In this document: positions 1 through 64,000 of the stretch, piece after piece
Layout: every line of letters starts with the position of its first letter
How positions within the stretch are numbered: the first letter of the stretch is position 1
DNA from: Haliotis rubra
Taxonomy: Eukaryota
NCBI RefSeq assembly: GCF_003918875.1
Contig: NW_025765476.1
Location: 1 to 64,000 of the forward strand
Length of the DNA: 64,000 nucleotides
Direction: 5' to 3'
Position numbers and translations under genes: made by a program
The notes under the pieces: generated by a model
Seen by the model: only the letters and a program-made list of their open reading frames with translations
Told to the model about the DNA's origin: nothing
Database searches by the model: none

Positions 1-767
1 AACGATGCTGCCAAGAAACATCATCTGGTCAAGAAGTTCCACCACCGAGAACAACGCCGGCGGTAAACAACTACATGAACGCCTCAACTACAACAGGAAG
101 GACTACAAGGATAACTTTGCCCAGAACGCTAACGCTGCCAGCTCTAATGCCAACAACGCTACGCTCAGTAGGTATTACAACGATGCCGCCAACAGCAGCC
201 CACAACAACGACAAATACGCCGCCAACAAACGCTGATAACGCCTACAAATACACACAATGACGTCGCTCAGGCCGCCAACGGCAAACGCTGCGCAAGAAA
301 TTCGAACTACTACAGCCAGGACGCGCTGCTAAAGCTGCCGGGGCAACAACAAATGCCGCTGCTTCTAAAATACAACGACTACAACAAAGCTGCTGGTGCC
401 CGCCAGCGTCCTCAACAACTACGCCCACGACAACTATGTGCTCCAGTAATGCCCGTGCCCATTCTAACGGTCATGGCGCTGCTACCAACCACGCCGCCAC
501 CGCGCCAACACGGAACCCCTACAACAACGGCTTTCGTGTTGGTCGAAGTTGGTATCGGTAATGGAGTTGGTGTCGGACAGAGTTGGTATCGGTCATGGAG
601 TTGGTGTTGGACGTAACGTTGGTATCCGGTCATAGGTTAGTGTCCGGAAAGAGAGAGTCGGAGGGTTCCGGGTAGGAAATGGCGTCGCCGGCGTTGGATT
701 CGGCCGTGGCCTTGCTGGAGGTTTTCTGGAGGAGGCTAAGAACGGGCGTTCACCAGCACATTACTAG
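1..767 (+). pseudogene. Paralogue A (B-type), 3' part of exon 2 only; many apparent frameshifts (pseudogene or consensus errors)
   Basis: DNA matches the reverse complement of gene B (gccaagaaacatcatctggtcaagaagttccaccac = AKKHHLVKKFHH; ...cattacTAG stop at 765-767). The 3' UTR at 768-1250 matches 18100-18541 reversed, with AATAAA at 1120-1125. Numerous small insertions break the frame. Confidence 0.85.
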
Positions 768-2759
768 ACACAGACATAAGCTCATAGGTTTATTGGGATC
801 ACGAAGTTTAATGATGTTTTTGTCTACAATTTTATACTGTTTGATACCTTTACGTACTTCTTCAGAAAGAATTGTGGGTGTCCCATCTTTCCTTTTGTAA
901 ATATACTTCTTCCATGAACTTGGCTACAGACATAATTTTTGTTCTTAGAATTACTATCTCGAGGTGACTAAATCTAGTCACCGTTTCTTCCAGCAGTTTT
1001 GCCAATTAGGATTTTTCGAACCTTTATACCGCGATATCAAGACATCTTTCGTCTATGTTGAGATATCATCTCATTGAGAATTGATGCAGATCTCAGTCAT
1101 GTGTTGTCCTGCTTGTCTGAATAAATAATTCTTTGAGAACATGATCTAATTTTCTGCTTTTATGTCAGGTCACTAAGTCTTATAAAGCGGCTTATGTAGA
1201 AATACACTAACTGGACAATAATTCAGTGAGATTTCACGGGGGTTGGTATTCTATCATTTACCTACGCCAATTGAGCTTTTGTTGGAGCCAAGCACTTGGA
1301 ACACATGGCATAATTTATTAACTTCTAAATAATGAGAGGACATTGTTCATTTACTGTACAGTCAGAGAGATTACAAAGGTTGATTATTTTCACCATCAGT
1401 TCCAATCTCCACTCAAGTTTAATGTACGGGACTATTTGCGAGATCATGTACTCAAAGGCGAAAGTAACTCTCATTATAAGAATAAACTAATAATAATTGA
1501 CAATAATAATATTTTTGAGGATAAGTTCTCGGCAGGATTAGAGCCAGCCAATAATAGTGTATCTATCGGGGACATTTACGTACCAGAATCCTGTAAAGTT
1601 TGGTGAGAGATCAGACCAGTTGCATCATTGTTTATAAACAAAATCTTATTTATCGCCCTTGTCAACCTGTGGTTAGAGGTTAGAATTCAACCATAGTGAC
1701 TCGGAATCTTTCATTTTAGTGATCTGTTCGCATAATTTTCTTCGTTGTTTGCCTTTGCATTGGAATACAATGTGTTTTTGCATCGAACTGTTTTAACACA
1801 ATATGGGGAATGAGTGGCACTTGTTTACGCCATGCTCGATAATCATGCGTGGAAGGAAATACAGTCACAACAGACTGATGATGAGGAAAAAGGAGAGCGT
1901 ATCCTCTTGTTTAGCTTGACAATGCTCCGTCCCACCCCTCAAGGAGACGCATGAAAGTGCTCAGCAATGTTACAGTGAAATGAATAACTTCATTAAAATC
2001 TGGACAATAATGCACCTGGACTTTTTTAGTCAGTCCCAAGCTGGTCCGAATTAGACAGAGTGCACTGTATACCAAACAGACTTGGCGCGAGGAAGGAAAA
2101 TTCCATTACAATATTACTATATCTAACGTAAGGTTTGGTCCTCGATATCGTTGGAACCTTATAAAGGACTCACGGCATTCAGCGACAGCATCATATGACT
2201 AATCACTTTAGAAACCATCACCTGCAAGCGTACGGAATCCTTGGCAGATTTCTGTGTGACTATATTTAAATGTGATTTTATCTTTTTCACAATTATACTG
2301 AAAAAGAAGGATGCGTGCACTCAGGAACTTTATATATTTCGTTTCTACTTCGCTTTTGGTTATTTTCAGCATTCAATGCGCTCTTTTCGATTCACGTACT
2401 TCCCTAATTGTAAGCCTTTATCGTCATCATTATTCATGAAGGTTATTTAAAGAAGTTTTAATGAGCGCCTCTAAACTAAACCAGTAATAAAGAGACCTCT
2501 AGTTGGTAGAACCTAGTACATGTAGGAATTTCATTGGACATCCGTCAGGGTCTCGATGGTGTATTTCCACGTATAAAATAGAAACAGCAGCCAAGCTGTT
2601 ACTAAGTGCACGTGAACTTCAAGGGTGACTTGTCATCTTTCGCTTGAGTGGTTTCTGGAAGACATACAGCACCAGCACGTGGATGTCGCTTAGTGTAATC
2701 TTCGCACACGATGCGTAGGTATGGTGGAACGTGTCAGTCGACAAATCCGTAGAAGTACC

Positions 2760-2900
2760 CTGACTGACTGACTGACTGACTGAGTTTGGTTTTGCGCGCT
2801 TTTGCAATATTCCAGCAACATCACGGCTGGGGACACAAAGAAAAATGGAAGCTGCACATTGTACCCGTAATGGGGATTCGAACCCGGGTCCTCGGCATCA
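2760..2900 (-). mobile_element. tRNA-derived SINE family 1, degraded copy
   Basis: gcaatattccagcaacatcacgg...cacattgtaccc...ggggattcgaacccgggtc matches the other family-1 copies; (CTGA)n tail. Confidence 0.7.
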
Positions 2901-4214
2901 AATACCCGATGAAACGTAAACGGGCATGGCTAATGTATAGAGTCTATCTTCCAGTAATTATAACCCCACATATCCTACATGTGACCAGCTCGCGTTTTGG
3001 TGTAAAGCCTGTGTTAAAATTCGCTCCGAACATCTGAGTTTTATCATTTCTATAACTCCAGAAACTCAGGTGGGGAGACTGACAAAACAAAGAATTAGCA
3101 TGTGACGCGCGAACTTCGAGTTGATAAATACACCCCAACGCAATTTTTTTCGCTTATATCATCTTGTGGATCCCTCTCAGAATGTAAGCGAATATGTGTC
3201 GCAGTAAATGGTTAGTAGCGGGTGCATTTTGTGTGCAGAATTTTGTTAGTTGGCCATGATCAGCCAAATGAACGTCTCCGTGTTGGAGTTAAACTGTAGG
3301 TGGCGCTACCGGGATAGCAGCACAGACACGGTTCATTACCAGACCACAGACACTTTTATTAGTTTGATGAATATCGCGAGCACTCAGCAATATTCGTGCT
3401 ATATGGCGGTACACTTTTATTAGTGTATGAGCCACTCGGTCAAAAGTACAAGTGCCATAACAGAGTGGCCCATATAATTGCTTTTAATAAAGAACATAAA
3501 GAATAACAAAAGCAATTATATTTTCGAATTGATATACGGCTAAAGTTGGCAATAGCTGGTTAAATGTGTGTTTTGAAGGTAATTCTCGGTAACATTACTG
3601 AGCATGTTCTTTTTGCTTAATTTTTCTATAGCGATCACAATTAGTAGAAGTTACGGAACATGTGTTCAGTGACATTATTAACTTCACAATACAATGCATT
3701 TTCATATTTGTAGTAATTGATATGGAATCTCCCTTATAACACATTACTAACTCACCACAGTCTAGATAACACTATTATTCTTACTTTGTTGATATTGATA
3801 TAACATATGAATTGTTCACACATGATGAGAGCTCTTTAAACAAGGAATATGTAAACGTACAGGAACTATTTTGGAGTTTTGCATGCCACTCTTGTATCAA
3901 ACAATCTTTGTTTCGTCTTACAAGAAATTTAAAGCAATGCTGTTTGTCTCCAATCCCTGCTGTTTGTCTTCAACTCTGTGTCAGCTTCTACACGTAGTTA
4001 AAGTGTGGGAATATCTATTACAATTGAGGTATAGTTGCGGCATTATACTGGCATTGACAATATGCCACTGTTTACTATATAGGTACTTCTAAAATGTACC
4101 CCAGTCAACCAAGTTTAAAGTATCAAGTAACTACTGTTACCATAGTGACATGCATCCTACACCGATGAGGTGACGACGTCTGAATCTAGATAACCGACCT
4201 CCATAGATGGTAGG

Positions 4215-6175
4215 TCTCTCTTCCTCCCTCTCGCTTATTCCCTCTCTCATTCTTTCTCCCACTCCCTCCTTATTCTCTCCCTCCCTCCTCGCTTATTCCT
4301 CTCTCTCATTCTCTTCCTCCCCTCCCATTATTCACTGCTCCTCATGATTCCTCTCTCATTCATTCCCTCCCTACCTTTATTCTCTCCTCCCCTCCCCATG
4401 TATTCCTCCTCTCCTTTATTCCCTCTGCTATTCTCTCCCTCCCTCCCTTGTTCTCTTCTCCCTCGCTCCAGCTTATTCCCTCTCTCATTCTCTCTCCTTC
4501 CTTATGACTCTCCCTCCTCTCGCTTATTCTTTTCTCAGATTCTCTCTCTCCCTCCCAATGCCCTTATTCTCTCTCTCATTCTCCTCTCCCCCTCCCTACC
4601 TTATTCTCTCTCTCCCTCACATTCCCCTCCCATTCTCTCTCCCTCCCCTTATTCTCTCCTTCCTGCTCACATTATTCTCATTCTCTCTCCCCTACCTTAT
4701 TCCACTCTTCCTGCCTTATGACCCCTCTCCTCATTCCTCTCCCTCCCTCCCCTTTATTCCTCTCCTCCCCTCTCACATTCTCCTCTTCTTTATTCCCTCT
4801 CTCCCCCTCCATTCTCCTTCCTTCCCATTCTCTCCACTCCTCCTTATTCTCTCCACTCTTCCATTCCCTATTATTCTCTCCCTCATTCCCTCCCTCCTCT
4901 TTCCTCTCTCTCCTGCCCTCTTATTCTCTCCCTCTCTTATCTCTCTTCCATTCTATTCTCTCCCTCCTGCCACCCATTCTCCACCTCCCCTACTCTCCAC
5001 CTCCCTCCACTTCTCTCTCCACTTTCCTTATTCTCTCTATTCTCTCCTCCCTTTATTCTCTCCCCTCCTCACTGCATATTCCCTCTCCTCATTCTCTCCC
5101 CCTCCTACTATTCTCTCCCTCCCGCTCGCTTTATTCCCTCTCTCATTCTCTCTCCCCTCCTACCTTATTCTCTCCCTCTCATTCTCTCCCTCCTCTACCT
5201 TATTATCCCTCCCTGTTATTCTCTCCCCCTCATTCCTCCCTCCTCCATTTCCCTCTCATTCTCTCCCTCTCTCATTCTCTCCCTCCTCCTTCCTGTTATT
5301 CTCTCCCCTCTCTCCCTCCATTATTCCCTCTCTCATTCTCTCTCCCTCCCTCCCTTGTTCTCTCCACATGATTCTCTCTCCCATTCTCTCTCCTTGTGTC
5401 CCTCTTCTCTTTTCCTCTCCCCTCTCCTTGTTCTCTCCTCCCGTTCTCTTCTCCATGTAATTCTCTCTCCTTGTTCCTTATTGTCTCTCCTTGTTCTCCA
5501 TTGTTCTCTCTCCTTGTTCCTCTCTCTCCTTGTGCTTGTGTCTCTCCCTCCATTCTCTCTCCTTGTTCCCTTTTCTTTCTCTCTCCCTCCTCCACGTTCT
5601 CTCCTCTCCTCCTCGCTCATCTCTCCTCCTTGATTCCTCTCTCCCCTCATGTTCTCTCCTCGTTTCCTCGTTCCTCCTTCATTCTCTCCTCCCTTCCATC
5701 ATTCTCTCTCTCGCTCCTTGTTCCCTCATTCATTCCTCATTCTCCCTCCTCCCTTATTCTCTCCCATAGCTCATTCCCTCTCGTTCTCTCTCCCTCCTTA
5801 TTCTCTCCTCCGCTCTGCTCATTCCCTCTCGTTCTCTCTCCCCTCCTTGATTCTCTCCCTCCCGCTCGGCTTATTCCTCTCTCTCATCCTCTCCCCCATT
5901 GATTCTCTCCCCTCCCGCTCAGCTCGTTCCCCTCTCATTCTCTCTCCCTCCTTATTCTCCTCCTCCCGCCGGCTCATTCCCTCTCTCATTCTCTCTCCTC
6001 CCTTATTCTCTCCCTCCCGCTCGCTTTATTCCTCTCATTCTCTCTCCCTCCCTTTATTCCTCTCCTCTCTTTTTTCTCCTCTCTCTCTTGTTGTCTCTCT
6101 CGGCTCCCCTTCTCTTTCCTTTATTCTCTCTAACATCTATCTATCTATCTCTCCCCTCCTCCCTCTTCGCCCGAT
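4215..6175. repeat. CT-rich low-complexity/minisatellite tract (ttattctctccctccc-like units), noisy
   Basis: Almost purely pyrimidine on the + strand; the overlapping Ser/Pro/Leu ORFs are artefacts. Confidence 0.9.
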
Positions 6176-7544
6176 AATGTATGGGACTAATTAGTTTATG
6201 GTTCTTTGGTGTGTTGTGTAGGATGGTAGAAATAAATCCATTAAAAGTTCGATCATCCTCATTAAGTCATTCTTAAAGTGTATTTTGATCCTGCTATTTT
6301 GTTGTGTTGTGTGATAAGTCCTTCATTTTCTTCTTACGAGGGATCCTCAATAGTATGCTTGTACACCTTCACCGACACATACACCCTTGAAGCTCAAGCA
6401 GTAACGAAGAAATACATTTTACGATGTAATAAATGGAGCCACAGATGAATACAAAGCTATAATTACTAAAGGGATTTTTCGGTTATGAACTTAAAATAAT
6501 TAAAGCAATAAAATAATAAAACATCGATCAAACGTTGCTGCTTTCTATTATATTGTCGATAGGGTCCTACCAGTAATACGCAAAGGGAGGAACTAGTTGA
6601 TGAAAATCACTCGACCAAATTAAGTTGGAACCCTAACGATGTTGCCAGGCAATGGACCTTTGATTGGATGCTGCCGTGAGGTATTAAATGCAATTCGAGC
6701 TTTACAGTGTTGCATGATATAGAAACATTTAAACATGAATTGGTCACCCGCCGAGTCCACGCAATTATCGTGTGCTGATGATGGTTTGCCGAGACCCGCC
6801 GAGTTAATCCAGTGCGCCGATAAGTTGGTACTTGAGCTTTGACCTGCTGGAGTCCACGCACGCGAGTTACCTGAGTTGATTATTGAGTGTGCTGATGTTG
6901 GTACTTTGCTGGTGAAGGGCAGGGTGGCTTTCCATTCCTTTATATCATTTTGTGTGTTGGTGGTGCACCTCCTGGAAGAAACGTTAGGACCCTTCGCTGA
7001 TTTTGATTGCTTTGACACTTCAGTGAAGCGGAAGACTTTTGGATTGGTGTGTTTCCAAGAACTGTTCAATCTTCTTTCAAATCATTGTATCCAAACTGTG
7101 ATGTTAGCTTTTTTGTAAAGTTAAAGTTGAACATGCAAATCGATACAAATACTGCACTAGACGTACATACCGATTAGTCCTTATCACCTACGTCATCACT
7201 GTCAATATAACGTCTTGTACAGTTTGAACATGCACAAATGTGCTAAACGTATAACCCATTTGTCCAAATAATTTAAAACTGATTATATTTTGTAATCTTT
7301 AGTGGTGTTTTTCTTAACATGATGAGGGTACAATGTATTGCTGGAATATTGTAAAACGATGCTCATTCACTCGCTCACTCAAACCTAACAAGACGACTTG
7401 TACTGAATGTAACCACAGATATTTTCTAGCGGTTGACATTTTGTTCGAACTGTTTAAATTCCTGTACTCGGCAGAAAGTCGTTTCCCCGCTGTTTTATTA
7501 TTGATACTTTAAAGGCCAGACTATGCACGCAGACATGTACTTAA

Positions 7545-7721
7545 TATGGAATACTGTAAGGGACATTCGCGCGATCGCATTCTCGCGATCTCGTCCTTTG
7601 GAAACAAGCTAAAAATGCCAAAAGAAGTGCGAGAATGCGAGATCGAGAACGCGAGATTTGGCCAAAATCTCGCGTTCGCGAGAATCACAGAATCGCGGAA
7701 TGTCACTTACGGTATTCCATA
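7545..7721. mobile_element. MITE with TATGG...CCATA termini (IS3EU-like)
   Basis: TIR tatggaatactgtaagggacattc / gaatgtcacttacggtattccata with internal CGAGA-rich inverted repeats; no clear TSD; absent at the paralogous site near 17370. Confidence 0.6.
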
Positions 7722-8724
7722 AATATCTTCTTAGTGGCATAATTAATTTTTCTAAAATATAATGCTGGTATAGATGTCAGTAAGGAGAAAATTTCTGGTT
7801 TTGTGAAGCCTGTACTGCCGATCACAGTACAACTCTTTTCATTAGAACTATACAGCCGTGAGCATAAATCTGAGAACTGTCTGAGGAACTGACTGTGGAA
7901 CTACTGTCTTTCCAAGCTCATGGGTTATTACCTGTGCGGATTAAGGTGCTTATTGCCCAGTTATGTATTTATAGATAAGCCGTTTAATAAAGGCTCAGTA
8001 ACCTGGCATAAAGGAAACCAGAAAACATGATCATATTCAAGAATTCTTTATTCCGACAAGTAAGACAACGCATGAGGGAGAGATTTACATCAGTCCTTGA
8101 AATTAGTCAATCTCAGCATAGACGAAAAATCTTAACACCATGGTCTACAGGGGCGAAACATCTTGATTGGTAAACTGCAGGGGAGAAATGGTGTTGGATT
8201 TGATTACTTCGGTCTTATAATTCGCATTAGAAAAACAAATTCTGTAAGGTTTCATGGAATCTATGTTCACAAATGGAAAGATCGACAAACACATAAAGAA
8301 ATTACGGTCATAAGCGTATCAAAATTAAATTGTGAAAAACATATGAGTTGAGAGATCTGCATTATACTCTTTGAAAGTAGCCAATATACACGAAGATGTG
8401 CAGTAACACCACAGTACTAAGAGGGTCGAAAACTCTAATTCTGCCATGATTTCAGTAAATACTGGATTGTGATTAGTTAATCAAAGTCAGTCAGAGGTAT
8501 ATAATCACGTTATATACCAGCGCTTTTGAGCATGCACTAGTTGCCTGAATATGTGCGCCGTATACCAATATCCTACTCAATTAGGGAGATAAACATACTG
8601 TATTTGGAAAATCAGAGGTATATAACGAAATTATAATAGCTCCTAAATTTGATTTAAAACCAGAACGCGTAGCATTATATACCTCTGATTTTTCAACACA
8701 GTACGTTTATCTCCATTACTGCCA

Positions 8725-10270
8725 TACCACCATTATGCTCTTCCATCCATACCATGTTGGCATCCATTCCTCCAATATTCTGTGTGTTGTCCTTCACCAT
8801 CCATTCCTTCCTTCATTTCTTTATATTTATGGCTTCCATATTCTTCTCATGTCCTTTCTTTATCTATGTCTATATACCCTTTTCCCTTTCAGCAAATCCA
8901 TTTTCCTTCCTTTCCATTTCCACTTTCCATTTCTTTCCATTTCTTTTCACCATATGCCATGCACCATATCCACTCCATTATTTATTCCATATTATTCTTT
9001 ATTTTTCATGTCCATTATTTTCTTTTTATTTCCCTGTAGATGTCATGGCTTTTCGTGTGTGTTTATTCCTGTTTCTTCACTGCATTATTTATAATCCATT
9101 ATTCCTTTATTATTCCACTATCCTCCTTTTGCTACTGCCCATCCATATATGCGTTCCATTTCTGCCATTACCATTGGCTGTATCCATTATATTTATTCCA
9201 CTTGTTATTGCTGTCATATTTATTAAACTACATTGCCTTTGTCATTATACTCATGGTGTGTGCAGTGCCGTTCATTTCCGTTATCCTTGTGTCCCTTCTT
9301 ATTTATGCATTCATGTTATTTCCTTTGTTATTTATGTGTTTCTGTGTGTTCTTGCTGTGTCATTTTCTTCTGTCTATGAGTTATCCATGTTATCCATGTG
9401 TTGGCATCCACTTCCTTTGTGTCATATCCATGTCTATCAGATACACTGCCTCCAGTGTGGATCTATGGCTGTTATTCTGTCTGCTGTTATATGGCGTCGT
9501 TGATTCCTGTGTGCTGTGTTCTCTGTGTCATTCCGTGGATCCATATTTTGTGCTGTGCTGCAAGTTGTGTGTGTCCTTCCTTCTGTCCGTTCTGTCCATG
9601 TGTGTGTCCATGTGTTGTCCTGTGCTGTGCTGTCATGTTCCATGCTTTCGTTCCTTCCTGTGCCACGTGTTCCATGGGGTTTCCGTGGTTGTGTTCTGTC
9701 ATGGGCTGTGATTCTTTGCTGTGTCGTGTCTTCTTGTCGTGTGTCATGTGTGCTTCCACTCTTGTCACCATGCCTTCTGGCTGTGCATTTGTCTGTGTGT
9801 GTCCTGTGATTCCTGTGTCCATGTCCTTTGGGGTTATGGCTGCTGTGTCCGTTCATGTCCTCCTCGTTGGGGTGTGTGTCAGTGTGTGTGTGTGTGCTGT
9901 GGTTGATTGTCTTTCCTGTCATGGTCTCATGTGTTTCCTTTGTTGCATGTCCATGTCCTTCTGTGTGTTCCATGTGTCCTTTCTGTGTGTGGGTGTCAGT
10001 CAGTGTGTGGTGTGTGTCCTTTTCCGTGGTTGTTGGCCTGTGTGGTCTTCGTTGATTCTGGATGGTCCTGTGTGTTCCTGGGTCTTCTGATTCTGTCGTT
10101 ATCTGTCTGGTGACTCCTTCTCCTGTTGTGTGGTGTCCCTGTGTCGTGTCCGTGTTCATGTTCCTGTGTATGGGAGGCCACATTTGGCTGGGGCTTTCTT
10201 GTATCACCACCTTCATCTTGACTCCACAGGGCTGTTTCCTCTGTCTGGGAGATAAGATCCGGTCTGTGTC
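8725..10270 (-). pseudogene. Hidden B-type paralogue in garbled, A-depleted sequence
   Basis: Anchors collinear with gene B: 9281 ttatccttgtgtcccttctt ~19101; 9431 tgtctatcagat...gtggatct ~19320; 9538 gatccatattt ~19476; 9584 tgtccgttctg ~19569; exon-1 homologue accttcatcttgactccacagg at ~10209-10230; 3' UTR homologue 7950-8340 with polyA signal at 8047-8052. Confidence 0.75.
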
Positions 10271-10739
10271 CATCTTTTCATTTCCATTCCTTGTGCTGTG
10301 CAGTCTGCTAAGACCTCAGTAAGTTATAGTGTCCTTTGGGCTGGGCTCTGTCATCTCAGTGTCTCCTCGGCGTCCATCCATTCCTCCGTCGGCTCCTCCG
10401 TCCTCGGCTCCTCGTCATCCATGATCCTGTTTCCACTGTGCTTCACTGTTGTCCACCTCTTCTGCTTCTCCTGTTTATTTCTGCCTGTGCCTTGTGTTCC
10501 TGTCCTTCCACCTCTCTACCTCTGTTCTGCTGTGTGTCCACCTCCAGTTCTGTGTCCACCTCTTCTCCTGTTCCTGTCTACCTGTCTTTCTACCTCCACC
10601 TCGTTTCTATCCTGCCTCTGTCTGTTCTGTCCGTCTGTCCATTCTCTGTTCTGTCCAGTTCTACCTCTGATTATCCTGCCTCTTCTACCTCCTTCTCCTA
10701 CCTCTGTTCTATCAGCTTGATTTCTGTCCTTCTGCTGTT

Positions 10740-12010
10740 GTCATTCTTCCTCCTTCCACTCCTACCTCTGTTCTAATTCTATCCCAACTTCCTTTATTTC
10801 TACCCTACATCTTGCTCTGTCCTTCTACTGTTATCCCCTGCCTCTTCTCACTCCTTACTTCTCCTACCTCTGTTCCTACCCTATCCCAACTTTTATTTCT
10901 ACCTCTACATCTCCTGTCCTCTTCTACTGTTATCCCTGCCTCTTCTTCTTCTCACCTCTACTTCTCTATACCTCTGTTCTAATCTCTATCCCTAACTTTT
11001 ATTTCTACCTCTACATCTACCTGTCCTTCTAGTGTTATCCCCTGCTACTCACCTTCTTCTCCCACCCTGTTCCCAATCCTCATCCCAACTTTATTTCACC
11101 TCTACATCTACCTGTCCTTCTACTTGTTATCCCTGCCTCTTTCTACCTAATTCTACTCTCCCCCTGTGTCTCTAAAATCCTATCTCAACTTTTTATTTCT
11201 ACCTCTACACCTGCCTGTCCTTCTACTGTTATCCTGCCTCTTCTACTCAATTCTACTTTTCATACCCCTGTTCTATTCCTATCCCAACTTTTATTTCTAA
11301 TTCTACACCTGCCTGTGCTTCTACTGTTATCCCTGCCTCTTCTTTCTACCTCTACTTCTCCTACCCTTGTTCCAACCTCTATCCCAACTTTATTTTTTCT
11401 ACTTCTACACCTGCCTGTCCTTCTACTGTTATCCCTGCCTCTTCTACTACCTCTACTTCTCCTACCTCTGTTCTACCCTATCCCAACTTTTATTTCTACC
11501 TCTACATCTGCCTGTCCTTCTACTGTTATCCCTGCCTCTTCTTCTACCTCTACTTCTCCTACCTCTGTTCTACCTTATCTCAACTTTTTATCTTCCTTTA
11601 CACTCTACACCTGCCTGTGCTTCTACTGTTATCCCTGCCTCTTCTTCTACCTCTACTTCTCCTACCTCTGTTCGACCGTATCCCAACTTTTATTTCTACC
11701 TCTACATCTACCTGTCCTTCTACTGTTATCTCAGCCTCTTCTTCTACCTCTACTTCTCCTACCTCTGTTCTACCATATCCCAACTTTTATTTCTACCTCT
11801 ACATCTACCTGTCCTTATACTGTTATCCCTGCCTCTTCTTCTACCTCTACTTCTCCTACCTCTGTTCTACCCTATCCCAACTTTTATTTCTACCTCTACA
11901 TCTACCTGTCCTTCTACTGTTATCCCTGCCTCTTCTTCTACCTCTACTTCTCCCACCTCTGTTCTACCCTATTCCAACTTTTATTTCTACCTCTACATCT
12001 ACCTGTGCTT
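10740..12010. repeat. ~97-bp pyrimidine-rich tandem repeat, about 12-13 units (about 2-3 units at 21560-22090)
   Basis: Unit ctacctctacttctcctacctctgttctaccctatcccaacttttatttctacctctacatctacctgtccttctactgttatccctgcctcttctt; spacing 11821 to 11918 = 97. Confidence 0.9.
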
Positions 12011-12498
12011 CCTTTGTTTCTACTTCTGTTTCTTCTTCTGTTACAACTTCTCCTCCACTGCCTGTGCGTCTTCTTCTACGTCTTTTTCTTGTGTTCTACT
12101 TCTCCTCTACTTTGACTTCCGTTTCGAGTTCAGCATTCAACGTTTATACATTTGCCTCTACTTCTATGTCGTTATCTCTCCTTCTACTTCTTCCTCTACC
12201 TCCACTTCTAATTTTCATTCTTCCTCTACGTCTACTTCTACGCAACGATTATAATTCTTTTAAAGTGAAAACCCGTTTGTATTTTTCCGTGTGTTCCATA
12301 TGATAAGCGTTAGTTTGTAGGAAGAAACACGTTTCAGATTTAATAATCTGTGGATCACAATCGGACAAACTTCAATTAAGAAAGTATAATGTCTGATGTC
12401 TGATATAATGTGTTATACACATCAGTTCCTCCAGAACAACCAAGTAGACATAAGTGAAATACGAGTTTCACGCAAACATGCAGTGTTATAACCAATGA

Positions 12499-12544
12499 GG
12501 GGGCGGTGGGGTAGCCTAGTGGTTAAAGCGTTGACTCGTCACGC
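12499..12544 (+). mobile_element. SINE family 1, 5' head fragment
   Basis: ggggcggtggggtagcctagtggttaaagcgttgactcgtcacgc (A-box-like head). Confidence 0.7.
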
Positions 12545-13165
12545 AAACATGCAGTGTTAAACCAGTCATGGCTTACTACATCAAACTTGATACGTTTTGT
12601 GTTTGCAAAAATAGTTTTCAGCTTTTTCTAATTTTGCTGTGTGGTATCTTTAACTAATTGAATAACCAGTGCCTATGATAAAATCATAGGCAAAGTGTAT
12701 TCTAGTCCCTTGTATGGAATCACTAAAGTACTTTGTATATTATAGTTTTGCGTGCATAGGAGCGTTTTCGTAGAATAAACGCAACAGTTATTAGAGCAAG
12801 TCACTATAATTGCTGTATTTGCCTACATATTTCTGAACGGTTTGTCCCAGCGGTTGTTAAACTGATCATTATTATTTTTATTTCCTTTTGTTTTCTCTAC
12901 TGTTTCTTCAGGATACACATCTGCTTGGCATGCTGAATGTTTTTCGCTTCGAAGGCAAATCTGATACATGCATACATGTAAGACTGAATTAATATTTATT
13001 TAATGTTTGCGAATCAGTGAAGTGTGAAGTATGTAAAAAACAAGGAATATGTTTCACACTGTATTAACGAATAATGGTTACAAATAGTTGTGTATATACA
13101 ATGTCCCTAAAATGCTGCTTTGAGCTCTCATATAAATCTTACGGAAAATGTGGGTCCAGATTAAA

Positions 13166-13297
13166 GAGTGAATTTAGTTTTACACCACTTTTAGCAATAT
13201 TCCAGCAATATCATGGCGGGGAACACCAGAAATGGGCTTCACACATTGTACCCTTGTGGGGCATGGAACAAGGGCCTATGCTTAAACCACTAGGCTA
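13166..13297 (-). mobile_element. SINE family 1
   Basis: ttttagcaatattccagcaatatcatggcgggg...gggcttcacacattgtaccc...aaccactaggcta. Confidence 0.8.
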
Positions 13298-14014
13298 TTC
13301 AGGTCGGCACAACCATTATAGGGCAAACACAAAACGACTATCATGAAATTATTGTCTTCATGAGGAAGAATCATTTTAGCGAAATACCTATAGCCCAAGT
13401 TCATGATGTTGTGTCATGAATACAAAAGTAATTACATACGAACACTATATATTTTGTTATGGTGTCGCTGTTTAATAATTATTGGAATGCTTTGTGTGGA
13501 TATTTGAATCGCTGACACATCAGGCATGTTTGAATATACAGTGCTGACCGGTCAACCGCTATTTTATTCTTAATTAAATATTCAACCGATCGGGATGACA
13601 CCATCATGTCTTATCGCTCGCAGCTGCTTGGTAAAATATGTTAAGTAGGGTTAAGGTTTACTGTCTCAAGGCTGACATGACCCTGTGACACAACCGAGCG
13701 CCTCGGTGCGAGGTCACATGTTCTTGATCGCATGCAGGAATAGTGAAAATAGTATAAGTAGTGAGTAAGTGAGTGAGTTTAGTTTAACGCCGCATGCAGC
13801 AATATTCCAGCTATATGCTAAATGAACGTCGCCTTATTAGGACTTAAACTGTAGGTGTCGCTTCCAGGAACAGCATAGACACGGTTCATTACCAGACCAG
13901 ACACTTTTATTAGTTTGATGAATATCGCAACACTCGTGCTTTATGGCGGTACACTTTTATTAGTGTATAGGCCACTCGGTCAAAAGTCCAAGTGCCATAA
14001 CAGAGTGGATTTCT

Positions 14015-14312
14015 ATGATTACACACTGCCATTTTGAAAGTGGTCAAATGTAACATGTGTTATATTTGGGATTACACTTTCTTAGTAAAGTACAAATTCT
14101 AGAACTTTTTGAGTTGAACCCCATGCAGGATTCGAACTTCCACCCTCGTTGAAGTCGCGGTAGCTGAGCGGGTTAGGCGGCCTACTTTGTGTGCTGGCCA
14201 TTAGGTGCCTCACTCTGAGGGTGTGAGTTCGAATCCCGCATGGGGCTCAACTCAAAAAGTACTAGAATTTGTACTTTACTAAGAAAGTGTAATCCCAAAT
14301 ATAACACATGTT
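14015..14312 (+). mobile_element. tRNA-derived SINE family 3 with an inverted copy of its 3' half; flanked by a 13-bp direct repeat
   Basis: tRNA-like head gtcgcggtagctgagcgggttaggcg...gttcgaatcc. Inverted arms 14051-14137 / 14227-14313. agagtggatttct at 14002-14014 and 14313-14325. Absent at the paralogous site near 3465. Second copy at 58344-58470. Confidence 0.75.
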
Positions 14313-16049
14313 AGAGTGGATTTCTGTTCATAAGAGCATGAGAAATGAAAAAAGCAATATTTCAATTAATATATGGCTAAAAGCAGACAAAAGCTGGTTA
14401 AATTTGTGTAAATTAACTGAGTATGTAGCTATTTCTAAGGTTACTAAATTTATAATGATCACAAATTAGTAAAACATGGTAACAATATTTTCATATAGTA
14501 GGATTGTTAGGAAATTTTCCCTTATTAAATCATTATGAAGTCGAGATAAGGCTATTCTTACTGTCTTGATATTGATATAATGCATATATGGTTCACACAT
14601 GAAGAGTTCTTTAGACAGGAACTATTTCGCAGTTTGGCGATCATGTTTAAGTCAATGTTTGCTTCATCTTACAAATAAGTCTCCAACTTCATATATGTCA
14701 GCTTCCAGTTAAGGTGTGGGCATACCGTCTATACAATATAGGTATAGTTGCAGTATTATGCTGGTATTAACAATAAGTCACTGTATACTATTTAGGTTCT
14801 TCTAAAATGTACCCCAGCTAACCAAATCTGAAGTATCAAATATTTACCGTTACCATATTGATATGGTTCCTTCCCCATTGTGGTAACGTCCGACGTAGAT
14901 TGATGGTTAGTCTGTCTCACAGTCCCTGAACCACATTATTTTCCCAACTGCCAAGCCCTCTCTGCAGTGCTACAGCCCTAAATAAAGCAAGTCTAGATTT
15001 CCTTAGGTTCTGAATCTCTGGTCCTTCTAGGGCTCCTTTTCAATTTAAATGGGCTTGTTTGTTACTATCAAAATTATATATATTCAGAGACTAAGCATTA
15101 GTCTAATTGATGGTAGGCATCGGCCACGCCTTGAAGTTGCATGCTGCAAACCTGCCCTGATAGACTTTGTGTGACACACCTTTGAAGTACCAATCACCAG
15201 GCAGTAAGGCAATACATTTTACCATGCAATGAAATAGGTCAGATGAATACGAAGTAGTACCTAAAAAGATAAGGTATGTACTTAAATAATTAAAGTAATA
15301 AAACAATTGAAATAATAAAACATCGATCACACATGGCTGCTTTCTATTTTATTGCCCACAGGGTACTACCAATTATACGCTTTGTGGAGAAAGTAGTTAT
15401 TGAATACAACATTCAGTTGTATATAGTTAGAAAAATACTAAGATTTTACAACTTTTAAGAAACAGTGTTACCAATAGCTTGACCCTTCATTAATGACGCC
15501 GAGTATATATTTCACAATTCATAAATGTATTTTGAATTTTTTAACAATGCAACTCCGTTCCTGCTTTGGATCTACATTTTATCAGCTACTTTGTTTGTAT
15601 AGAGTGCTATGTCCCTCTACCCTTCTGACGAGGAGATCCTCAACAGTACATGCGAGTATACCTGCACTGACACATACACCTTTGAAGCTCCAAACAGTAC
15701 CGAAATACATTTTACCGTGAAATAAATTAGGCCAGATGAATTACCCAAATGGATTTGTCGATTATGTACTTTAAATAATTAAAGCAATAGAATAATTAAA
15801 ATAATTAAACACCGATCACACATTGCTGCTTTCTATTATATTGCCAATAGGGTACTACCAGTAATACGCTAAGGGGAGAAAGAAGGTATTAAAAGTCAGT
15901 CGACTAGAAATAAGTTGGAACCTAACGGTATAGGCAATGGACCTTTCGAACCATGGGAAGTATTAAATGAGGACTTTACAGTGTTGCATGATGTAGAAAC
16001 ATTAAAACATGAATTGGTCCTAAAACACTTAGTTTGTGAGTTAATCCAG

Positions 16050-16455
16050 TGGGAGCTAGGTGACCTGCTGAGTCCACGTACCGAGTTGATTATTGTGTGC
16101 TGATGTTGGTACTTTAGTGGAGCTAGGTGACCCGGTGAGTCCACGTACGAGTTGATTATTGTGTACTGATGTTGGTACTTTAGTGGAGCTAGGTGACCCG
16201 GTGAGTCCACGTACCGAGTTGATTATTGTGTGCTGATTTTGGTACTTTAGTGGAGCTAGGTGACCCGGTGAGTCCACGTACGAGTTGATTATTGTGTACT
16301 GATGTTGGTACTTTAGTGGAGCTAGGTGACCCGGTGAGTCCACGTACCGAGTTGATTATTGTGTGCTGATTTTGGTACTTTAGTGGAGCTAGGTGACCCG
16401 GTGAGTCCACGTACGAGTTGATTATTGTGTGCTGATGTTGGTACTTTAGTGGAGC
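16050..16455. repeat. Tandem repeat, 6 units alternating 67/66 bp (133-bp higher-order unit)
   Basis: ggagctaggtgacccggtgagtccacgtac(c)gagttgattattgtgt... starts at 16052, 16119, 16185, 16252, 16318, 16385, 16451. Confidence 0.9.
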
Positions 16456-16588
16456 AAGGTGGTTTTCCATTCCTCTATATTCATTAGCGGTTTGGTGTTG
16501 CAGCTCAAACGTTAGGTCATTTCACTGTTTTGGTTCCTCTTTGGCACTTCAGTGAAGCGGAAGACGTTTGGATTTGTGTGTTTCCAAG

Positions 16589-16834
16589 AGTGAGTGAGCG
16601 AGTTTAGTTTTACGCCGCACTCAGCAATATTCCAACTATATGGCGGCGGTCTGTAAATAATCGGGTCTGGACCAGACAATCCAGTGATCAACAGCATGAA
16701 CATAGATCTGCGCAATTGGGAACGGATGACATGTGTCAACCAAGTCAGCGAGCTTGACCACCCGATCCCGTTAGTCACCTCTTACGACAAGCATGAGTTA
16801 CTGAAGATCAATATTCTAACCCGGACCTTCACGG
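16589..16834 (-). mobile_element. SINE family 2 (core ...cttgtcgtaagaggcgactaa..., MetaSINE-like) with 13-bp TSD
   Basis: TSD gtgtgtttccaag at 16576-16588 and 16835-16847; empty paralogous site at ~7047-7059; shares the (CACT)n 3' tail with family 1. Confidence 0.85.
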
Positions 16835-17436
16835 GTGTGTTTCCAAGGACTGTTCCAGGCTTCTTTTAGATATATTATCCAAACTGTCATGTAACGTCTT
16901 GTAAAGTTTCAACAAGCACAAAAATGCGCTAAACGTATAACCCCATTTGTCCCTATCGCCTACGTCAATACGCTTTGAAGATTTTGTCCAAAGATGCGTT
17001 AATCCCAACAACGCAGTTACACATGAAACCAGTTTTGTATCACGCTTCGTGCACTTGGTAACGGAAATGTGATTAGATATCTGTACATACTGGTTACACT
17101 AGACCAAATCAGATTTCGTAGTAGCTTTCAGCGCAGGTTGAATCATCAGAGAGATGTGATTGGATGATTTTGTGTCAGATTTTTGTGTTATGTAAATGCA
17201 CACCGATCCAGTAACAACTGACCGTATTTTGTAATATTTAGTGCTGTCTGTTTTAAAAAAAGATGTCTTATGCTGAATTTGACTACAAGTATTTTCTAGC
17301 GGATGACATTTTGTGTGGAACTGGGGTCGGTCTATTTAGATTCCTGTACTCTTTAAGGCCAGACTATGTACACATGTACATGCAATAGCTGTTTTTTATT
17401 GAAACTTATAAATATTTGGTTTTGTGTCGCCTAGAC

Positions 17437-17758
17437 TACTGGCAAACAAGGATGAATTGAGCACCTGGCAATTGACCTGTATTAACATGCATGAGTGCCG
17501 CCCACTGGAACTTGCCATTGTTACAGAAGGGGCCCCAGGTTGTCCGCGATCAAGTGTAGTGCGACTTGCTACACCGACCAGAGAGTCTTATGAGCAAGGC
17601 GTGTGCAGCTACACGTGGAATCAAATTCATCGTCACGTGCACTAGCCGACATCTGCTCTACCTTCCACAAACCACATGGGTTCGCTCATTGCCGTGCACC
17701 GCCTACTTCTCGTAAACGCGTTCTCTGCGCCGGTCCAACTTGTCCTTGTTTGCCAGTA
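17437..17758. mobile_element. MITE with 16-bp TIR
   Basis: tactggcaaacaagga ... tccttgtttgccagta; absent from the paralogous unit. Confidence 0.6.
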
Positions 17759-17879
17759 TGAGAACAGTCTCTCTGATAAGAACGCCCCCAATAGAACTAT
17801 TCAACTGTGAGTATAATTATGAGAAATCCCAACTTCACTGACTGAGAATTGACTTTGAAACTATTGTCTGTGTATATCA

Positions 17880-18097
17880 TGGGTTATAACACGTGTGGAC
17901 TCTCGTGGAATTGTGTTATAACTCGTGCGGAATCTCGTAGAATTGTGTTATAACAAATGTGGAATGTCGTGGAATTGTGTTATAGCACGTGTGGAATATC
18001 GTGGAATTGAGTTATAACACGTGTGGAGTCTCGTGGAATTGTGTTATGACACATGTGGAATCTCGTGGAATTGTGTTATAACACGTGTGGAATCTCG
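17880..18097. repeat. ~32-bp minisatellite, about 7 copies
   Basis: tgtggaatctcgtggaattgtgttataacacg repeated; single copy at the paralogous site near 7925. Confidence 0.9.
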
Positions 18098-18541
18098 GGT
18101 TATTATTGCCCAGTTATGTGTACATATATAAGCCACTTTATACGGTTCAGTAACCTAAGTAACACAGAAAATATGATTATATTCAAGAATCATTTATTCA
18201 GATAGGCATGACAACACATGACTAGGAGATCTACATCACTCCTTGAAAATAGTAAATGTATCTCAACATATACGAAAGATGTAACACCAGAGACTAAACA
18301 TTCGAAACATCTTAACTGCAGAAGAAACGTAGTTTGATTTGGTCACCTCGAGATTGTAGTTCTACAAAACATATTTCTGTAAGGTTTCATGGATAATATA
18401 TTTACAACAGGACAGATAGACAGCACACATGTTTCCGGAGAAGTAAGTAAAGGTATCAAACAATATAAAATTCTTAAAAAGCATCCCCCATAAATCCACC
18501 ATCCATAACCCCAGTGATCCCAATACACCTATGGCTTATGT

Positions 18542-20653
18542 CTAGTAATACTGGTAGCCGCTCTTGGAGCCTCCGAAACCACCAGCAAGGCCACGGCCGT
18601 ATCCAACGCCGACGACGCCATTTCCGACTCCGAACCCCCCGAATCCCTTTCCGACACCAACTCCATGGCCGACACCAACGTCATGTCCAACTCCGAAGCC
18701 GTTGTTGTAGGGGGTTCCGTGTTGAGTGGCGGCGGCGTGGTTGGTAGCAGCGCCGTGTGCATTAGCATGGGCATTGGAATTGGAGCCATAGTTGTTGTGG
18801 GCGTAGTTGTTGAGGACGTTGGCGCGGGCAGCAGCAGCGTTGTTGTAGTCGTTGTATTTAGAAGCAGCGGCGTTGTTGCTGTCTCCGGCAGCTTTAGCAG
18901 CGCCCTGGCTGTAGTAGTTCGATTTCTTAGCAGCGTTGCCGTTGGCGGCCTGAGCGACGTCATTGTATTTGTAGGCGTTATCAGCGTTGTTGGCGGCGTA
19001 TTTGTCGTTGTTGTGGGCTGCTGCGTTGGCGGCGTCGTTGTAATACCTCTGAGCGTAGTTGTTGGCATTAGAGTGGGCAGCGTTAGCGTTCTGGGCAAAG
19101 TTATCCTTGTAGTCCTTCTTGTTGTAGTTGAGGCGTTCGTAGTTGTTACCGCCGGCGTTGTTGTGGTGGTGGAACTTCTTGACCAGATGATGTTTCTTGG
19201 CAGCGTCGTTGTAATTGCGTCTGTAGTTGTCCTTGGCGTAGGCAGAGTTGGCACTGTCGGCGGCAGCAGCTTGAGCATTGTAAAGGTTGGCAGCATCAGC
19301 ACCGGCGTGGTCGTATCCGTGTCTGTCAGATGCAGCAGCATCGGTGTTGGATCTGTAGGCGTTGTTCTTGTCAGCAGCAGCACCGGATTTGTAGTAGTCG
19401 TTGCCTTGAGCGTTGTTGTAGCCGTTCCTGTGGTAGGCAGCGCCGGCATTGTTTCTCTGGTAATCATTCAGGTGAGATCCATATTTACCATTCCTGACAT
19501 TGGCAGCATTGGCAGCGGAATCATAATGGTTGGCGTGTTGACCCTGGGCGGCGTTGTCGTACAGACCGTGTCCGTTCTGACCATATTGTTGACCATATTG
19601 CTGACCGTATTGTTGACCATATTGTTGACCTTTGCCGTAACCGTTGCCGTAGTTGTTCCCGTAACCGTTGCCTTTTCCGACACCTCCAGTGCCTACGACA
19701 CCAGAGAATCCGCGTGTTCCGTAGACGCCGTGGTTGCCGTGTCCAGCGAGGTTGTGTGCAGCTTGTGCAGCGGCGTTAGCGACGCTGTTTCTGTCGTAGA
19801 CGGCGTTCTTTTTGGCGAAGTTGTCGTACTGATCTTTGGAAGCGTCGTGAGCGTTGTCGTAGTATTTGTTGCTTCCAGCAGCTTCGCTCAACTTGGCAGC
19901 AGCGGCGTGGTTAGCAGCACCGTTGTTGGCAGCGTGGCTGGTTGCGGCACCGTATTTACCGTTTCCGTATTGCTTTGCTGCAGCGCCATGTCCGTACCCA
20001 TTGCCCTTCTGAGCGTGTGCGGCATCGGCGGCGTATTTTTTGTTGGCGTGGTCGCGGCTGGCGTAGTTGGCGGCTCCACTGTGATCACGGTAGTCGCCGA
20101 GGTTGTGAGCACTGCTTGTGTCAAGGATTTCGTAGTCACCATCCTCGTTGGAGTTTTTGTTGTATTTCTTGTCGAAGCCGTAGTTGACATCGGTGTTGAA
20201 AACGTCCCCCTTGTTGTAGTAGTTGTTGTTGGCGTGGTTGTTGTAAGCAGCAGCTCTTGCGGCGTTGTCTTTCCTGTCGTAGTGGTTGGCGGCGGCGTCG
20301 TGGTAGCCGGCTTTGTTGGCGTGTCCGGCGTCACCGTAAGCGTTATTGGCGTGGGCGGCGGCCTTGTTTCCGTAATAGTTGGAGGCAGCGTCTCCCTTGG
20401 CGCCGGCTTTATCAGCTGCTTTGTAGTAGTTGCTGCCGTGGCTGGCGTAGTTGTTGGCAGCTTTGTTGTAGTTGTTGGCGGCGTTGTCGTATGTGTTGTA
20501 TTTCTGGTCAGTGTTTTGATTAGCGTATTGTCCTTTCCCGTAGTTGTTGACGCCGGCTGACAGGTGGCCGTTGTTGGCGGCGGCGCCATAGTTGTCGAGG
20601 TAGTCGCATGTGGCAGCAGCCACACAGATGGCGATGACGGCAATGGAGAAACT
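18542..20653 (-). CDS. Gene B exon 2: secreted Ala/Asn/Gly/Tyr/His-rich structural protein (705 aa with exon 1; MK|SFSIAVIAICVAAATC signal peptide)
   Basis: Open 703-codon exon after acceptor gttttcAG (20655-20654); hydrophobic signal peptide; strong codon bias (AAC, TAC, GCC); polyA signal at 18193-18198; paralogous to C-F. Confidence 0.93.
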   Translation of the reverse strand, partial: SFSIAVIAICVAAATCDYLDNYGAAANNGHLSAGVNNYGKGQYANQNTDQKYNTYDNAANNYNKAANNYASHGSNYYKAADKAGAKGDAASNYYGNKAAAHANNAYGDAGHANKAGYHDAAANHYDRKDNAARAAAYNNHANNNYYNKGDVFNTDVNYGFDKKYNKNSNEDGDYEILDTSSAHNLGDYRDHSGAANYASRDHANKKYAADAAHAQKGNGYGHGAAAKQYGNGKYGAATSHAANNGAANHAAAAKLSEAAGSNKYYDNAHDASKDQYDNFAKKNAVYDRNSVANAAAQAAHNLAGHGNHGVYGTRGFSGVVGTGGVGKGNGYGNNYGNGYGKGQQYGQQYGQQYGQQYGQNGHGLYDNAAQGQHANHYDSAANAANVRNGKYGSHLNDYQRNNAGAAYHRNGYNNAQGNDYYKSGAAADKNNAYRSNTDAAASDRHGYDHAGADAANLYNAQAAAADSANSAYAKDNYRRNYNDAAKKHHLVKKFHHHNNAGGNNYERLNYNKKDYKDNFAQNANAAHSNANNYAQRYYNDAANAAAHNNDKYAANNADNAYKYNDVAQAANGNAAKKSNYYSQGAAKAAGDSNNAAASKYNDYNNAAAARANVLNNYAHNNYGSNSNAHANAHGAATNHAAATQHGTPYNNGFGVGHDVGVGHGVGVGKGFGGFGVGNGVVGVGYGRGLAGGFGGSKSGYQYY

Positions 20654-20896
20654 CTGAAAACAGAATATACACACTTGCTTTAACTTTGAATATCTGTTTG
20701 AGTGGCTCTCAGAATCTACAAGCATTTAATTAAAAATTACAATTCAGGTATCACCTGTACAAAAGCCGCTGATGGGTATGTCGCCATCATTCACATCATC
20801 AGTGTTTATAGTATGGGGGGGAGATAATTTGCATACACATTTTGAAACTGAGCGAACTACTGAAATAGGAAGCAAGACGTTTCAACTGTATCTTAC

Positions 20897-20902
20897 CTTC
20901 AT
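20897..20902 (-). CDS. Gene B exon 1 coding part (ATG AAG, MK) followed by GTAAGA donor; 243-bp phase-0 intron
   Basis: gtcaagATGAAG|gtaaga; the same micro-exon structure occurs in C, D and E. Confidence 0.85.
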
Positions 20903-20973
20903 CTTGACTCCCACAGGTGTTTCTCTGTCTGGAGATGAGATCCAAGTGTGGAGACTCGCCGGCAGTGTCCGTC

Positions 20974-21075
20974 TTTTAAAGCACAAACCATTTCCCATTA
21001 AACTTCACGAGACGCTGATAACGGTAACTGTGCGATCCGCTTCGCTGGACACTCAAGTCTATTGTCGTAAAGTTA
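20974..21075 (-). promoter_or_regulatory. Gene B promoter: TTTAAAA TATA-like box and AACTTTACGAC motif
   Basis: TATA-like sequence at 20974-20980, about 70 bp upstream of the ATG; motif at 21064-21074 is shared with the C/D/E promoters. Confidence 0.55.
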
Positions 21076-21775
21076 TAATTATTCAACAACAGCAACAACA
21101 TCAACATGCCTTTGTTTATGGATTATAAAATAGGAGATGACCCATATACTAAGTAATACAGAAATAGACACCCCACCACCACCACCAAAATACACACCCC
21201 TATAAAAAATTAAATGAAATAAAACAAGAGTACATGGCACGTTTTGTGGATAACGTTTTTTGGCACGGCGTTTCAGAGCTGATTCTTGCTCCTTCGTCAG
21301 TTGAACGTCGTGTCAGTACAATGAATGAATATATATATATAGATTAAAACATGTTTACACACAAGCATAATTTATACCGAAACAAACGCAAACATCGGCA
21401 AAAACGCAAAGACAAAAGAAATGTACTACTATATCCTAGAAAAAGGTGCCCTGATGCCTGCTACTATATTTTCACTAACTCCACACTACCCTTCCCTCCA
21501 CTACCACTATCTCTACCGCTACTTTACCTCTACCCTTTTCTCTGGTACTTCTTTACTATCTACCTGTCCTTCTGTTATCCCTGCCTCTTCTTCAACCTCT
21601 ACTTCTCCTACCTCTGTTCTACCTTATCCCAACTTTTCTTTCTACCTCTACACCGGCCTGTCCTTCTACTGTTATCCCTGTCTCTTCTTCTACCTCTACT
21701 TCTCCTACCTCTGTTCTACCCTATCCCAACTTTTATTTCTACCTCTACATCTACCTGTCCTTCTACTGTTATGCA

Positions 21776-22011
21776 ACCCGTGAAGATCCGGGTTAGAATG
21801 AACCTTCATTAACCCATGCTTGTTGTAAGAGGCGACTAACAGGATCGGGTGGTCAGGCTCGCTGGCTTGGTTGACACATGTCATCGGTTCCCAGTTGCGC
21901 AGATCGATGCTCATGCTGTTAATCACTGGATTGTCTGGTCCAGACTCGATTATTTACAGACCGCTGCCATATAGTTGGAACATTGCTGAGTGCGGTGTAA
22001 AACTAAACTCC
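21776..22011 (+). mobile_element. SINE family 2, inserted in the 97-bp repeat
   Basis: acccgtgaagatccgggttagaa...gtaagaggcgactaac...gcggtgtaaaactaaactc. Confidence 0.85.
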
Positions 22012-23046
22012 CTGCTACTTCTTTTTCTACCTCTGTTCCTACCTCTACCTATCTTTCTACCTCTGTTCTACCCTATCCCAACTTATATTTCCACCTCTGC
22101 TTCTACCCGTCCTTCCTTTGTTTCTACCTCTGCTTATGCTCCTACTACCACTTCTCCTCCTCTTCCTCTGCGACTACCTCTTCTGTTCTACTTCTACTTT
22201 TACTTCATCTACTTCGATTTCAACCTCTGTTTCTACATTTACGTCTACTTCTCATTTAATTCTACCTCTACCCGTATGTGTATGATTCTTTAAAAGTGAA
22301 ACACTGTTTGTATTTATCCGTGTGTTCCATATGATAAGCGTTATTTTGTAGAAAGAAACACGATTCAGATTTAATACACTTTGTATCACAATCGGACAAA
22401 CTTCAATTAAGAAAGTATAATGTCTGATGTCTGATGTAATGTGTTATACACACATCAGTTCCTCCAGAACAACCAAGTAGACATAAGTGAAATACGAGTT
22501 TCACTATCTGTGCACACATGCAGTGTTATAACCAATGACCTACAACATCAACGTTGATACATTTTAAGTTTGCAAAAATATTGTTTGAGTTCTTTTCTAA
22601 TTTTCCCGTGTGTGGTACCTTTAACTAATTAGATAACCTGTGCTTAAAATCGAAGTCAAAGTGTATTCTGGTGTCTTGTATGTTTTCGTTGAAGTATTCT
22701 GTATTGTAATATAGTTTTGCTTGCATAGGCCCGTTTTCGAGAGATTAAAGCAATTTTTACTGGAGTCGGTTATAATTGCTGTATTTGCCTACATATTTCT
22801 GAATGGTTTGTCTCAGCTGTTGTTAAACTGGTCATTATTATTTTCATTTCTTTTTGTTTCCTCTACTGTTTCTTCAGGATATACATCTGCTTTGCATGCT
22901 GAATGTTTTTCGCTTTGAAGACAAATCTGATACATGCACATACGTAAGGCTGATTAAGCTGAATTAATGTTTTATTCATATTTGTAATCAAGGCAAATAA
23001 TTTGTTTGTGTAAAAGTGTCTGTGTGAAGTATCGCGAAACAGAAGA

Positions 23047-23196
23047 GGGACGGTAGGGTAGCCCAGTAGTTAAAGCGTTCGCTCGTCACGCCGAAGAACC
23101 GGGCTCGATGACCCACATGGGTACAGTGTGTGAAGCCCATTTCTGGTGTCCCCCGCCATGATATTGCTGGAATACTGCTCACTCACTCACTCACTC
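23047..23196 (+). mobile_element. SINE family 1
   Basis: Head ggtagggtagcccagtagttaaagcg, body gaagcccatttctggtgtccc, (CTCA)n tail. Confidence 0.85.
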
Positions 23197-23810
23197 AAAA
23201 CAATAGATATTCTTTAATACTGTATTAAAGGAGTACTTAGCCATATACAACATCCTTAAACACGCACCCACAAACACTCATTGGTAAATTTAAGTAATCC
23301 TGACTTATACTGAATTCCAAAAGAAACGCGAATATCACAAGTGTTTGAAATTACATGGAATGAAACATAAAACGGGGATAAGTGGTGTGTTCGATGCTCA
23401 GATGGTCATTCCTCATCGGTTGTGTGTTCGGATGATACCGAAGTGGCTGCGAATGGGGCCATAATCGATACTGGACTGTCATTTCCAATGGCTCTAAGGT
23501 GACGTTAGCAAATGGCGCAATCTATCGTCTTATTTACTTTTACACAAGTCACCTCAGGTTATGAATCAAGATCATTTATGTGTTCACTTATGTGCTGCCA
23601 TGCGCTCTCATACAAATCTTATGGACAAGGTGGTTTCCAAGCTCACGAAGTCCAGATTAAAGAGGTTTCAGTGTATACGTTTATCACGCTGTGACAGGAC
23701 GCTTCACCAGTCGGCGTTAAACTCATGTAAACAAGTATCTGTCAAACTGTAGCTGCTAAATATAGACTTGCATTGTAATGTGCCTCCGTATATGTTTATT
23801 TTTCGTACAT

Positions 23811-23949
23811 CAAGTACATGAACTGCCATCGATAATAGTAAAACAAACCCGAACGAATAAACTATTTGTTTTCGCTCAAGTACATGAACTGCCATCGATA
23901 ATAGTAAAACAAACCCGAACGAATAAACTATTTGTTTTCGCTCAAGTAC
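23811..23949. repeat. 66-bp perfect tandem duplication
   Basis: caagtacatgaactgccatcgataatag... at 23811 and 23877. Confidence 0.9.
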
Positions 23950-24130
23950 CCAAACTGCATGATTTAGGTCGGCATAACCGTTAGTGGCCAAACACAAAAT
24001 GACTGTCACTGAATTAACGTGTGTGTTTAAAAAATTAAGAAGAAAAAAGAAGTTGTTATCCATTAAACGTGTTATTGTATTCATGCTCTTCCAACTTCTA
24101 AAAGCCTTTCAAGAATTTCAGCAGGAAGAC

Positions 24131-24312
24131 GCATTTCGACAAAAAATTATTCAACAGCGGCAGTATAACAAAATGTCTAGTTTTTGTCAGCAAAGTTTTA
24201 TTCATGACACTACATGCTGAACTACAGCATGTAGTGTCATGAATAAAACTTTGCTGACAAACACTAGACATTTTGTTATACTGCCGCTGTTTAATAATTT
24301 TTATTTGAATGC
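24131..24312. repeat. Near-perfect ~90-bp-arm palindrome with a 5-nt loop
   Basis: ...ttattcatgacactacatgctg-aacta-cagcatgtagtgtcatgaataa... Confidence 0.9.
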
Positions 24313-24735
24313 TTTGTGTAGATATTTGAACCACTGACACATCAGGCATGCTGGAATATACAGTGCCGACAAGTCAGCTGCTATTTTATTCTTATTTAAA
24401 TATTCAACCGATCGGGATGACACCATTATGTCTTATCGCTTCAGCTGCTTGGTAAAATATGTTAAGTAGGGCCCAGATTTATTGTCTCAAGGCTTAAATG
24501 ACTGTATTGTGAAGCTGTGACAACCGAAATCCATACTTCTGTACACGTACTATACCTGCACCATTTGTTAATACAGCGATGGGGTAATCCGAAGATTTCA
24601 CCGAGATCGATACCGTCCGGATTAGCCAGGTTTCACTGTACAAAATATAACAAATTTATCCATCAACTATATTGTTGGGCCTTCGTACGCATACACACAC
24701 GCACACACACCCACAAATAGACGCGCACACATATA

Positions 24736-25051
24736 TACTGAATCGCAAAAGAAACGTCACCTTTCTAAACCAAATGCAAAATGTTGTTCTTACAAGGTGG
24801 CGTTTTATTATGATTGTAACGTCTTGTTAACATGTCATGGATGCCACACACGATACTGACCTTCAGGTATCTTAATGGAACCATTTTTAGTGATTTTGTT
24901 TGTGTGAAGTCTAAATGTGATTCCCGAACATGTGTAAACCATAACTGTCAAGTTTGAACTCAGTCCTCCGGTTTGATTGTTAATTAGAGTGAATCAAAGT
25001 ATGTGCTTTCAGAAACCTAAATCGATGTGCCGTTTCTTTCGAGTTTCAGTA
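24736..25051. mobile_element. Tc1/mariner-type MITE
   Basis: TIRs tactgaatcgcaaaagaaacg / cgtttctttcgagtttcagta in TA context. Confidence 0.55.
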
Positions 25052-25637
25052 TATATGTATACATGTGGGTGGGTGTTTGACTGTCAGTGAGTATTACACT
25101 GTATGGTTTTCTTTTCCCTTGACTACACAGGGTTCTGATATGCATAATGTTTCGGAATTCAGAAGGTAAAGATAAGCATAAGTTTTTCAATCAATATACT
25201 TACATATATAGATCATTTACTTCACTGAATTTTATTTACATGAATAATTTAAGTAAAGAGAGTGTGTCTTCTGGCTAATGTCACCCTGATTGGTAATTTA
25301 GGTAAGTTGAAGTATTTCTGATTTAAATTGAATTCCAAAAGCAATGCGAATATAACAAATGTTTGAAATTTCATGGAATAAAACGTAAAACGGGGCGACA
25401 TGGGATGTTCGATGCTCATACGACCATTCTCATCGGTAGTTTGTTCTGATGATACCGAAGTGGTTGCTAATAGAGGCCATACTTGATACTGAAATGTCAT
25501 TTCCCATGGCGTGTAAGTGACGTTACCAAATGGCGTAATATGACATCGTCTTATCGACATTATCGCCAGACACATCTGGTTGTGAATAAAGATCATTTAT
25601 GTGTTCACTGATTGACTTCTTTTCATGCACGTTTTCA

Positions 25638-25657
25638 AACACACACACACACACACA

Positions 25658-25693
<36 letters not shown>

Positions 25694-25710
25694 CACACAC
25701 ATATATATAT
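25638..25710. repeat. (CA)n(CGCA)n(TA)n compound microsatellite
   Basis: Seen directly. Confidence 0.95.
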
Positions 25711-26618
25711 CTATCTCTTGATTCACACTGAATCCGTTTTATATGATTAGCGTTTCTTTTGGAACTGCGTATATGTTACATACCACTGTTATGCTAGTTA
25801 CATGACGTGTGCCGATGTTAATCAGGTTAATTTTACAGACATAATTGCAGTTTGAGTTATACAGATAGTTATAATTATCTCACATCTTTTTGATGTAACT
25901 ATTTGTCAGGAAGCTACAGTAACTAATAAAAATACGTGTATTTGTACAGTGCTGACAAGTAACAGTTCATATGTACAAGGAAATACAAGGGTTTATGAAA
26001 CATAGCGTTGAAAGAGATGTGTTTTGAGTCTGTTTTTTGAAGAATGGCATATATTAAACATACGATATTTGCATACGACTGGATATTAATTCGTTTTCTT
26101 TTTTATAACAAAAAGGTCATGCCTGGGATTAATTTCTATATGGAGGTAGTGTTTGCTATAGCACAATCCGAGTATATCATGAGTATATCTATATCTGATG
26201 AATGTGGGATTAAGTCGCTTTTCTTTAATATTTACATAATTATTTTAAAGAAAGTGCCTTAACCCAATATAAAAAAATGCCATTTCGGAAAAATCAAAAC
26301 TAACGTTGCAAGTAAATGTGGCAATGTCATGTAGGTTTTGTATTGTCATGAATATTTCGTCAAATACCCATAAAATAAAATTATCCACAAAAAAATCAGA
26401 ATAAATAATCATGATAATATTCATAACATAAATTCCAAAGAGTACCGAAACCTAAGTGACATGAGAAGTAGATAATACAATCCACTCTACCATATCAACT
26501 GTAACGATATGCGAAGGCAAAATGAAACAGTTAATATTCATTACTAACCTGTCATTAAAGGCCGATGTATATGAATATGTATGCTGTGTCCCCTATGTAT
26601 CCCCTACCCCCGGGGATT

Positions 26619-26771
26619 GTGAGGTAACGCGGCCATCTGCCACCACCCGTCTCTCTACGGCCTCGGTTTAATGACGGAGCTGCCATTGTTTGATTAAAGA
26701 AGGTGGTCGCGGTGTGATCCCTCGTTATGGTCCATTTAAACTTTACGACGATGAAGACGATGGTTTATAAG
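26619..26771 (+). promoter_or_regulatory. Gene C promoter: GTGAGGTAAC, GCCATTGT, TTAAACTTTACGACG, TATAAG
   Basis: Motifs at 26619-28, 26682-89, 26736-50 and 26766-71, in the same order as in the D and E promoters. Confidence 0.75.
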
Positions 26772-26850
26772 GAGTGTTGATGCAGGGAGACAGCAGATCA
26801 GCCAGCCCTTCAGCGGACACAGGCACAGACACAGACAGGCAACAGTCAGA

Positions 26851-26856
26851 ATGCAG
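26851..26856 (+). CDS. Gene C exon 1 coding part (ATG CAG, MQ) followed by GTGAGA donor
   Basis: About 80 bp downstream of the TATA; phase 0 into exon 2; same layout as the paralogues. Confidence 0.85.
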
Positions 26857-27434
26857 GTGAGATACTTTTACATCTCTTGAAGTAAAATGCGGAACAGGAT
26901 TTGACCAAAATGCGTCTGCTTGCTTTGTATTTTGTATTAAGAAACGAAATAGATTTTAACAAAAATAAATCTGCTGTTCATGCTTGGGTTAGAAACCAAA
27001 AATCATTTGACACTGAAAAGCTTCGGAGTGAGAAACGTAACTTGATTTGAAACTCAAAGTCAGAAACGAAAAATCATTACACATTGATGATCTTATGGTA
27101 TATTGTAGTAGGAAACGAACTATGATTGACAAAAAGTGCGCTTGATAAATATAAGTTGCAAGAACGAAATGTTATTCAGCAATGCAATTCTTTGTGAAAG
27201 AGAAAAAAGAACCCGAATCAAATTAAACGCAGTAGTATGAAATATACGCGAATAAACCAGTCTTTGTATATGGTAGAACTTACAGGACTAAAATTCAGAT
27301 TCCTTCATGTTCGTTCGGGACAAACGAAATATGTCTGCAGCGCATATTTTCAAAAAAAACAAAGTTTGAGGGTCAAGTAAAATATGAATAAACAAACCCA
27401 TAATTTGACCAACGTTCAACAATGTGTTTTTCAG

Positions 27435-29582
27435 TGTCTCCTCGTCGCCGTCGTCGCTCTGTGCGGCATTGTCGTATCAAGCATGTCCTACAACAACAAC
27501 TTTGGCGCTGCCAGACAGCTTGGCCACGTTGCCTCGGGTCTCAACGACTACGGCAAGGGACAATATGGAGGCGCCGAGGGTCTTCGTCGTTACGGAAGCT
27601 ACAACAAAGCGGCCAATGTCAACAATAAAGCCGCCGACAACTACGCCGCCCGCGGTAACAACTACCACAAGGCTGCTGACCATGCCAGCGCAAAGGGGGA
27701 CGCCGCCTCCAACTACTACGGCCACAAGAACGCCGCTCACGCTGACAAAGCCTCCGGTGCTGCCGCTCTGGCCAACAAAGCCAACTACCACGATGCTGCT
27801 GCCACAAAGTACGCAAGGAAGGACGGTGCATCCAAAGCTGCTGCCAACAACGACTACGCCAACAACAACTACTACAGAAAGGGGGACGTCTACAACACTG
27901 GAGTCCACTACGGCTTCGACAAGAAGTATAACAAGAACGCCGATGAGGGCGGTGACTACGAAATTCTTGATGACAGCTCTTCCCACAACCTCGACGAATA
28001 CCGTGATAAGAGCAAGGCTTACAGCGCTGCCAACAGCGACCACGCCGCCAACAAATATGCTGCTGATCGCTCTCATGCTCTGAAAGACAGCAAGTACGGT
28101 AAGGACGCCAGCAAGGCTCAATACGGTAATGGTAAATACGGCTCTGCTGCTAGTCAGGCTGCCAAGAACGGTGCTGCCAACCACGGTTACGACGGCAAAC
28201 TTAACGAAGCTGCCGGAAGCAACAAATACTACGCCAACGCCCACGATGCTGCCGTCGACAAACATGACGAGTTCGCTGGCAAGAACGCCTACTACAACAG
28301 AAGGAACGCTGCTAATGCTGCTGCACAGGCTGCCAAAAACATCGCCGGATATGGAGGTCTCGCCCATGGTGCTCATGGCGTCGCTGGTGGTGCTGGTTTC
28401 CAAGGTGTATCTGGAGGTGTTCTCGGCGGAGTAGGATACGGCAAGGGCTACGGTAACCAGTACGGCCGTGGATACAACAATGGCTACCTTGGACATGACG
28501 CACACAACAACAAGTACTACGGTGCTGCCGTCCAAGGTCAACACGCTAACCACTTTGATGGTGCTTCCAATGCCGCCCTCGCCAAAACCGGAGGATACGG
28601 ATCTAAGCTGGGTGACTCAAGCCGAAACAAGGCCGGTGCCGCCTATCACAGAGACGGCTACAACAACGCTCACGCCAATGACTACTACAAGTCTGGAGCT
28701 GCAGCTGCCAACAACAACGCCTACAGATACAATAAGGACGGTGCCGCTGCCGACAACCATGGATTTAGTCACTCCGGTGCCGACGCTGCCAGTCTCTATG
28801 ACAACAAAGCCGCCGCTCACGACAATGCCAAATCTGCCTACGCCAAAGACGACTACAGACGTAAGTACAACGAGGGTGCCAAGAAACACCATCTGGTCAA
28901 GAAGTTCCACCATCATTCTAAAGCCGGCGGCAACAACTACGAGCGTCTCAACTACGACAAGAAGGACTACAGGGACAACTTTGGACAGAACGCCAATGCC
29001 GCTCATGCCAACGCAAAGAAATACTCTCAGAACCTGTACCAGAACGCTGCCAATGCCGCCGCCCATAACAACGACAAATATGCGGCCAACCACGCCAACA
29101 AAGCCTCCAACTACTACGATGCTGCTGATGCTGCCAACGGCAACGCCGCAAAGAAATCCAACTACTACAACAAAAACGCCGCTGCCTCTGCTGGTGCTGC
29201 CAACGCTGCTGGCAAATCCTATTATGGCAACCACAACAAAGCCGCTGCTACGTATGCCAAGGGTCTCAACGACTACGCCCACAACCAGTACGGCAACAAC
29301 GGTCACGCCTACAACGCCAAACATGCTGCTGCCAACCACGCCGGTGCCGCCCACAACACCCCAAGCTACGGTTACGGTGTGGGACACGGACTTGGAGGAG
29401 CTGGACGTGGAGTTGTCGGCCTTGGTCACGGCGTCAGTGGATACGGTAATGGTTTCGGCAGAGGAGTTGTCGGCCTTGGAAATGGCGTTGGTGGATTCCG
29501 TAACGGAGTTGCCGGCCTTGGTAGAGGCTTTGGCTCTGGTCAAAGTTATGGAGGTTACAACCAGTACCCTTACTACGGGTAA
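27435..29582 (+). CDS. Gene C exon 2: secreted Ala/Asn/Gly/Tyr/His/Lys-rich structural protein (717 aa total)
   Basis: Acceptor tttttcAG at 27433-34; signal peptide MQCLLVAVVALCGIVVSS; open 715 codons; AATAAA at 30107-30112. Confidence 0.95.
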   Translation, partial: CLLVAVVALCGIVVSSMSYNNNFGAARQLGHVASGLNDYGKGQYGGAEGLRRYGSYNKAANVNNKAADNYAARGNNYHKAADHASAKGDAASNYYGHKNAAHADKASGAAALANKANYHDAAATKYARKDGASKAAANNDYANNNYYRKGDVYNTGVHYGFDKKYNKNADEGGDYEILDDSSSHNLDEYRDKSKAYSAANSDHAANKYAADRSHALKDSKYGKDASKAQYGNGKYGSAASQAAKNGAANHGYDGKLNEAAGSNKYYANAHDAAVDKHDEFAGKNAYYNRRNAANAAAQAAKNIAGYGGLAHGAHGVAGGAGFQGVSGGVLGGVGYGKGYGNQYGRGYNNGYLGHDAHNNKYYGAAVQGQHANHFDGASNAALAKTGGYGSKLGDSSRNKAGAAYHRDGYNNAHANDYYKSGAAAANNNAYRYNKDGAAADNHGFSHSGADAASLYDNKAAAHDNAKSAYAKDDYRRKYNEGAKKHHLVKKFHHHSKAGGNNYERLNYDKKDYRDNFGQNANAAHANAKKYSQNLYQNAANAAAHNNDKYAANHANKASNYYDAADAANGNAAKKSNYYNKNAAASAGAANAAGKSYYGNHNKAAATYAKGLNDYAHNQYGNNGHAYNAKHAAANHAGAAHNTPSYGYGVGHGLGGAGRGVVGLGHGVSGYGNGFGRGVVGLGNGVGGFRNGVAGLGRGFGSGQSYGGYNQYPYYG

Positions 29583-31682
29583 ACGGTCATACTCGGATTT
29601 CAGTGTGAAAGAGACTTCGCTATTGAAAGCGTAAATGATCAGCGTTGTGTGTTCAAGATATGCCATCTGTATCAGATCCCGAGGTTGTCATGAAGTACTT
29701 CTTTAATATGTGTTTTGAAGCAATTGTTGAAACGGGCTTTTATAATTTTATCGTCTTATGAGCAAAATTTCATTAAATCAAGTTTAGATGTAGCGATTGT
29801 ATGTTAATTATACACAATGAATTGTAGACTTTTTAAATGTTGATAAATATGTTTAGGGCAAGATACGTTACATTGATGTTGACCTAGCTGGCATTCGACA
29901 GTACTTAAGGGACATATGGGAAGAGTCTTTGCTCGGTGGTTTCTGTGTGTGAAACAGTTTTCTTTTCTTTTTTCAGTGTTGTTGATGATAATTCATATTG
30001 TCAACATAATGCATGATCTTAGCTTAGGTAAATAACAGTACTTTCATGACAACTTCAGATTCTTGTACATGTCTTTGTGTAAGGTGCCCTTTTTTTACCT
30101 ATCTCCAATAAATATTTTCTTACCAGAAAAATGAATGCTTTGTTATTTTTACTGGGGAAAAGCTTGCTACTTAACATATTGTTTGTATTAGTTTCAACAG
30201 AATAATTAAAAGTACTCTCGTGTCACAGGATTATGTTGACTGATTTCTAGAAGTCCATTTATTTAGTTGTTGGAGATACTTGGTATTCTGTTGTAATACT
30301 AATTCTTTGTTATCATCGCGATTCCACTTGCCCTAAATACACCCTAGAGCAGACAACATTAATAAGAAAAACAATAATGTTTAAAGGTTTTGAAATATAA
30401 AGACGACATGAACGGTTCTAAGCTTAGTTTGACCACTATCTGAAACATGGTGGTGGGGTGGTTAAACCGTCGAGTCCGCTCGTCACGCTGATAGCCTTGG
30501 TCGATTGACCACAATGGGTACAATATGTGGTGTTCACGATACGTTTCCCTGGTCTAGTGGATGGGGCGTTTACCCGGAGAACTTAAGGTACTTGGTTCGA
30601 TCCTAGGTTTCATGCCAAAAGAAGGACGTTCTTGCTGTTACCCTTTCGAAAGGCTGAGTCAGCATAATGTGTTTGAGTGGTGGTGTTCATGATAAACTGA
30701 GATATGACCACGGTATCTCCGTGGCTGCACTAAAACAAAACTGCATAACTCTGGATTAGCACACACAGCCACCCACACATGTGCAGATACGTCGATAAAT
30801 GGAATAGACTTGAATGCAACGTTTAACCCCATTTCATCTTAATCACCCCCAGTCCCCTCAGCCATAGCGCTGGAATGTTTCTACAAGCGGCACAAAACTA
30901 TACTCATTTACTTTAACTTGGTTTCTGCTTTATCATTATTTTGAGGCGGTTTTGCGTTGAAGGTTCACAATCTGGGGATGGTTTGGCCTCCTGAAGAGTG
31001 CAATTATGCTTAATGTTTAAAACATGTAAGTGTTCCATTATTTCGTTGATTTCCCATTTACTCTAGTGTGGATTATGATAAACGTCTTAATGTTTGTCCT
31101 GACGCTAAAAACTGCCGGATGTATGCACTAGAAAGACTTTGACCAAAGACTTATAACAAACGTTATCCAAAGTTTACTATGCTCATTACAGTCGCTGAAA
31201 CACTGCAAATCTATTTCCCGAAACAGAACTATGATACCCGTATAACAAACGTCATCATCGAAAAAACATTATTGTTTGTGTTATTTTTAGCCCCATCTTG
31301 TACTTTCATTCGCCCAGCAGCTGATTTTTCAATGATTAATTTCAAGGTTAATTTTCCTCTCCTTTATACGACTGATCATGTGGATCATTTCTGACCAATC
31401 ATCACAAATGGGCTCTTTAAATCGTGGACAACGGTTCTTTCTTAGAAGAAGCTACTTTCACTTTCACAGTTGCCTTTATAACAATTAGAAGTTATACTAT
31501 TCAGTACGGCTGCACTAAACAAATCATTACATTCTCGTTCCTTTTGATACAAAATGCAAAACACGAATATTTTTTAAATGAAAGGAATCTAAGTACATTT
31601 GTTTCATGAGTGAGTTGGGTTTATTGCCGCTTGAACTATATTCAAAGCGACATCAGGGCATATCAGTTCATCGTGGAAGGAA

Positions 31683-31811
31683 GGGGCGGTTGGGTAGCCT
31701 AGTGGTTAAAGCGTTGGCTCGTCACGCCGAAGACCCGGGTTCGAATCCCCACATGGGCACATTGTGTGAAGCCCATTTCTGGTGTCCCCGCCGTGATATT
31801 GCTGGAATATT
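31683..31811 (+). mobile_element. SINE family 1
   Basis: A box tagcctagtgg, B box ggttcgaatccc, family body. Confidence 0.85.
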
Positions 31812-32449
31812 GGCATATCATTCAATGAGGAATCTTTACAACTCAATATATCTCACCACGGGTATGGTTATGGGGAACATAAAACATAGCCGGGGCGAAC
31901 CGGGCGAACACCCTAAATTTGTGTACATGTAGTGAGTGAGTTGGGTCGAGAACAGGGTAGGGATGCTGATCTCATGATATCCCCTTGGTACCCAGATCCA
32001 AGTTCCCTGTTTGTTGCAATATACGACAATACCGTTATTACTATAGCCTGGCTGCTTTTGTGTTGACTAGCATATGGTAATGGAATCTTTACAACTCAAT
32101 ATATCTCTCCTTTTTAAATAAACAAAATAACCGTGATGTTTATATATGTATCATCTACCTAGATATCTTTGCCCGTTTTTATCATCTAGACTTGAAACCA
32201 AACGTTGATGTTTCGGTGATCCCGAAGCATACAACGTCATGGAAACAAGTTCCTGTGTATTCAAATGAGTGACGTTTCAATATGGATTCTTGCATCATTA
32301 CTTTATTTTGATAACGGTGAAAGAATCTGTATCGAAACGTCGCTATAGATGAAAAACAAGAAGTTGTTATCTATAAAGTTCGTTTTTTTGTCATCAGCTT
32401 CTGGAATGAAGTTCGTGAAAGTTATAAGTTGGACGAACATGAATACAGG

Positions 32450-32651
32450 TCACCTGATGAAGGAGTGAGTGAGTGAGTTTTACGCCGCTTTTAGCAATAT
32501 TCCAGCAATATCACGACGGGGGACACCAGAAATGGGCTTCACACATTGTACCCATGCGGGGACTCGAACCCGGGTCTTCGGCGTGACGAGCGAACGCCTT
32601 AAACACTATAGGCCTGATGAAGGAGCAATGGGTAGCTTTGAAACGTCGTGA
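32450..32651 (+). ncRNA. Penelope-type minimal hammerhead ribozyme motif interrupted by a SINE
   Basis: Reconstructed pre-insertion sequence TCAC-CTGATGA-A-GGAGC..GCTTT-GAAAC-GTC-GTGA. Confidence 0.6.
32466..32612 (-). mobile_element. SINE family 1 with 13-bp TSD cctgatgaaggag
   Basis: TSD at 32453-32465 and 32613-32625. Confidence 0.88.
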
Positions 32652-33242
32652 AAAAGAATTAAAAGGTTGTTATCCATAAAAATACGCGTCATGGATTCAT
32701 CTTTTAGAATGTTCATCGAACAGTAGGAATACATGATAACAGTCGAGAAACTGTTAACAATTCCTATCGATGACAGGGGTGAAAATAACCCATTGCCCGA
32801 CGTCCGAGTCCAGTGTTTTTTTCTGTCGGGCAAGCAAATTTGTATATCACACTGTACCGGTGTCTAGTTGACTTTCCAATGTTAATTATGTTGTTTATCT
32901 AAAAAATCAACAAGAAAACGGACGGTATAGTGGAAAAATTATCAGGGCAAGTGATTTTACATGTGCCACTGTACCGGAGTACACTAGCAATATTAAAGTT
33001 ATTTCCACCTCTGCGATGATATACCAACATATCAGGGTAAGTCTGACTGGCTTGAAATAGGTAGCACCGGGTCCGTTCTAAAAAGCGCTAAGTTGATCTT
33101 CCGTTCCTTAACCTACTTATGTTGACTATTGTAGCACCGTGACCGTTGTGTGGACCGAGGCACGGGGGTATATTTGACTGCACACATTTGACCTTGGATA
33201 AGGACAAACTTTATGGATGAACAACTTCTTTATTCAGGTGAT

Positions 33243-33282
33243 TGCGACGTTTCGATACAGATTCTTCTATCGTTGTCAAGCA
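33243..33282 (-). ncRNA. Minimal hammerhead ribozyme motif, U3-A8 variant core
   Basis: TGC-TTGACAA-C-GATA..TATC-GAAAC-GTC-GCA, followed by the repeat tail aagaagttgttcatccataaag; an inverted partial copy lies at 33403-33510. Confidence 0.6.
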
Positions 33283-33402
33283 GGTCCTCCTTTCACAAAG
33301 CACTAAGGTGATCGTAAGTCACTAAGGTAACCTTAGTGCAATGTTAAAGAATGGGAGTTAAGGTTAACCTTAGTAAAGGTTGCTTCGTGAAAAGAGTCCC
33401 TG
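33281..33402. mobile_element. Small MITE (CAGG...CCTG termini, possibly PIF/Harbinger-like)
   Basis: caggtcctcctttcacaaagca ... tgcttcgtgaaaagagtccctg imperfect TIR; internal ctaaggt/accttag inverted motifs. Confidence 0.5.
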
Positions 33403-34020
33403 GACGATACAAGAATCTTTATCGAAACGTCGCATAACTTGAATAAAGAAATTGTTCATCCATAAAGTTTGTCCTTATCTGACTATCCAACTTCTAGAGA
33501 TGCCACTCAAAGACGTTAATGGCCTAATTTGCGTATTGTTCTGTTATATTGTGTTAATGTAAATCCGTTAGATTCCTTAGATAAAACACAAGGGAACATT
33601 TTCCAGACAATATTTATTCTTTGTTTAGGAAAAATGCATGAATCACAATGCAAAAGCAAACAAGACAACAATGTAATCTTTACAACGACAACGAATATAC
33701 TGGAATATCTACAAAACAATTTCTTGAATTTAAATTTTTAAAAACAGGTTGATGAGTCTTATCAATATCTTCTTTTTTCATTATGAATATAAAATCAGTT
33801 GCGTAATATGCTGTTCTTAGCTTAAGGCTTTTACTGCATGTGTTTTATAGAGGGCAAGTAACAGTACTTGCAAATTACAAATCTCCGCTTCACCAGCGGA
33901 TTTAGTTGCACTCGTCATAACACATAATACGGATAAGACATACGAACACGCACACACATAAATCAGGTAAAAATCATTCAAACGTTAAGCCCTTGCACAC
34001 TGCACACTTTTCCCATGTTC

Positions 34021-36198
34021 CTAGTAGTAGGGATAGTGTCCCACCCCTGTGTTCACTCCGAACCCTCCCACAGCACCAAATCCCTTCCCAAGGCTAGAAA
34101 CTCCCTTTATAACGCCTGCAGCGTTGTTGAAGCTACCGACGTGGTTTCCAAGACCGACAACTCCTTTACCCACACCGACCCCGTTACCGAAGCCGCGAAA
34201 GCCGTGACCAAGGCCGACAACTCCATGTGCAGATCCTCCGTGTCCGACACCGTAACCGTAGCTTAGGGTGTCGTGGGTGGCATCGGCATGGTGGGCAGCA
34301 GCACCGTGAGCGGCGTTGTAGGCGTGGCCGTTGTTACCGTACTGGTTATGGGCGTAGTCGTTGAGACCCTTGGCATACGTAGCAGCGGCGTTGTTGTGGT
34401 TGTCATAATAGGATTTGCCAGCAGCGTTGGCAGCACCAGCAGAGGCAGCGGCATTTTTGTTATAGTAGTTGGATTTCTTTGCGGCGTTTCCGTTGGCAGC
34501 ATCAGCAGCATCGTAGTAGTTGGAGGCTTTGTTGGCGTGGTTGGCAGCATATTTGTCGTTGTTATGGGCGGCGGCGTTGGCAGCGTTCTGGTACAGGTTC
34601 TGAGAGTACTTCTTTGCGTTGGCATGAGCGGCATTGGCGTTCTGTCCAAAGTTGTCCCTGTAGTCCTTCTTGTCGTAGTTGAGACGCTCGTAGTTGTTGC
34701 CGCCGGTTTTAGAATGATGGTGGAACTTCTTGACCAGATGGTGTTTCTTGGCACCCTCGTTGTACTTACGTCTGTAGTCGTCCTTGGCGTAGGCAGATTT
34801 GGCATTGTCGTGAGCGGCGGCTTTGTTGTCATAGAGACTGGCAGCGTCGGCACCGGCGTGACTGAAGCCATGGTTGTTGGCAGCGGCACCGTCCTTGTTG
34901 TATCTGTAGGCGTTGTTGTTGCCAACTGCAGCTCCAGACTTGTAGTAGTCGTTGGCGTGAGCGTTGTTGTTACCGTCTCTGTGATAGGCGGCACCGGCCT
35001 TGTTTCGGCTTGAGTCACCAAGTTTAGATCCGTATCCTCCGGTTTTGGCGACGGCGGCATTGGCAGCACCATCATAGTGGTTAGCGTGTTGACCTTGGAC
35101 GGCGGCACCGTAGTACTTGTTGTTGTGTGCGTCATGTCCCAGGTAGCCATTGTTGTATCCGTGGCCGTACTGGTTACCGTAGCCCTTGCCGTATCCTACT
35201 CCTTTGCCGAGAAGACCTCCAGACACACCTAGAACACCAGCACCACCAGCGACGCCATGGGCACCATGGGCGAGACCTCCATATCCGGCGATGTTTTTGG
35301 CAGCCTGTGCAGCAGCATTAGCAGCGTTCCTTCTGTTGTAGTAGGCGTTCTTGCCAGCGAAGTCGTCATGTTTGTTGACGGCAGCATCGTGGGCGTTGGC
35401 GTAGTATTTGTTGCTTCCGGCAGCTTCGTTAAGTTTGCTGTCGTAACCGTGGTTGGCAGCACCGTTCTTGGCAGCGTGGCTAGCAGCAGAGCCGTATTTA
35501 CCGTTACCATACTGAGCCTTGCTGGCGTCCTTACCGTACTTGCTGTCTTTCAGAGCATGAGATCGATCAGCAGCATATTTGTTGGCGGCGTGGTCTCTGT
35601 TGGCAGCGCTGTAAGCCTTGTTCTTATCACGGTATTCGTCGAGGTTGTGGGAAGAGCTGTCATCAAGAATTTCGTAGTCCCCGCCCTCATCGGCGTTCTT
35701 GTTATACTTCTTGTCGAAGCCGTAGTGGACTCCGGTGTTGTAGACGTCCCCCTTTCTGTAGTAGTTGTTGTTGGCGTAGTCGTTGTTGGCAGCAGCTTTG
35801 GAGGCATCGTCCTTCTTTGCGTACTTTGTGGCAGCAGCATCGTGGTAGTTGGCTTTGTTGGCCAGAGCGGCAGCACCGAAGGCTTTGTCAGCGTGAGCGG
35901 CGTTCTTGTGGCCGTAGTAGTTGGAGGCGGCGTCTCCCTTTGCGCTGGCATGGTCAGCAGCCTTGTGGTAGTCGTTACCGTGGGCGGCGTAGTTGTCTGC
36001 GGCTTTGTTGGCGGCATTGGCGGCTTTGTTGTAGCTTCCGTAACGACGAAGACCCTCGGCGCCTCCATATCGTCCTTTGCCGTAGTCGTTGAGACCCGAG
36101 GCAACGTGGCCAAGCTGTGCGGCAGCTCCAAAGTTGTTGTTGTAGGACATGCTGGATACGACAACGCCGCACAGAGCGACGAAGGCGACGAGGAGACA
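34021..36198 (-). CDS. Gene D exon 2: secreted Ala/Asn/Gly/Tyr/His/Lys-rich structural protein (727 aa total)
   Basis: Acceptor tttttcAG at 36200-36199; CLLVAFVALCGVVVSS signal peptide followed by the 709-aa ORF; highly similar to C/E/F; candidate polyA signal at 33613-33618. Confidence 0.95.
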   Translation of the reverse strand, partial: CLLVAFVALCGVVVSSMSYNNNFGAAAQLGHVASGLNDYGKGRYGGAEGLRRYGSYNKAANAANKAADNYAAHGNDYHKAADHASAKGDAASNYYGHKNAAHADKAFGAAALANKANYHDAAATKYAKKDDASKAAANNDYANNNYYRKGDVYNTGVHYGFDKKYNKNADEGGDYEILDDSSSHNLDEYRDKNKAYSAANRDHAANKYAADRSHALKDSKYGKDASKAQYGNGKYGSAASHAAKNGAANHGYDSKLNEAAGSNKYYANAHDAAVNKHDDFAGKNAYYNRRNAANAAAQAAKNIAGYGGLAHGAHGVAGGAGVLGVSGGLLGKGVGYGKGYGNQYGHGYNNGYLGHDAHNNKYYGAAVQGQHANHYDGAANAAVAKTGGYGSKLGDSSRNKAGAAYHRDGNNNAHANDYYKSGAAVGNNNAYRYNKDGAAANNHGFSHAGADAASLYDNKAAAHDNAKSAYAKDDYRRKYNEGAKKHHLVKKFHHHSKTGGNNYERLNYDKKDYRDNFGQNANAAHANAKKYSQNLYQNAANAAAHNNDKYAANHANKASNYYDAADAANGNAAKKSNYYNKNAAASAGAANAAGKSYYDNHNNAAATYAKGLNDYAHNQYGNNGHAYNAAHGAAAHHADATHDTLSYGYGVGHGGSAHGVVGLGHGFRGFGNGVGVGKGVVGLGNHVGSFNNAAGVIKGVSSLGKGFGAVGGFGVNTGVGHYPYY

Positions 36199-37107
36199 CT
36201 GAAAAACATAGATTATCCTGATAATTGCTGATCTAACGATGTTGTATTTTCAAAATCTTCAACGACGGAATTTTCCATATTGAGAAGCTTGAGACGAACT
36301 CGATTCCCAATTTCGGTACAACGTACGTGTGAGGCCCTACATTGGTGTCCCAAACTTCACTGTGTCTTGATTTCTGGTAAAGGGTAAAACCTAGTTTATA
36401 TGTAGTACTAAATATTTCTGATATTAAACCGAAATAAAACACGTATATTCGAGAATAGAGTATGTCCATTTTACACAAGTTATAAAAAACGAAGATGAAT
36501 GACTTATTACGAGTAACGCCAACTTGGACTGCTTCGTGCATGTATCAACATACATCTATTACACCTTTCAACAATACAGTTTAAGTGACCAAATAGAATA
36601 CAAACGAACACAAGATTATGGAAAAGGGGTATGTTGACAAAAATTCGTGTAAAACTGGAGATAAAGAGAGCCGGATGTTTAGAAGAATCAGACAATTTTG
36701 TTTGCGCACCTGGAAGGACAAAATGCATTTCGTATTTTCCTTGAAATGGAATCTAGAAATTAGAAATTAAAGGCGATAGCTACTCATGGGATAATATCTA
36801 TGACGTGCACACACGCCTTTTCACCCATAAGAAATATACCTGTATAGTCTGTAGTATATCTTTATTATATTTAAAAACTAGTCATTTTCAATTCAGAATT
36901 AACTTCTGACGTTTTTAAATACGGGAACGAAAAGAAAGGTTCTATTTCATAAAAACACAAAGCCAGTGGCTCAGAGTTATCCGCCCTTGGTTTGCACTTC
37001 AATCATGAAAAACAATGCATGATAGAAGTCAATCCAGGCAAAGTCGTTCCTGACTCAAACCCAAACATTATAGGACTGTATCAACTGAAAACCCATATTT
37101 ATGAGAC

Positions 37108-37275
37108 AGATGAAACCAGAATGTTTTTAGGTGAATCGTGCCTAACAAACTCATTTCAGTATGCAACATTATTACGTGGAAAATATTACTAACCACACAA
37201 ATGAAACCAGAATGTTTAGGTGAATCGTGCCTAACAAACTCCTTACATTTTGCAACGTTATAACGTGGAAAATAT
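37108..37275. repeat. ~90-bp imperfect tandem duplication in the gene D intron
   Basis: atgaaaccagaatgttt..aggtgaatcgtgcctaacaaactc occurs twice. Confidence 0.8.
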
Positions 37276-37525
37276 ACTATTACACAGATGACACTGAAAA
37301 AATACATTATAATCCTTTCCTTACGAACAACTTACATTGAGGTATTAACTGAATAATATACGTATATATGACACAGATGGGAGCAGAAAAAATCTCCCAA
37401 GTGGTCTAAATCCTAAATCTACTATGTATCCTTACAATCTATCTAGGTATTAACTTTATAGCAACAGTATAAGAGTAGATACAAGATCATTAGCAGTAGA
37501 ATAACTTGCAACCAGGAGCTCTTAC

Positions 37526-37531
37526 CTTCAT
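37526..37531 (-). CDS. Gene D exon 1 coding part (ATG AAG) followed by GTAAGA donor
   Basis: cagcATGAAG|gtaagag; ATATAAG about 45 bp upstream. Confidence 0.85.
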
Positions 37532-37573
37532 GCTGATGGAGAGAGTGTTGTGCCTGGGCTCTGTGTTGCCTGA

Positions 37574-37740
37574 CTTATATCCCTCCGTAGTCAACGTCGT
37601 AAAGTTTAACTGTAGCTTAATGAGGGGTCATATCATCACCGGTGTCGTTAAAGAGACAATGGCGGTCCCGTCATGAAATCAACTTCAATGAAAGGGGTTT
37701 GAGTCAGACAATAGTGTTACCTCACTCACGGCGGGGGAGG
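37574..37740 (-). promoter_or_regulatory. Gene D promoter: TATA, TTAAACTTTACGACG, CCATTGT, GTGAGGTAAC
   Basis: 37574-80, 37595-609, 37656-63, 37716-25; ~165-bp block conserved with the gene E promoter. Confidence 0.75.
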
Positions 37741-39177
37741 GGCATTAGCGAGGACAGATCTGATGAAAACTTTATTTCATCAGGTCGAGAAAGTCTGCAT
37801 GTGATTATGAAGTAAATAGACGTGAATATATTACAGGATTGTTGGATTCAACTGGAAAATCGCTGTGTTTAGAAATGCTTCGTGAGATGCTAATCTTATT
37901 AATATTAAAACTTAAATCTTTGAAGCAAAGTTTGAAAAGTGCAGAAATTATATGAACATTTTTTACCAACAGTAAAATAATTGATTATTAATGTAAATGT
38001 TCACCGCAAAATAATTTATAAATAAGCACATAGTCTTTTTTCTGGTCAAGTTCTCTTATCTAAATCGCTCAACAATAATTATTACAATTAGTAATGAGAG
38101 AGAAACCATTGAATCAATTAGCCGTGATACGTTCAAGTGTGATATTTTTGTTATATCTTGCTGACTCTTTATTCCAGTGATTGAAATTCAACTTGAATAT
38201 CATTTTACATAAGCCAGGCGGTTTAGAATAATTAAGTCACCCATACATTTATATTAATTGCTTCACTGAGAATACCAAGTCTCTGTGAACCTAATCGGGA
38301 TGAAGATATGTAAATAGAAGGCCTGAGAGTTGGGTTGTTTTTCAGTAATTAAATCTGACGAGAATACTTATCATACAATTTGTGGCTGACAGCATAGCAT
38401 TTCACTATCAAGTATCTAATCTAAATACAGAAAAGTGGACTTTCAAGTAAATATGAACTTTTTTTCATGAAATAATGTGCGCATATGTTTAACTGTATGC
38501 CCCACTCACATATTCTGTATACGTGTAAACCAGGTGACCCGTTGTTCGAGGCACCGTAATTATAAATGCACAATTTCGCCCTTTGATCGTGAGTTCAAAT
38601 TCCGGCTTGTCCAGATTGCATGTATATTTCTAGGTTTGTCAATACATTATTTGTGCTCGGGGTTCAGTAAAGTGTCTTTAATCAACATTCTATAATCACG
38701 AGAAATCTTTAAATGTTTTCATTATTCCGACTACATATCACAAGCATGGTACACATAATCAAAGCTTAGAACCCCCTCCTATACAGATTTACATAAATAC
38801 CTATATACAATAAATACACCAAATGACAGAATGGGATGAAGCAAAATACAGAAATCGTTTGGTTTTCTTCATATATGCATATTTCGTTCATATGCTTAAG
38901 TATAACGGCATTGCCAACTCGCATCAGGTCAATATTAACACCACAAGTACATGTATTTTTCAGAGGGGCAATTCGTTTCTAGATGATTTAATAGATAGAC
39001 ATGCAATGAACGAATTATATGGATTCACATGGGCACCTTTGTTGGAACCCTTTCCAAATAAATTATGTTGAACAACCCTCCATAGATGCAGCTAACTGAC
39101 CGTCCGTCACACGATCAAACAGGTTGTGTGTCTTTAGCTTGAGATAAAATTTTGTGATGATGATACGTATCAAGTGG

Positions 39178-39413
39178 ACCCGTGAAGATCCGGGTTAGAA
39201 TTGGTCTTCAGCTTGTCGTGAGAGGCGACTAACGGGATCGGGTGGTCAGGCTCGCTCACGTGGTTGACGCATGTCATCGTATCCCAATGGCGTACATCGA
39301 TGCTCATGCTGTTGATCACTGGATTGTCTGGTCCAGACTCGATTATTTACAGACCGCCGCCATTTAGCTGCAATATTGCTGAGTGTGGCGTTAAACAACA
39401 AACAAACCAACCA
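39178..39413 (+). mobile_element. SINE family 2
   Basis: acccgtgaagatccgggttagaattggtc...gtggcgttaaacaacaaacaaacc. Confidence 0.85.
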
Positions 39414-39859
39414 ACGTATCAACTGAGCCTTCAGTAATAAGGCATTTGTAACATTTACAGAAAATTAAACAAACATCCCATTTCACGAGTGCATCCATCT
39501 CAATACTGTGTATTTAGTTTAGCGTATTGAATAACTCAGAGTCCAGCCAAGCTCGTATGTCTATGCGTTTTCCCATATTTAACCTCTAACATATGCATAA
39601 ATGTATCGCAAGTGACCATTCTGTAATAAGGTTCATGTATTTGTAATATTTAAAGAAATTCCCATTTCACATTGAATTATTATCACGAATGAATCCATCC
39701 AAATGACAACTTTTAATTTTTAAAATGTTTCAATCATTTCAAGTTCAAGTTGAGCCATTTAGGCCACAGCAGGCATATCGGCCAATCATTGTTCCTCAAC
39801 TATTGTGTGTGGTAACACTTGTCTGCAATGAAAACTGTCTGCAATGTAAATCTACACAG

Positions 39860-40190
39860 AAGAGCACATGTGGAAGAGCTCTATTAGAAATGTCATTATA
39901 TAGCCCAAACATATTCAATGATGTTAAAGTTAATATTTATATAGGGCCTGTTCCAACAAACTGCACTGAGGCACTCGGACAAAGGCACTGTAAAAAAAGC
40001 TGTGTTTTTCGCATTCGCTTGAACTGGTTTGCACATGTCCTGGATGTTGTTTGGCAGATTACTGGGTCCTGCTTTGGAGAAGGATCTATCATCGAAAGTC
40101 TTTATTTTGGTAGGTGGTATCGCAAACATTCGTGATGCTCTTTTTCTCAGAGTCCGCAAGGTAATGTAATGTCTGACAATTTAAAAAAGA
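39860..40190 (-). mobile_element. LINE (L2/CR1-group) ORF2 C-terminal remnant
   Basis: The translation RTLR...IPPTKIKTFDDRSFSKAGPSNLPNNI resembles the conserved 'RTLRS..VP.T..KT.GDRAFS.AGP.LWN.LP' tail of L2/CR1-type RT ORFs. Confidence 0.6.
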
Positions 40191-40417
40191 AATTTGAAAG
40201 CTGTAGTACTCGCTATATCCGTTACCCAGTGAACTCACATACTTATTAGCGTACACTTGTCAAAGGTGGGTCATACTTTTCCGTCTCCGTTTTAACTAAA
40301 TTTACATTACAAATATGTTTAGAAACACAAAACAATTCTAAACCCGCAATATGGACGCGTTGAGGTCTGAACGTGTTTAGGCTCTAGGGAAAGAACTGCG
40401 GATCTGTAATATGGAAT

Positions 40418-40582
40418 GAGTGAGTGAGTGTGGTTTTACGCCGCTTTTAGCAATATACCAGCAATATCACGGCGGGGACAGCAGAAATGGGCTTCACGCA
40501 TTGTACTCTTGTGGGGACAAGAAGAACCCGGGTCTTCGTCGTGACAAGCGAACGCTTAAACCACTAGGCTACCTCATCGCCC
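40418..40582 (-). mobile_element. SINE family 1
   Basis: gagtgagtgag...ttttagcaatataccagcaatatcacggcgggg...aaccactaggctacc. Confidence 0.85.
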
Positions 40583-41519
40583 CAAATAATATGGAAAGTG
40601 TGAGGGGGGACAACCTAAAAACATTAAGGGTCTATTGTGGTTATCAAACATAGAATTAATGCCAGCTTAACTTTTTCTCGGTGAACGCAATGACATTAGT
40701 GACACAGAACCCCCAACATTATATTAACACTTCACTTTTAAAAACTCGACGGGATCAGAAACTGCAACGTTTTGTTATGTGTTCCTTCATGACACCATTC
40801 GTGCTGCGGAGTCTTGCGGAGACCTGCGGAGACCTGCGGAGACCAGCAGAGACTGTTGTTGCCGCAGGTCATAATTTTCTTATCACCTTTAATTCAGCTT
40901 TGTTTATTAGTATATTTAAATGTTGTTATTAGTGCATGTGAACCTGAGCTACACATGTCATTTCAATGGACATTATACGTCTAACCCAAACATGCCATTA
41001 TGGCATTGCTTTAATAATCACTTTATTTCAACATAATCCCAGACATGTTATATCACCGGGATGTTGTGTTTTGGTGGTGTTAAGGCCGTGAGTCGAAAGC
41101 GCATATGATTATTTCGTAATGTAATCACCTATAACTAACTACTTAATCTGAATAAGAAAAAACAGATAATCTTTCCTTGATGTAGATCATGTAGATCATA
41201 ATCTTGATGACTTGTAACATTTAGATGATTAAGAAAACATTCAAGGATAAGGCGAATGTCCGAATAGCTCAGGTAACATATTTCACGTGTGATGGCAAGC
41301 ATAATTATGGATCCTGTCATTTTGTTGTTGAAATGTTATATGGAGCCGTTGACAGAGCATTTCACCGATTACACACCGGGCGTTCAAAGTGTTAGTCACT
41401 CATGAAAATACAATAGGATGAATCCGAAATTTTGATGAGGCCCTGGTCGAGAGCATTCATACTGTGTCCGTTTTGGAGACGCCCACGAAGAGGATCATGA
41501 CCGTTCCCCTTCCGTAAAC

Positions 41520-42950
41520 CTATGTTAAAGTAGTGGAGCTATGATCGTGCTATTGTCGATTTGTTGAAAGGTGCTTCATTCAGGGTGTTCACCTGGACAG
41601 ATCACTGCGAGGTGTATCCCAGCTTATACAGTGTCATACAGAGACAGCCATGTTAAAGTATTGGAGCTATGATCGTGCTATTGTCGATTTGTTGAAAGGT
41701 GCTTCATTCAGGGTGTTCACCAAGACAGATCACTGCGAGGTGTATCCCAGCTTATACAGTGTCATACAGAAACAGCCATGTTAAAGTATTGGAGCTATGA
41801 TCGTGCTATTGTCGATTTGTTGAAAGGTGCTTCATTCAGGGTGTTCACCAAGACAGATCACTGCGAGGTGTATCCCAGCTTATACAGTGTCATACAGAAA
41901 CAGCCATGTTAAAGTATTGGAGCTATGATCGTCCTATTGTCGATTTGTTGAAAGGTGCTTCATTCAGGGTGTTCACCAAGACAGATTACTGCGAGGTGTA
42001 TCCCAGCTTATACAGTGTCATACAGAAACAGCCATGTTGTTAAAGCTATGATCGGCTATTGTCGATTTGTTGAAATGATCGTGTTCACCTATTACTCGAG
42101 GTGTTTGTTGAAGAAAGGATCGTGCTTCATTCAGGTTCATTCACCTGGACAGATCACTGCGAGGTGTATCCCAGCTTATACAGTGTCATACAGAAACAGC
42201 CATTGTGTTAAAGTATTGGAGCTATGATCGTATTGGAGCTGCTATTGTCGATTTGTTGAAAGGTGCACCTCATTCTGCGAGGTGTATCACCTGGACAGAT
42301 CACTGCGAGCTATGATCGTGTATCCCATTTGTTGAAAGGTGCTTCATTCAGGGTGTTATATACTGCGATGTGTCATACAGTGTCACAGCCATGTTAAAGT
42401 ATTGGAGTTATGATCGTCCTATTGTCGATTTGTTGAAAGGTGCTTCATTCAGGGTGTTCACCTGGACAGACTGCAGATCAGTGCATACAGAAACAGCCAT
42501 GTTAAAGTATTGGAGTTATGATCGTCCTATTGTCGATTTGTTGAAATCATTCAGGGTGTTCAAGACAGATCACTGCGAACAGCCAGTGTTAAAGTATTGG
42601 AGCTATGATCGTCCTATTGTCGATTTGTTGAAAGGTGCTTCATTCAGGGTGTTCACCTGGACAGATCACTGCGAGGTGTATCCCAGCTTATACAGTGTCA
42701 TACAGAAACAGCCATGTTAAAGTATTGGAGCTATGATCGTCCTATTGTCGATTTGTTGAAAGGTGCTTCATTCAGGGTGTTCACCTGGACAGATCACTGC
42801 GAGGTGTATCCCAGCTTATACAGTGTCATACAGAAACAGCCATGTTAAAGTATTGGAGTTATGATCGTCCTATTGTCGATTTGTTGAAAGGTGCTTCATT
42901 CAGGGTGTTCACCTGGACAGATTACTGCGAGTTGCACCCAGGCTTATACA
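41520..42950. repeat. 128-bp satellite, about 11 units (middle units scrambled)
   Basis: atgttaaagtattggagctatgatcgt... at 41522, 41650, 41778, 41906. Confidence 0.92.
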
Positions 42951-43877
42951 GCGTGTGGAATGTGTACACTAGCCGCGTGACAGATGCCAGTTCATAATTT
43001 GATTCAGACATAGAGCAATATACGCAACCCATCAAAAGTTTAAACTCACTTAAAGCACTCACTACATGTTACGTATATATATATGATTTCATCGAAGATG
43101 AATTTCTCCACTAACTTGGGGGAACCTACTGCAATCCTCATGCAGATGAATTGCACAAGGATCATGCATCAAATTGCTGAAAAGCATGTGCAAATATCGT
43201 GCATGTAAACAGCTGAGTTTCGGTGTAAAGTTTTGCTAAGAATTCGCCAATTTTCACTGAGTTTCATCATTTATTGAACTCATGACAATAATCTTTTCAA
43301 GGTTACGAATTTGTTTTACAATACATCAGTGAGTTCAAAGTTGTGATGGGTAATATATTTGCTGAAGGCGGTGTAAGGCTACATTCAGTGAAAGTATTGT
43401 GTTCCACTCGGTCTTGTTTTGTATAATGGACACTAAACAAATTTATCCGACAACATTTATTCTTACGATTGGGTGAAAGTAAGACATAAATCACATGACA
43501 ATTGACACAAAAGGTACTACATGCAAAGGAACCAGTTAGAAATACTGTGTGTACAGGGAAATTCTTGATTTCTTCTGAAATGTTCCTTTCAATACCACCT
43601 TTCTTAACATAAATATTTCACTATAGGTATTTATCTGAACAGCAATTACATGTACAATCAAAAAGTTATCTAGGTTCCGAACTGCACTTATTTGTTCCAG
43701 ATTATACCTTACAATTTAGTAAAACAAACAATACACACACACACACACACACAACACAAAACACACACACACAACAAACGAGAGGTAAAAAAACATTCAC
43801 ACTTCCTCATTCATATCAAAGGCACAGGGTTTGTGCAGTAAGGATGGTGTTGAAAACGGTCGACCACATATCACCGT

Positions 43878-46001
43878 TTACCCGTAGTAAGGGTACTGGT
43901 TATAACCTCCATAGCCTCTACCAAGGCCGGCAACTCCGTTCCCGAATCCACTGACGCCGTTACCAAGGCCGGCAACTCCGTTCCCGAATCCACTGACGCC
44001 GTTACCAAGGCCGACAACTCCACGGCCAGCTCCTCCAAGTCCGTGTCCGACACCGTACCCGTAGCTGGGGGCGTTGTGGGCGGCACCGGCGTGGTTGACA
44101 GCAGCACCGTGAGCGACGTTGAAAGCGTGACCGTTGTTACCGTACTGGTTGTGGGCGTTGTCGTTGAGGCTCTTGGCCTTGGCAGCAGCGGCGTTGTTGT
44201 GGTTGTAATGAAGAGACTTGGCGGCAGCGTTGGCAGCACCAGCAGAGGCAGCGGCGTTTTTGTTGTAGTAGTTGGATTTCTTTGCGGCGTTTCCGTTGGC
44301 AGCATCAGCAGCATCGTAGTAGTTGGAGGCTTTGTTGGCGTGGTTGGCCGCATATTTGTCGTTGTTATGGGCGGCGGCATTGGCAGCGTTCTGGTACAGG
44401 TTCTGAGAGTATTTCTTTGCGTTGGCATGAGCGGCATTGGCGTTCTGTCCAAAGTTGTCCCTGTAGTCTTTCTTGTCGTAGTTGAGACGCTCGTAGTTGT
44501 TGCCGCCGGCCTTAGAATGATGGTGGAACTTCTTGACCAGATGGTGTTTCTTGGCACCCTCGTTGTACTTTCGTCTGTAGTCGTCCTTGGCGTAGGCAGA
44601 TTTGGCATTGTCGTGAGCGGCGGCTTTGTTGTCATAGAGACTGGCAGCGTCGGCACCGGCGTGACTAAATCCATGGTTGTTGGCAGCGGCACCGTCCTTA
44701 TTGTATCTGTAGGCGTTGTTGTTGGCAGCTGCAGCTCCAGACTTGTAGTAGTCGTTGGCGTGAGCGTTGTTGTAGCCGTCTCTGTGATAGGCGGCACCAG
44801 CCTTGTCTCGGCTAGAGTCAGCCAGTTTAGATCCGTATCCTCCAGATTTGGCAAGGGCGGCATTGGCAGCACCATCATAGTGGTCAGCGTGTTGACCTTG
44901 GGCGCCGGCATCGTAGTACTTGTTGTTGTGTGCATCATGTCCGAGGTAGCCATTGTTGTATCCGTGGCCGTACTGGTTACCGTAGCCCTTGCCGTATCCT
45001 ACTCCTTTGCCGAGAAGACCTCCAGATACACCTAGAACACCAGCACTACCAGCGACGGCATGGGCACCATGGGCGAGACCTCCATATCCGGCGATGTTGT
45101 TGGCAGCCTGTGCAGCAGCATTAGCGGCGTTCCTTCTGTTGTAGTAGGCGTTCTTGCCAGCGAACTCGTCATGTTTGTTGACGGCAGCATCGTGGGCGTT
45201 GGCGTAGTATTTGTTGCTTCCGGCAGCTTCGTTGAGTTTGCCGTCGTAGCCGTGGTTGGCAGCACCGTTCTTGGCAGCCTGACTAGCTGCAGAGCCGTAT
45301 TTACCGTCACCGTATTGAGCCTTGCTGGCGTCCTTACCGTACTTGCTGTCTTTCAGAGCATGAGAGCGACCAGCAGCATATTTGTTGGCGGCGTGGTCTC
45401 TGTTGGCAGCGCTGTAAGCCTTGTTCTTATCACGGTATTCGTCGAGGTTATGGGAAGAGCTGTCATCAAGAATTTCGTAGTCACCGCCATCATCGGCGTT
45501 CTTGTTATACTTCTTGTCGAAGCCGTAGTGGACTCCGGTGTTGTAGACGTTCCCCTTTCTGTAGTAGTTGTTGTTGGCGTAGTCGTTGTTGGCAGCAGCT
45601 TTGGAGGCATCGTCCTTCCTTGCGTACTTTGTGGCAGCAGCATCGTGGTAGTTGGCTTTGTTGGCCAGAGCGGCAGCACCGGAGGCTTTGTCAGCGTGAG
45701 CGGCGTTCTTGTGGCCGTAGTAGTTGGAGGCGGCGTCTCCCTTTGCGCTGGCATGGTCAGCAGCCTTGTGGTAGTCGTTACCGTGGGCGGCGTAGTTGTC
45801 GGCGGCTTTGTTGGCGGCATTGGCCGCTTTGTTGTAGCTTCCGTAACGACGAAGACCCTCGGCGTCTCCATATTGTCCCTTGCCGTAGTCGTTGAGACCC
45901 GAGGCGACGTGGCCAATCTGCCTGGCAGCGCCAAAGTTGTTGTTGTAGGACATGCTGGATACGACAACGCCGCACAGAGCGACGACGGCGACGAGGAGAC
46001 A
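43878..46001 (-). CDS. Gene E exon 2: secreted Ala/Asn/Gly/Tyr/His/Lys-rich structural protein (709 aa total)
   Basis: Acceptor ttttcAG at 46003-46002; signal peptide CLLVAVVALCGVVVSS; intact ORF; polyA signal at 43456-43461. Confidence 0.95.
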   Translation of the reverse strand, partial: CLLVAVVALCGVVVSSMSYNNNFGAARQIGHVASGLNDYGKGQYGDAEGLRRYGSYNKAANAANKAADNYAAHGNDYHKAADHASAKGDAASNYYGHKNAAHADKASGAAALANKANYHDAAATKYARKDDASKAAANNDYANNNYYRKGNVYNTGVHYGFDKKYNKNADDGGDYEILDDSSSHNLDEYRDKNKAYSAANRDHAANKYAAGRSHALKDSKYGKDASKAQYGDGKYGSAASQAAKNGAANHGYDGKLNEAAGSNKYYANAHDAAVNKHDEFAGKNAYYNRRNAANAAAQAANNIAGYGGLAHGAHAVAGSAGVLGVSGGLLGKGVGYGKGYGNQYGHGYNNGYLGHDAHNNKYYDAGAQGQHADHYDGAANAALAKSGGYGSKLADSSRDKAGAAYHRDGYNNAHANDYYKSGAAAANNNAYRYNKDGAAANNHGFSHAGADAASLYDNKAAAHDNAKSAYAKDDYRRKYNEGAKKHHLVKKFHHHSKAGGNNYERLNYDKKDYRDNFGQNANAAHANAKKYSQNLYQNAANAAAHNNDKYAANHANKASNYYDAADAANGNAAKKSNYYNKNAAASAGAANAAAKSLHYNHNNAAAAKAKSLNDNAHNQYGNNGHAFNVAHGAAVNHAGAAHNAPSYGYGVGHGLGGAGRGVVGLGNGVSGFGNGVAGLGNGVSGFGNGVAGLGRGYGGYNQYPYYG

Positions 46002-47351
46002 CTGAAAATACATAATTATGAATAAACTGAAGTTTAAAGCCTGTTGGTAAGATGGTACACTTGATGATGGTTTGAAAAAAACTGTTTGGAATCATCATTG
46101 CAGCTTTTCACGTTTTACTCTTACAAATTGCTTTTGCAATTCTTCATTGAATTCTAAGGCACATATCCATATTGCTCCATTGAATTTTCTAGTTATTAAT
46201 ACACACTGTATGTAAGACTGATTTTGTTATTATCAAGTAAGAATCTTGTGTTGAAGTGATCATTGTTTCTGGATGCCACCATCATTCAAGCCACATCACA
46301 GTAGGGAATACTCATTGAGTTTCACTCATCGTACAGATTCGAACCCATGCGTCTACTGAACGTGCCAACGCTTTAACCATTAACCTATCCCATTATACTT
46401 TAATGTGTGATGTTGATGTACAGTATAGACATGTGTATCACTTATAACTGCACTTTAACTTTTAATTTAATTATGAAAATGCCGAAACGCTTTAGACATG
46501 AATACTGGAAAGTGTTTTTCATAGCACGATCTTACATTTACTTTACTTCAAGGATGTGGATATGTTTACAGATAAAATCGATTTGAGAAAGAGTGTGGTA
46601 AGATCATCATTATCTTTAAGCAATCAAGCGTAGACTGAAGAAACCTTTCACAGAGAAATCGCATCCTGTACGCTTATTATACACCAGGAGGCCACCGGCC
46701 GTTCTCTAGTTCCAAACATTATTGCACTATCATGGGATATCGCCAAATCTCATAGATAAATGAACAGAATGACACTGGTACCTACATAACCATAAGGGCA
46801 AAAAGACCTCATATGTCGCCAGTTTCATAATTGCAATTCCTAAGACTTGATCCAGTTATGTGAATGCAAAGCGAAGAGTTTATTTCTTGTCATAAAACAG
46901 TTACAAAACATGCACAATAATTTTGTGAACAAAATGTATTTTGTAAGTTTCATAAAGAAACATACAGAAAGTACTGTTTATGTTCCAGGTTATAAAATCT
47001 ACTGAAAGGAAGTAACTTTTATAGAAAACCCGGTTCTACTGTACATTTCATACATCGTTAAAATATTTAGTTCTGTATTTAGTCTCCCCTTTTCTTTATT
47101 AGATAAAATAGATTATTGGTCGAATATGTTGTGGGTCGAGTAAACATCATATATATGGGATTAAAATGCACCGTTACAATAAGGAATCAAGTGAGAGTAT
47201 AATCTGATGTAATGTTTTAATCTATATTTAAGCCATGTTTTCATTCACTATAGTCACCAGAAACTGCACACGGGTGTAGTGTCAGTTTGAATTTCTCCGT
47301 TAAGACTACAGTGCCAAATGATATGCAGTCATATTTGTGTTTAGAAGGTCT

Positions 47352-47515
47352 CGGGGCGGTGGTTAAAGCGTTCGCCCGTCACGCCGAAGACCCAGGTTCG
47401 ATTCCCCACGTGGGTACAATGTGTGAAGCCCATTTCTGCTGTACCCCGCCATGATATTGCTTGAATAGTGCTAAAAGCGGCGTAAAACCCACATCACTCA
47501 CCCACTCACTCACTC
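47352..47515 (+). mobile_element. SINE family 1 in the gene E intron
   Basis: ggggcggtggttaaagcgttcgccc...ggttcgattcccc...(CACT)n. Confidence 0.85.
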
Positions 47516-47843
47516 ATAAGGTCTCATCGGAAACCATTAATTTGAACTGAAAGGTACATCGTTTAGGCATGTTTGTACGGTTTTTAGGCAATAGTTTTTC
47601 TAGCAATTAAGCATCGATTTAAGGTTGGGGTTTAATTAAAGGTACAGTAAAGAACTCGTATAGCGAAGACGCCTTTATCGAATTGAACAACATGATACAA
47701 TTTCATGCAACTAAAAGAAACGAAGTATGATTCGAAATTTAAGAAACCTTCTACAATAACGTATTTCGCCAGAATAACCAGTGTATACAGTAGGAACAGA
47801 AGGAGAAGTTTCATCATAATGATGAAAGGATGATTACTCTTAC

Positions 47844-47849
47844 CTTCAT
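47844..47849 (-). CDS. Gene E exon 1 coding part (ATG AAG) with Kozak-like GCCACCATG, followed by GTAAGA donor
   Basis: agccaccATGAAG|gtaagag; TATATAAG at 47889-47896. Confidence 0.88.
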
Positions 47850-47888
47850 GGTGGCTGAGATGATGTGTCAAGTCTCTCTCTTGCCAGG

Positions 47889-48055
47889 CTTATATACCTG
47901 GCCATTCAACGTCGTAAAGTTTAACTGTAGCTTAATGAGGGGTCACGTCGCCACCGGTGTCGTTGAAGAGACAATGGCTGCCCCATCATGAAATCAGCTT
48001 CCATGAAAGGGTTTGCGTCAGATAAAAGTGTTACCTCACTCACGGCAGGGGAGGT
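47889..48055 (-). promoter_or_regulatory. Gene E promoter: TATATAAG, TTAAACTTTACGACG, CCATTGT, GTGAGGTAAC
   Basis: 47889-96, 47910-24, 47971-78, 48030-39. Confidence 0.75.
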
Positions 48056-48865
48056 GCGGGTCTGTATATTTTCATACTGACTCTTAACGAGTAAATATTT
48101 AATATGATTAAAGGATCAAAGCATTACTGAACAGCGTGATACTGAAAACAATAAACCAAACTCTTTCCACGCCTGCAATGTCACACTAAAGAAAAGTTAA
48201 ACGTACGTATATACAGTTTGCGTATAGCCCTAAACGAATTCCCTCGAGGAGTGTAAAATGAATAATTATGAACTCGGACAATGTCGTCCTTTTGAAAATA
48301 TGCTATCGTGCATGTATGTTTAAGATAAGCCTGTTCCTAAAAAATATATTTTTATTTTATTTTGCACCAGAAGAGCATTGTGCATACACTGAATAGGACC
48401 TTGCATGATGAAATGTGAACTTGCGTTGCTAGGCATCACTCAACGCTTTACCATAACATTAATATCTTTAACTGAAATGGTCGTTGATCATAAACTATTA
48501 TTCGTGGGTGACCAGTTTCTGTTTCCTTTTTATGTCTCTGTACATAACGAGATAACTCTTGAGAAACATAGAATAGTTCAGGGAAAAGGAAACACATCTA
48601 AACACAAACGTGAGAATCAGCAGAAGTATGATTACAATCGCGATAAAATCCTTGTATAACTGATCACTCTGAAGTATTTATATGAGATGCTTGATGCTGG
48701 GGAACATTTTCGATGTATTTTCCATGTACGTCGTACATGCATGCCAACCGCGTAATCATTGTATTATAAGGAATTGTTTAATGTATCCCCAAACTGGTAA
48801 AGTGTCATCTAACACACGATGCGTAACTCTGACGAGATTAATGGCTTAGTCTTTGAATAATTATA

Positions 48866-50334
48866 TACTGAACATCATTGAAAACGACCAGTCTAAAATT
48901 GTCCATATTTTCATCAAGATGGATTTCAGCATGACAATGATCAATGAATATAACAAACATAAATGTCGAAGGGTATGTCCAGTTGAAAAAATGCTTTAGA
49001 AACACATTCCTGTCCACAGTATGACTCTTAATTCCAAAATGCATCAACATGCAGCCACGCCATGAAAAAAGCGCTAATTTCATTCTGAAATCATGCTGAC
49101 TGTGACATTAAAAGCAGGTGTATGAGAACCGATTCTCATTGCTTTACTAACGATTGTGAAACGAGGACAGAGATGCCGAGGTTAACACCTCACGAAAGAG
49201 AACGTGCACTAGGCATGATTCATACTCGACAACTTGGACTTGGCCATTCCACCATCGTTAGGCTTCATAGACGACATCAGTAGACAGGCAGCACCAGTGA
49301 CCTTCAATGCCCTTGGCAACAACGTGTTACGACGCTCCATCAGAATCGCCATATTGACCTTGTCCATATCAGTGATTGAACACTGCCGACTGCCAGGACT
49401 GCTGCACTAGTTCAAGGTTGACGTGGGGGTCATCAGCGCTGACTCAATGCGACGCCGTCTACACGCAACAGGGCTCGACGTCCTTACGTTGGACCAATTC
49501 TGACTGACAGACATCGTAATGAGCGTATACAATGGGCTAGCAGGCATTTTCAGTAAAGGTTACAACAATGGCATGGTGTGGTAGTCACTGACGAGTCACG
49601 TCTTCATCTACGTAATGCTGACGGCCGATTACGTGTTTGGCGTAGACGTTGTGAACGTTATGCTGATGAGCGTGTGGTTCACACAGACCTTTGGGTGGTG
49701 GGAGTGTCATGGTCTGGGGTGGAATAAATTACAATCACAGGACTTCCTTCATGTCTGTCAAGGGAGAGTTAATGCCCTTTATTATCGTGAGCAGTTCTTC
49801 AGAATCACATCGTATCTGTCTTCAATCACCATCAAGATGTCCATACTTTTCAACAGGACAACGCACGGGCACACACAACAAGACTTTCCATGCAGTATCT
49901 GGCCCAGCAACACATCCATATTATTCATTGGCTAGCACAGTCGCCAGATCTATCCCCCATGGAGCACTTGTGGGGCGAAACTGGTCAAAGTCTTTCGCGG
50001 CGAAACATTCGGGAACTTGAGGCTGCACTACTGCAGAAGTGGAATGCCATCCTCAAGAACTCTATTCGGACTCTTATTGGCACAATGAGGAGACGTTGAA
50101 CTGCATGTGTCAATGCAAATGGCGGTCACACGCGATATTGACTTTTCGATTTGACCCCAAGTGTGTTTGATCCTTTCTGACTGTGGAACATTTCAATGAA
50201 TGAACGTCTTTTCTGTGTTGTTGGTTTTGTCAGTCGTCCATCTGTTATTATCCACTCAAAAAATATCAATTCCTTACACGTGCTTTTAATAATCTGAACT
50301 TTTGTAAGTGGTGCGTTTTCAATGATGTTCAGTA
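48866..50334 (+). mobile_element. Decayed Tc1/mariner DNA transposon; transposase pseudogene at ~49173-50141
   Basis: TIRs tactgaacatcattgaaaacg / cgttttcaatgatgttcagta with TA flanks. Motifs MPRLTPHERERALGM, TDESR, GGGSVMVWGGI, FQQDNAR, WLAQSPDLSPMEHLW lie in shifted frames with stops. Confidence 0.92.
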
Positions 50335-50943
50335 TATATAATTTCGATAGAAACAAATAATTCCTTTCAATTTGAAAAGGAGCACGCACTTGTCAGATGT
50401 AAGATTCATGGTGGTATGTAGGAAGGGGAGCCTAAAAATATTACGGTCAGAGGTGGTTGTGGTGGGGGTACGTAAAATAACCTGAAACGTTTTTTTGGGC
50501 TCAGGCCGGGATACTTGGCAGAAGACGTACAGGTATACAATTAAGTACTTACGAGTTCATAGGATGGCGGGATGGTTTACATGGAAGATTGTACGGTTTT
50601 CAGGACGGGATTACAGAATGAATAAGAAACACTTATATTTTTATTGTTAAACAATTGTTTAAATTTTAACACATTGTTTTTTTCTTCAAGATAATGCTTT
50701 TGGATATATGTATTCTTATGACGTTTGAAGAAAGGGCAGAGTAAAATATAATGAAATTCATCTCCAACATCACACGTATCGCAGAGGTTAAGTATTGTTT
50801 CTTGTTAGGGAATATTGTTCACCTACCTATTTCTATAGGTAAACGATGCCACGATATTCTGAACAATAAGACTTTAAGAGCCAAGGAGAAAGGGATATAT
50901 GTGAAATAGTTTTCAAAGACAAGTTGAGATTTGAATATGCGTC

Positions 50944-53126
50944 CGTTGTTGTTATCAGACATACTGTCATTGCCAGCTTCCGTTGTAGTTATCAGACATA
51001 CTGTCATTGCCAGCCTCGGTTGTAGCTGTCAGACATACTGTCATTGCCAGCTTCCGTTAAAGTTATTAGACATACTGTCATTGCCAGCTTCCGTTGTAGT
51101 TATCAGACATATTGTCATTGCCAGATTCCGTTGTAGTTATCAGACATACTGTCATTGCCAGCTTCCGTTGTAGTTATCAGACATACTGTCATTGCCAGAT
51201 TCCGTTGAAGTTATCAGACATACTGTCATTGCCAGCCTTGTAGTTATCAGACATACTGTCATTGTCAGATTCTGTTGTAGTTATCAGACATACTGTCATT
51301 TGCCAGCCTCGGTTGTAGTTATCAGACATACTATCATTGTGAGCTTCCGTTGTAGTTATCAGACATACTGTCATTGCCAGCCTCGGTTGTAGTTATCAGA
51401 CATACTGTCATTGCCAGATTCCGTTGTAGTTATCAGACATACTGTCATTGCCAGCTTCCGTTGAAGTTATCAGACATACTGTCATTGCCAGATTCCGTTG
51501 TAGTTATCATACATACTGTCATTGCCAGCCTCTGTTGTAGTTATCAGACATACTATCATTGCCAGCTTCCGTTGTAGTTATCAGACATACCGTCATTGCC
51601 AGCCTCGGTTGTAGTTATCAGACATACTATCATTGCCAGATTCCGTTGTAGTTATCTGACATACTGTCATTGCCAGCTTCCGTTGAAGTTATCAGACATA
51701 CTGTCATTGCCAGATTCCGTTGTAGTTATCATACATACTGTCATTGCCAGCCTCTGTTGTAGTTATCAGACATACTATCATTGCCAGCTTCCGTTGTAGT
51801 TATCAGACATACCGTCATTGCCAGCCTCGGTTGTAGTTATCAGACATACTATCATTGCCAGCTTCCGATGTAGTTATCAGACATTCTGTTATTTTCAGCC
51901 TCGGTTGTAGTTATCAGACATACTGTCATTGCCAGCCTCAGTTGTAGTTATCAGACATACTGTCATTGCCAGATTCCGTTGTAGTTATCAGACATACTGT
52001 CATTGCCAGCTTCCGTTGTAGTTATCAGACATACTGTCATTGCCAGCCTCGGTTGTAGTTATCAGACATACTGTCATTGTCAGATTCTGTTGTAGTTATC
52101 AGACATACTGTCATTGCCAGCCTCGGTTGTAGTTATCAGACATACTATCATTGTGAGCTTCCGTTGTAGTTATCAGACATACTGTCATTGCCAGATTCCG
52201 TTGTAGTTATCAGACATACTGTCATTGCCAGATTCCGTTGTAGTTATCAGACATACTGTCATCGCCAGCTTCCGTTGAAGTTATCAGACATACTGTCATT
52301 GCCAGATTCCGTTGTAGTTATCATACATACTGTCATTGCCAGCCTCTGTTGTAGTTATCAGACATACTATCATTGCCAGCTTCCGTTGTAGTTATCAGAC
52401 ATACCGTCATTGCCAGCCTCGGTTGTAGTTATCAGACATACTATCATTGCCAGCTTCCGTTGTAGTTATCAGACATTCTGTTATTTTCAGCCTCGGTTGT
52501 AGTTATCAGACATACTGTCATTGCCAGCCTCGGTTGTAGTTGTCAGACATACTGTCATTGCCAGATTCCGTTGTAGTTGTCAGACATACTGTCATTGCCA
52601 GCTTCCGTTGTAGTTATCAGACATACTGTCATTGCCAGCCTCGGTTGTAGTTATCAGACATACTGTCATTGTCAGATTCTGTTGTAGTTATCAGACATAT
52701 TGTCATTGCCAGCCTCGGTTGTAGTTATCAGACATACTATCATTGTGAGCTTCCGTTGTAGTTATCAGACATACTGTCATTGCCAGCCTCGGTTGTAGTT
52801 ATCAGACATACTGTCATTGCCAGCTTCCGTTGTAGTTATCAGACATACTATCATTGCCAGATTCCGTTGTAGTTATCTGACATATTATCATTGCCAGCTT
52901 CCGTTGTAGTTATCAGACATACTGTCATTGCCAGCTTCCGTTGTAGTTATCAGACATACTGTCATTGCCAGCTTCCGTTGTAGTTATCAGACATACTGTC
53001 ATTGCCTGTTTCCGTTGTAGTTATCAGACATACTGTTATTGCCAGCTTCGGTTGTAGTTGTCAGACATACTGTCATTACCAGCTTCCGTTGTAGTTATTA
53101 GACATACTGTCATTGCCAGCTTCCGT
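50944..53126. repeat. 37-bp minisatellite, about 59 copies
   Basis: gttgtagttatcagacatactgtcattgccagcttcc in head-to-tail units with variant 3' ends (cttcc/cctcg/attcc). Confidence 0.95.
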
Positions 53127-53220
53127 TTCATCTGTGATAGCCTAGAGGCTAGAGCGTTCTCGTCACGCCGAAGACCCGGGTTGGACTCGCCACATGGGTA
53201 CAATGTGTGAAGCCCATTTC

Positions 53221-56200
53221 TATGGTGGCTGATTAGGGCCATCGCTTTTTCGCCTTAAAATTCGGAGGCGAGAAAGCGAGAAAGCGATATCACGAGACGA
53301 GAAAGCGATATCAGGAGACGAGAAAGCGATAACACGAGACGAGAAAGCGATAGCACGAGACGAGAAAGCGATAACGCGAGACGAGAAAGCGATAACGCGA
53401 GACGAGAAAGCGATAACACGAGACGAGAAAGCGATAGCACGAGACGAGAAAGCGATACCATTACGCGAGAAAGCGATAGAGCGAGAAAGCGATAAAGCGA
53501 AAGCGATAAAGCGAGAAAGCGATAGAGCGAGAAAGCGATATACCAAGGCGAGAAAGCGATAGAGCGAGAAAGCGATAGAGCGAGAAAGCGATATACCAAG
53601 GCGAGAAAGCGAGAAAGCAAGGAGAGAGCGAGAAAGCGAGAAAGCGAGAAAGCGATAAAGCGAGAAAGCGATAAAGCGAGAAAGCGATAGAGCGAGAAAG
53701 CGATAGAGCGAGAAAGTGATAGAGCGAGAAAGCGAGAAAGCGATAGAGCGAGAAAGCGATATTTCACATAATTCTGCCCTGTCTGCACATGACGTCTAAC
53801 CTGCGTATGATTTCATCCAACAGGAGGCTTTAATTTCATTCGGTTTAGTCGTATAGAAACAACATGAACATGCTTTCAAATTCTGTGGCACTTTTCTAAT
53901 TAATCCTTTAACTTGTCCAAACAATAATCCAACAATAACTCCAGAAACCGAGTGTGTTTTCGCTGAAATAAATGAGTGCTCTTAAAAAGTCTGTAAAAAG
54001 GATAACAATCATTTAATTTATTGTTACATCACTAATTAGGTCTGGATTAATTCCTGGCTTACATTTCTTTATTGTCATTTCCCTTGTTAAATGCCACCAT
54101 TGTTATCTCATTATTCATGCCGGGATTAACAATCCATGGCTTCAATTTGTCCATCCACCCTACCAATTTAGCGCTAATTAAGTACTGGCTTCCCTTGTTA
54201 TCTTATCACTGTTGTTTCAAATGTACGTCTTTAGCTTTCTGTTTCCTAGTTTCTAGTCTCTTCATTCACCTGATGAAGGATAAGAATATACTCCGTAACA
54301 TCGTGTTCCAGTGCGGCGTTAAACAACAAACCAACCAAATGAACTCCCCGTCGGGCTTTATTGTATCAGTGATGGAATTTTTATACACCCTGTGCCTTTC
54401 ATCTGGTCTTTTTATGTGTGCCTATTTCACACATACATATTTCTACTTTTATGTGAAAAAGGTATTGTTCTAAATGTATGTGCCATCGTCTTCCATACTT
54501 CTACAAGAATGGCTTGTCTACATACTTATATGTCTGTCTGTCCCCATATCCCAGCTATCTACTTGAGACAGTGCCACAAGTCATCGACCGACGTGATAGG
54601 TGTTTAACAAAAACGTAATATAATTATTACTTGGGGAATAAAGCACTATATCATAAAACACCTGTATATTGAAAATAATTTAGTTTAGATGGGGAGTTGA
54701 GAAGTTGGACGTAAGAGGGTTGGGAACTTGATTGCGTATAAGTTCAACTAAGTAAGTAATGTAAAGTATATTGTGACTTATTGGTTGTGAAACGTGCGGT
54801 GTGTGGCCTTGACATTGTGAGTTAGTCTGGATAATCGAGTTTACACTGTAATGTGTGGCTGGATAGGGATGTTTTAAAGGGTTTATTCTGAATTTAAGGG
54901 TGCTTTTTTTTTTTGTTTGGTGTTTTGATATTTTGTTTTCAGACCCAGTATAGTAGTTATTGAGTAATTTGGTTTCTTCTAGTAACTACTAGCTAGTAGG
55001 TACTAGTCTTTTCACCTATGGCTTTTTTTTTATATATTGTAAGGAGTTTAGTTGGGGATAGAGAAGGACGGGAGCGACTCACTCCAGTGTGTACATGATA
55101 AATGTTTTGTAGATGTGTAGGAGGGTTTATTTGGCTGCAGTGACCTCAATGCTCACAATATGAAACATACATTTTAGAAAGTCCGATATGCTCATGTGGA
55201 CTAGTAAAAATGAGGATAGTTTTCACTTTTTCTTGTCCAATATATACTGTAACTCGAAATAACATGTACTGTTACCAAAATGGATATACATTAGACTCAG
55301 TACTATTCGGAAATGCCCATGCAACTGCACCTGTAAATATGCAGATTCTTGATATATGGTAAAATCAGGCAGATTTGACGCCCTTTTCTCATTTGTCTGC
55401 ATCCCAGTGAATGTCACCTATTGCTCTCATTCGGTTTGAATCGTTTTGACATGAGTTGACCAAGTTATAAACAAGATGATACAGGTAGATAGTTCCATAT
55501 ATTGAACGAGTTTCAAGTCCTCCTCTGGAAACTAATCACTTTTTCAAAACCTATGCGACCACGTCTAGCTGTAGCCTTTGCTTTACTTTTATTTATTTAT
55601 TTAATAGACCACCAATGGTGGTATAAGAGTACATATCACACACATCAATTACTACATACAGTCAAAGTGGCGGTGGAGGGTAACAATATATTGTAGAAAA
55701 CCAGTTGTTGGTATAACATGTCTATTATCAAACTTTTGTCACAAGAAAACATGGTGGAAAAGATGGGTTTTGATAGATATTTTGATGGCAGAACAGGTTT
55801 GAAATTGGCGGACCAAAATGTCGCTTACATTATAATAAAGGAGTTGTATATCCATATAACTTTCCCCGTTGTTCAGCACACCAACTTCTAAATGCCATCC
55901 AAAGAAGTTCACTATATATGGCTAGACCAGCGTTTAACTGCGTACTATTTTCAGCTTTGATTAGACGAACGTTTGACTGCATCCTTTTATTTGCTTAGAT
56001 TACACCATTGACTGTGGAATGGTTCAATTACTACATTGAGGTACCAAGGTGCTTTACTGTCACGTGCGTCTCCTCTATCTTTGGGTAGGAGCGAATTGGG
56101 TTCATGTAGGTGAAGTTCTTCAGTTAATAAATTTCATCGTCTTTATTAATTCAAAGAAACTACAGCTGTATTTGGATCACCCTGAAATACAATAAAGTGA

Positions 56201-57823
56201 CATGAACATAAACGGTTAAGTTCCCATGCCTCATTTCTAATTCCTTCACCTATAACCAAACAGCGAGAATTGATAATTATTTTTGAATTGTCTACATACG
56301 GCTCATTTATAGTGTCACATACTTCAAAACTCTCTGAATGTGATGTATATGTAATAAACTGAGCTGCAAAAGAAACGCAAGCTCCAATTTGTTTGAAATG
56401 TAAGTGTAACTCACCATTCCATTAAGTTGGAATTGAACTGATGGCGTACAATATGGCGTCACAAAACCATCAACAATGAACCTAAAACATGAATATTGCT
56501 CTTAGGCGACATATATTTAAATTCACACACTCACTCAGTGATTTTATTTTAGGATGATGGTTTGGATGTGGTTGATTGTCTTAGTGCTGGCCACTCATGG
56601 TGGAAATCACCATGAAAATATACTCGTCACAATGCCTTATTTGTCATAGGTCCCTCCCGTTCATCTGGCACTGCCGACACATTTGTCACACAACATCATA
56701 ATTCAAAGAAAACCATAGAAAAGAACCAGTCAGACTAGAAAATTCGGAAACTTTTGGAAGCAGTACACATCAAGAAGATACGATCCGCTCTCAACAGAGA
56801 TGAAGGATAGTACATTCCCAATGCCTACCATCACTTGATAAAGTAATCAATAATATTTCTTGTGTACATTATCTGTTTCAATTCAACTATGTACATCAAA
56901 CCCATCTTTTGTATATACATCCACCTGGCCTCCTATAAATTCTAATTCAGTCCTTGTATATCACCCTTCTGGCTTCCAATCAACTTACTCAATCTCTTCT
57001 ACAAGCGTTGTACATCAACCTCATTTATTGTATAAACAAGTCATTCCCTATCTACTGTAACAACAACTCCTGTATATATTCTCTCAATTTGTTACTCATG
57101 TATCACTTGCTTGACAACGACATTAGAACTTATGTCGAAACATCGCCTCCACAAAATAAAAGAAGTTGTATATCCAATATAAGTGTCATTATATTTCATC
57201 AACTCAACTTTAAAATGCCCATCAAAGAAACAATTCAATTGGTTGGTGTGATTAAGTTGGTTAAGACAATTCGAATCCAGTCATGTCCTAAAATAAGTAA
57301 TTCCTTAAGTCACATCACAAAATGAACGTTTCCGTTATTTCACGATATGACTATTGCATACGTGCAAATTGCATGTCAAAGGAAAGTCTACATCCCTATT
57401 ATATATTCTCTAAACATCAAGTCATACACCGCCATTCGTGGGCAAGAACATTACTGAAAACCATTTAATAATATCCAGAAATTACGATGGCGACTGAGCT
57501 CCCGTTTGTAGTCGATGGTGCGCAGACAGCACCGAATTGTGGGTAATATCGCTTTCTCGCTTTCTCGCTCTATCGCTTTCTCGCTTTCTCGCGCTATCGC
57601 TTTCTCGCGCAATGATATCGCTTTCTCGTCTCGTGCTATCGCTTTCTCGTCTCGTGCTATCGCTTTCTCGTCTCGTGCTATCGCTTTCTCGTCTCGCGTT
57701 ATCGCTTTCTCGTCTCGCGTTCTCGTCTCGTGTTATCGCTTTCTCGTCTCGTGATATCGCTTTCTCGCTTTCTCGCCTCCGAATTTTAAGGCGAGAAAGC
57801 GATGGCCCTAATCAGCCACCATA
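53221..57823. mobile_element. 4.6-kb non-autonomous IS3EU-like DNA transposon inserted into a SINE
   Basis: Termini TATGGTGGCTGATTAGGGCCATCGC / GCGATGGCCCTAATCAGCCACCATA. 6-bp TSD catttc at 53215-20 and 57824-29. Long subterminal GAGAAAGCGATA arrays. SINE family-1 halves lie at 53137-53220 and 57824-57870. Confidence 0.88.
56640..57230 (+). mobile_element. Penelope-like element remnant (GIY-YIG C-terminus plus hammerhead motif)
   Basis: RKLLEAVHIKKIRSALNRDEG*YIPNAYHHLI at ~56745-56840; hammerhead variant GC-TTGACAA-C-GACAT..ATGTC-GAAAC-ATC-GC at 57109-57146. Confidence 0.7.
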
Positions 57824-57869
57824 CATTTCTGGTGTCCCCCCGCCGTGATATTGCTAGGATATTGCTTGA

Positions 57870-58125
57870 AGCTCCACTCCACTCACTCACTCACACTCAC
57901 TCACTCACTCCACCTCCACTCACTCCTCACTCACTCACTCACTCACTCCTCACTCACTCACTCACTCACTCCACTCACTCACTCCGCCACTCACTCCTCA
58001 CTCCTCACTCACCTCCTCACTCACTCACACACCACTCACTCACACACCACTCACTCACACCACACACACCACTCACTCACTCACACACACACACACACAC
58101 TCACTCACACACTCACTCACACACT

Positions 58126-58153
<28 letters not shown>
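57870..58153. repeat. (CACT)n/(CA)n microsatellite expanded from a SINE tail
   Basis: Seen directly after the 3' half of the SINE. Confidence 0.9.
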
Positions 58154-58158
<5 letters not shown>

Positions 58159-58343
58159 AGTTGTAAGTTGTGCGTAATACAAGTGCCCGTGAATCTGACT
58201 TGATTTAAATGAATATTATGCATTTAATCCAAACGTGTCTTCATGCTCAATCACTTTACGTGTTTAAAGCTTAAACATGTCTATATTAAAAGTATGTTGC
58301 GTTCAGGCTGTGTTTCGGCTGTGAGACGCAAGCTCATTTCATG

Positions 58344-58470
58344 GAAGTCGCGATGGCTGAGCGGGTTAGGCGGCTGACTTTGTGTGCTGGCGATTAGGTG
58401 CCTGAGTCTGAGGGTGTGGGTTCGAATCTCGGATGGGACTCAGCCAAACAATAGTACTAGAATCTGTACT
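58344..58470 (+). mobile_element. SINE family 3 (tRNA-like head)
   Basis: Homologous to 14153-14280. Confidence 0.7.
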
Positions 58471-60371
58471 TGGACCTTAAACATATGCAGATACACAGTC
58501 ACCATGTTTCGTTAAAACATTCAAACACCTTCTTGAGCATATCTGGATCAACCATTGTTTTAATCGTTTACTTTAAACACATATTGTGCAGTGTTATCAG
58601 GCTGATAGTGTAATGCAATGTAAACCCGTCTCTCGCTACGTAGTGAATGCCATCAATCATCTGCCACCATCGACTGAATCTAACATTTATACATTTTATA
58701 CACTTAACTAGTCTGAACATTTGCGTCAACTGTTTTAACTAATGTAGTATGTAAGTGAAGAAAGGAACAGAAAATGTTTCCTTGATGTAGACCATGTTTG
58801 ATGACTTGTAACGTTAAACTTTATATGACTGGAGGGGAAACATTCACGATTGAAACACATGGCATCAAAGTGAGGACACATTTCATGTGGGATTGATAGC
58901 ATCCATGGAGCCCTAGGCATAAATAATTCCACCTATTAGACACCGGATGTTCCATCCAATGAAAGTGAGTGACTATCACTTCATAGAGAGAATATGGGGA
59001 AATTTTAGGATTTTGCACATTGTCTTGTAGAGAACTGAAAAGCATCCATGAGAGCATTTATTTGTACAGTTATTACCATGATGATGGCGTAGATAATGAT
59101 TCCTTGTTATATAAAGAACTAGGCCTGGTAATTCACCGATTAGACACCAGGTGTTGAAACCAAAGTGAGTGTTAGTCATTTTATATGCCACGATATAAAG
59201 ACAGGCGTAGCTATTTGGAGCTGGGGACGACCACAAAGAAGATAAGCTGGCAGACATGGCTCCAATTCATGGCCTGTTCCCGTTCCATGAACCTATGTTA
59301 TTGGACTTTGTATCGTCATACAGATGAGTGTAAAGCTAGGGATGGCTAAAATGGTCGATAATCGGAAATATCGTCGATGGGAATCATTATCAATAATTAT
59401 CTATATGAAGAATTGTGAAATAGTTGAAATTTTTACTCAGAAAATACACAGAGTTAGGTCTTTATTCACGTACTGCTCCTAAGGAATGTTCAGGATGTCG
59501 TTTTGCTGGTAATCCAAGCCAACACCGCTCATCGCTGATGTGAAATATGTTGATTGCTTTCATACGTTTTAGTTATTTTTGCTCAAAGTTACCTCTCCGA
59601 TATATATCAATATCCATTTAACGAAAATCGATCTGTTGATCCATATCGATTGATAGCCCTATTGATAGGTGCCCCGTAACAGGATGTTCACCCAGACAGA
59701 TCACTCCGAGGTGTATCCCATCTTACACCGTAAGTCGTACATGACCGTTTGACAACCGCTGCTTAACGACAGTTCATCAGTTGCTTCAGGCATAAGTTGC
59801 TTAGAGCAATATATACGCTGAAGGCGTTGTAAGGCTCCATGCAGTCGAAGCATTATTGTCCAGCTGGTGTTGTTGTGTATAATATAGACAAAGAACAAAT
59901 TTATCCCACAACATTTATTCTTACGATTGGGTAAAAGTAAGACACAAATCACAACACAATAGAAAGGCAAGGTCCAACGTGAAAAGTAAACTCTTACAAA
60001 GAATTTGGATACAAAAAAATTGGATTCTGAAATGTTTTGCTTGTTTATTACCACCTTGTTGGAACATAATTGTTGCTTTATAGGCATTTCTCTGAACTGC
60101 AATCAATGTCTACAACTGAACTAGGTTTTGAATGACACTTATTCGTACCAGCATAAAATGGTATTCTTGTGAAAACGGTATTTTTCTGATCAGATTAGCA
60201 GGAAGTACTTTTCAATTTCCAAAACAAAAACAGAAAATACTTGAGAAACACACAGTTCACAGACACATCAAACGAAAGGTAAAAAACCATTCACACTTCC
60301 TCATTCATATCAAGCGCACATGGTTTGTGCAGTACGGTTGGTGTTGAAAACGGTCGATCACATATCACCGT

Positions 60372-62526
60372 TTACCCGTAGTAAGGGTACTGGTTGTAAC
60401 CTCCATAACTTTGACCAGAGCCAAAGCCTCTACCAAGGCCGGCAACTCGGTTACCGAATCCACCAACGCCATTTCCAAGGCCGACAACTCCTCTGCCGAA
60501 ACCACTACCGTATCCACTGACGCCGTGACCAAGGCCGACAACACCATGTCCAGTTCCTCCAAGTCCGTGTCCGACGCCATAACCGTAGCTTGGGGTGTTG
60601 TGGGCGGCACCGGCGTGGTTGGCAGCAGCACCGTGGGCGACGTTGAAAGCGTGACCGTTGTTACCGTACTGGTTGTGGGCGTAGTCGTTGAGGCTCTTGG
60701 CGTTGGCAGCAGCGGCGTTGTTGTGGTTGTCATAATGAGACTTGCCAGCAGCGTTGGCAGCACCAGCAGAGGCAGCGGCGTTTTTGTTGTAGTAGTTGGA
60801 TTTCTTTGCGGCGTTTCCGTTGGCAGCATCAGCAGCATCGTAGTAGTTGGAGGCTTTGTTGGCGTGGTTGGCAGCATATTTGTCGTTGTTATGGGCGGCG
60901 GCATTGGCAGCGTTCTGGTACAGGTTCTGAGAGTACTTCTTTGCGTTGGCATGAGCGGCATTGGCGTTCTGTCCAAAGTTGTCCCTGTAGTCCTTCTTGT
61001 CGTAGTTGAGACGCTCGTAGTTGTTGCCGCCGGCTTTAGAATGATGGTGGAACTTCTTGACCAGATGGTGTTTCTTGGCCCCCTCGTTGTACTTACGTCT
61101 GTAGTCGTCCTTGGCGTAGGCAGATTTGGCATTGTCGTGAGCGGCGGCTTTGTTGTCATAGAGACTGGCAGCGTCGGCACCGGCGTGACTGAAGCCATGG
61201 TTGTCGGCAGCGGCACCGTCCTTATTGTATCTGTAGGCCTTGTTGTTAGCAGCTGCAGCTCCAGACTTGTAGTAGTCGTTGGCGTGAGCGTTGTTGTAAC
61301 CGTCTCTGTGATAGGCGGCACCAGCCTTGCTTCGGCTGGAGTCACCCAGCTTAGATCCGTATCCTCCGGTTTTGGCGACGGCGGCATTGGCAGCACCATC
61401 ATAGTGGTCAGCGTGTTGACCGTGTGCGCCGGCATCGTAGTACTTATTGTTGTGTGCATCATGTCCGAGGTAGCCATTGTTGTATCCGTGGCCGTACTGG
61501 TTACCGTAGCCCTTGCCATATCCTACTCCTTTGCCGAGAAGACCTCCAGATACACCTCGGACACCAGCACCACCAGCGACGCCATGGGCACCATGGGCGA
61601 GACCTCCATATCCGGCGATGTTGTTGGCAGCCTGTGCAGCAGCATTAGCAGCGTTCTTTCTGTTGTAGTAGGCGTTCTTGCCGGCGAACTCGTCATGTTT
61701 GTTGACGGCAGCATCGTGGGCGTTGGCGTAGTATTTGTTGCTTCCGGCAGCTTCGTTAAGTTTGCCATCGTAACCGTGGTTGGCAGCACCGTTCTTGGCA
61801 GCCTGACTTGCCGCAGAGCCGTATTTACCATTACCGTATTGAGCCTTGCTGGCGTCCTTACCGTACTTGCTGTCTTTCAGAGCATGAGAGCGATCAGCAG
61901 CATATTTGTTGGCGGCGTGGTCGCGGTTGGCAGCGCTGTAGGCCGCATTCTTATCACGGTATTCGTCGAGGTTATGGGAAGAGCTGTCATCAAGAATTTC
62001 GTAGTCACCGCCCTCATCGGCGTTCTTGTTATACTTCTTGTCGAAGCCGTAGTGGACTCCGGTGTTGTAGACGTTCCCCTTTCTGTAGTAGTTGTTGTTG
62101 GCGTAGTCGTTGTTGGCAGCAGCTTTGGAGGCATCGTCCTTCCTTGCGTACTTTGTGGCAGCAGCATCGTGGTAGTTGGCTTTGTTGGCCAGAGCAGCAG
62201 CACCGGAGGCTTTGTCAGCGTGAGCGGCGTTCTTGTGGCCGTAGTAGTTGGAGGCGGCGTCTCCCTTTGCGCTGGCATGGTCAGCAGCCTTGTGGTAGTT
62301 GTTACCGTGGGCGGCGTAGTTGTCGGCGGCTTTGCTGGCGGCATTGGCCGCTTTGTTGTAGCTTCCGTAACGACGAAGACCCTCGGCGCCTCCATATTGT
62401 CCCTTGCCGTAGTCGTTGAGACCCGAGGCAACGTGGCCAAGCTTGTCTGGCAACGCCAAAGTTGTTGTTGTAGGACATGCTGGATACGACAACGCCGCAC
62501 AGAGCGACGACGGCGACGAGGAGACA
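60372..62526 (-). CDS. Gene F exon 2: paralogue with a 1-bp insertion at 62443-62444 (sequencing error or young pseudogene); exon 1 lies beyond the window
   Basis: Acceptor at 62528-62527. agacAAgcttggc versus agacAgcttggc in gene C shifts the frame to a stop at 62302. The remaining ~690 codons are intact. The intron is homologous to the gene E intron up to the window end; polyA signal at 59914-59919. Confidence 0.85.
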
Positions 62527-64000
62527 CTGAAAAAATAAACACATAAGGATAAATAAGCTGAAGTTTAAAGCCTGTTGGTAAGATGGTACACTTTGATGAT
62601 GGTTTACAAAAAACCTTTTGGAAATCATCGTTGCAGCGTTACATGTTTTACTCTTACACATAGCTTTCGCTCCATTGAATGTTTAATTCTTCATTGAATT
62701 CTAAGGCACATATTCGTACTGCTCCATTGAATTTTATAGTTATTAATAAACACTGTACAGCATTATTATTTTATTAGTTTAAAGTAGGAATCTAGGGTTG
62801 GAGTGATCAGTGTTTCTCGATGCCACCAACACTCTAACCACATCACGGTAGGGAACACACACTCACTTCACTCATCGAACAGATTCGAACCCATGTGTCT
62901 ACTGAACGCTTCTATCAATAAGCTGTCCCATTCTTATGTTTTAAGTTGTTGTTGAGTATAGACAAGCGCTATCACTTATAAATGCTCTTTAACATTTAAA
63001 CATATTGTGAAAACGCTTGAGGTGAACACTGAAAGTTTGTTTTTGTCCATGGCATGATCTTACATGTGCATTGTTTACTGAAAGTGTGGAGATTCTTTTA
63101 GAAAGGATGTGATCAGATCATCATTCTTTTTAAGCAATTAAGCGTGATCATTTAAGAAATTGCATCCTTTACACGCATGTATATTATACGGTGTCCGCCA
63201 CATTTGAAAAATACCAATTGCCACTAAAGCCACATTTCAAGTACAAACCTGGGTGCCGCGAATCGCCGCGAAAGCCACAATGAGTAAGGATATCAATACC
63301 GTTTTTTCTCAAATAAGCGTCACCCATTGATCACAATGTATTGATGGGCGGCTTCTTTATTCCCGTTGAAGTTTTTAGTTAACATATGATAATATTAATC
63401 TTTGTATGTTTATTTTGTTCTTTAATCTTGCATTCTCCGCTTTTATTGTAGATTGTATTATCTTCATTTCTATCTATAGAATCTGTTCTGAAATAAAATG
63501 ATACATGCTAATGGGTCATTCTATAGAAAAGAGCAATTTCAGCTTTTGCCGGGACAGCCACATTCACACGATTACTCAACCATGCCCATTGCCGGTTGAG
63601 CCACACCATTTTCAACTCTGTTCTTCTTAAATGTGGCTCTCAAGGGTTATAACTATATTATACACCTTGAAAACATCAGCCCTTCTCTGTTTTCTGATGT
63701 CACTGCACTGCCATGTGTCAATGGGGTATCTTCAAGCATTTTATTCGATAAACGTATAAAATGATACTCGTACCTGATTTACCATTAGTGCAAATAGATC
63801 TCATATGTCGTTAGTTTCACAATTGCAATTCTTAAAAATGCATCAAGGTAGGGGAATGTGAAGCGAGGAGGGTGCAAATAGAAGGGTTGTCAAGTATTTG
63901 TTGTGACAGAAAAATAACTTACAAAACATTTATATAATAAATAATAATTGCGTTAACAAAATGTATTTCGTCACTTTTATAAGGAAATATATATAGTAAG

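What the first reader, a model, noticed from the sequence alone, without database searches (positions are those of the whole stretch)
1..62526. Seven-copy tandem family of secreted Tyr/His/Lys-rich structural proteins in two subfamilies
Seen: B-type (A, the hidden copy, B) and C-type (C, D, E, F) genes in mixed orientation, all intact ones with a 2-codon first exon and a signal peptide. Tails consist of GVVGLG-type repeats ending in YY or YYG. Established: Tyr (DOPA/dityrosine), His and Lys are the cross-linking and metal-binding residues of sclerotised invertebrate biomaterials. Inference: a dosage-amplified material protein (periostracum, shell matrix, radula, operculum or egg coat); the tissue cannot be determined from sequence. 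The two subfamilies could co-assemble.
Basis: partly seen in the sequence, partly recalled or inferred. Interest (0 to 1): 0.7.

Follow-up and report, generated by a model that had tools for sequence, protein, structure and literature searches.

The report
Abalone secreted fibre-protein gene cluster
An abalone genome carries a tandem cluster of at least eight genes for a secreted, Ala/Asn/Gly/Tyr-rich protein of about 700 residues that belongs to an undescribed snail-wide family with two length-invariant, probably helical arms, most likely a building block of some non-calcified secreted material whose tissue is still unknown.

Summary
The window, which is the first 64 kb of contig C586 of a Haliotis genome, carries B-type copies A, the relic H and B, and C-type copies C, D, E and F, in mixed orientation. 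B, C, D and E are intact: a TATA promoter, a two-codon exon 1, one phase-0 intron and a 2.1-kb exon 2. F has a 1-nt frameshift. A is cut by the contig start and full of small indels. H keeps its promoter, exon 1 and flanks, but its exon 2 is unrecognisable.

The proteins are Ala 21%, Asn 13-17%, Gly 13-15%, Tyr 10%, Lys 6-8%, His 6%, with no Cys and pI about 9. dN/dS is 0.22-0.31 and codon bias is strong.

New here: they belong to an uncharacterised gastropod family (Gigantopelta, Lottia, Haliotis, Nucella, Pomacea) with no Pfam or PDB match. It has two conserved motifs and two arms of fixed length, 238-243 and 225-232 residues, at only 20-40% identity. The arms show heptad periodicity. The linker and tail are Gly-rich and vary in length.

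The calcified-shell reading is disfavoured: the motifs or gene IDs are missing from three shell proteomes. I obtained no RNA evidence, so the tissue stays open.

The parts
1..760 (+). Copy A: 3' third of a B-type exon 2, cut by the start of contig C586, with about ten small indels relative to B.
   Evidence: 88.8% DNA identity to B. Indels are shown in alignment A4. The window is C586:1-64000. A fuller counterpart lies at C613:6589-8538.
7921..8294 (-). 3' flank of the relic copy H, homologous to the 3' flank of B.
   Evidence: 71.7% identity over 381 nt, E 8e-57.
8727..10199 (-). Body of relic H. It is not recognisable as coding sequence, its composition is abnormal (T 6% or C 4-16% on the minus strand), and it is about 1.2 kb shorter than intron, exon 2 and flank together should be.
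   Evidence: The counterpart X at C613:60-1585 keeps a recognisable B-type coding sequence.
10200..10260 (-). Relic H: 5'UTR plus exon 1 (ATG 10216-10214, AAG, then GT).
   Evidence: 85% identity to B 20887-20943, E 4e-9. Sequence read.
10759..12011 (-). 97-nt purine-rich satellite (12.6 copies) upstream of H. A short version lies upstream of B at 21572-21772.
18542..20653 (-). Gene B exon 2: 703 codons plus stop, intact.
20654..20896 (-). Gene B intron (GT..AG, phase 0).
20897..21071 (-). Gene B exon 1 coding part (ATG AAG, 20902-20897), TATA-like TTTAAAAG (20980-20973) and the TTTACGAC motif (21071-21064).
26742..26856 (+). Gene C promoter module (TTTACGAC 26742-26749, TTTATAAGG 26764-26772) and exon 1 coding part (ATG CAG, 26851-26856).
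27435..29582 (+). Gene C exon 2, intact. The intron is 26857-27434.
34021..36198 (-). Gene D exon 2, intact. The intron is 36199-37525.
37526..37603 (-). Gene D exon 1 coding part (ATG AAG, 37531-37526) and promoter module with TTTACGAC (37603-37596).
43878..46001 (-). Gene E exon 2, intact. The intron is 46002-47843. The tail contains a 42-nt repeat at 43919-44021.
47844..47918 (-). Gene E exon 1 coding part (ATG AAG, 47849-47844), TATATAAG (47896-47889) and TTTACGAC (47918-47911).
60372..62526 (-). Gene F exon 2, C-type. A 1-nt insertion near 62443 shifts the frame about 30 codons into the exon. Exon 1 lies beyond the window.

Best explanation
The window holds most of a tandem cluster of at least eight genes in a Haliotis genome. 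An eighth copy, G, lies at C586:73135-75064. Each gene encodes a secreted protein of about 72 kDa.

Each gene has a TATA promoter with a conserved AACTTTACGAC element, a two-codon first exon (Met-Lys or Met-Gln), one phase-0 intron and one large exon.

The mature protein has four parts:
- arm 1, about 243 residues;
- a Gly-rich linker;
- arm 2, about 232 residues;
- a Gly/Val/aromatic tail ending in YY(G).

The genes belong to an uncharacterised family found across gastropods. I infer that the arms are long amphipathic alpha-helices with a heptad repeat, that is, a coiled-coil-type rod whose length is under constraint. I further infer that the Gly-rich linker and tail are flexible, and that the abundant Tyr, His and Lys allow covalent or metal-mediated curing after secretion. 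On this reading the protein is a fibre or sheet scaffold of a non-calcified secretion, such as periostracum, radula or jaw matrix, larval operculum or gut cuticle, and the tandem amplification supplies dosage.

Shown: the gene structures, the family membership, the length invariance of the arms, the heptad signal, purifying selection and codon bias. Inferred: secretion, the coiled-coil fold, the cross-linking chemistry, the role as a material and the tissue.
For: - Copies and gene models.
- Composition: Ala 21, Asn 13-17, Gly 13-15, Tyr 10, Lys 6-8, Asp 6.5, His 6%; no Cys or Trp; pI 9.0-9.4.
- Selection and codon use: dN/dS 0.22-0.31. AAC is 86-91% of Asn codons, TAC 85% of Tyr codons, and GCG is almost unused.
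- Family: a profile search of 1.84 billion proteins gave 13 hits. Every hit with a species name is a gastropod, apart from one labelled Enterococcus that is probably a contaminant. All hits share the motifs YGFDKK[YF]NK..G.[YF]E..H.LD and KKF.H..GGNN[YF]ERL.[YF], and the full-length ones also share an MK-plus-hydrophobic N-terminus.
- Arm length: 238-243 and 225-232 residues in nine proteins from four gastropod orders at 20-40% identity. The linker varies from 29 to 68 residues and the tail from 22 to 194.
- Heptad signal: the period of conserved hydrophobic columns in arm 1 is exactly 3.50 (p = 0.0005), with its 2.33 harmonic (p = 0.009). Arm 2 shows 2.33 (p = 0.002), 7.0 (p = 0.018) and charge at 7.0 (p = 0.0045). 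A period of 11/3 is absent. Registers 3 and 6 carry 32-33% large hydrophobic residues against 2-7% in most of the other registers, and 17% in one.
- Structure prediction: both AlphaFold runs place long helices in the arms, broken at the two motifs, with a coil linker and tail.
Against: - No RNA evidence for these genes could be obtained.
- No close orthologue appears in the protein collections, although RefSeq proteins of H. rufescens and H. cracherodii are present there. The genes are therefore either unannotated or restricted to part of the genus.
- AlphaFold confidence is very low (pLDDT 29-36), so disorder is equally compatible with those models.
- Only about a third of the a/d-like positions hold large hydrophobic residues, which is weak for a classical coiled coil.
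- The material and tissue are unknown.
- F, G and A carry frameshifts.
Confidence: 0.6

Rival explanations
1. The proteins are intrinsically disordered secreted proteins that act through phase separation or gelation, as a coacervate, an adhesive or mucus component, or an impregnating matrix like squid histidine-rich beak proteins or mussel foot proteins. They would not form ordered helical rods.
For: AlphaFold pLDDT is 29-36 over the whole length. The composition is low-complexity Ala/Asn/Gly/Tyr/His/Lys with no Cys. The two arms show no detectable internal homology.
Against: Arm length is conserved to within a few residues across four gastropod orders at 20-40% identity, while the linker and tail vary freely. 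A phase-coherent 3.50-residue hydrophobic period runs over about 260 residues. Disordered proteins normally tolerate indels. The family motifs are absent from the one held supplement of the limpet pedal-mucus proteome, which is weak evidence.
Confidence: 0.25
2. They are components of the calcified shell matrix, a nacre or prismatic framework protein in the manner of GAAP, shematrins or KRMPs.
For: The signal peptide, the Gly-rich tail ending in Tyr, the basic pI and the low-complexity composition resemble known shell framework proteins.
Against: Six invariant motifs are absent from 6.2 million characters of H. laevigata shell-proteome supplements, and likewise from the H. asinina supplements. 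Lottia proteins 238000 and 238001 are absent from the text and supplements of the Lottia shell proteome. GAAP as described (507 aa, pI about 12, GGSGGxGFG and GN repeats) is a different protein.
Confidence: 0.07
3. The cluster is an unexpressed or decaying array of pseudogenes or recently dead genes. That would explain why it is missing from annotated abalone proteomes.
For: Copies A, F and G carry frameshifts and H has lost its exon 2. No transcript-derived proteins were found.
Against: Four copies keep uninterrupted 2.1-kb ORFs, intact splice sites and TATA promoters, with dN/dS 0.22-0.31 even at dS above 1. The assembly itself has indel problems: the orthologue of a RefSeq Haliotis protein at C613:1505841-1507856 shows five frame changes. 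The frameshifts may therefore be errors.
Confidence: 0.05
4. They are secreted hydrophilic protectant proteins, LEA-like or apolipoprotein-like 11-mer amphipathic helices, that act in desiccation or stress protection of surfaces rather than as a structural material.
For: The sequence is Ala/Lys/Asn/Asp-rich, hydrophilic and helix-prone. Ala alone shows a weak period of about 11 in copy E.
Against: The family-level hydrophobic period is 3.50, not 11/3 (p = 0.97 for 3.67). There is no Pfam LEA or apolipoprotein match. The 10% Tyr and the Gly/aromatic tail are not LEA-like.
Confidence: 0.03

Closest known systems
Uncharacterised gastropod proteins with automatic names: Gigantopelta aegis XP_041357648 'filaggrin-2-like', Lottia gigantea LOTGIDRAFT_238000 and 238001, Haliotis cracherodii XP_071088974 'sericin 1-like' and H. 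rufescens XP_048243638, Nucella lapillus KAL8558913, Pomacea canaliculata XP_025087494 'fibroin heavy chain-like'
   Same: True homologues, with profile E-values from 3e-66 to 1e-7. They share the signal peptide, both conserved motifs, the two arms of fixed length, the Gly-rich linker and the Gly/aromatic tail.
   Different: Identity is only 21-36% and composition differs (Gln/Lys/Asp-rich or Trp/Arg-rich instead of Ala/Asn/Tyr). They are single or paired genes, whereas this cluster has at least eight tandem copies. None was found in the papers searched by accession.
Intermediate-filament keratins with their type I and type II gene clusters, and high-Gly/Tyr keratin-associated proteins
   Same: Works alike in outline: heptad-bearing rod segments of conserved length separated by linkers, variable Gly/Tyr-rich end domains, tandem clusters of paralogues, and ancient paralogue types. 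One family member's tail hits Pfam PMG, a Gly/Tyr keratin-associated family.
   Different: These proteins have a signal peptide, whereas intermediate filaments are cytoplasmic. There is no Pfam Filament match. The hydrophobic core positions are sparsely filled. Heteropolymer formation is untested.
Coiled-coil silks of bees, ants and hornets, and whelk egg-capsule proteins (both recalled from memory)
   Same: Secreted, Ala-rich, heptad-based structural proteins encoded by small clusters of paralogues. The whelk proteins are also from gastropods.
   Different: No sequences were at hand to compare. Bee silk proteins are about 330 residues with one rod. Abalone and limpets make no egg capsules. 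Only one weak Nucella hit appeared, so the capsule proteins are probably not members.
GAAP_HALAI (HasCL10contig2), the Gly/Ala/Asn-rich abalone shell protein
   Same: Abalone origin, signal peptide, rich in Gly, Ala and Asn, with low-complexity repeats.
   Different: GAAP is 507 residues with pI about 12 and GGSGGxGFG and GN repeats, and it is abundant in shell proteomes. The proteins here are about 700 residues with pI 9-9.4 and 10% Tyr. Their motifs are absent from those proteome files.
Squid histidine-rich beak proteins and suckerins, and Nereis jaw protein Nvjp-1 (recalled from memory)
   Same: Secreted Gly/Ala/His/Tyr-rich proteins of sclerotised, non-mineralised hard parts. The proposed Tyr/His chemistry is the same.
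   Different: Those are built of short tandem peptide repeats with far more His and Gly. They have no conserved long arms, no heptad signal and no homology.

Membership tests
Uncharacterised gastropod two-arm secreted protein family (Lottia 238000/238001, Gigantopelta XP_041357648, Haliotis XP_071088974 and others) | Significant profile similarity over the whole length | tested here: met
   hmmsearch with the profile of E, C, D and B gave E 3e-66, 4e-47, 1e-28, 3e-28 and 1e-22, with matches spanning both arms.
Uncharacterised gastropod two-arm secreted protein family | Arm-1 motif KG.V..D.I.YGFDKK[YF]NK...G.[YF]E....H.LD[DE].RD | tested here: met
   Y159, K163, K164, G173 and L186 are invariant in the 9-protein alignment A6.
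Uncharacterised gastropod two-arm secreted protein family | Arm-2 motif K.[KR][FY].H.K..GG[ND]N.E[RK]L.[YF].[RK] | tested here: met
   K490, G499, G500, N502, E504 and L506 are invariant in A6.
Uncharacterised gastropod two-arm secreted protein family | Fixed arm lengths with a variable Gly-rich linker and tail, and an N-terminal signal peptide | tested here: met
   Arms are 238-243 and 225-232 residues, the linker 29-68 and the tail 22-194. MK plus a hydrophobic N-terminus is seen in eight of the nine aligned proteins; one, from a marine metatranscriptome, starts differently.
Filaggrin / S100 fused-type proteins (the name RefSeq gives some homologues) | N-terminal S100 EF-hand domain followed by filaggrin repeats | tested here: not met
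   No Pfam match at E up to 1 for E and B, and none for seven homologues.
Sericin / fibroin heavy chain (names RefSeq gives some homologues) | Ser-rich 38-residue repeats, or (GAGAGS)n crystalline blocks with the fibroin N-terminal domain | tested here: not met
   Ser is 5% and Gly 14%. No such repeats are visible in the sequence and there is no Pfam match.
GAAP_HALAI shell protein | About 507 residues, pI about 12, GGSGGxGFG and GN repeats, abundant in shell matrix | tested here: not met
   Here the proteins are about 700 residues with pI 9.0-9.4 and no GGSGG repeat. The motifs are absent from the shell-proteome supplements. A direct alignment was not possible because the GAAP sequence was not at hand.
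Coiled-coil fibrous proteins (a test of how it works, not of homology) | Long-range heptad periodicity of apolar residues | tested here: met
   Arm 1 shows period 3.50 (p = 0.0005) and 2.33 (p = 0.009). Arm 2 shows 2.33 (p = 0.002) and 7.0 (p = 0.018), but 3.5 is absent there.
Coiled-coil fibrous proteins (a test of how it works, not of homology) | Confidently predicted or measured alpha-helical rod | tested here: inconclusive
   AlphaFold places helices at 48-143, 185-303, 369-483 and 517-640, but at pLDDT 29-36.
Intermediate filament proteins | Pfam Filament rod domain and cytoplasmic location | tested here: not met
   No Pfam match, and a signal peptide is present.
LEA group 3 / 11-mer amphipathic helix proteins | 11-residue (11/3) periodicity and a LEA_4 match | tested here: not met
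   Power at a period of 3.67 is not above shuffles (p = 0.97 and 0.18). No Pfam LEA match.

The most novel reading that the evidence does not exclude
The family is the subunit of a gastropod-specific extracellular alpha-helical fibre or sheet, for example the banded alpha-type protein long described by electron microscopy and X-ray diffraction in whelk periostracum and operculum (recalled from memory, not checked). The two arms of about 35 nm would act as molecular rulers. The ancient clades, type I here and type II about 1.5 Mb away, would co-assemble as obligate partners in the way keratin types I and II do. That would make it a secreted analogue of intermediate filaments.
Probability: 0.2. 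Interest if true: 0.75.

Novelty: new variant of a known kind. Interest (0 to 1): 0.55.

Why it matters
Molluscan sclerotised materials such as periostracum, radula and jaw matrix, and operculum are mechanically remarkable, but their proteins are poorly known because they are insoluble and fall outside shell proteomics. This work defines a family that is conserved across at least four gastropod orders, has no Pfam entry and did not appear in the literature I could search. Its architecture, with fixed arm lengths and a heptad signal at only 20-40% identity, gives a concrete and testable model of an extracellular coiled-coil scaffold. The eight-copy abalone cluster, with its shared promoter element, offers probes for in situ hybridisation and peptides for targeted proteomics. 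If the material is identified, the family is a candidate template for recombinant Tyr/His-curable fibres.

Tried and rejected
- Word-index protein searches with full-length E, with the conserved core (residues 135-215) and with the N-terminal 110 residues found no relatives.
- Pfam gave only chance-level hits for E and B. The PDB profile search gave nothing. The ESM Atlas gave no look-alikes.
- The one sequencing-run search returned only runs of unknown kind. Laid on gene E, their contigs cover the intron as well as the exon, so they are genomic and say nothing about expression.
- I tried to recover the hidden copy's exon 2 by local alignment, by transition-tolerant and T/C-wildcard scoring, and by short-word BLAST against B and against its C613 counterpart. 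Only two weak, collinear 24-28-nt hits appeared (E 0.09-0.24), so I rejected it as a recognisable coding sequence.
- The two arms are not an internal duplication.
- Literature searches by accession, by Lottia gene ID and by automatic protein name found nothing relevant. The radula transcriptome paper holds no supplements.
- All searches used exon 2 alone, by reference. The joined exon 1 plus exon 2 model was not sent to any search tool.


Full report
**What is in the window**

The window is the first 64 kb of contig C586 of a 1.38-Gb assembly. Earlier notes of this scan call the genome an abalone. I checked this: a locus on contig C613 encodes a protein 78-97% identical, piece by piece, to Haliotis cracherodii XP_071088974. 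The genome is therefore a Haliotis, though not that species.

ORF listing and tblastn show five long exon-2 reading frames of 703-725 codons:
- B: 18542-20653, minus strand
- C: 27435-29582, plus strand
- D: 34021-36198, minus strand
- E: 43878-46001, minus strand
- F: 60372-62526, minus strand

B is 60-63% identical in protein to C-F. C-F are 88-93% identical to each other.

Copy A (1-~760, plus strand) is the 3' third of a B-type gene. It is cut by the contig start, is 88.8% identical in DNA to B, and carries about ten small indels.

**Gene models**

All five genes with exon 2 share the acceptor TTTTCAG immediately before the codon that starts the hydrophobic signal sequence.

Upstream, B, C, D and E each carry a TATA box followed by ATG AAG|GTAAGA, or ATG CAG|GTGA in C. 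The ATGs are at 20902, 26851, 37531 and 47849. The introns are 243, 578, 1327 and 1842 nt long, all phase 0.

The spliced N-terminus is MK or MQ followed by CLLVAVVALCGVVVSS, or SFSIAVIAICVAAATC in B. I read this as a signal peptide. Homologues from other gastropods also start with MK plus a hydrophobic stretch, which independently supports the two-codon first exon.

The octamer TTTACGAC occurs only four times in the window. Each occurrence is on the sense strand, 59-160 nt upstream of one of these four ATGs, and it also occurs in copy G's promoter outside the window.

F carries one extra base near 62443 that shifts the frame. Its exon 1 lies beyond the window.

All searches used exon 2 alone, by reference. 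The joined exon 1 plus exon 2 model was not sent to any search tool.

**The hidden copy**

On the minus strand, three pieces match B:
- 10200-10260 is 85% identical to B's 5'UTR plus ATG AAG GT (E 4e-9).
- 7921-8294 matches B's 3' flank.
- 10759-12011 is the same 97-nt purine-rich satellite that lies upstream of B.

The 1.5 kb between exon 1 and the flank cannot be aligned to any coding sequence by any scoring I tried. Its composition is abnormal, with T at 6% or C at 4-16% on the minus strand.

Contig C613 begins with what looks like the same locus in reverse. C613:5116-7098 matches window 2083-1 at 89% identity, and C613:1920-3079 matches window 8726-7533 at 93%. There, the counterpart of the hidden copy (C613:60-1585) keeps a recognisable B-type coding sequence, 77-81% identical in protein to B.

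So the locus is real. Its body in this contig is either an assembly artefact at a noisy contig end or a degraded allele. I could not decide which, because my single read-laying run was already spent.

The assembly has indel trouble elsewhere too. The orthologue of the RefSeq Haliotis protein shows five frame changes, and copy G (C586:73135-75064, 95% identical to E) shows three. The frameshifts in A, F and G are therefore not proof of pseudogenes.

**The protein**

The mature proteins have 687-709 residues and weigh about 72 kDa. Composition is Ala 21%, Asn 13-17%, Gly 13-15%, Tyr 10%, Lys 6-8%, Asp 6.5%, His 6% and Ser 5%. There is no Cys or Trp and almost no Pro, Met, Ile or Glu. The pI is 9.0-9.4. 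'Tyr/His/Lys-rich' is true but understates Ala, Asn and Gly.

dN/dS is 0.22-0.31 in every pair. That includes B against C-type, where dS exceeds 1. Codon use is strongly biased: AAC is 86-91% of Asn codons, TAC 85% of Tyr codons, and GCG is nearly absent. This is what one expects of heavily expressed genes, although that reading is an inference.

C, D and E differ by dS 0.11-0.17, yet outside the coding sequence only the promoter module can be aligned among them. This suggests homogenisation of the coding region.

**A family**

Pfam, the PDB and the word-index searches gave nothing.

The exhaustive profile search returned 13 proteins. Every hit with a species name is a gastropod, apart from one on a 993-bp contig labelled Enterococcus, which is probably a contaminant:
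- Gigantopelta aegis 'filaggrin-2-like'
- two adjacent Lottia genes, 238000 and 238001
- a Haliotis 864-residue 'sericin 1-like' or 'filaggrin-2-like' protein
- Nucella lapillus
- Pomacea canaliculata 'fibroin heavy chain-like'
- transcripts from marine metatranscriptomes and other sources

Across the nine full-length proteins aligned, the architecture is the same: an arm with the motif YGFDKK[YF]NK...G.[YF]E...H.LD, a Gly-rich linker, an arm with KKF.H..GGNN[YF]ERL.[YF], and a Gly/aromatic tail. Eight of the nine also start with a signal peptide.

A maximum-likelihood tree gives three well-supported clades:
- type I: the abalone B and C types with Gigantopelta
- type II: Lottia 238001, the Haliotis 864-residue protein and Nucella
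- type III: Pomacea and relatives

In this genome, two type II loci lie at C613:1.494 and 1.506 Mb. If the two contigs join head to head, that is about 1.5 Mb from the cluster.

**Arms as rods**

In nine proteins from four gastropod orders, at 20-40% identity, arm 1 is 238-243 residues and arm 2 is 225-232 residues. The linker ranges from 29 to 68 residues and the tail from 22 to 194.

Conserved hydrophobic columns in arm 1 have a period of exactly 3.50 (p = 0.0005 against column shuffles), with the 2.33 harmonic at p = 0.009. Arm 2 shows 2.33 (p = 0.002), 7.0 (p = 0.018) and charge at 7.0 (p = 0.0045). Periods of 3.6 and 11/3 are absent.

Two heptad registers, three and four positions apart, carry 32-33% large apolar residues. 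Four of the other registers carry 2-7% and one carries 17%. In the abalone proteins, these positions are often Tyr.

Both AlphaFold runs draw long helices in the arms, broken at the two motifs, with a coil linker and tail. Confidence is very low, pLDDT 29 and 36. The two arms are not detectably homologous to each other.

I read this as a secreted heptad-based rod protein. The alternative of a disordered protein is not excluded.

**What material?**

This remains unknown.

Negative evidence against calcified shell matrix:
- Six invariant motifs are absent from the H. laevigata and H. asinina shell-proteome supplements.
- Lottia proteins 238000 and 238001 are absent from the Lottia shell proteome; the only hits to those numbers were intensity values.
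- GAAP, the known Gly/Ala/Asn-rich abalone shell protein, is a different protein by its published description.

The family motifs are also absent from the held supplement of the limpet pedal-mucus study and from the scaly-foot snail supplements. That is weak evidence.

Periostracum, radula or jaw matrix, larval operculum and gut cuticle remain open. These materials are typically removed before shell proteomics or are insoluble.

**Verdict**

The added result is an undescribed gastropod-wide family with ruler-like heptad arms, amplified to at least eight tandem copies in this abalone.

Noticed in passing
window 1-12500 and L009, L010, L012 (C613:1-10038): The starts of contigs C586 and C613 appear to represent the same locus in opposite orientation, at 89-93% identity with many indels. 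The two contigs probably join head to head, or they are haplotype copies. Both contig ends look like low-quality consensus sequence.
   Followed up: partly
window 8727-10199: A 1.5-kb stretch with strongly strand-asymmetric composition. On the minus strand T falls to 6% at 9600-10200 and C to 4-16% at 8800-9400. It replaces the intron, exon 2 and proximal 3' flank of a B-type gene. Whether it is an artefact or real degradation is unresolved.
   Followed up: partly
window 4000-6200: A 2.2-kb C+T-rich low-complexity block (GC skew -0.79, AT skew -0.60) made of degenerate 51-155-nt tandem units. The C613 version of this interval is about 3.4 kb shorter, which is enough to lack the block; I did not check this directly.
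   Followed up: no
L008 (C613:1505841-1507856) and L006 (C613:1493575-1495712): Two type II family genes. One is the orthologue of H. cracherodii XP_071088974 (78-97% identity) but has five frame changes. The other is a 58-62% identical paralogue with one frame change. The frame changes are either assembly indels or pseudogenes.
   Followed up: partly
L007 (C586:73135-76016): An eighth copy, G, of C-type lies just outside the window. It is 95% identical to E, has the same promoter module (TTTACGAC, TATA, ATG AAG GT at 75947) and shows three frame changes.
   Followed up: partly
window 21064-21071, 26742-26749, 37596-37603, 47911-47918: AACTTTACGAC is conserved in the promoters of both B-type and C-type genes, although the rest of those promoters no longer aligns.
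   Followed up: partly
window 47350-47503: An extremely high-copy dispersed repeat inside the intron of gene E. Summed contig depth exceeds 900,000 in all four runs, with many junctions to unrelated sequence. It is probably a SINE.
   Followed up: no
window 31688-31759: A tRNA-like element just at the Rfam threshold (29.2 bits against a cut-off of 29). It lies inside a repeat that recurs at 13166, 23066, 32465 and 40414, so it is probably a tRNA-derived SINE.
   Followed up: no
window 50942-53127: A 37-nt satellite of 59 copies at 89% identity. It is followed at 53268-53759 and 57546-57768 by GCGAGAAA-type microsatellite arrays in inverted orientation.
   Followed up: no
window 49615-50020: ORFs that look like a remnant of a Tc1/mariner-type transposase (the VMVWGGI motif). 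I judged this by eye only.
   Followed up: no
window 41522-42951 and 16052-16461: A 128-nt tandem array in two blocks at 96-97% identity, and a 66/133-nt tandem array at 95-98% identity, both lying between genes.
   Followed up: no

What the first reader, a model, noticed from the sequence alone, without database searches (positions are those of the whole stretch)
18542..29582. Zero indels over ~560 low-complexity residues between ~60%-identical paralogues; length changes confined to linker and tail
Seen: genes B and C align without a gap across all 290 residues of arm 1 and about 270 residues of arm 2 (58/100 identical in the first 100 by hand count). The central linker is 57 aa in B (with QQYG x4), 53 aa in C and 54 aa in D/E/F, and the tails differ widely. 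Asn/Ala-rich sequence full of AAC/GCC runs normally accumulates slippage indels, so this implies strong selection on arm length and register (inference), consistent with a molecular ruler or paired-strand structure.
Basis: seen in the sequence. Interest (0 to 1): 0.8.

Follow-up and report, generated by a model that had tools for sequence, protein, structure and literature searches.

The report
Indel-free arms in snail rod proteins
The cluster encodes an undescribed, gastropod-wide family of secreted proteins whose two 256-residue, probably helical arms show no insertion or deletion in 15 full-length members, although their sequences have diverged to under 20% identity.

Summary

- **B versus C:** they align without a gap over 289 residues (arm 1, 63% identity) and 268 residues (arm 2, 67%). 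dS is about 1 and dN/dS is 0.18-0.31. All length change lies in the signal region, the Gly-rich linker (58/54/55 aa) and the tail.
- **Family:** a profile search found 28 relatives, all gastropod where named (Lottia, Patella, Haliotis, Gigantopelta, Nucella, Pomacea, Plakobranchus). None has a Pfam family, a solved relative or a paper.
- **Family-wide result:** in 15 full-length members at 17-35% identity, the gap-free runs are exactly 256 + 256 columns. That is about 8,500 inferred substitutions and no indel. An aligner-independent offset test agrees.
- **Control:** pseudogene A carries 13 indels in 494 nt of the same arm.
- **Premise:** the "slippage-prone low complexity" premise is weak. 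The arms have biased composition but are not repetitive (no tandem run above 3 units).
- **Structure:** AlphaFold2 (low confidence) and a significant 7/14-residue periodicity point to long alpha-helical rods. Each is interrupted mid-arm by a conserved KK[FY]...GG motif. A beta hairpin is not supported.

Function and tissue remain unknown.

The parts
1..750 (+). Copy A: a B-like 3' fragment (arm 2 plus tail), cut by the window edge. Decayed pseudogene.
   Evidence: It is 90.5% identical to B. It has 13 indel events in 494 aligned nt of arm 2, 12 of them frame-breaking.
18542..20725 (-). Gene B ORF (727 aa). The real exon 2 probably starts at 20653, after a TTTTCAG acceptor.
19733..20599 (-). 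B arm 1 (289 aa)
   Evidence: No gap against C-F.
19559..19732 (-). B Gly-rich linker (58 aa, QQYG x4)
18755..19558 (-). B arm 2 (268 aa)
   Evidence: No gap against C-F.
18545..18754 (-). B Gly/Val/Tyr-rich tail (70 aa)
   Evidence: 8 gap openings against C.
26764..26772 (+). TATA-like element upstream of gene C (inferred)
   Evidence: Sequence read. No transcript evidence.
26851..26856 (+). Coding part of gene C exon 1 (ATG CAG), followed by a GT donor
   Evidence: The Lottia gene model splices after codon 2 at the same place. Inferred, not shown by RNA.
26857..27434 (+). Gene C intron (GT...TTTTTCAG)
   Evidence: The acceptor is conserved in B-F.
27435..29582 (+). Gene C exon 2: the rest of the signal peptide (CLLVAVVALCGIVVSS), then the mature protein and the stop codon
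27492..28358 (+). C arm 1 (289 aa, gap-free against B)
27564..28331 (+). Arm 1 core: 256 columns without a gap in 15 full-length family members
27903..27977 (+). Mid-arm motif 1, HYGFDKKYNKNADEGGDYEILD. Modelled as a beta hairpin in one AF2 run.
   Evidence: Most conserved block of arm 1. The hairpin was not reproduced in the arm-only model.
28359..28520 (+). C Gly-rich linker (54 aa)
   Evidence: The family-wide length is 17-105 aa. A population/paralogue indel lies at 28427.
28521..29324 (+). C arm 2 (268 aa, gap-free against B)
28533..29300 (+). Arm 2 core: 256 columns without a gap in 15 full-length members
28887..28955 (+). Mid-arm motif 2, HLVKKFHHHSKAGGNNYERLNY
   Evidence: Most conserved block of arm 2. 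It has a weak profile match to motif 1.
29325..29579 (+). C Gly/Tyr-rich tail (85 aa)
   Evidence: Variable in length. Indels and repeat-number joints appear in read contigs.
34021..36150 (-). Gene D ORF (709 aa from MSYNNN)
43878..46013 (-). Gene E ORF (711 aa)
60372..62492 (-). Gene F ORF (706 aa)
62437..62451 (-). Site of an extra A in F (GCCAGACAAGCTTGG against GCCAGACAGCTTGG). It puts the signal peptide out of frame with the rest of the protein.
   Evidence: This is either a pseudogene or an assembly error. Not resolved.

Best explanation
The window holds a tandem cluster of six copies: A is decayed, B-E are intact and F is frameshifted. All belong to an undescribed gastropod-specific family of secreted proteins.

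Each protein is built as follows: signal peptide, short variable head, arm 1, Gly-rich linker, arm 2, Gly/Tyr-rich tail. Each arm is most likely a pair of alpha-helices of about 100-120 residues with heptad-type periodicity. The two helices are joined mid-arm by a conserved turn motif (Y.F.KK[FY]......E.GG in arm 1, KK[FY].H.K..GG.N.E.L.Y in arm 2).

Because long helices pack in register, within the molecule or between molecules of an assembly, any insertion or deletion would shift everything beyond it. Such changes are therefore removed by selection. Amino-acid replacements that keep the helix are tolerated.

The flexible linker, head and tail carry no such constraint and change length freely. 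In the window's species the family has expanded and become rich in Ala, Asn, Tyr and His, which suits a cross-linkable extracellular structural material.

Shown here: the length invariance, purifying selection, the family's range, the periodicity, and the lack of any known family. Inferred: the helical rod, in-register packing as the cause, and the extracellular structural role.
For: - **B versus C:** 557 arm columns, no gap, dN/dS 0.18-0.31, dS about 1.
- **Relatives:** 28 found, gastropod where named.
- **Gap-free runs:** 256 + 256 columns in 15 full-length members. Tree length is 16.6 substitutions per site, about 8,500 substitutions.
- **Register test:** measured from one anchor per arm, offset 0 is best in every 30-residue block out to +/-120-150 residues. 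This does not depend on a gapped aligner.
- **Variable parts in the same proteins:** linker 17-105 aa, tail 28-273 aa, head 22-121 aa.
- **Pseudogene A:** 13 indels in 494 nt of arm 2.
- **Read contigs:** contigs at 85% likeness or more from four runs list coding indels only in the linker, at the arm 2/tail border and in the tail.
- **AF2:** helices 31-132, 169-288, 354-465 and 499-604, with disordered linker and tail. The arm-only model is also helical.
- **Periodicity:** family-profile autocorrelation peaks at lag 14 in both arms. Multiples of 7 are enriched (p = 0.001 and 0.008). Period 3.5 in arm 1 has p = 0.001.
- **Motif position:** the motif sits at the same relative place in both arms (118-130 and 123-133 of 256).
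- **Secretion:** signal-peptide-like N-termini occur throughout the family.
- **Published concept:** coiled coils that diverge in sequence but keep their length act as molecular spacers (PMC5082667; see also PMC4350178).
Against: - Both AF2 models are of low confidence (mean pLDDT 51 and 50.5, pTM 0.23 and 0.15).
- The Atlas's own predicted model of a Lottia member has mean pLDDT 0.31.
- The mid-arm beta hairpin appears in only one of the two AF2 models.
- Hydrophobicity spectra of single helices show only a marginal 3.5 peak.
- Arm 2 lacks a significant 3.5-residue amplitude.
- Structure searches return only generic long helices.
- Nothing here shows which helices pack against which, or that the protein forms a fibre.
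- There is no expression, tissue or proteomic evidence. The family's motifs are absent from the held text of the Lottia and Haliotis laevigata shell proteomes and of a limpet mucus proteome.
- One metatranscriptome contig does carry in-frame arm deletions, -4 aa in arm 1 and -6 aa in arm 2.
Confidence: 0.55

Rival explanations
1. Ordinary folded domain, no ruler. The arms are compact helical-bundle domains under normal purifying selection, and their fixed length is a by-product of having very few loops. No distance or register needs to be kept between partners.
For: dN/dS of 0.18-0.31 is ordinary. AF2 gives only four long helices and therefore few loops.
Against: Zero indels over about 8,500 substitutions at 17-35% identity is far from what loop-bearing globular families show; that comparison rests on general knowledge and was not measured here. 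The two invariant runs are equal in length (256/256), with the motif at mid-arm in both. The heptad-type periodicity fits rods better than globules.
Confidence: 0.2
2. Paired beta strands. Each protein is a giant self-complementary beta hairpin, with arm 1 pairing strand-to-strand with arm 2. This is the reading in the first reader's other note.
For: The arms are of equal length. A flexible Gly-rich linker lies between them. Length is strictly conserved.
Against: Both AF2 runs give helices for the arms. Composition is 20% Ala with few beta-branched residues. There is no period-2 signal in any spectrum. The significant periodicity is 7/14, not 2.
Confidence: 0.05
3. Disordered entropic spacer. 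The arms are intrinsically disordered hydrophilic chains, and selection acts on their contour length alone.
For: pLDDT is low everywhere. The composition is very hydrophilic and sequence turnover is fast.
Against: A pure length constraint would allow compensating indels anywhere. Instead, the register relative to one anchor is kept in every 30-residue block. The 7/14 periodicity also implies regular structure.
Confidence: 0.1
4. Artefact. The gap-free alignment comes from aligner inertia on biased sequence, or from gene conversion between copies.
For: C-F are homogenised exactly over exon 2, so their agreement is not independent. Biased composition can hide small shifts.
Against: B and C differ at 35% of arm residues with dS about 1, so there is no recent conversion between them. 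The offset test needs no gapped aligner. The same result holds between species and between two ancient clades.
Confidence: 0.03

Closest known systems
Length-conserved, sequence-divergent coiled-coil 'molecular spacers' (reviewed in PMC5082667; evolutionary patterns in PMC4350178)
   Same: Sequence turns over fast while length is strictly conserved. There is heptad-type periodicity. Flanking regions are flexible and variable.
   Different: A coiled coil is not demonstrated here. These proteins are secreted, gastropod-specific and biased in composition (Ala/Asn/Tyr/His in this species). No partners or spanned distance are known.
Intermediate-filament proteins and keratins (fixed-length rod segments, variable linker, Gly-rich head and tail, paired type I/II genes). 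From general knowledge.
   Same: The layout is the same: variable Gly-rich ends, fixed-length helical segments and a variable central linker. Two ancient clades coexist in the same genomes, and they are adjacent in Lottia.
   Different: No sequence relationship: no Pfam filament hit. A signal peptide is present, so the protein is extracellular. Each arm is broken by a conserved KK[FY]...GG motif that is unknown in intermediate filaments.
SMC/Rad50-type arms (two long helices of matched length that fold back on each other). From general knowledge.
   Same: There are two segments of equal length (256/256) on either side of a central non-helical element. Arm length is conserved.
   Different: There are no ATPase heads and no hinge domain. 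Antiparallel pairing of arm 1 with arm 2 is only a possibility here.
Extracellular alpha-helical structural proteins of invertebrates (bee, ant and hornet silks, mantis ootheca, whelk egg-capsule proteins). From general knowledge.
   Same: They are secreted, Ala-rich and probably helical, are encoded by small multigene families, and have ends suited to cross-linking.
   Different: No sequence similarity was found. This family occurs in gastropods without egg capsules (limpets, abalone). The tissue and the material are unknown.
[quoted passage not shown]
   Same: The name matches the composition, and it comes from abalone.
   Different: Unrelated. GAAP peptides are Ala/Gly/Ser-rich with pI 12 (for example AFASATAR), and none of this family's motifs occur in the held text of that proteome's files.

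Membership tests
Coiled-coil molecular spacer/rod proteins | Heptad (7-residue, 3.5 per turn) periodicity | tested here: met
   Family-profile autocorrelation peaks at lag 14 in both arms. Multiples of 7 are enriched (p = 0.001 in arm 1, p = 0.008 in arm 2). The 3.5 amplitude is significant in arm 1 only (p = 0.001), not in arm 2 (p = 0.47). Single-helix hydrophobicity spectra are only marginal.
Coiled-coil molecular spacer/rod proteins | Length conserved while sequence diverges | tested here: met
   256 + 256 gap-free columns in 15 members at 17-35% identity. The offset test agrees.
Coiled-coil molecular spacer/rod proteins | Alpha-helical supercoiled structure | tested here: inconclusive
   AF2 predicts four helices of 100-120 residues, but at pLDDT about 51. 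Structure searches give only generic long-helix matches with Z of 7.1 or less.
Coiled-coil molecular spacer/rod proteins | Sets a distance between partners or within an assembly | not testable with these tools
   No partners, tissue or material are known.
Intermediate filament proteins | Filament rod domain detectable by sequence (Pfam Filament) | tested here: not met
   No Pfam family for B or C at E <= 1. No filament family in any of 26 members. No solved relative.
Intermediate filament proteins | Cytoplasmic or nuclear, without a signal peptide | tested here: not met
   Hydrophobic signal-like N-termini occur in the window genes and in the relatives.
Repeat-based silk-like or low-complexity proteins (the automatic names fibroin-, sericin-, spidroin- and filaggrin-like) | Tandem sequence repeats make up the bulk of the protein | tested here: not met
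   In the arms no tri-nucleotide run exceeds 3 units, and only 1-3 two-copy units of 6-9 nt occur per gene. Repeats are confined to the linker (QQYG x4 in B) and the tail.
GAAP shell-matrix protein of Haliotis | Sequence similarity to GAAP_HALAI or its H. laevigata homologue | tested here: not met
   GAAP peptides and composition differ (31.8% A, 17.8% G, 21.3% S, pI 12). The strings YGFDKK, NNYERL, HLVKKF and DYEILD are absent from 6.2 million characters of supplementary text (some files were truncated).

The most novel reading that the evidence does not exclude
This would be a previously unrecognised class of extracellular 'ruler' proteins, dating from the origin of gastropods. Two equal 256-residue helical arms, each hinged at a conserved mid-arm motif, would pair in strict register, arm with arm or clade I with clade II partner. 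They would build a fixed-length rod, roughly 17 or 38 nm depending on the folding, that sets the spacing of an extracellular material. The abalone-type expansion rich in Tyr and His would be its cross-linked structural version. The single lineage with arm deletions, which has one in each arm, would then be a case of compensation.
Probability: 0.3. Interest if true: 0.8.

Novelty: new variant of a known kind. Interest (0 to 1): 0.62.

Why it matters
The result defines a conserved, gastropod-wide secreted protein family that current annotation mislabels as filaggrin-, sericin- or fibroin-like, and for which no family model, structure or paper was found.

Its arms are an extreme case of length conservation without sequence conservation. 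That makes it a clean natural system for asking how register constraints shape protein evolution.

If the rod and assembly reading is right, the family points to an unstudied extracellular material of snails, and possibly a new coiled-coil biomaterial. The expanded Tyr/His-rich abalone-type cluster would be an obvious candidate for expression and mechanical study.

Tried and rejected
**Searches that found no known family**
- Pfam on B, C and all 26 members gave nothing relevant.
- A profile search of solved structures gave nothing.
- Foldseek against PDB with the full model gave nothing. VIA-align with the arm model gave only generic long helices.
- Atlas feature and structure searches gave only compositional look-alikes.

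**Literature**
- Searches by accession numbers and by motif strings were blank.
- The '238000' hits in the Lottia shell proteome supplements are intensity values, not the gene id.
- GAAP was rejected as a relative.
- The limpet pedal-mucus supplement has no motif hit. The radula paper has no held supplements.

**Internal duplication of the arms**
- BLASTP shows no similarity.
- hhalign matches only the KK[FY]..GG motif, E = 0.21.
- An ungapped profile scan is borderline. The question stays open and I make no claim.

**Periodicity in single sequences**
- Spectra of protein C alone are not significant.

**Gaps in partial members**
- P0024's 17-residue gap is a gene-model artefact, because the genome encodes the segment uninterrupted.
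- The gaps in P0020 and P0009 start at the GG motif, where the Lottia gene has an intron. They are probably splice-model errors. P0020 could not be fetched.

**Close orthologues and expression**
- A second word search restricted to residues 165-330 found only Gigantopelta. Close orthologues from sister species could therefore not be compared as proteins.
- The RNA-run search found no run recorded as RNA, so expression is untested.


Full report
**What is in the window.** The stretch is eukaryotic. ORF listing and tblastn find six copies of one gene:
- A: 1-~750, + strand, a fragment
- B: 18542-20725, - strand
- C: 27384-29582, + strand
- D: 34021-36150, - strand
- E: 43878-46013, - strand
- F: 60372-62492, - strand

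The window has no N. The long ORFs on the opposite strand and in other frames of each gene are a by-product of the codon make-up, not genes.

**Gene structure (inferred).** Reading the DNA upstream of C shows a TATA-like element near 26764-26772. It is followed by ATG CAG and a GT donor at 26851-26858, an intron, and a TTTTTCAG acceptor, with exon 2 starting at 27435. The protein therefore starts MQ-CLLVAVVALCGIVVSS-MSYNNN..., which looks like a signal peptide. The acceptor and the signal-peptide codons are shared by B-F. The Lottia gene model splices after codon 2 in the same way. This structure rests on inference, because no RNA run was available.

**Check of the observation.** Alignment of B-F and a codon-level count give, for B versus C:

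| Region | Columns | Gap openings | Identity | dN | dS | dN/dS |
|---|---|---|---|---|---|---|
| Arm 1 | 289 | 0 | 63% | 0.27 | 1.0 | 0.27 |
| Arm 2 | 268 | 0 | 67% | 0.22 | 1.25 | 0.18 |
| Linker | 62 | 4 | - | - | - | - |
| Tail | - | 8 | - | - | - | - |

Linker lengths are 58, 54 and 55 aa for B, C and D/E/F, and tails are 70-94 aa.

C-F are 93-95% identical in the arms. However, their similarity begins within about 10 nt of the exon 2 acceptor and ends within about 10 nt of the stop codon. Introns and flanks show no detectable similarity except between E and F. Coding dS is only 0.07-0.16, so this pattern points to homogenisation limited to the exon. C-F therefore do not count as independent observations.

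**Check of the premise.** The arms have biased composition: A 20%, N 13-16%, G 12-14%, Y 10%. They are not repetitive DNA. No tri-nucleotide unit is repeated more than three times, and only one to three two-copy units of 6-9 nt occur per gene.

Mutation does supply indels, though. Copy A is 90.5% identical to B and has 13 indel events in 494 aligned nt of arm 2, 12 of them frame-breaking. Its many indels could in principle be assembly errors, but the inserted strings are not homopolymer slips.

**Relatives.**
- A word search found only Lottia gigantea LOTGIDRAFT_238000.
- A profile of C, B and two Lottia paralogues, scored against 1.84 billion representatives, found 28 proteins.
- Where a source names them, they are all gastropods: Lottia (238000, 238001), Patella vulgata, Haliotis cracherodii and rufescens, Gigantopelta aegis, Nucella lapillus (two adjacent genes), Pomacea canaliculata and Plakobranchus ocellatus.
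- One record labelled Enterococcus is a 993-nt contig and is presumably contamination.
- Their names are 'hypothetical', 'filaggrin-2-like', 'sericin 1-like' or 'fibroin heavy chain-like'.
- No Pfam family, solved relative or paper was found.
- Paralogues are tandem in Lottia as well. A Haliotis cracherodii locus holds a second family member upstream of the clade II gene.

**Two ancient clades.** A tree of the arm columns splits the family into two clades with 99% SH-aLRT support. Each clade contains a patellogastropod, a caenogastropod and a heterobranch. The window genes and Gigantopelta fall in clade I, and Haliotis P0003 falls in clade II. The duplication therefore predates the gastropod crown group.

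**The main result.** In the 26-sequence alignment, the 15 full-length members are only 17-35% identical to C. They have no gap in two runs of exactly 256 columns each. In C these runs are mature residues 28-283 and 351-606, window 27564-28331 and 28533-29300. The tree length over these 512 columns is 16.6 substitutions per site, about 8,500 substitutions.

In the same proteins the linker ranges from 17 to 105 aa, the tail from 28 to 273 aa and the head from 22 to 121 aa, each with many gap runs. BLASTP of C against Gigantopelta at 35% identity shows the same constant offsets through both arms.

I also tested register without a gapped aligner, to exclude aligner inertia. Each arm was anchored at its conserved motif, and 30-residue blocks were scored at offsets -8 to +8 over all 105 pairs. 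Offset 0 gave the highest mean score in every block, out to -120/+150 and -135/+135 residues. It was the best offset in 30-100% of pairs, against 6% expected by chance.

**Exceptions among partial or irregular members.**
- **P0024:** its 17-residue gap is an annotation artefact. The genome encodes the segment without interruption.
- **P0020 and P0009:** their gaps start at the GG motif, where the Lottia gene has an intron. They are probably splice-model errors, but this was not checked.
- **L004/P0023:** this metatranscriptome contig has real-looking in-frame deletions, -4 aa in arm 1 and -6 aa in arm 2, relative to its 54%-identical relative P0006. It is the only lineage with arm indels and it has one in each arm. 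That is suggestive of compensation or of relaxed constraint. It is a single case, on a contig that is broken further upstream.

**Evidence from reads.** Contigs from four public runs were laid on C at 85% likeness or more. They come from four coded organisms and include paralogues. The coding indels listed lie at 28427 (linker), 29314-29322 (arm 2/tail border), and 29350 and 29424 (tail), with repeat-number joints in the tail. None is listed inside the arm cores. One contig of run X8 (depth 72.7) does skip 133 nt at 28912-29046, inside arm 2; the skip is not a multiple of 3, so I read it as an assembly joint rather than an allele. Thirteen weaker indel rows were not displayed, so this evidence is supportive rather than exhaustive.

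**Structure.**
- AlphaFold2 on the 26-sequence alignment gives helices 31-132, 169-288, 354-465 and 499-604. It models short beta hairpins over the two conserved motifs and leaves the linker and tail disordered. Confidence is low (mean pLDDT 51, pTM 0.23).
- Arm 1 alone is again helical but without the hairpin (pLDDT 50.5).
- Structure searches return nothing, or only generic long helices such as tropomyosin at Z = 7.1.
- Hydrophobicity spectra of single helices are marginal.
- The family-profile autocorrelation peaks at lag 14 in both arms. In column-shuffle tests, the lag-14 excess has p = 0.001 in both arms. Multiples of 7 have p = 0.001 (arm 1) and p = 0.008 (arm 2). The 3.5-residue amplitude has p = 0.001 in arm 1 but p = 0.47 in arm 2. 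The results hold largely unchanged with the motif columns removed.
- No period-2 signal appears anywhere.
- The two arms have the same plan. The only strongly conserved block sits mid-arm: FDKK at 118 and GG at 129 in arm 1, and KKFH at 123 and GG at 132 of 256 in arm 2. The only profile-profile match between the arms pairs these two motifs (E = 0.21, not significant).
- An ancient internal duplication is therefore possible but not shown.

**Explanation.** The best-supported reading is that each arm consists of long, heptad-patterned alpha-helices joined by a conserved turn. These helices pack in register, either within the molecule or in a larger assembly. An indel would shift everything beyond it, so indels are purged while helix-compatible replacements accumulate. 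The Gly-rich head, linker and tail are flexible and free to vary in length.

[quoted passage not shown] The overall layout also resembles intermediate-filament proteins. That is an analogy only, since the defining sequence domain is absent and these proteins carry signal peptides.

**Function.** The role is not established. The Ala/Asn/Tyr/His-rich arms and Gly/Tyr-rich ends in this species, together with the six-copy expansion, suggest a cross-linkable extracellular structural material.

The family's motifs do not occur in the held text of the Lottia shell proteome, the Haliotis laevigata shell proteome or a limpet pedal-mucus proteome. GAAP, the abalone shell protein with a similar-sounding composition, is unrelated.

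**Organism.** Earlier notes of this scan call the genome blacklip abalone. I could confirm only that the window shares dispersed repeats at 77-93% identity with a Haliotis cracherodii locus.

**Limits.**
- There is no expression or tissue evidence.
- The structure models are of low confidence.
- Only 15 full-length members are available.
- Close orthologues from sister species were not retrievable as proteins.
- The statement that typical protein families would show many indels at this divergence rests on general knowledge. It was controlled here only internally, by the linker, tail and pseudogene.

Noticed in passing
window 1-750 (+): Copy A is a decayed B-like pseudogene fragment. It has 13 small indels in 494 nt of arm 2 and extra repeat units in the tail, and it is cut by the window edge.
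   Followed up: partly
window 62437-62451 (-): Copy F has one extra A shortly after the signal-peptide cleavage region. The signal peptide and the mature protein are therefore in different frames. This is either a pseudogene or an assembly error.
   Followed up: partly
window 27425-29591 and the matching parts of D, E, F: Similarity among C, D and E/F (93-95%) starts within about 10 nt of the exon 2 acceptor and ends just after the stop codon. Introns and flanks are unalignable except between E and F (86.7% over 3.4 kb). This suggests gene conversion confined to the coding exon.
   Followed up: partly
L001 (Lottia) 10001-12564, 15300-17761, 21237-22564; Nucella genes 028225/028226: Clade I and clade II genes lie next to each other in Lottia, and two clade II paralogues are adjacent in Nucella. 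The tandem arrangement is therefore old. Whether the two clades work as partners is unknown.
   Followed up: partly
L004 834-1907 (metatranscriptome contig): This is the only relative with in-frame arm deletions, and it has two: -4 aa in arm 1 and -6 aa in arm 2. This may be compensation, relaxed constraint or a poor contig.
   Followed up: partly
window 4000-6200 and 10300-12300 (+): Long C+T-rich simple-sequence tracts (GC skew down to -0.79, AT skew -0.6) create spurious Ser/Leu/Pro-rich ORFs.
   Followed up: no
window 58347-58441 (+): ARAGORN calls a 95-nt tRNA-Thr (TGT)-like sequence. It may be a tRNA gene with an intron or a tRNA-derived repeat.
   Followed up: no
window 18665-20560 (+), 27477-28553 (-), 60411-62546 (+) and similar: Very long ORFs lie antisense to, or out of frame with, each family gene. 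They are rich in Val/Gly/Ser or Thr/Pro. They result from stop-poor codon composition and there is no evidence that they are genes.
   Followed up: no

What the first reader, a model, noticed from the sequence alone, without database searches (positions are those of the whole stretch)
27483..29372. Cluster proteins look like single giant self-complementary beta-hairpins (~290-residue arms, ~100 nm)
Seen, numbering gene C from the Met at 27483: arm 1 (res ~2-290) and arm 2 (~345-630) contain no Cys or Trp and no Pro until P627, and flank a Gly-rich linker. In one antiparallel register (i+j=634) I find by hand D146:R488, K147:E487, F145:L489, Y143:Y491, H142:D492, D154:K480, D158:H476, Y159:F475, E160:K474, L162:V472, D164:H470, D175:R459, K178:D456, H187:D447, Y219:R415, H234:D400, D237:H397, V258:L376 and D259:K375. 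The conserved acidic motif DEGGDYEILDD mirrors the basic motif KKHHLVKKFHHH. In divergent gene B several pairs change together: H142/D492 to N/N, D154/K480 to N/N, D237/H397 to A/Q, Y137/R497 to F/K. Some pairs are unfavourable (R174:R460, D88:D546). Inference: the protein is not a disordered low-complexity chain but a register-locked two-stranded beta-ribbon (~290 x 0.34 nm), a possibly undescribed extracellular fibre or scaffold building block. I cannot say from sequence alone whether it has been described.
Basis: partly seen in the sequence, partly recalled or inferred. Interest (0 to 1): 0.92.

Follow-up and report, generated by a model that had tools for sequence, protein, structure and literature searches.

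The report
Register-locked antiparallel two-arm snail protein
A family of secreted, low-complexity gastropod proteins has two roughly 255-residue halves that match each other residue by residue in reverse order, so the "junk-like" sequence very probably folds back into one long, precisely zipped rod of a kind not yet described.

Summary

- **Register.** All 19 listed pairs exist. The best antiparallel register is i+j=632.
- **Family-wide signal.** The equivalent register is the single best one in 13 of 15 family members, which are 24-36% identical to gene C and come from five gastropod lineages.
- **Family alignment.** It shows 303 net opposite-charge cells at 632, against -28±37 (max 72) at other registers. 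It also shows 12 charge-swap column pairs (2.1±1.4 elsewhere), aromatic residues facing glycine (z=6.5) and no aromatic-aromatic pairs.
- **Indels.** Both arms (C residues 29-282 and 347-582) carry none across about 8 substitutions per site. All length change lies in the Gly-rich hinge and tails.
- **Conclusion.** Physical, register-locked antiparallel pairing of the two arms is well supported.
- **Geometry unresolved.** The coupled positions have a 2-residue period and couple only at offsets 0 and ±2, which is ladder-like. Composition, arm-1 hydropathy periodicity and two low-confidence AlphaFold models favour helices, with β-ladders only at the conserved core.
- **Status.** There is no Pfam, PDB or literature match. 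The producing tissue is unknown.
The scan had already noted the zero-indel property on this same window (s1-339715).

The parts
26851..26856 (+). Exon 1 coding part of gene C (ATG CAG), followed by a GT donor. A TATA-like tttataagg lies about 85 nt upstream.
   Evidence: Sequence read. The splice acceptor is shared by all five paralogues.
26857..27434 (+). Intron of gene C (gtgag...ttttcag), phase 0.
27435..27482 (+). Rest of the signal peptide (CLLVAVVALCGIVVSS).
   Evidence: Hydrophobic core read. Homologues start MKLL...hydrophobic.
27567..28328 (+). Arm 1 (residues 29-282, counted from Met27483). It has no insertion or deletion in 14 family members.
   Evidence: gapless block 29-282. Pairing signal is present in windows from about 25 to 289.
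27873..27998 (+). Conserved core of arm 1 (residues 131-172): YGFDKK motif, GG loop, DYEILDD, SHxLDEYRD. AlphaFold places β-strands at 136-148 and a bridge at 160.
   Evidence: Invariant Y143, K147, K148, G157, H168, L170. AlphaFold secondary structure. This region has the strongest pairing windows.
28329..28520 (+). Gly/Tyr/His-rich hinge (residues 283-346). Together with the tails it is the only part that varies in length.
   Evidence: The motif-to-motif distance varies from 298 to 341 residues, entirely through this segment.
28521..29291 (+). Arm 2 (residues 347-603), the mirror partner of arm 1 at i+j=632. It is gapless over 347-582.
28860..28985 (+). Conserved core of arm 2 (residues 460-501): KKHHLVKKFHHH, GG, NNYERLNYDKKDY. 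AlphaFold places β-strands at 486-496 and a bridge at 472, mirror images of the arm-1 strands at sum 632.
   Evidence: Invariant G482, G483, E487, L489. AlphaFold. The P0004 model has E113-116 and E428-431 at sum 544, its equivalent register.
29292..29582 (+). C-terminal stretch and Gly/Val/His/Tyr-rich tail (residues 604-699) plus the TAA stop.
18542..20653 (-). Paralogue B, exon 2. It is the divergent copy, 62-64% identical to C.
   Evidence: Its best register is 714, equivalent to C's 632.
34021..36198 (-). Paralogue D, exon 2 (92% identical to C).
43878..46001 (-). Paralogue E, exon 2 (93% identical to C).
60372..62526 (-). Paralogue F, exon 2 (94% identical to C). It carries one extra A near 62443, about codon 12 of the mature protein, which shifts the frame relative to the signal peptide.
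5..616 (+). Frameshifted fragment of a B-like arm 2 and tail at the left edge of the window. Probably a decayed sixth copy.

Best explanation
**What it is.** Gene C and its four neighbours encode secreted structural proteins of about 70 kDa. They belong to an uncharacterised, gastropod-wide family. Each protein is an 18-residue signal peptide, arm 1, a Gly-rich hinge, arm 2 and a Gly-rich tail.

**Shown.** The two arms are complementary residue by residue in a single antiparallel register (i+j=632 in C). Acid faces base, aromatic faces Gly, aliphatic faces aliphatic or aromatic, and two aromatics never face each other. These pairs co-vary between species, and neither arm has accepted an indel across five gastropod lineages.

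**Inferred.**
- The chain folds back at the hinge into one long two-arm rod. About 20-40 inter-arm ion pairs and about 7-14 aromatic-in-glycine contacts zip it. The conserved core motifs (YGFDKK...GG...DYEIL against KKF...GG..NYERLNY) set the register as a small β-ladder 'clasp'.
- This puts a Gly/Tyr/His-rich sticky segment at each end of the rod: the hinge loop at one end and the C-terminal tail at the other. These ends are suited to end-to-end or lateral assembly and to Tyr/His cross-linking.
- In the abalone cluster 12 of the 21 ion pairs use His, so the zipper should be tight at acidic (secretory) pH and loosen, or switch to metal binding, at seawater pH.

**Geometry.** The contact lattice (2-residue period, coupling only at offsets 0 and ±2) points to an extended, β-ladder-like pairing, at least in the central third.

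**My odds.**
- Physical arm-arm pairing: about 0.85.
- Pairing is intramolecular: about 0.6.
- β-type over most of the length: about 0.45.
- Helical arms with a β clasp: about 0.35.
For: **Single-sequence scans.** The equivalent register (motif A start + motif B start + 5) is the best of all registers in 10 of 11 proteins and in 3 of 4 further proteins. In most of them it exceeds every one of 1000 shuffles.

**Family alignments.**
- Score 225 at 632 against -23±36 elsewhere. With 15 sequences, 303 against -28±37, max 72.
- All four quarters of the arm contribute: 41, 78, 42 and 64.
- Windowed signal is present from about residue 25 to 289.

**Pair classes at offset 0.**
- +/- z=9.3; +/+ z=-4.5.
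- Aromatic:Gly 96 against 33±10.
- Aromatic:aromatic 0 against 24.
- Aliphatic:aliphatic z=4.6.

**Covariation.**
- 12 column pairs carry both charge orientations, against 2.1±1.4 (max 6) elsewhere. An example is 135:497, which reads D:R, then K:E, then R:D.
- Mean cross-sequence charge correlation is -0.176 at offset 0 (z=-6.8), with z=-5.2 at +2 and z=-4.0 at -2. Nothing appears at ±1, ±3 or ±4.

**Indels.** None in C 29-282 or 347-582 across 14 sequences. The tree length is about 8 substitutions per site.

**Controls.** The best parallel offset scores 89. Within-arm fold-back scores 6 against 19 for the inter-arm register, in normalised units. There is no DNA inverted repeat.

**Lattice.**
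- Period-2 windowed power has z≈3, p=0.004-0.008. Power at periods 3.5-3.75 has z≈0.
- Even-minus-odd-lag autocorrelation is 0.116, p=0.0012, and 0 of 110 control registers reach it.
- 12 of 14 aromatic:Gly columns fall on odd positions.

**AlphaFold.** β-ladders are mirrored exactly at 632 in C and at 544 in P0004.

**Other.** Signal peptide and gene structure. His dependence: and the scans without His.
Against: - Both AlphaFold models are poor (pLDDT 37 and 41, pTM 0.18). They give no confident tertiary packing and draw most of each arm as helix.
- Composition is unlike classical β-sheet. Val, Ile and Thr are very scarce, and mean Chou-Fasman helix propensity is 1.0-1.06 against 0.87-0.92 for strand (parameters from memory).
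- Arm-1 hydropathy and charge have a 3.5-3.67-residue period (z≈3). Both arms have an unexplained 4.5-5-residue period (z 3-4.6). Neither arm shows period 2 in residue properties.
- In C and B the signal is significant only if His counts as cationic.
- One paralogue, Gigantopelta P0005, is flooded with His and shows no signal. In Elysia P0020 the best register is the -2 satellite.
- Only 15 sequences from a few clades are available, so per-pair statistics are not phylogenetically independent.
- No solved structure has an isolated two-stranded ribbon anywhere near this length (my knowledge).
- Tissue and material are unknown.
Confidence: 0.6

Rival explanations
1. The pairing and register are the same, but the arms are α-helices. 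The protein would be a helical hairpin about 38 nm long: an antiparallel two-helix coiled coil or a tight 'Alacoil'-like pair. Only the conserved core would form a small β clasp. Ion pairs at offsets ±2 would be the classical e-e' and g-g' contacts, and offset 0 would be the a-d' layers.
For: - AlphaFold secondary structure is mirror-symmetric about 632: H31-130 with H500-619, H169-214 with H428-465, and H222-288 with H348-408. Strands appear only at 136-148 and 486-496. P0004 gives the same picture.
- Helix propensity exceeds strand propensity in all members.
- Arm-1 apolar and charged residues repeat at 3.5-3.67 residues.
- Large-against-small pairing and the absence of aromatic:aromatic pairs suit face-to-face helix packing.
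- About 26% of positions are coupled, close to 2 in 7.
- Ala:Ala is enriched, though only broadly across offsets -3 to +3.
Against: - The coupled positions show no 3.5-3.7-residue period (z≈0). Their autocorrelation is negative or zero at lags 3, 7 and 11 and positive at every even lag.
- No charge covariation appears at offsets ±1, ±3 or ±4.
- There is no i to i+4 intra-arm ion-pair pattern.
- Gly+Asn make up 21-25% of the abalone arms, far above what I know of long coiled coils.
- The helices have pLDDT of only 30-50.
Confidence: 0.35
2. The complementarity is used between chains rather than within one. Arm 1 of one molecule would pair with arm 2 of another. The result would be an antiparallel dimer, or a head-to-tail polymer that builds filaments or sheets, with the hinge acting as a flexible spacer.
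For: - Sequence covariation cannot distinguish intrachain from interchain contacts.
- A fibre-forming material would benefit from such strand exchange.
- The hinge varies by more than 40 residues in length, so no precise turn is required.
- AlphaFold does not pack the monomer confidently (pTM 0.18).
Against: - Every complete family member carries both arms on one chain in the same order. The single-arm entries are partial or frameshifted gene models.
- A hinge of about 50-60 Gly-rich residues is ample for a fold-back, which is kinetically favoured.
- No second preferred register is seen of the kind a multi-stranded array would need.
Confidence: 0.3
3. There is no fixed structure. The protein would be a disordered, low-complexity coacervate or matrix former. 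The mirror pattern would then reflect blockwise charge patterning or plain conservation of two oppositely charged motifs.
For: - Composition is low-complexity: Ala 21%, Gly 15%, Asn 13%, Tyr 10%.
- AlphaFold confidence is very low.
- There is no Pfam or PDB relative.
- The strongest signal lies around the two conserved motifs.
Against: - The signal is residue-exact: neighbouring odd offsets are at or below background.
- It survives removal of conservation through cross-sequence correlation, and it includes charge swaps.
- It is present in all four quarters of the arms.
- Local shuffling within 5-residue windows destroys it.
- Disordered low-complexity regions normally gain and lose residues freely. 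Here 490 positions have no indel over about 8 substitutions per site, while the hinge and tails vary.
Confidence: 0.07
4. The two arms are tandem duplicates of one unit (arm plus Gly-rich segment, twice). On this view the antiparallel complementarity would be only a by-product of each unit running from basic to acidic.
For: - Both arms are followed by a Gly-rich segment.
- Short local resemblance exists: KKY-x6-GG-x-YEIL against KKF-x6-GG-xx-YERL.
- Uncorrected BLAST of the two halves gives E=1e-27.
Against: - With composition correction the BLAST match vanishes (E=5.8).
- Profile-profile comparison of the arm-1 and arm-2 alignments gives probability 0.5% and E=0.11.
- A dipole motif cannot explain residue-exact coupling and covariation 100 or more residues away from the motif.
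Confidence: 0.05

Closest known systems
Long intramolecular antiparallel coiled-coil arms (SMC, Rad50, MukB; colicin Ia helical hairpin)
   Same: One chain folds back so that an N-terminal and a C-terminal segment of a few hundred residues run antiparallel in a fixed register, with a hinge at the turn. Indels must be matched on both arms.
   Different: - Those proteins are intracellular or toxin proteins with globular head and hinge domains and clear heptad cores.
- Here the hinge is a Gly-rich loop.
- The interface is mostly ion pairs and aromatic-in-Gly contacts.
- The coupled positions show no heptad or hendecad period.
- The protein is secreted.
- There is no sequence or profile relationship.
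Two-stranded antiparallel β-hairpins and ladders, including 'aromatic rescue of glycine' cross-strand pairs and Perutz's polar zippers (from memory)
   Same: - Coupling occurs at i+j=constant and at ±2 only.
- The coupled positions have a 2-residue period.
- Cross-strand ion pairs are present.
- Aromatic residues sit opposite Gly.
   Different: - Known hairpins have strands of about 5-30 residues. This one would have about 255 per strand.
- The composition is poor in β-branched residues.
- No experimental or confident predicted β structure exists beyond the core.
Rod-plus-Gly-rich-ends structural proteins (keratins and intermediate filaments; whelk egg-capsule coiled-coil proteins; squid suckerins; silks)
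   Same: - A structured rod is flanked by Gly/Tyr(/His)-rich low-complexity segments.
- The protein is a secreted or structural material former.
- Automatic names given to family members are 'keratin type I cytoskeletal 9-like', 'filaggrin-2-like', 'sericin 1-like' and 'fibroin heavy chain-like'.
   Different: - The names rest on composition only.
- There is no IF rod domain, no S100 domain and no silk-type tandem repeats.
- Those rods are parallel dimers or many short β modules, not one self-complementary fold-back.
[quoted passage not shown]
   Same: It is an abalone secreted low-complexity protein with a similar-sounding composition.
   Different: - GAAP is rich in Ala, Gly and Ser with pI 12. 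Its peptides, such as AFASAQASAEASVSAVR, are unrelated.
- The family motifs YGFDKK, NNYERL and KKFHHH are absent from the H. laevigata shell-proteome supplements (PMC6003135).

Membership tests
Intermediate filament / keratin (automatic name of P0001) | IF rod domain (Pfam filament family) with a heptad-based parallel coiled coil; cytoplasmic location | tested here: not met
   There are no Pfam hits for 8 family members at E≤1. The proteins carry a signal peptide.
Filaggrin / S100-fused type (automatic name of P0005, P0015) | N-terminal S100 EF-hand domain followed by long tandem filaggrin repeats | tested here: not met
   There is no Pfam domain. There are no long tandem repeats, only degenerate short families.
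Sericin / fibroin silks (automatic names of P0007, P0013) | Arrays of many near-identical short repeats (Ser-rich 38-mers; GAGAGS or poly-Ala blocks) | tested here: not met
   Direct repeats in gene C are 60-80% similar codon-bias echoes with irregular spacing. The architecture is two unique arms, each alignable column by column across species.
GAAP shell-matrix protein | Sequence identity with GAAP_HALAI; detection in the shell matrix | tested here: not met
   The composition and peptides differ, and the family motifs are absent from the shell-proteome supplementary files.
Antiparallel coiled-coil hairpin (SMC-like / Alacoil) | Two segments of one chain paired antiparallel in a fixed register | tested here: met
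Antiparallel coiled-coil hairpin (SMC-like / Alacoil) | Interface positions repeating every 3.5-3.67 residues (a/d or a/d/h) | tested here: not met
   Windowed power of the coupled-position profile at periods 3.33-3.75 has z between -0.9 and 0.1. Autocorrelation is ≤0 at lags 3, 7 and 11. Arm-1 residue hydropathy does show a 3.5-3.67 period, z≈3, so the arms may still be helical.
   Charge covariation has z=-6.8, -5.2 and -4.0 at offsets 0, +2 and -2, with |z|≤1.4 at the odd offsets and at ±4. The period-2 test gives p=0.001-0.008, and no control register matches it.
   AlphaFold gives β only at 136-148/486-496 and 160/472, and draws helices elsewhere, all at low confidence. Composition favours helix slightly. 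This needs CD/FTIR or diffraction.

The most novel reading that the evidence does not exclude
The two arms form one continuous, hydrogen-bonded two-stranded antiparallel β-ribbon of about 255 residue pairs, roughly 85-90 nm long. It would be held in register by ion pairs and aromatic-over-glycine contacts on both faces, with a pH-sensitive His/Asp zipper in abalone. That would be a protein architecture without precedent among solved structures, and a new kind of extracellular nano-rod building block conserved across gastropods.
Probability: 0.35. Interest if true: 0.95.

Novelty: new variant of a known kind. Interest (0 to 1): 0.78.

Why it matters
- **Hidden order in low-complexity sequence.** The family shows that an apparently disordered, low-complexity secreted protein can hide a residue-exact, evolutionarily locked long-range self-complementarity. 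That property is detectable from sequence alone by a simple anti-diagonal scan.
- **An uncharacterised family.** It gives a whole gastropod family, currently mislabelled keratin-, filaggrin-, sericin- or fibroin-like, a concrete and testable structural model.
- **A clean test system.** Salt-bridge and size-complementarity 'zippers' that fix a register over hundreds of residues can be studied here.
- **Materials interest.** If the pairing is β-type, it would define a new fold class and a natural design for rigid protein rods about 90 nm long. If helical, it would be a secreted, core-poor analogue of SMC-type arms.
- **pH switch.** The His-for-Lys/Arg replacement in the abalone cluster suggests a pH- or metal-switchable zipper, of interest to biomaterials research.

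Tried and rejected
1. **DNA-level inverted repeat as the source of the mirror symmetry.** Only seven chance-size arms of 15-21 nt were found, and none relates the two arms. Reverse-complement codons would not give acid:base pairs in any case.
2. **Tandem duplication of the arms.** The composition-corrected BLAST gives E=5.8. hhalign of the arm profiles gives probability 0.5%.
3. **Identity with the abalone shell protein GAAP.** Rejected.
4. **Database matches.** Pfam on 8 members, a PDB sequence search with the family profile, Foldseek against PDB with the P0004 model and the ESM Atlas gave no match or no usable match.
5. **AlphaFold2, twice (C and P0004, with 14- and 18-row alignments).** pLDDT was 37 and 41 and pTM 0.18. 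Only the secondary-structure strings were usable.
6. **A helical 'stripe' seen by eye.** Positions 168-214 looked spaced by 3.67 residues, but the windowed-power test did not support it.
7. **Whole-arm parity walk.** Only p=0.08. The windowed and autocorrelation versions were significant.
8. **Literature.** Searches for all accessions, locus tags, automatic names and motif strings found nothing relevant. The radula transcriptome paper gave no lead to the tissue.
9. **Family enlargement.** A profile search of the 5.8-billion-protein set returned no new members, because low-complexity words swamped the candidates. A search restricted to the core motif found four more.
Full report
**What is in the window**

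Five paralogous genes lie at 18542-20725(-), 27384-29582(+), 34021-36150(-), 43878-46013(-) and 60372-62492(-). A frameshifted fragment of a sixth lies at 5-616.

Gene C has the following structure:
- a TATA-like element;
- a first exon that ends ATGCAG|gt (26851-26856);
- a 578-nt intron that ends ttttcag (27434);
- one large exon (27435-29582).

The product starts MQ-CLLVAVVALCGIVVSS, a signal peptide.

The mature protein has 699 residues. It is 21% Ala, 15% Gly, 13% Asn, 10% Tyr, 8% Lys, 6% Asp and 6% His. It has no Cys or Trp, and Pro only at 627 and 696.

**Checking the observation**

I scanned all antiparallel registers with K/R/H counted as + and D/E as -. The best register in C is 632, with 21 favourable and 2 unfavourable pairs. 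Then come 634 (16/4) and 630 (18/7).
- Taking the maximum over registers in shuffled sequences, 634's score is reached in 12-21% of shuffles.
- 632's score is reached in 0-1 of 500, even when shuffling only within 5-residue windows.
- It is reached in 0 of 1000 global shuffles.

So the phenomenon is real, and the register is off by two.

**Relatives**

Sequence searches found an uncharacterised family. Sources and automatic names are:

| Species | Entries | Automatic name |
|---|---|---|
| Haliotis cracherodii / H. rufescens | P0007, P0015 | sericin 1-like, filaggrin-2-like |
| Lottia gigantea | LOTGIDRAFT_238000 and 238001 | hypothetical protein |
| Patella vulgata | P0010 | uncharacterized protein |
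| Gigantopelta aegis | P0001, P0005 | keratin type I cytoskeletal 9-like, filaggrin-2-like |
| Batillaria attramentaria | P0003, P0004 | hypothetical protein |
| Pomacea canaliculata | P0013 | fibroin heavy chain-like |
| Elysia crispata (a sea slug; shell-less as an adult, from my own knowledge) | P0020 | hypothetical protein |

- The family therefore spans Vetigastropoda, Patellogastropoda, Neomphalina, Caenogastropoda and Heterobranchia.
- The names reflect composition only. There is no Pfam domain and no PDB relative.
- A tree of the arms shows two old subfamilies in abalone and Gigantopelta, plus a caenogastropod/heterobranch group. Total length is about 8 substitutions per site.

**The decisive cross-check**

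In each protein on its own, the best of all antiparallel registers falls at the same place relative to two conserved motifs: start of YGFDKK plus start of GGNNYERL plus 5.
- This holds in 10 of 11 proteins and in 3 of 4 further ones.
- Scores reach 28 and 32 against shuffle maxima of 11-15.
- These proteins are only 24-36% identical to C.
- Many of their favourable pairs lie at positions where C has none.

In the family alignment, register 632 scores 225 against -23±36 for other registers. With 15 sequences it scores 303 against -28±37, max 72. All four quarters of the arm contribute, and windows from about residue 25 to 289 carry signal.

**What pairs with what**

| Pair class at offset 0 | Result |
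|---|---|
| Opposite charges | z=9.3 |
| Like charges, +/+ | z=-4.5 |
| Like charges, -/- | z=-2.4 |
| Aromatic opposite Gly | 96 cells against 33±10 |
| Two aromatics opposite each other | 0 against 24 expected |
| Aliphatic opposite aliphatic | z=4.6 |
| Aliphatic opposite aromatic | z=3.8 |

- Seven aromatic:Gly columns are conserved in nearly all species: 61:571, 79:553, 131:501, 149:483, 157:475, 205:427 and 219:413.
- Ala:Ala is also enriched, but broadly over offsets -3 to +3. That probably reflects mirrored Ala-rich zones rather than contacts.

**Covariation**

- Twelve column pairs carry both charge orientations in different species, against 2.1±1.4 (max 6) at other registers.
- Examples are 135:497 (D:R, D:K, then K:E, then R:D), 95:537, 242:390 and 152:480.
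- Pair 161:471 changes I:L to E:K to Y:V.
- After removing conservation, the mean cross-sequence charge correlation of mirrored columns is -0.176 at offset 0 (z=-6.8). It has z=-5.2 at +2 and z=-4.0 at -2, and is indistinguishable from background at ±1, ±3 and ±4.
- Side-chain volumes anticorrelate at offset 0 (z=-2.3) and +2 (z=-3.4).

**Indels**

- Across 14 sequences there is not one insertion or deletion in C residues 29-282 or 347-582.
- The hinge varies by more than 40 residues, and the tails vary freely.

**Controls**

- Parallel offsets give nothing: the best scores 89, within the noise.
- Fold-back of either arm on itself is weak.
- There is no DNA inverted repeat.
- The two arms are not detectable duplicates of each other.

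I see no explanation other than physical, register-specific antiparallel contact between the arms.

**β or α?**

| Evidence for a ladder-like (β) geometry | Evidence for helices |
|---|---|
| Coupling only at offsets 0 and ±2 | Both AlphaFold runs draw the arms as long helices, mirror-symmetric about 632, with strands only in the core |
| Coupled positions repeat with period 2: windowed power z≈3, p=0.004-0.008 | Mean helix propensity slightly exceeds strand propensity; Val, Ile and Thr are scarce |
| Even-minus-odd-lag autocorrelation 0.116, p=0.0012, exceeded by none of 110 control registers | Arm-1 hydropathy and charge repeat at 3.5-3.67 residues (z≈3), with no period-2 amphipathicity |
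| No power at periods 3.5-3.75; zero or negative autocorrelation at lags 3, 7 and 11 | Large-against-small pairing suits face-to-face packing |
| 12 of 14 aromatic:Gly columns on odd positions along the whole arm (p=0.013) | |
| No i to i+4 intra-arm ion-pair pattern | |
| Gly+Asn at 21-25% of the abalone arms | |
| AlphaFold's only strands form ladders exactly in this register: C 136-148 with 486-496 and bridge 160/472; P0004 113-116 with 428-431 | |

- The AlphaFold models are weak evidence either way (pLDDT 37 and 41, pTM 0.18).
- An unexplained 4.5-5-residue period in both arms (z 3-4.6) suggests that residue-property periodicities partly reflect ancient short repeats.
- I conclude that the core (about 126-190 with 442-506) is most probably a β-ladder.
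- The rest is open. My odds are about 0.45 for β over most of the length, about 0.35 for helical arms with a β clasp, and the remainder for mixed or switchable structure.

**Mechanism proposed**

The steps here are marked shown or inferred in the Best explanation section.
- After secretion the chain folds back at the Gly-rich hinge.
- The conserved core motifs nucleate and fix the register.
- The arms zip through ion pairs and aromatic-in-glycine contacts.
- The finished rod carries a Gly/Tyr/His-rich segment at each end for assembly and cross-linking.
- In the abalone cluster 12 of the 21 ion pairs use His. The signal is not significant with K/R alone in C and B, but it is in most other members. 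The abalone zipper should therefore be pH- or metal-sensitive.
- Pairing between chains instead of within one cannot be excluded.

**Function and tissue**

Neither is known.
- The family occurs in Elysia, which I know to be a shell-less slug.
- Its motifs are absent from the H. laevigata shell-proteome files.
- Both points argue against a dedicated shell-matrix role.
- No paper mentions any member.

**Verdict**

- The family is undescribed, and its architecture is at least a new variant of fold-back antiparallel rods.
- If the β reading holds, it would be categorically new.

Noticed in passing
window 62390-62550 (-), about 62443: Paralogue F has one extra A (AGACAAGCTT against AGAC-AGCTT in C and D) at about codon 12 of the mature protein. 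This puts the signal peptide out of frame with the rest. It is either a young pseudogene or a sequencing error.
   Followed up: partly
window 5-616 (+): A frameshifted remnant of a B-like arm 2 and tail (…ERLNYNRKDYKDNFAQNANAA…) lies at the left edge. The cluster probably continues, or once continued, beyond the window.
   Followed up: no
window 4000-6200 and 10000-12300: CT-rich simple-sequence blocks show extreme GC and AT skew (GC skew -0.79 and -0.53) and give long spurious Ser/Leu/Pro ORFs.
   Followed up: no
window 18665-20560, 27477-28553, 28617-29666, 34273-35013, 35257-36231 and others: All six reading frames stay open for 220-630 codons across each paralogue. This is a side effect of the strongly biased codon set (GCY, AAC, TAC, GGY) and is not evidence of overlapping genes.
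   Followed up: no
P0012: A 318-aa single-arm member is deposited as 'Enterococcus faecium, partial' on a 993-bp contig. It is almost certainly gastropod contamination in a bacterial assembly.
   Followed up: no
P0006/P0008 (Lottia LOTGIDRAFT_238000/238001); P0001/P0005 (Gigantopelta, same scaffold); Two ancient subfamilies exist. One is His/Asn/Tyr-rich, like the window cluster, and the other is Gln/Lys/Glu-rich, like Haliotis P0007. In Lottia their representatives carry consecutive locus numbers, which suggests an old tandem duplication predating the split of the vetigastropod and neomphaline lineages.
   Followed up: partly
P0005 (Gigantopelta): This is the one full-length member without the register signal. 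It has been flooded with His, and its tail is a different (ASRGFAPNGF)n repeat. It may have lost the fold or changed its chemistry.
   Followed up: no
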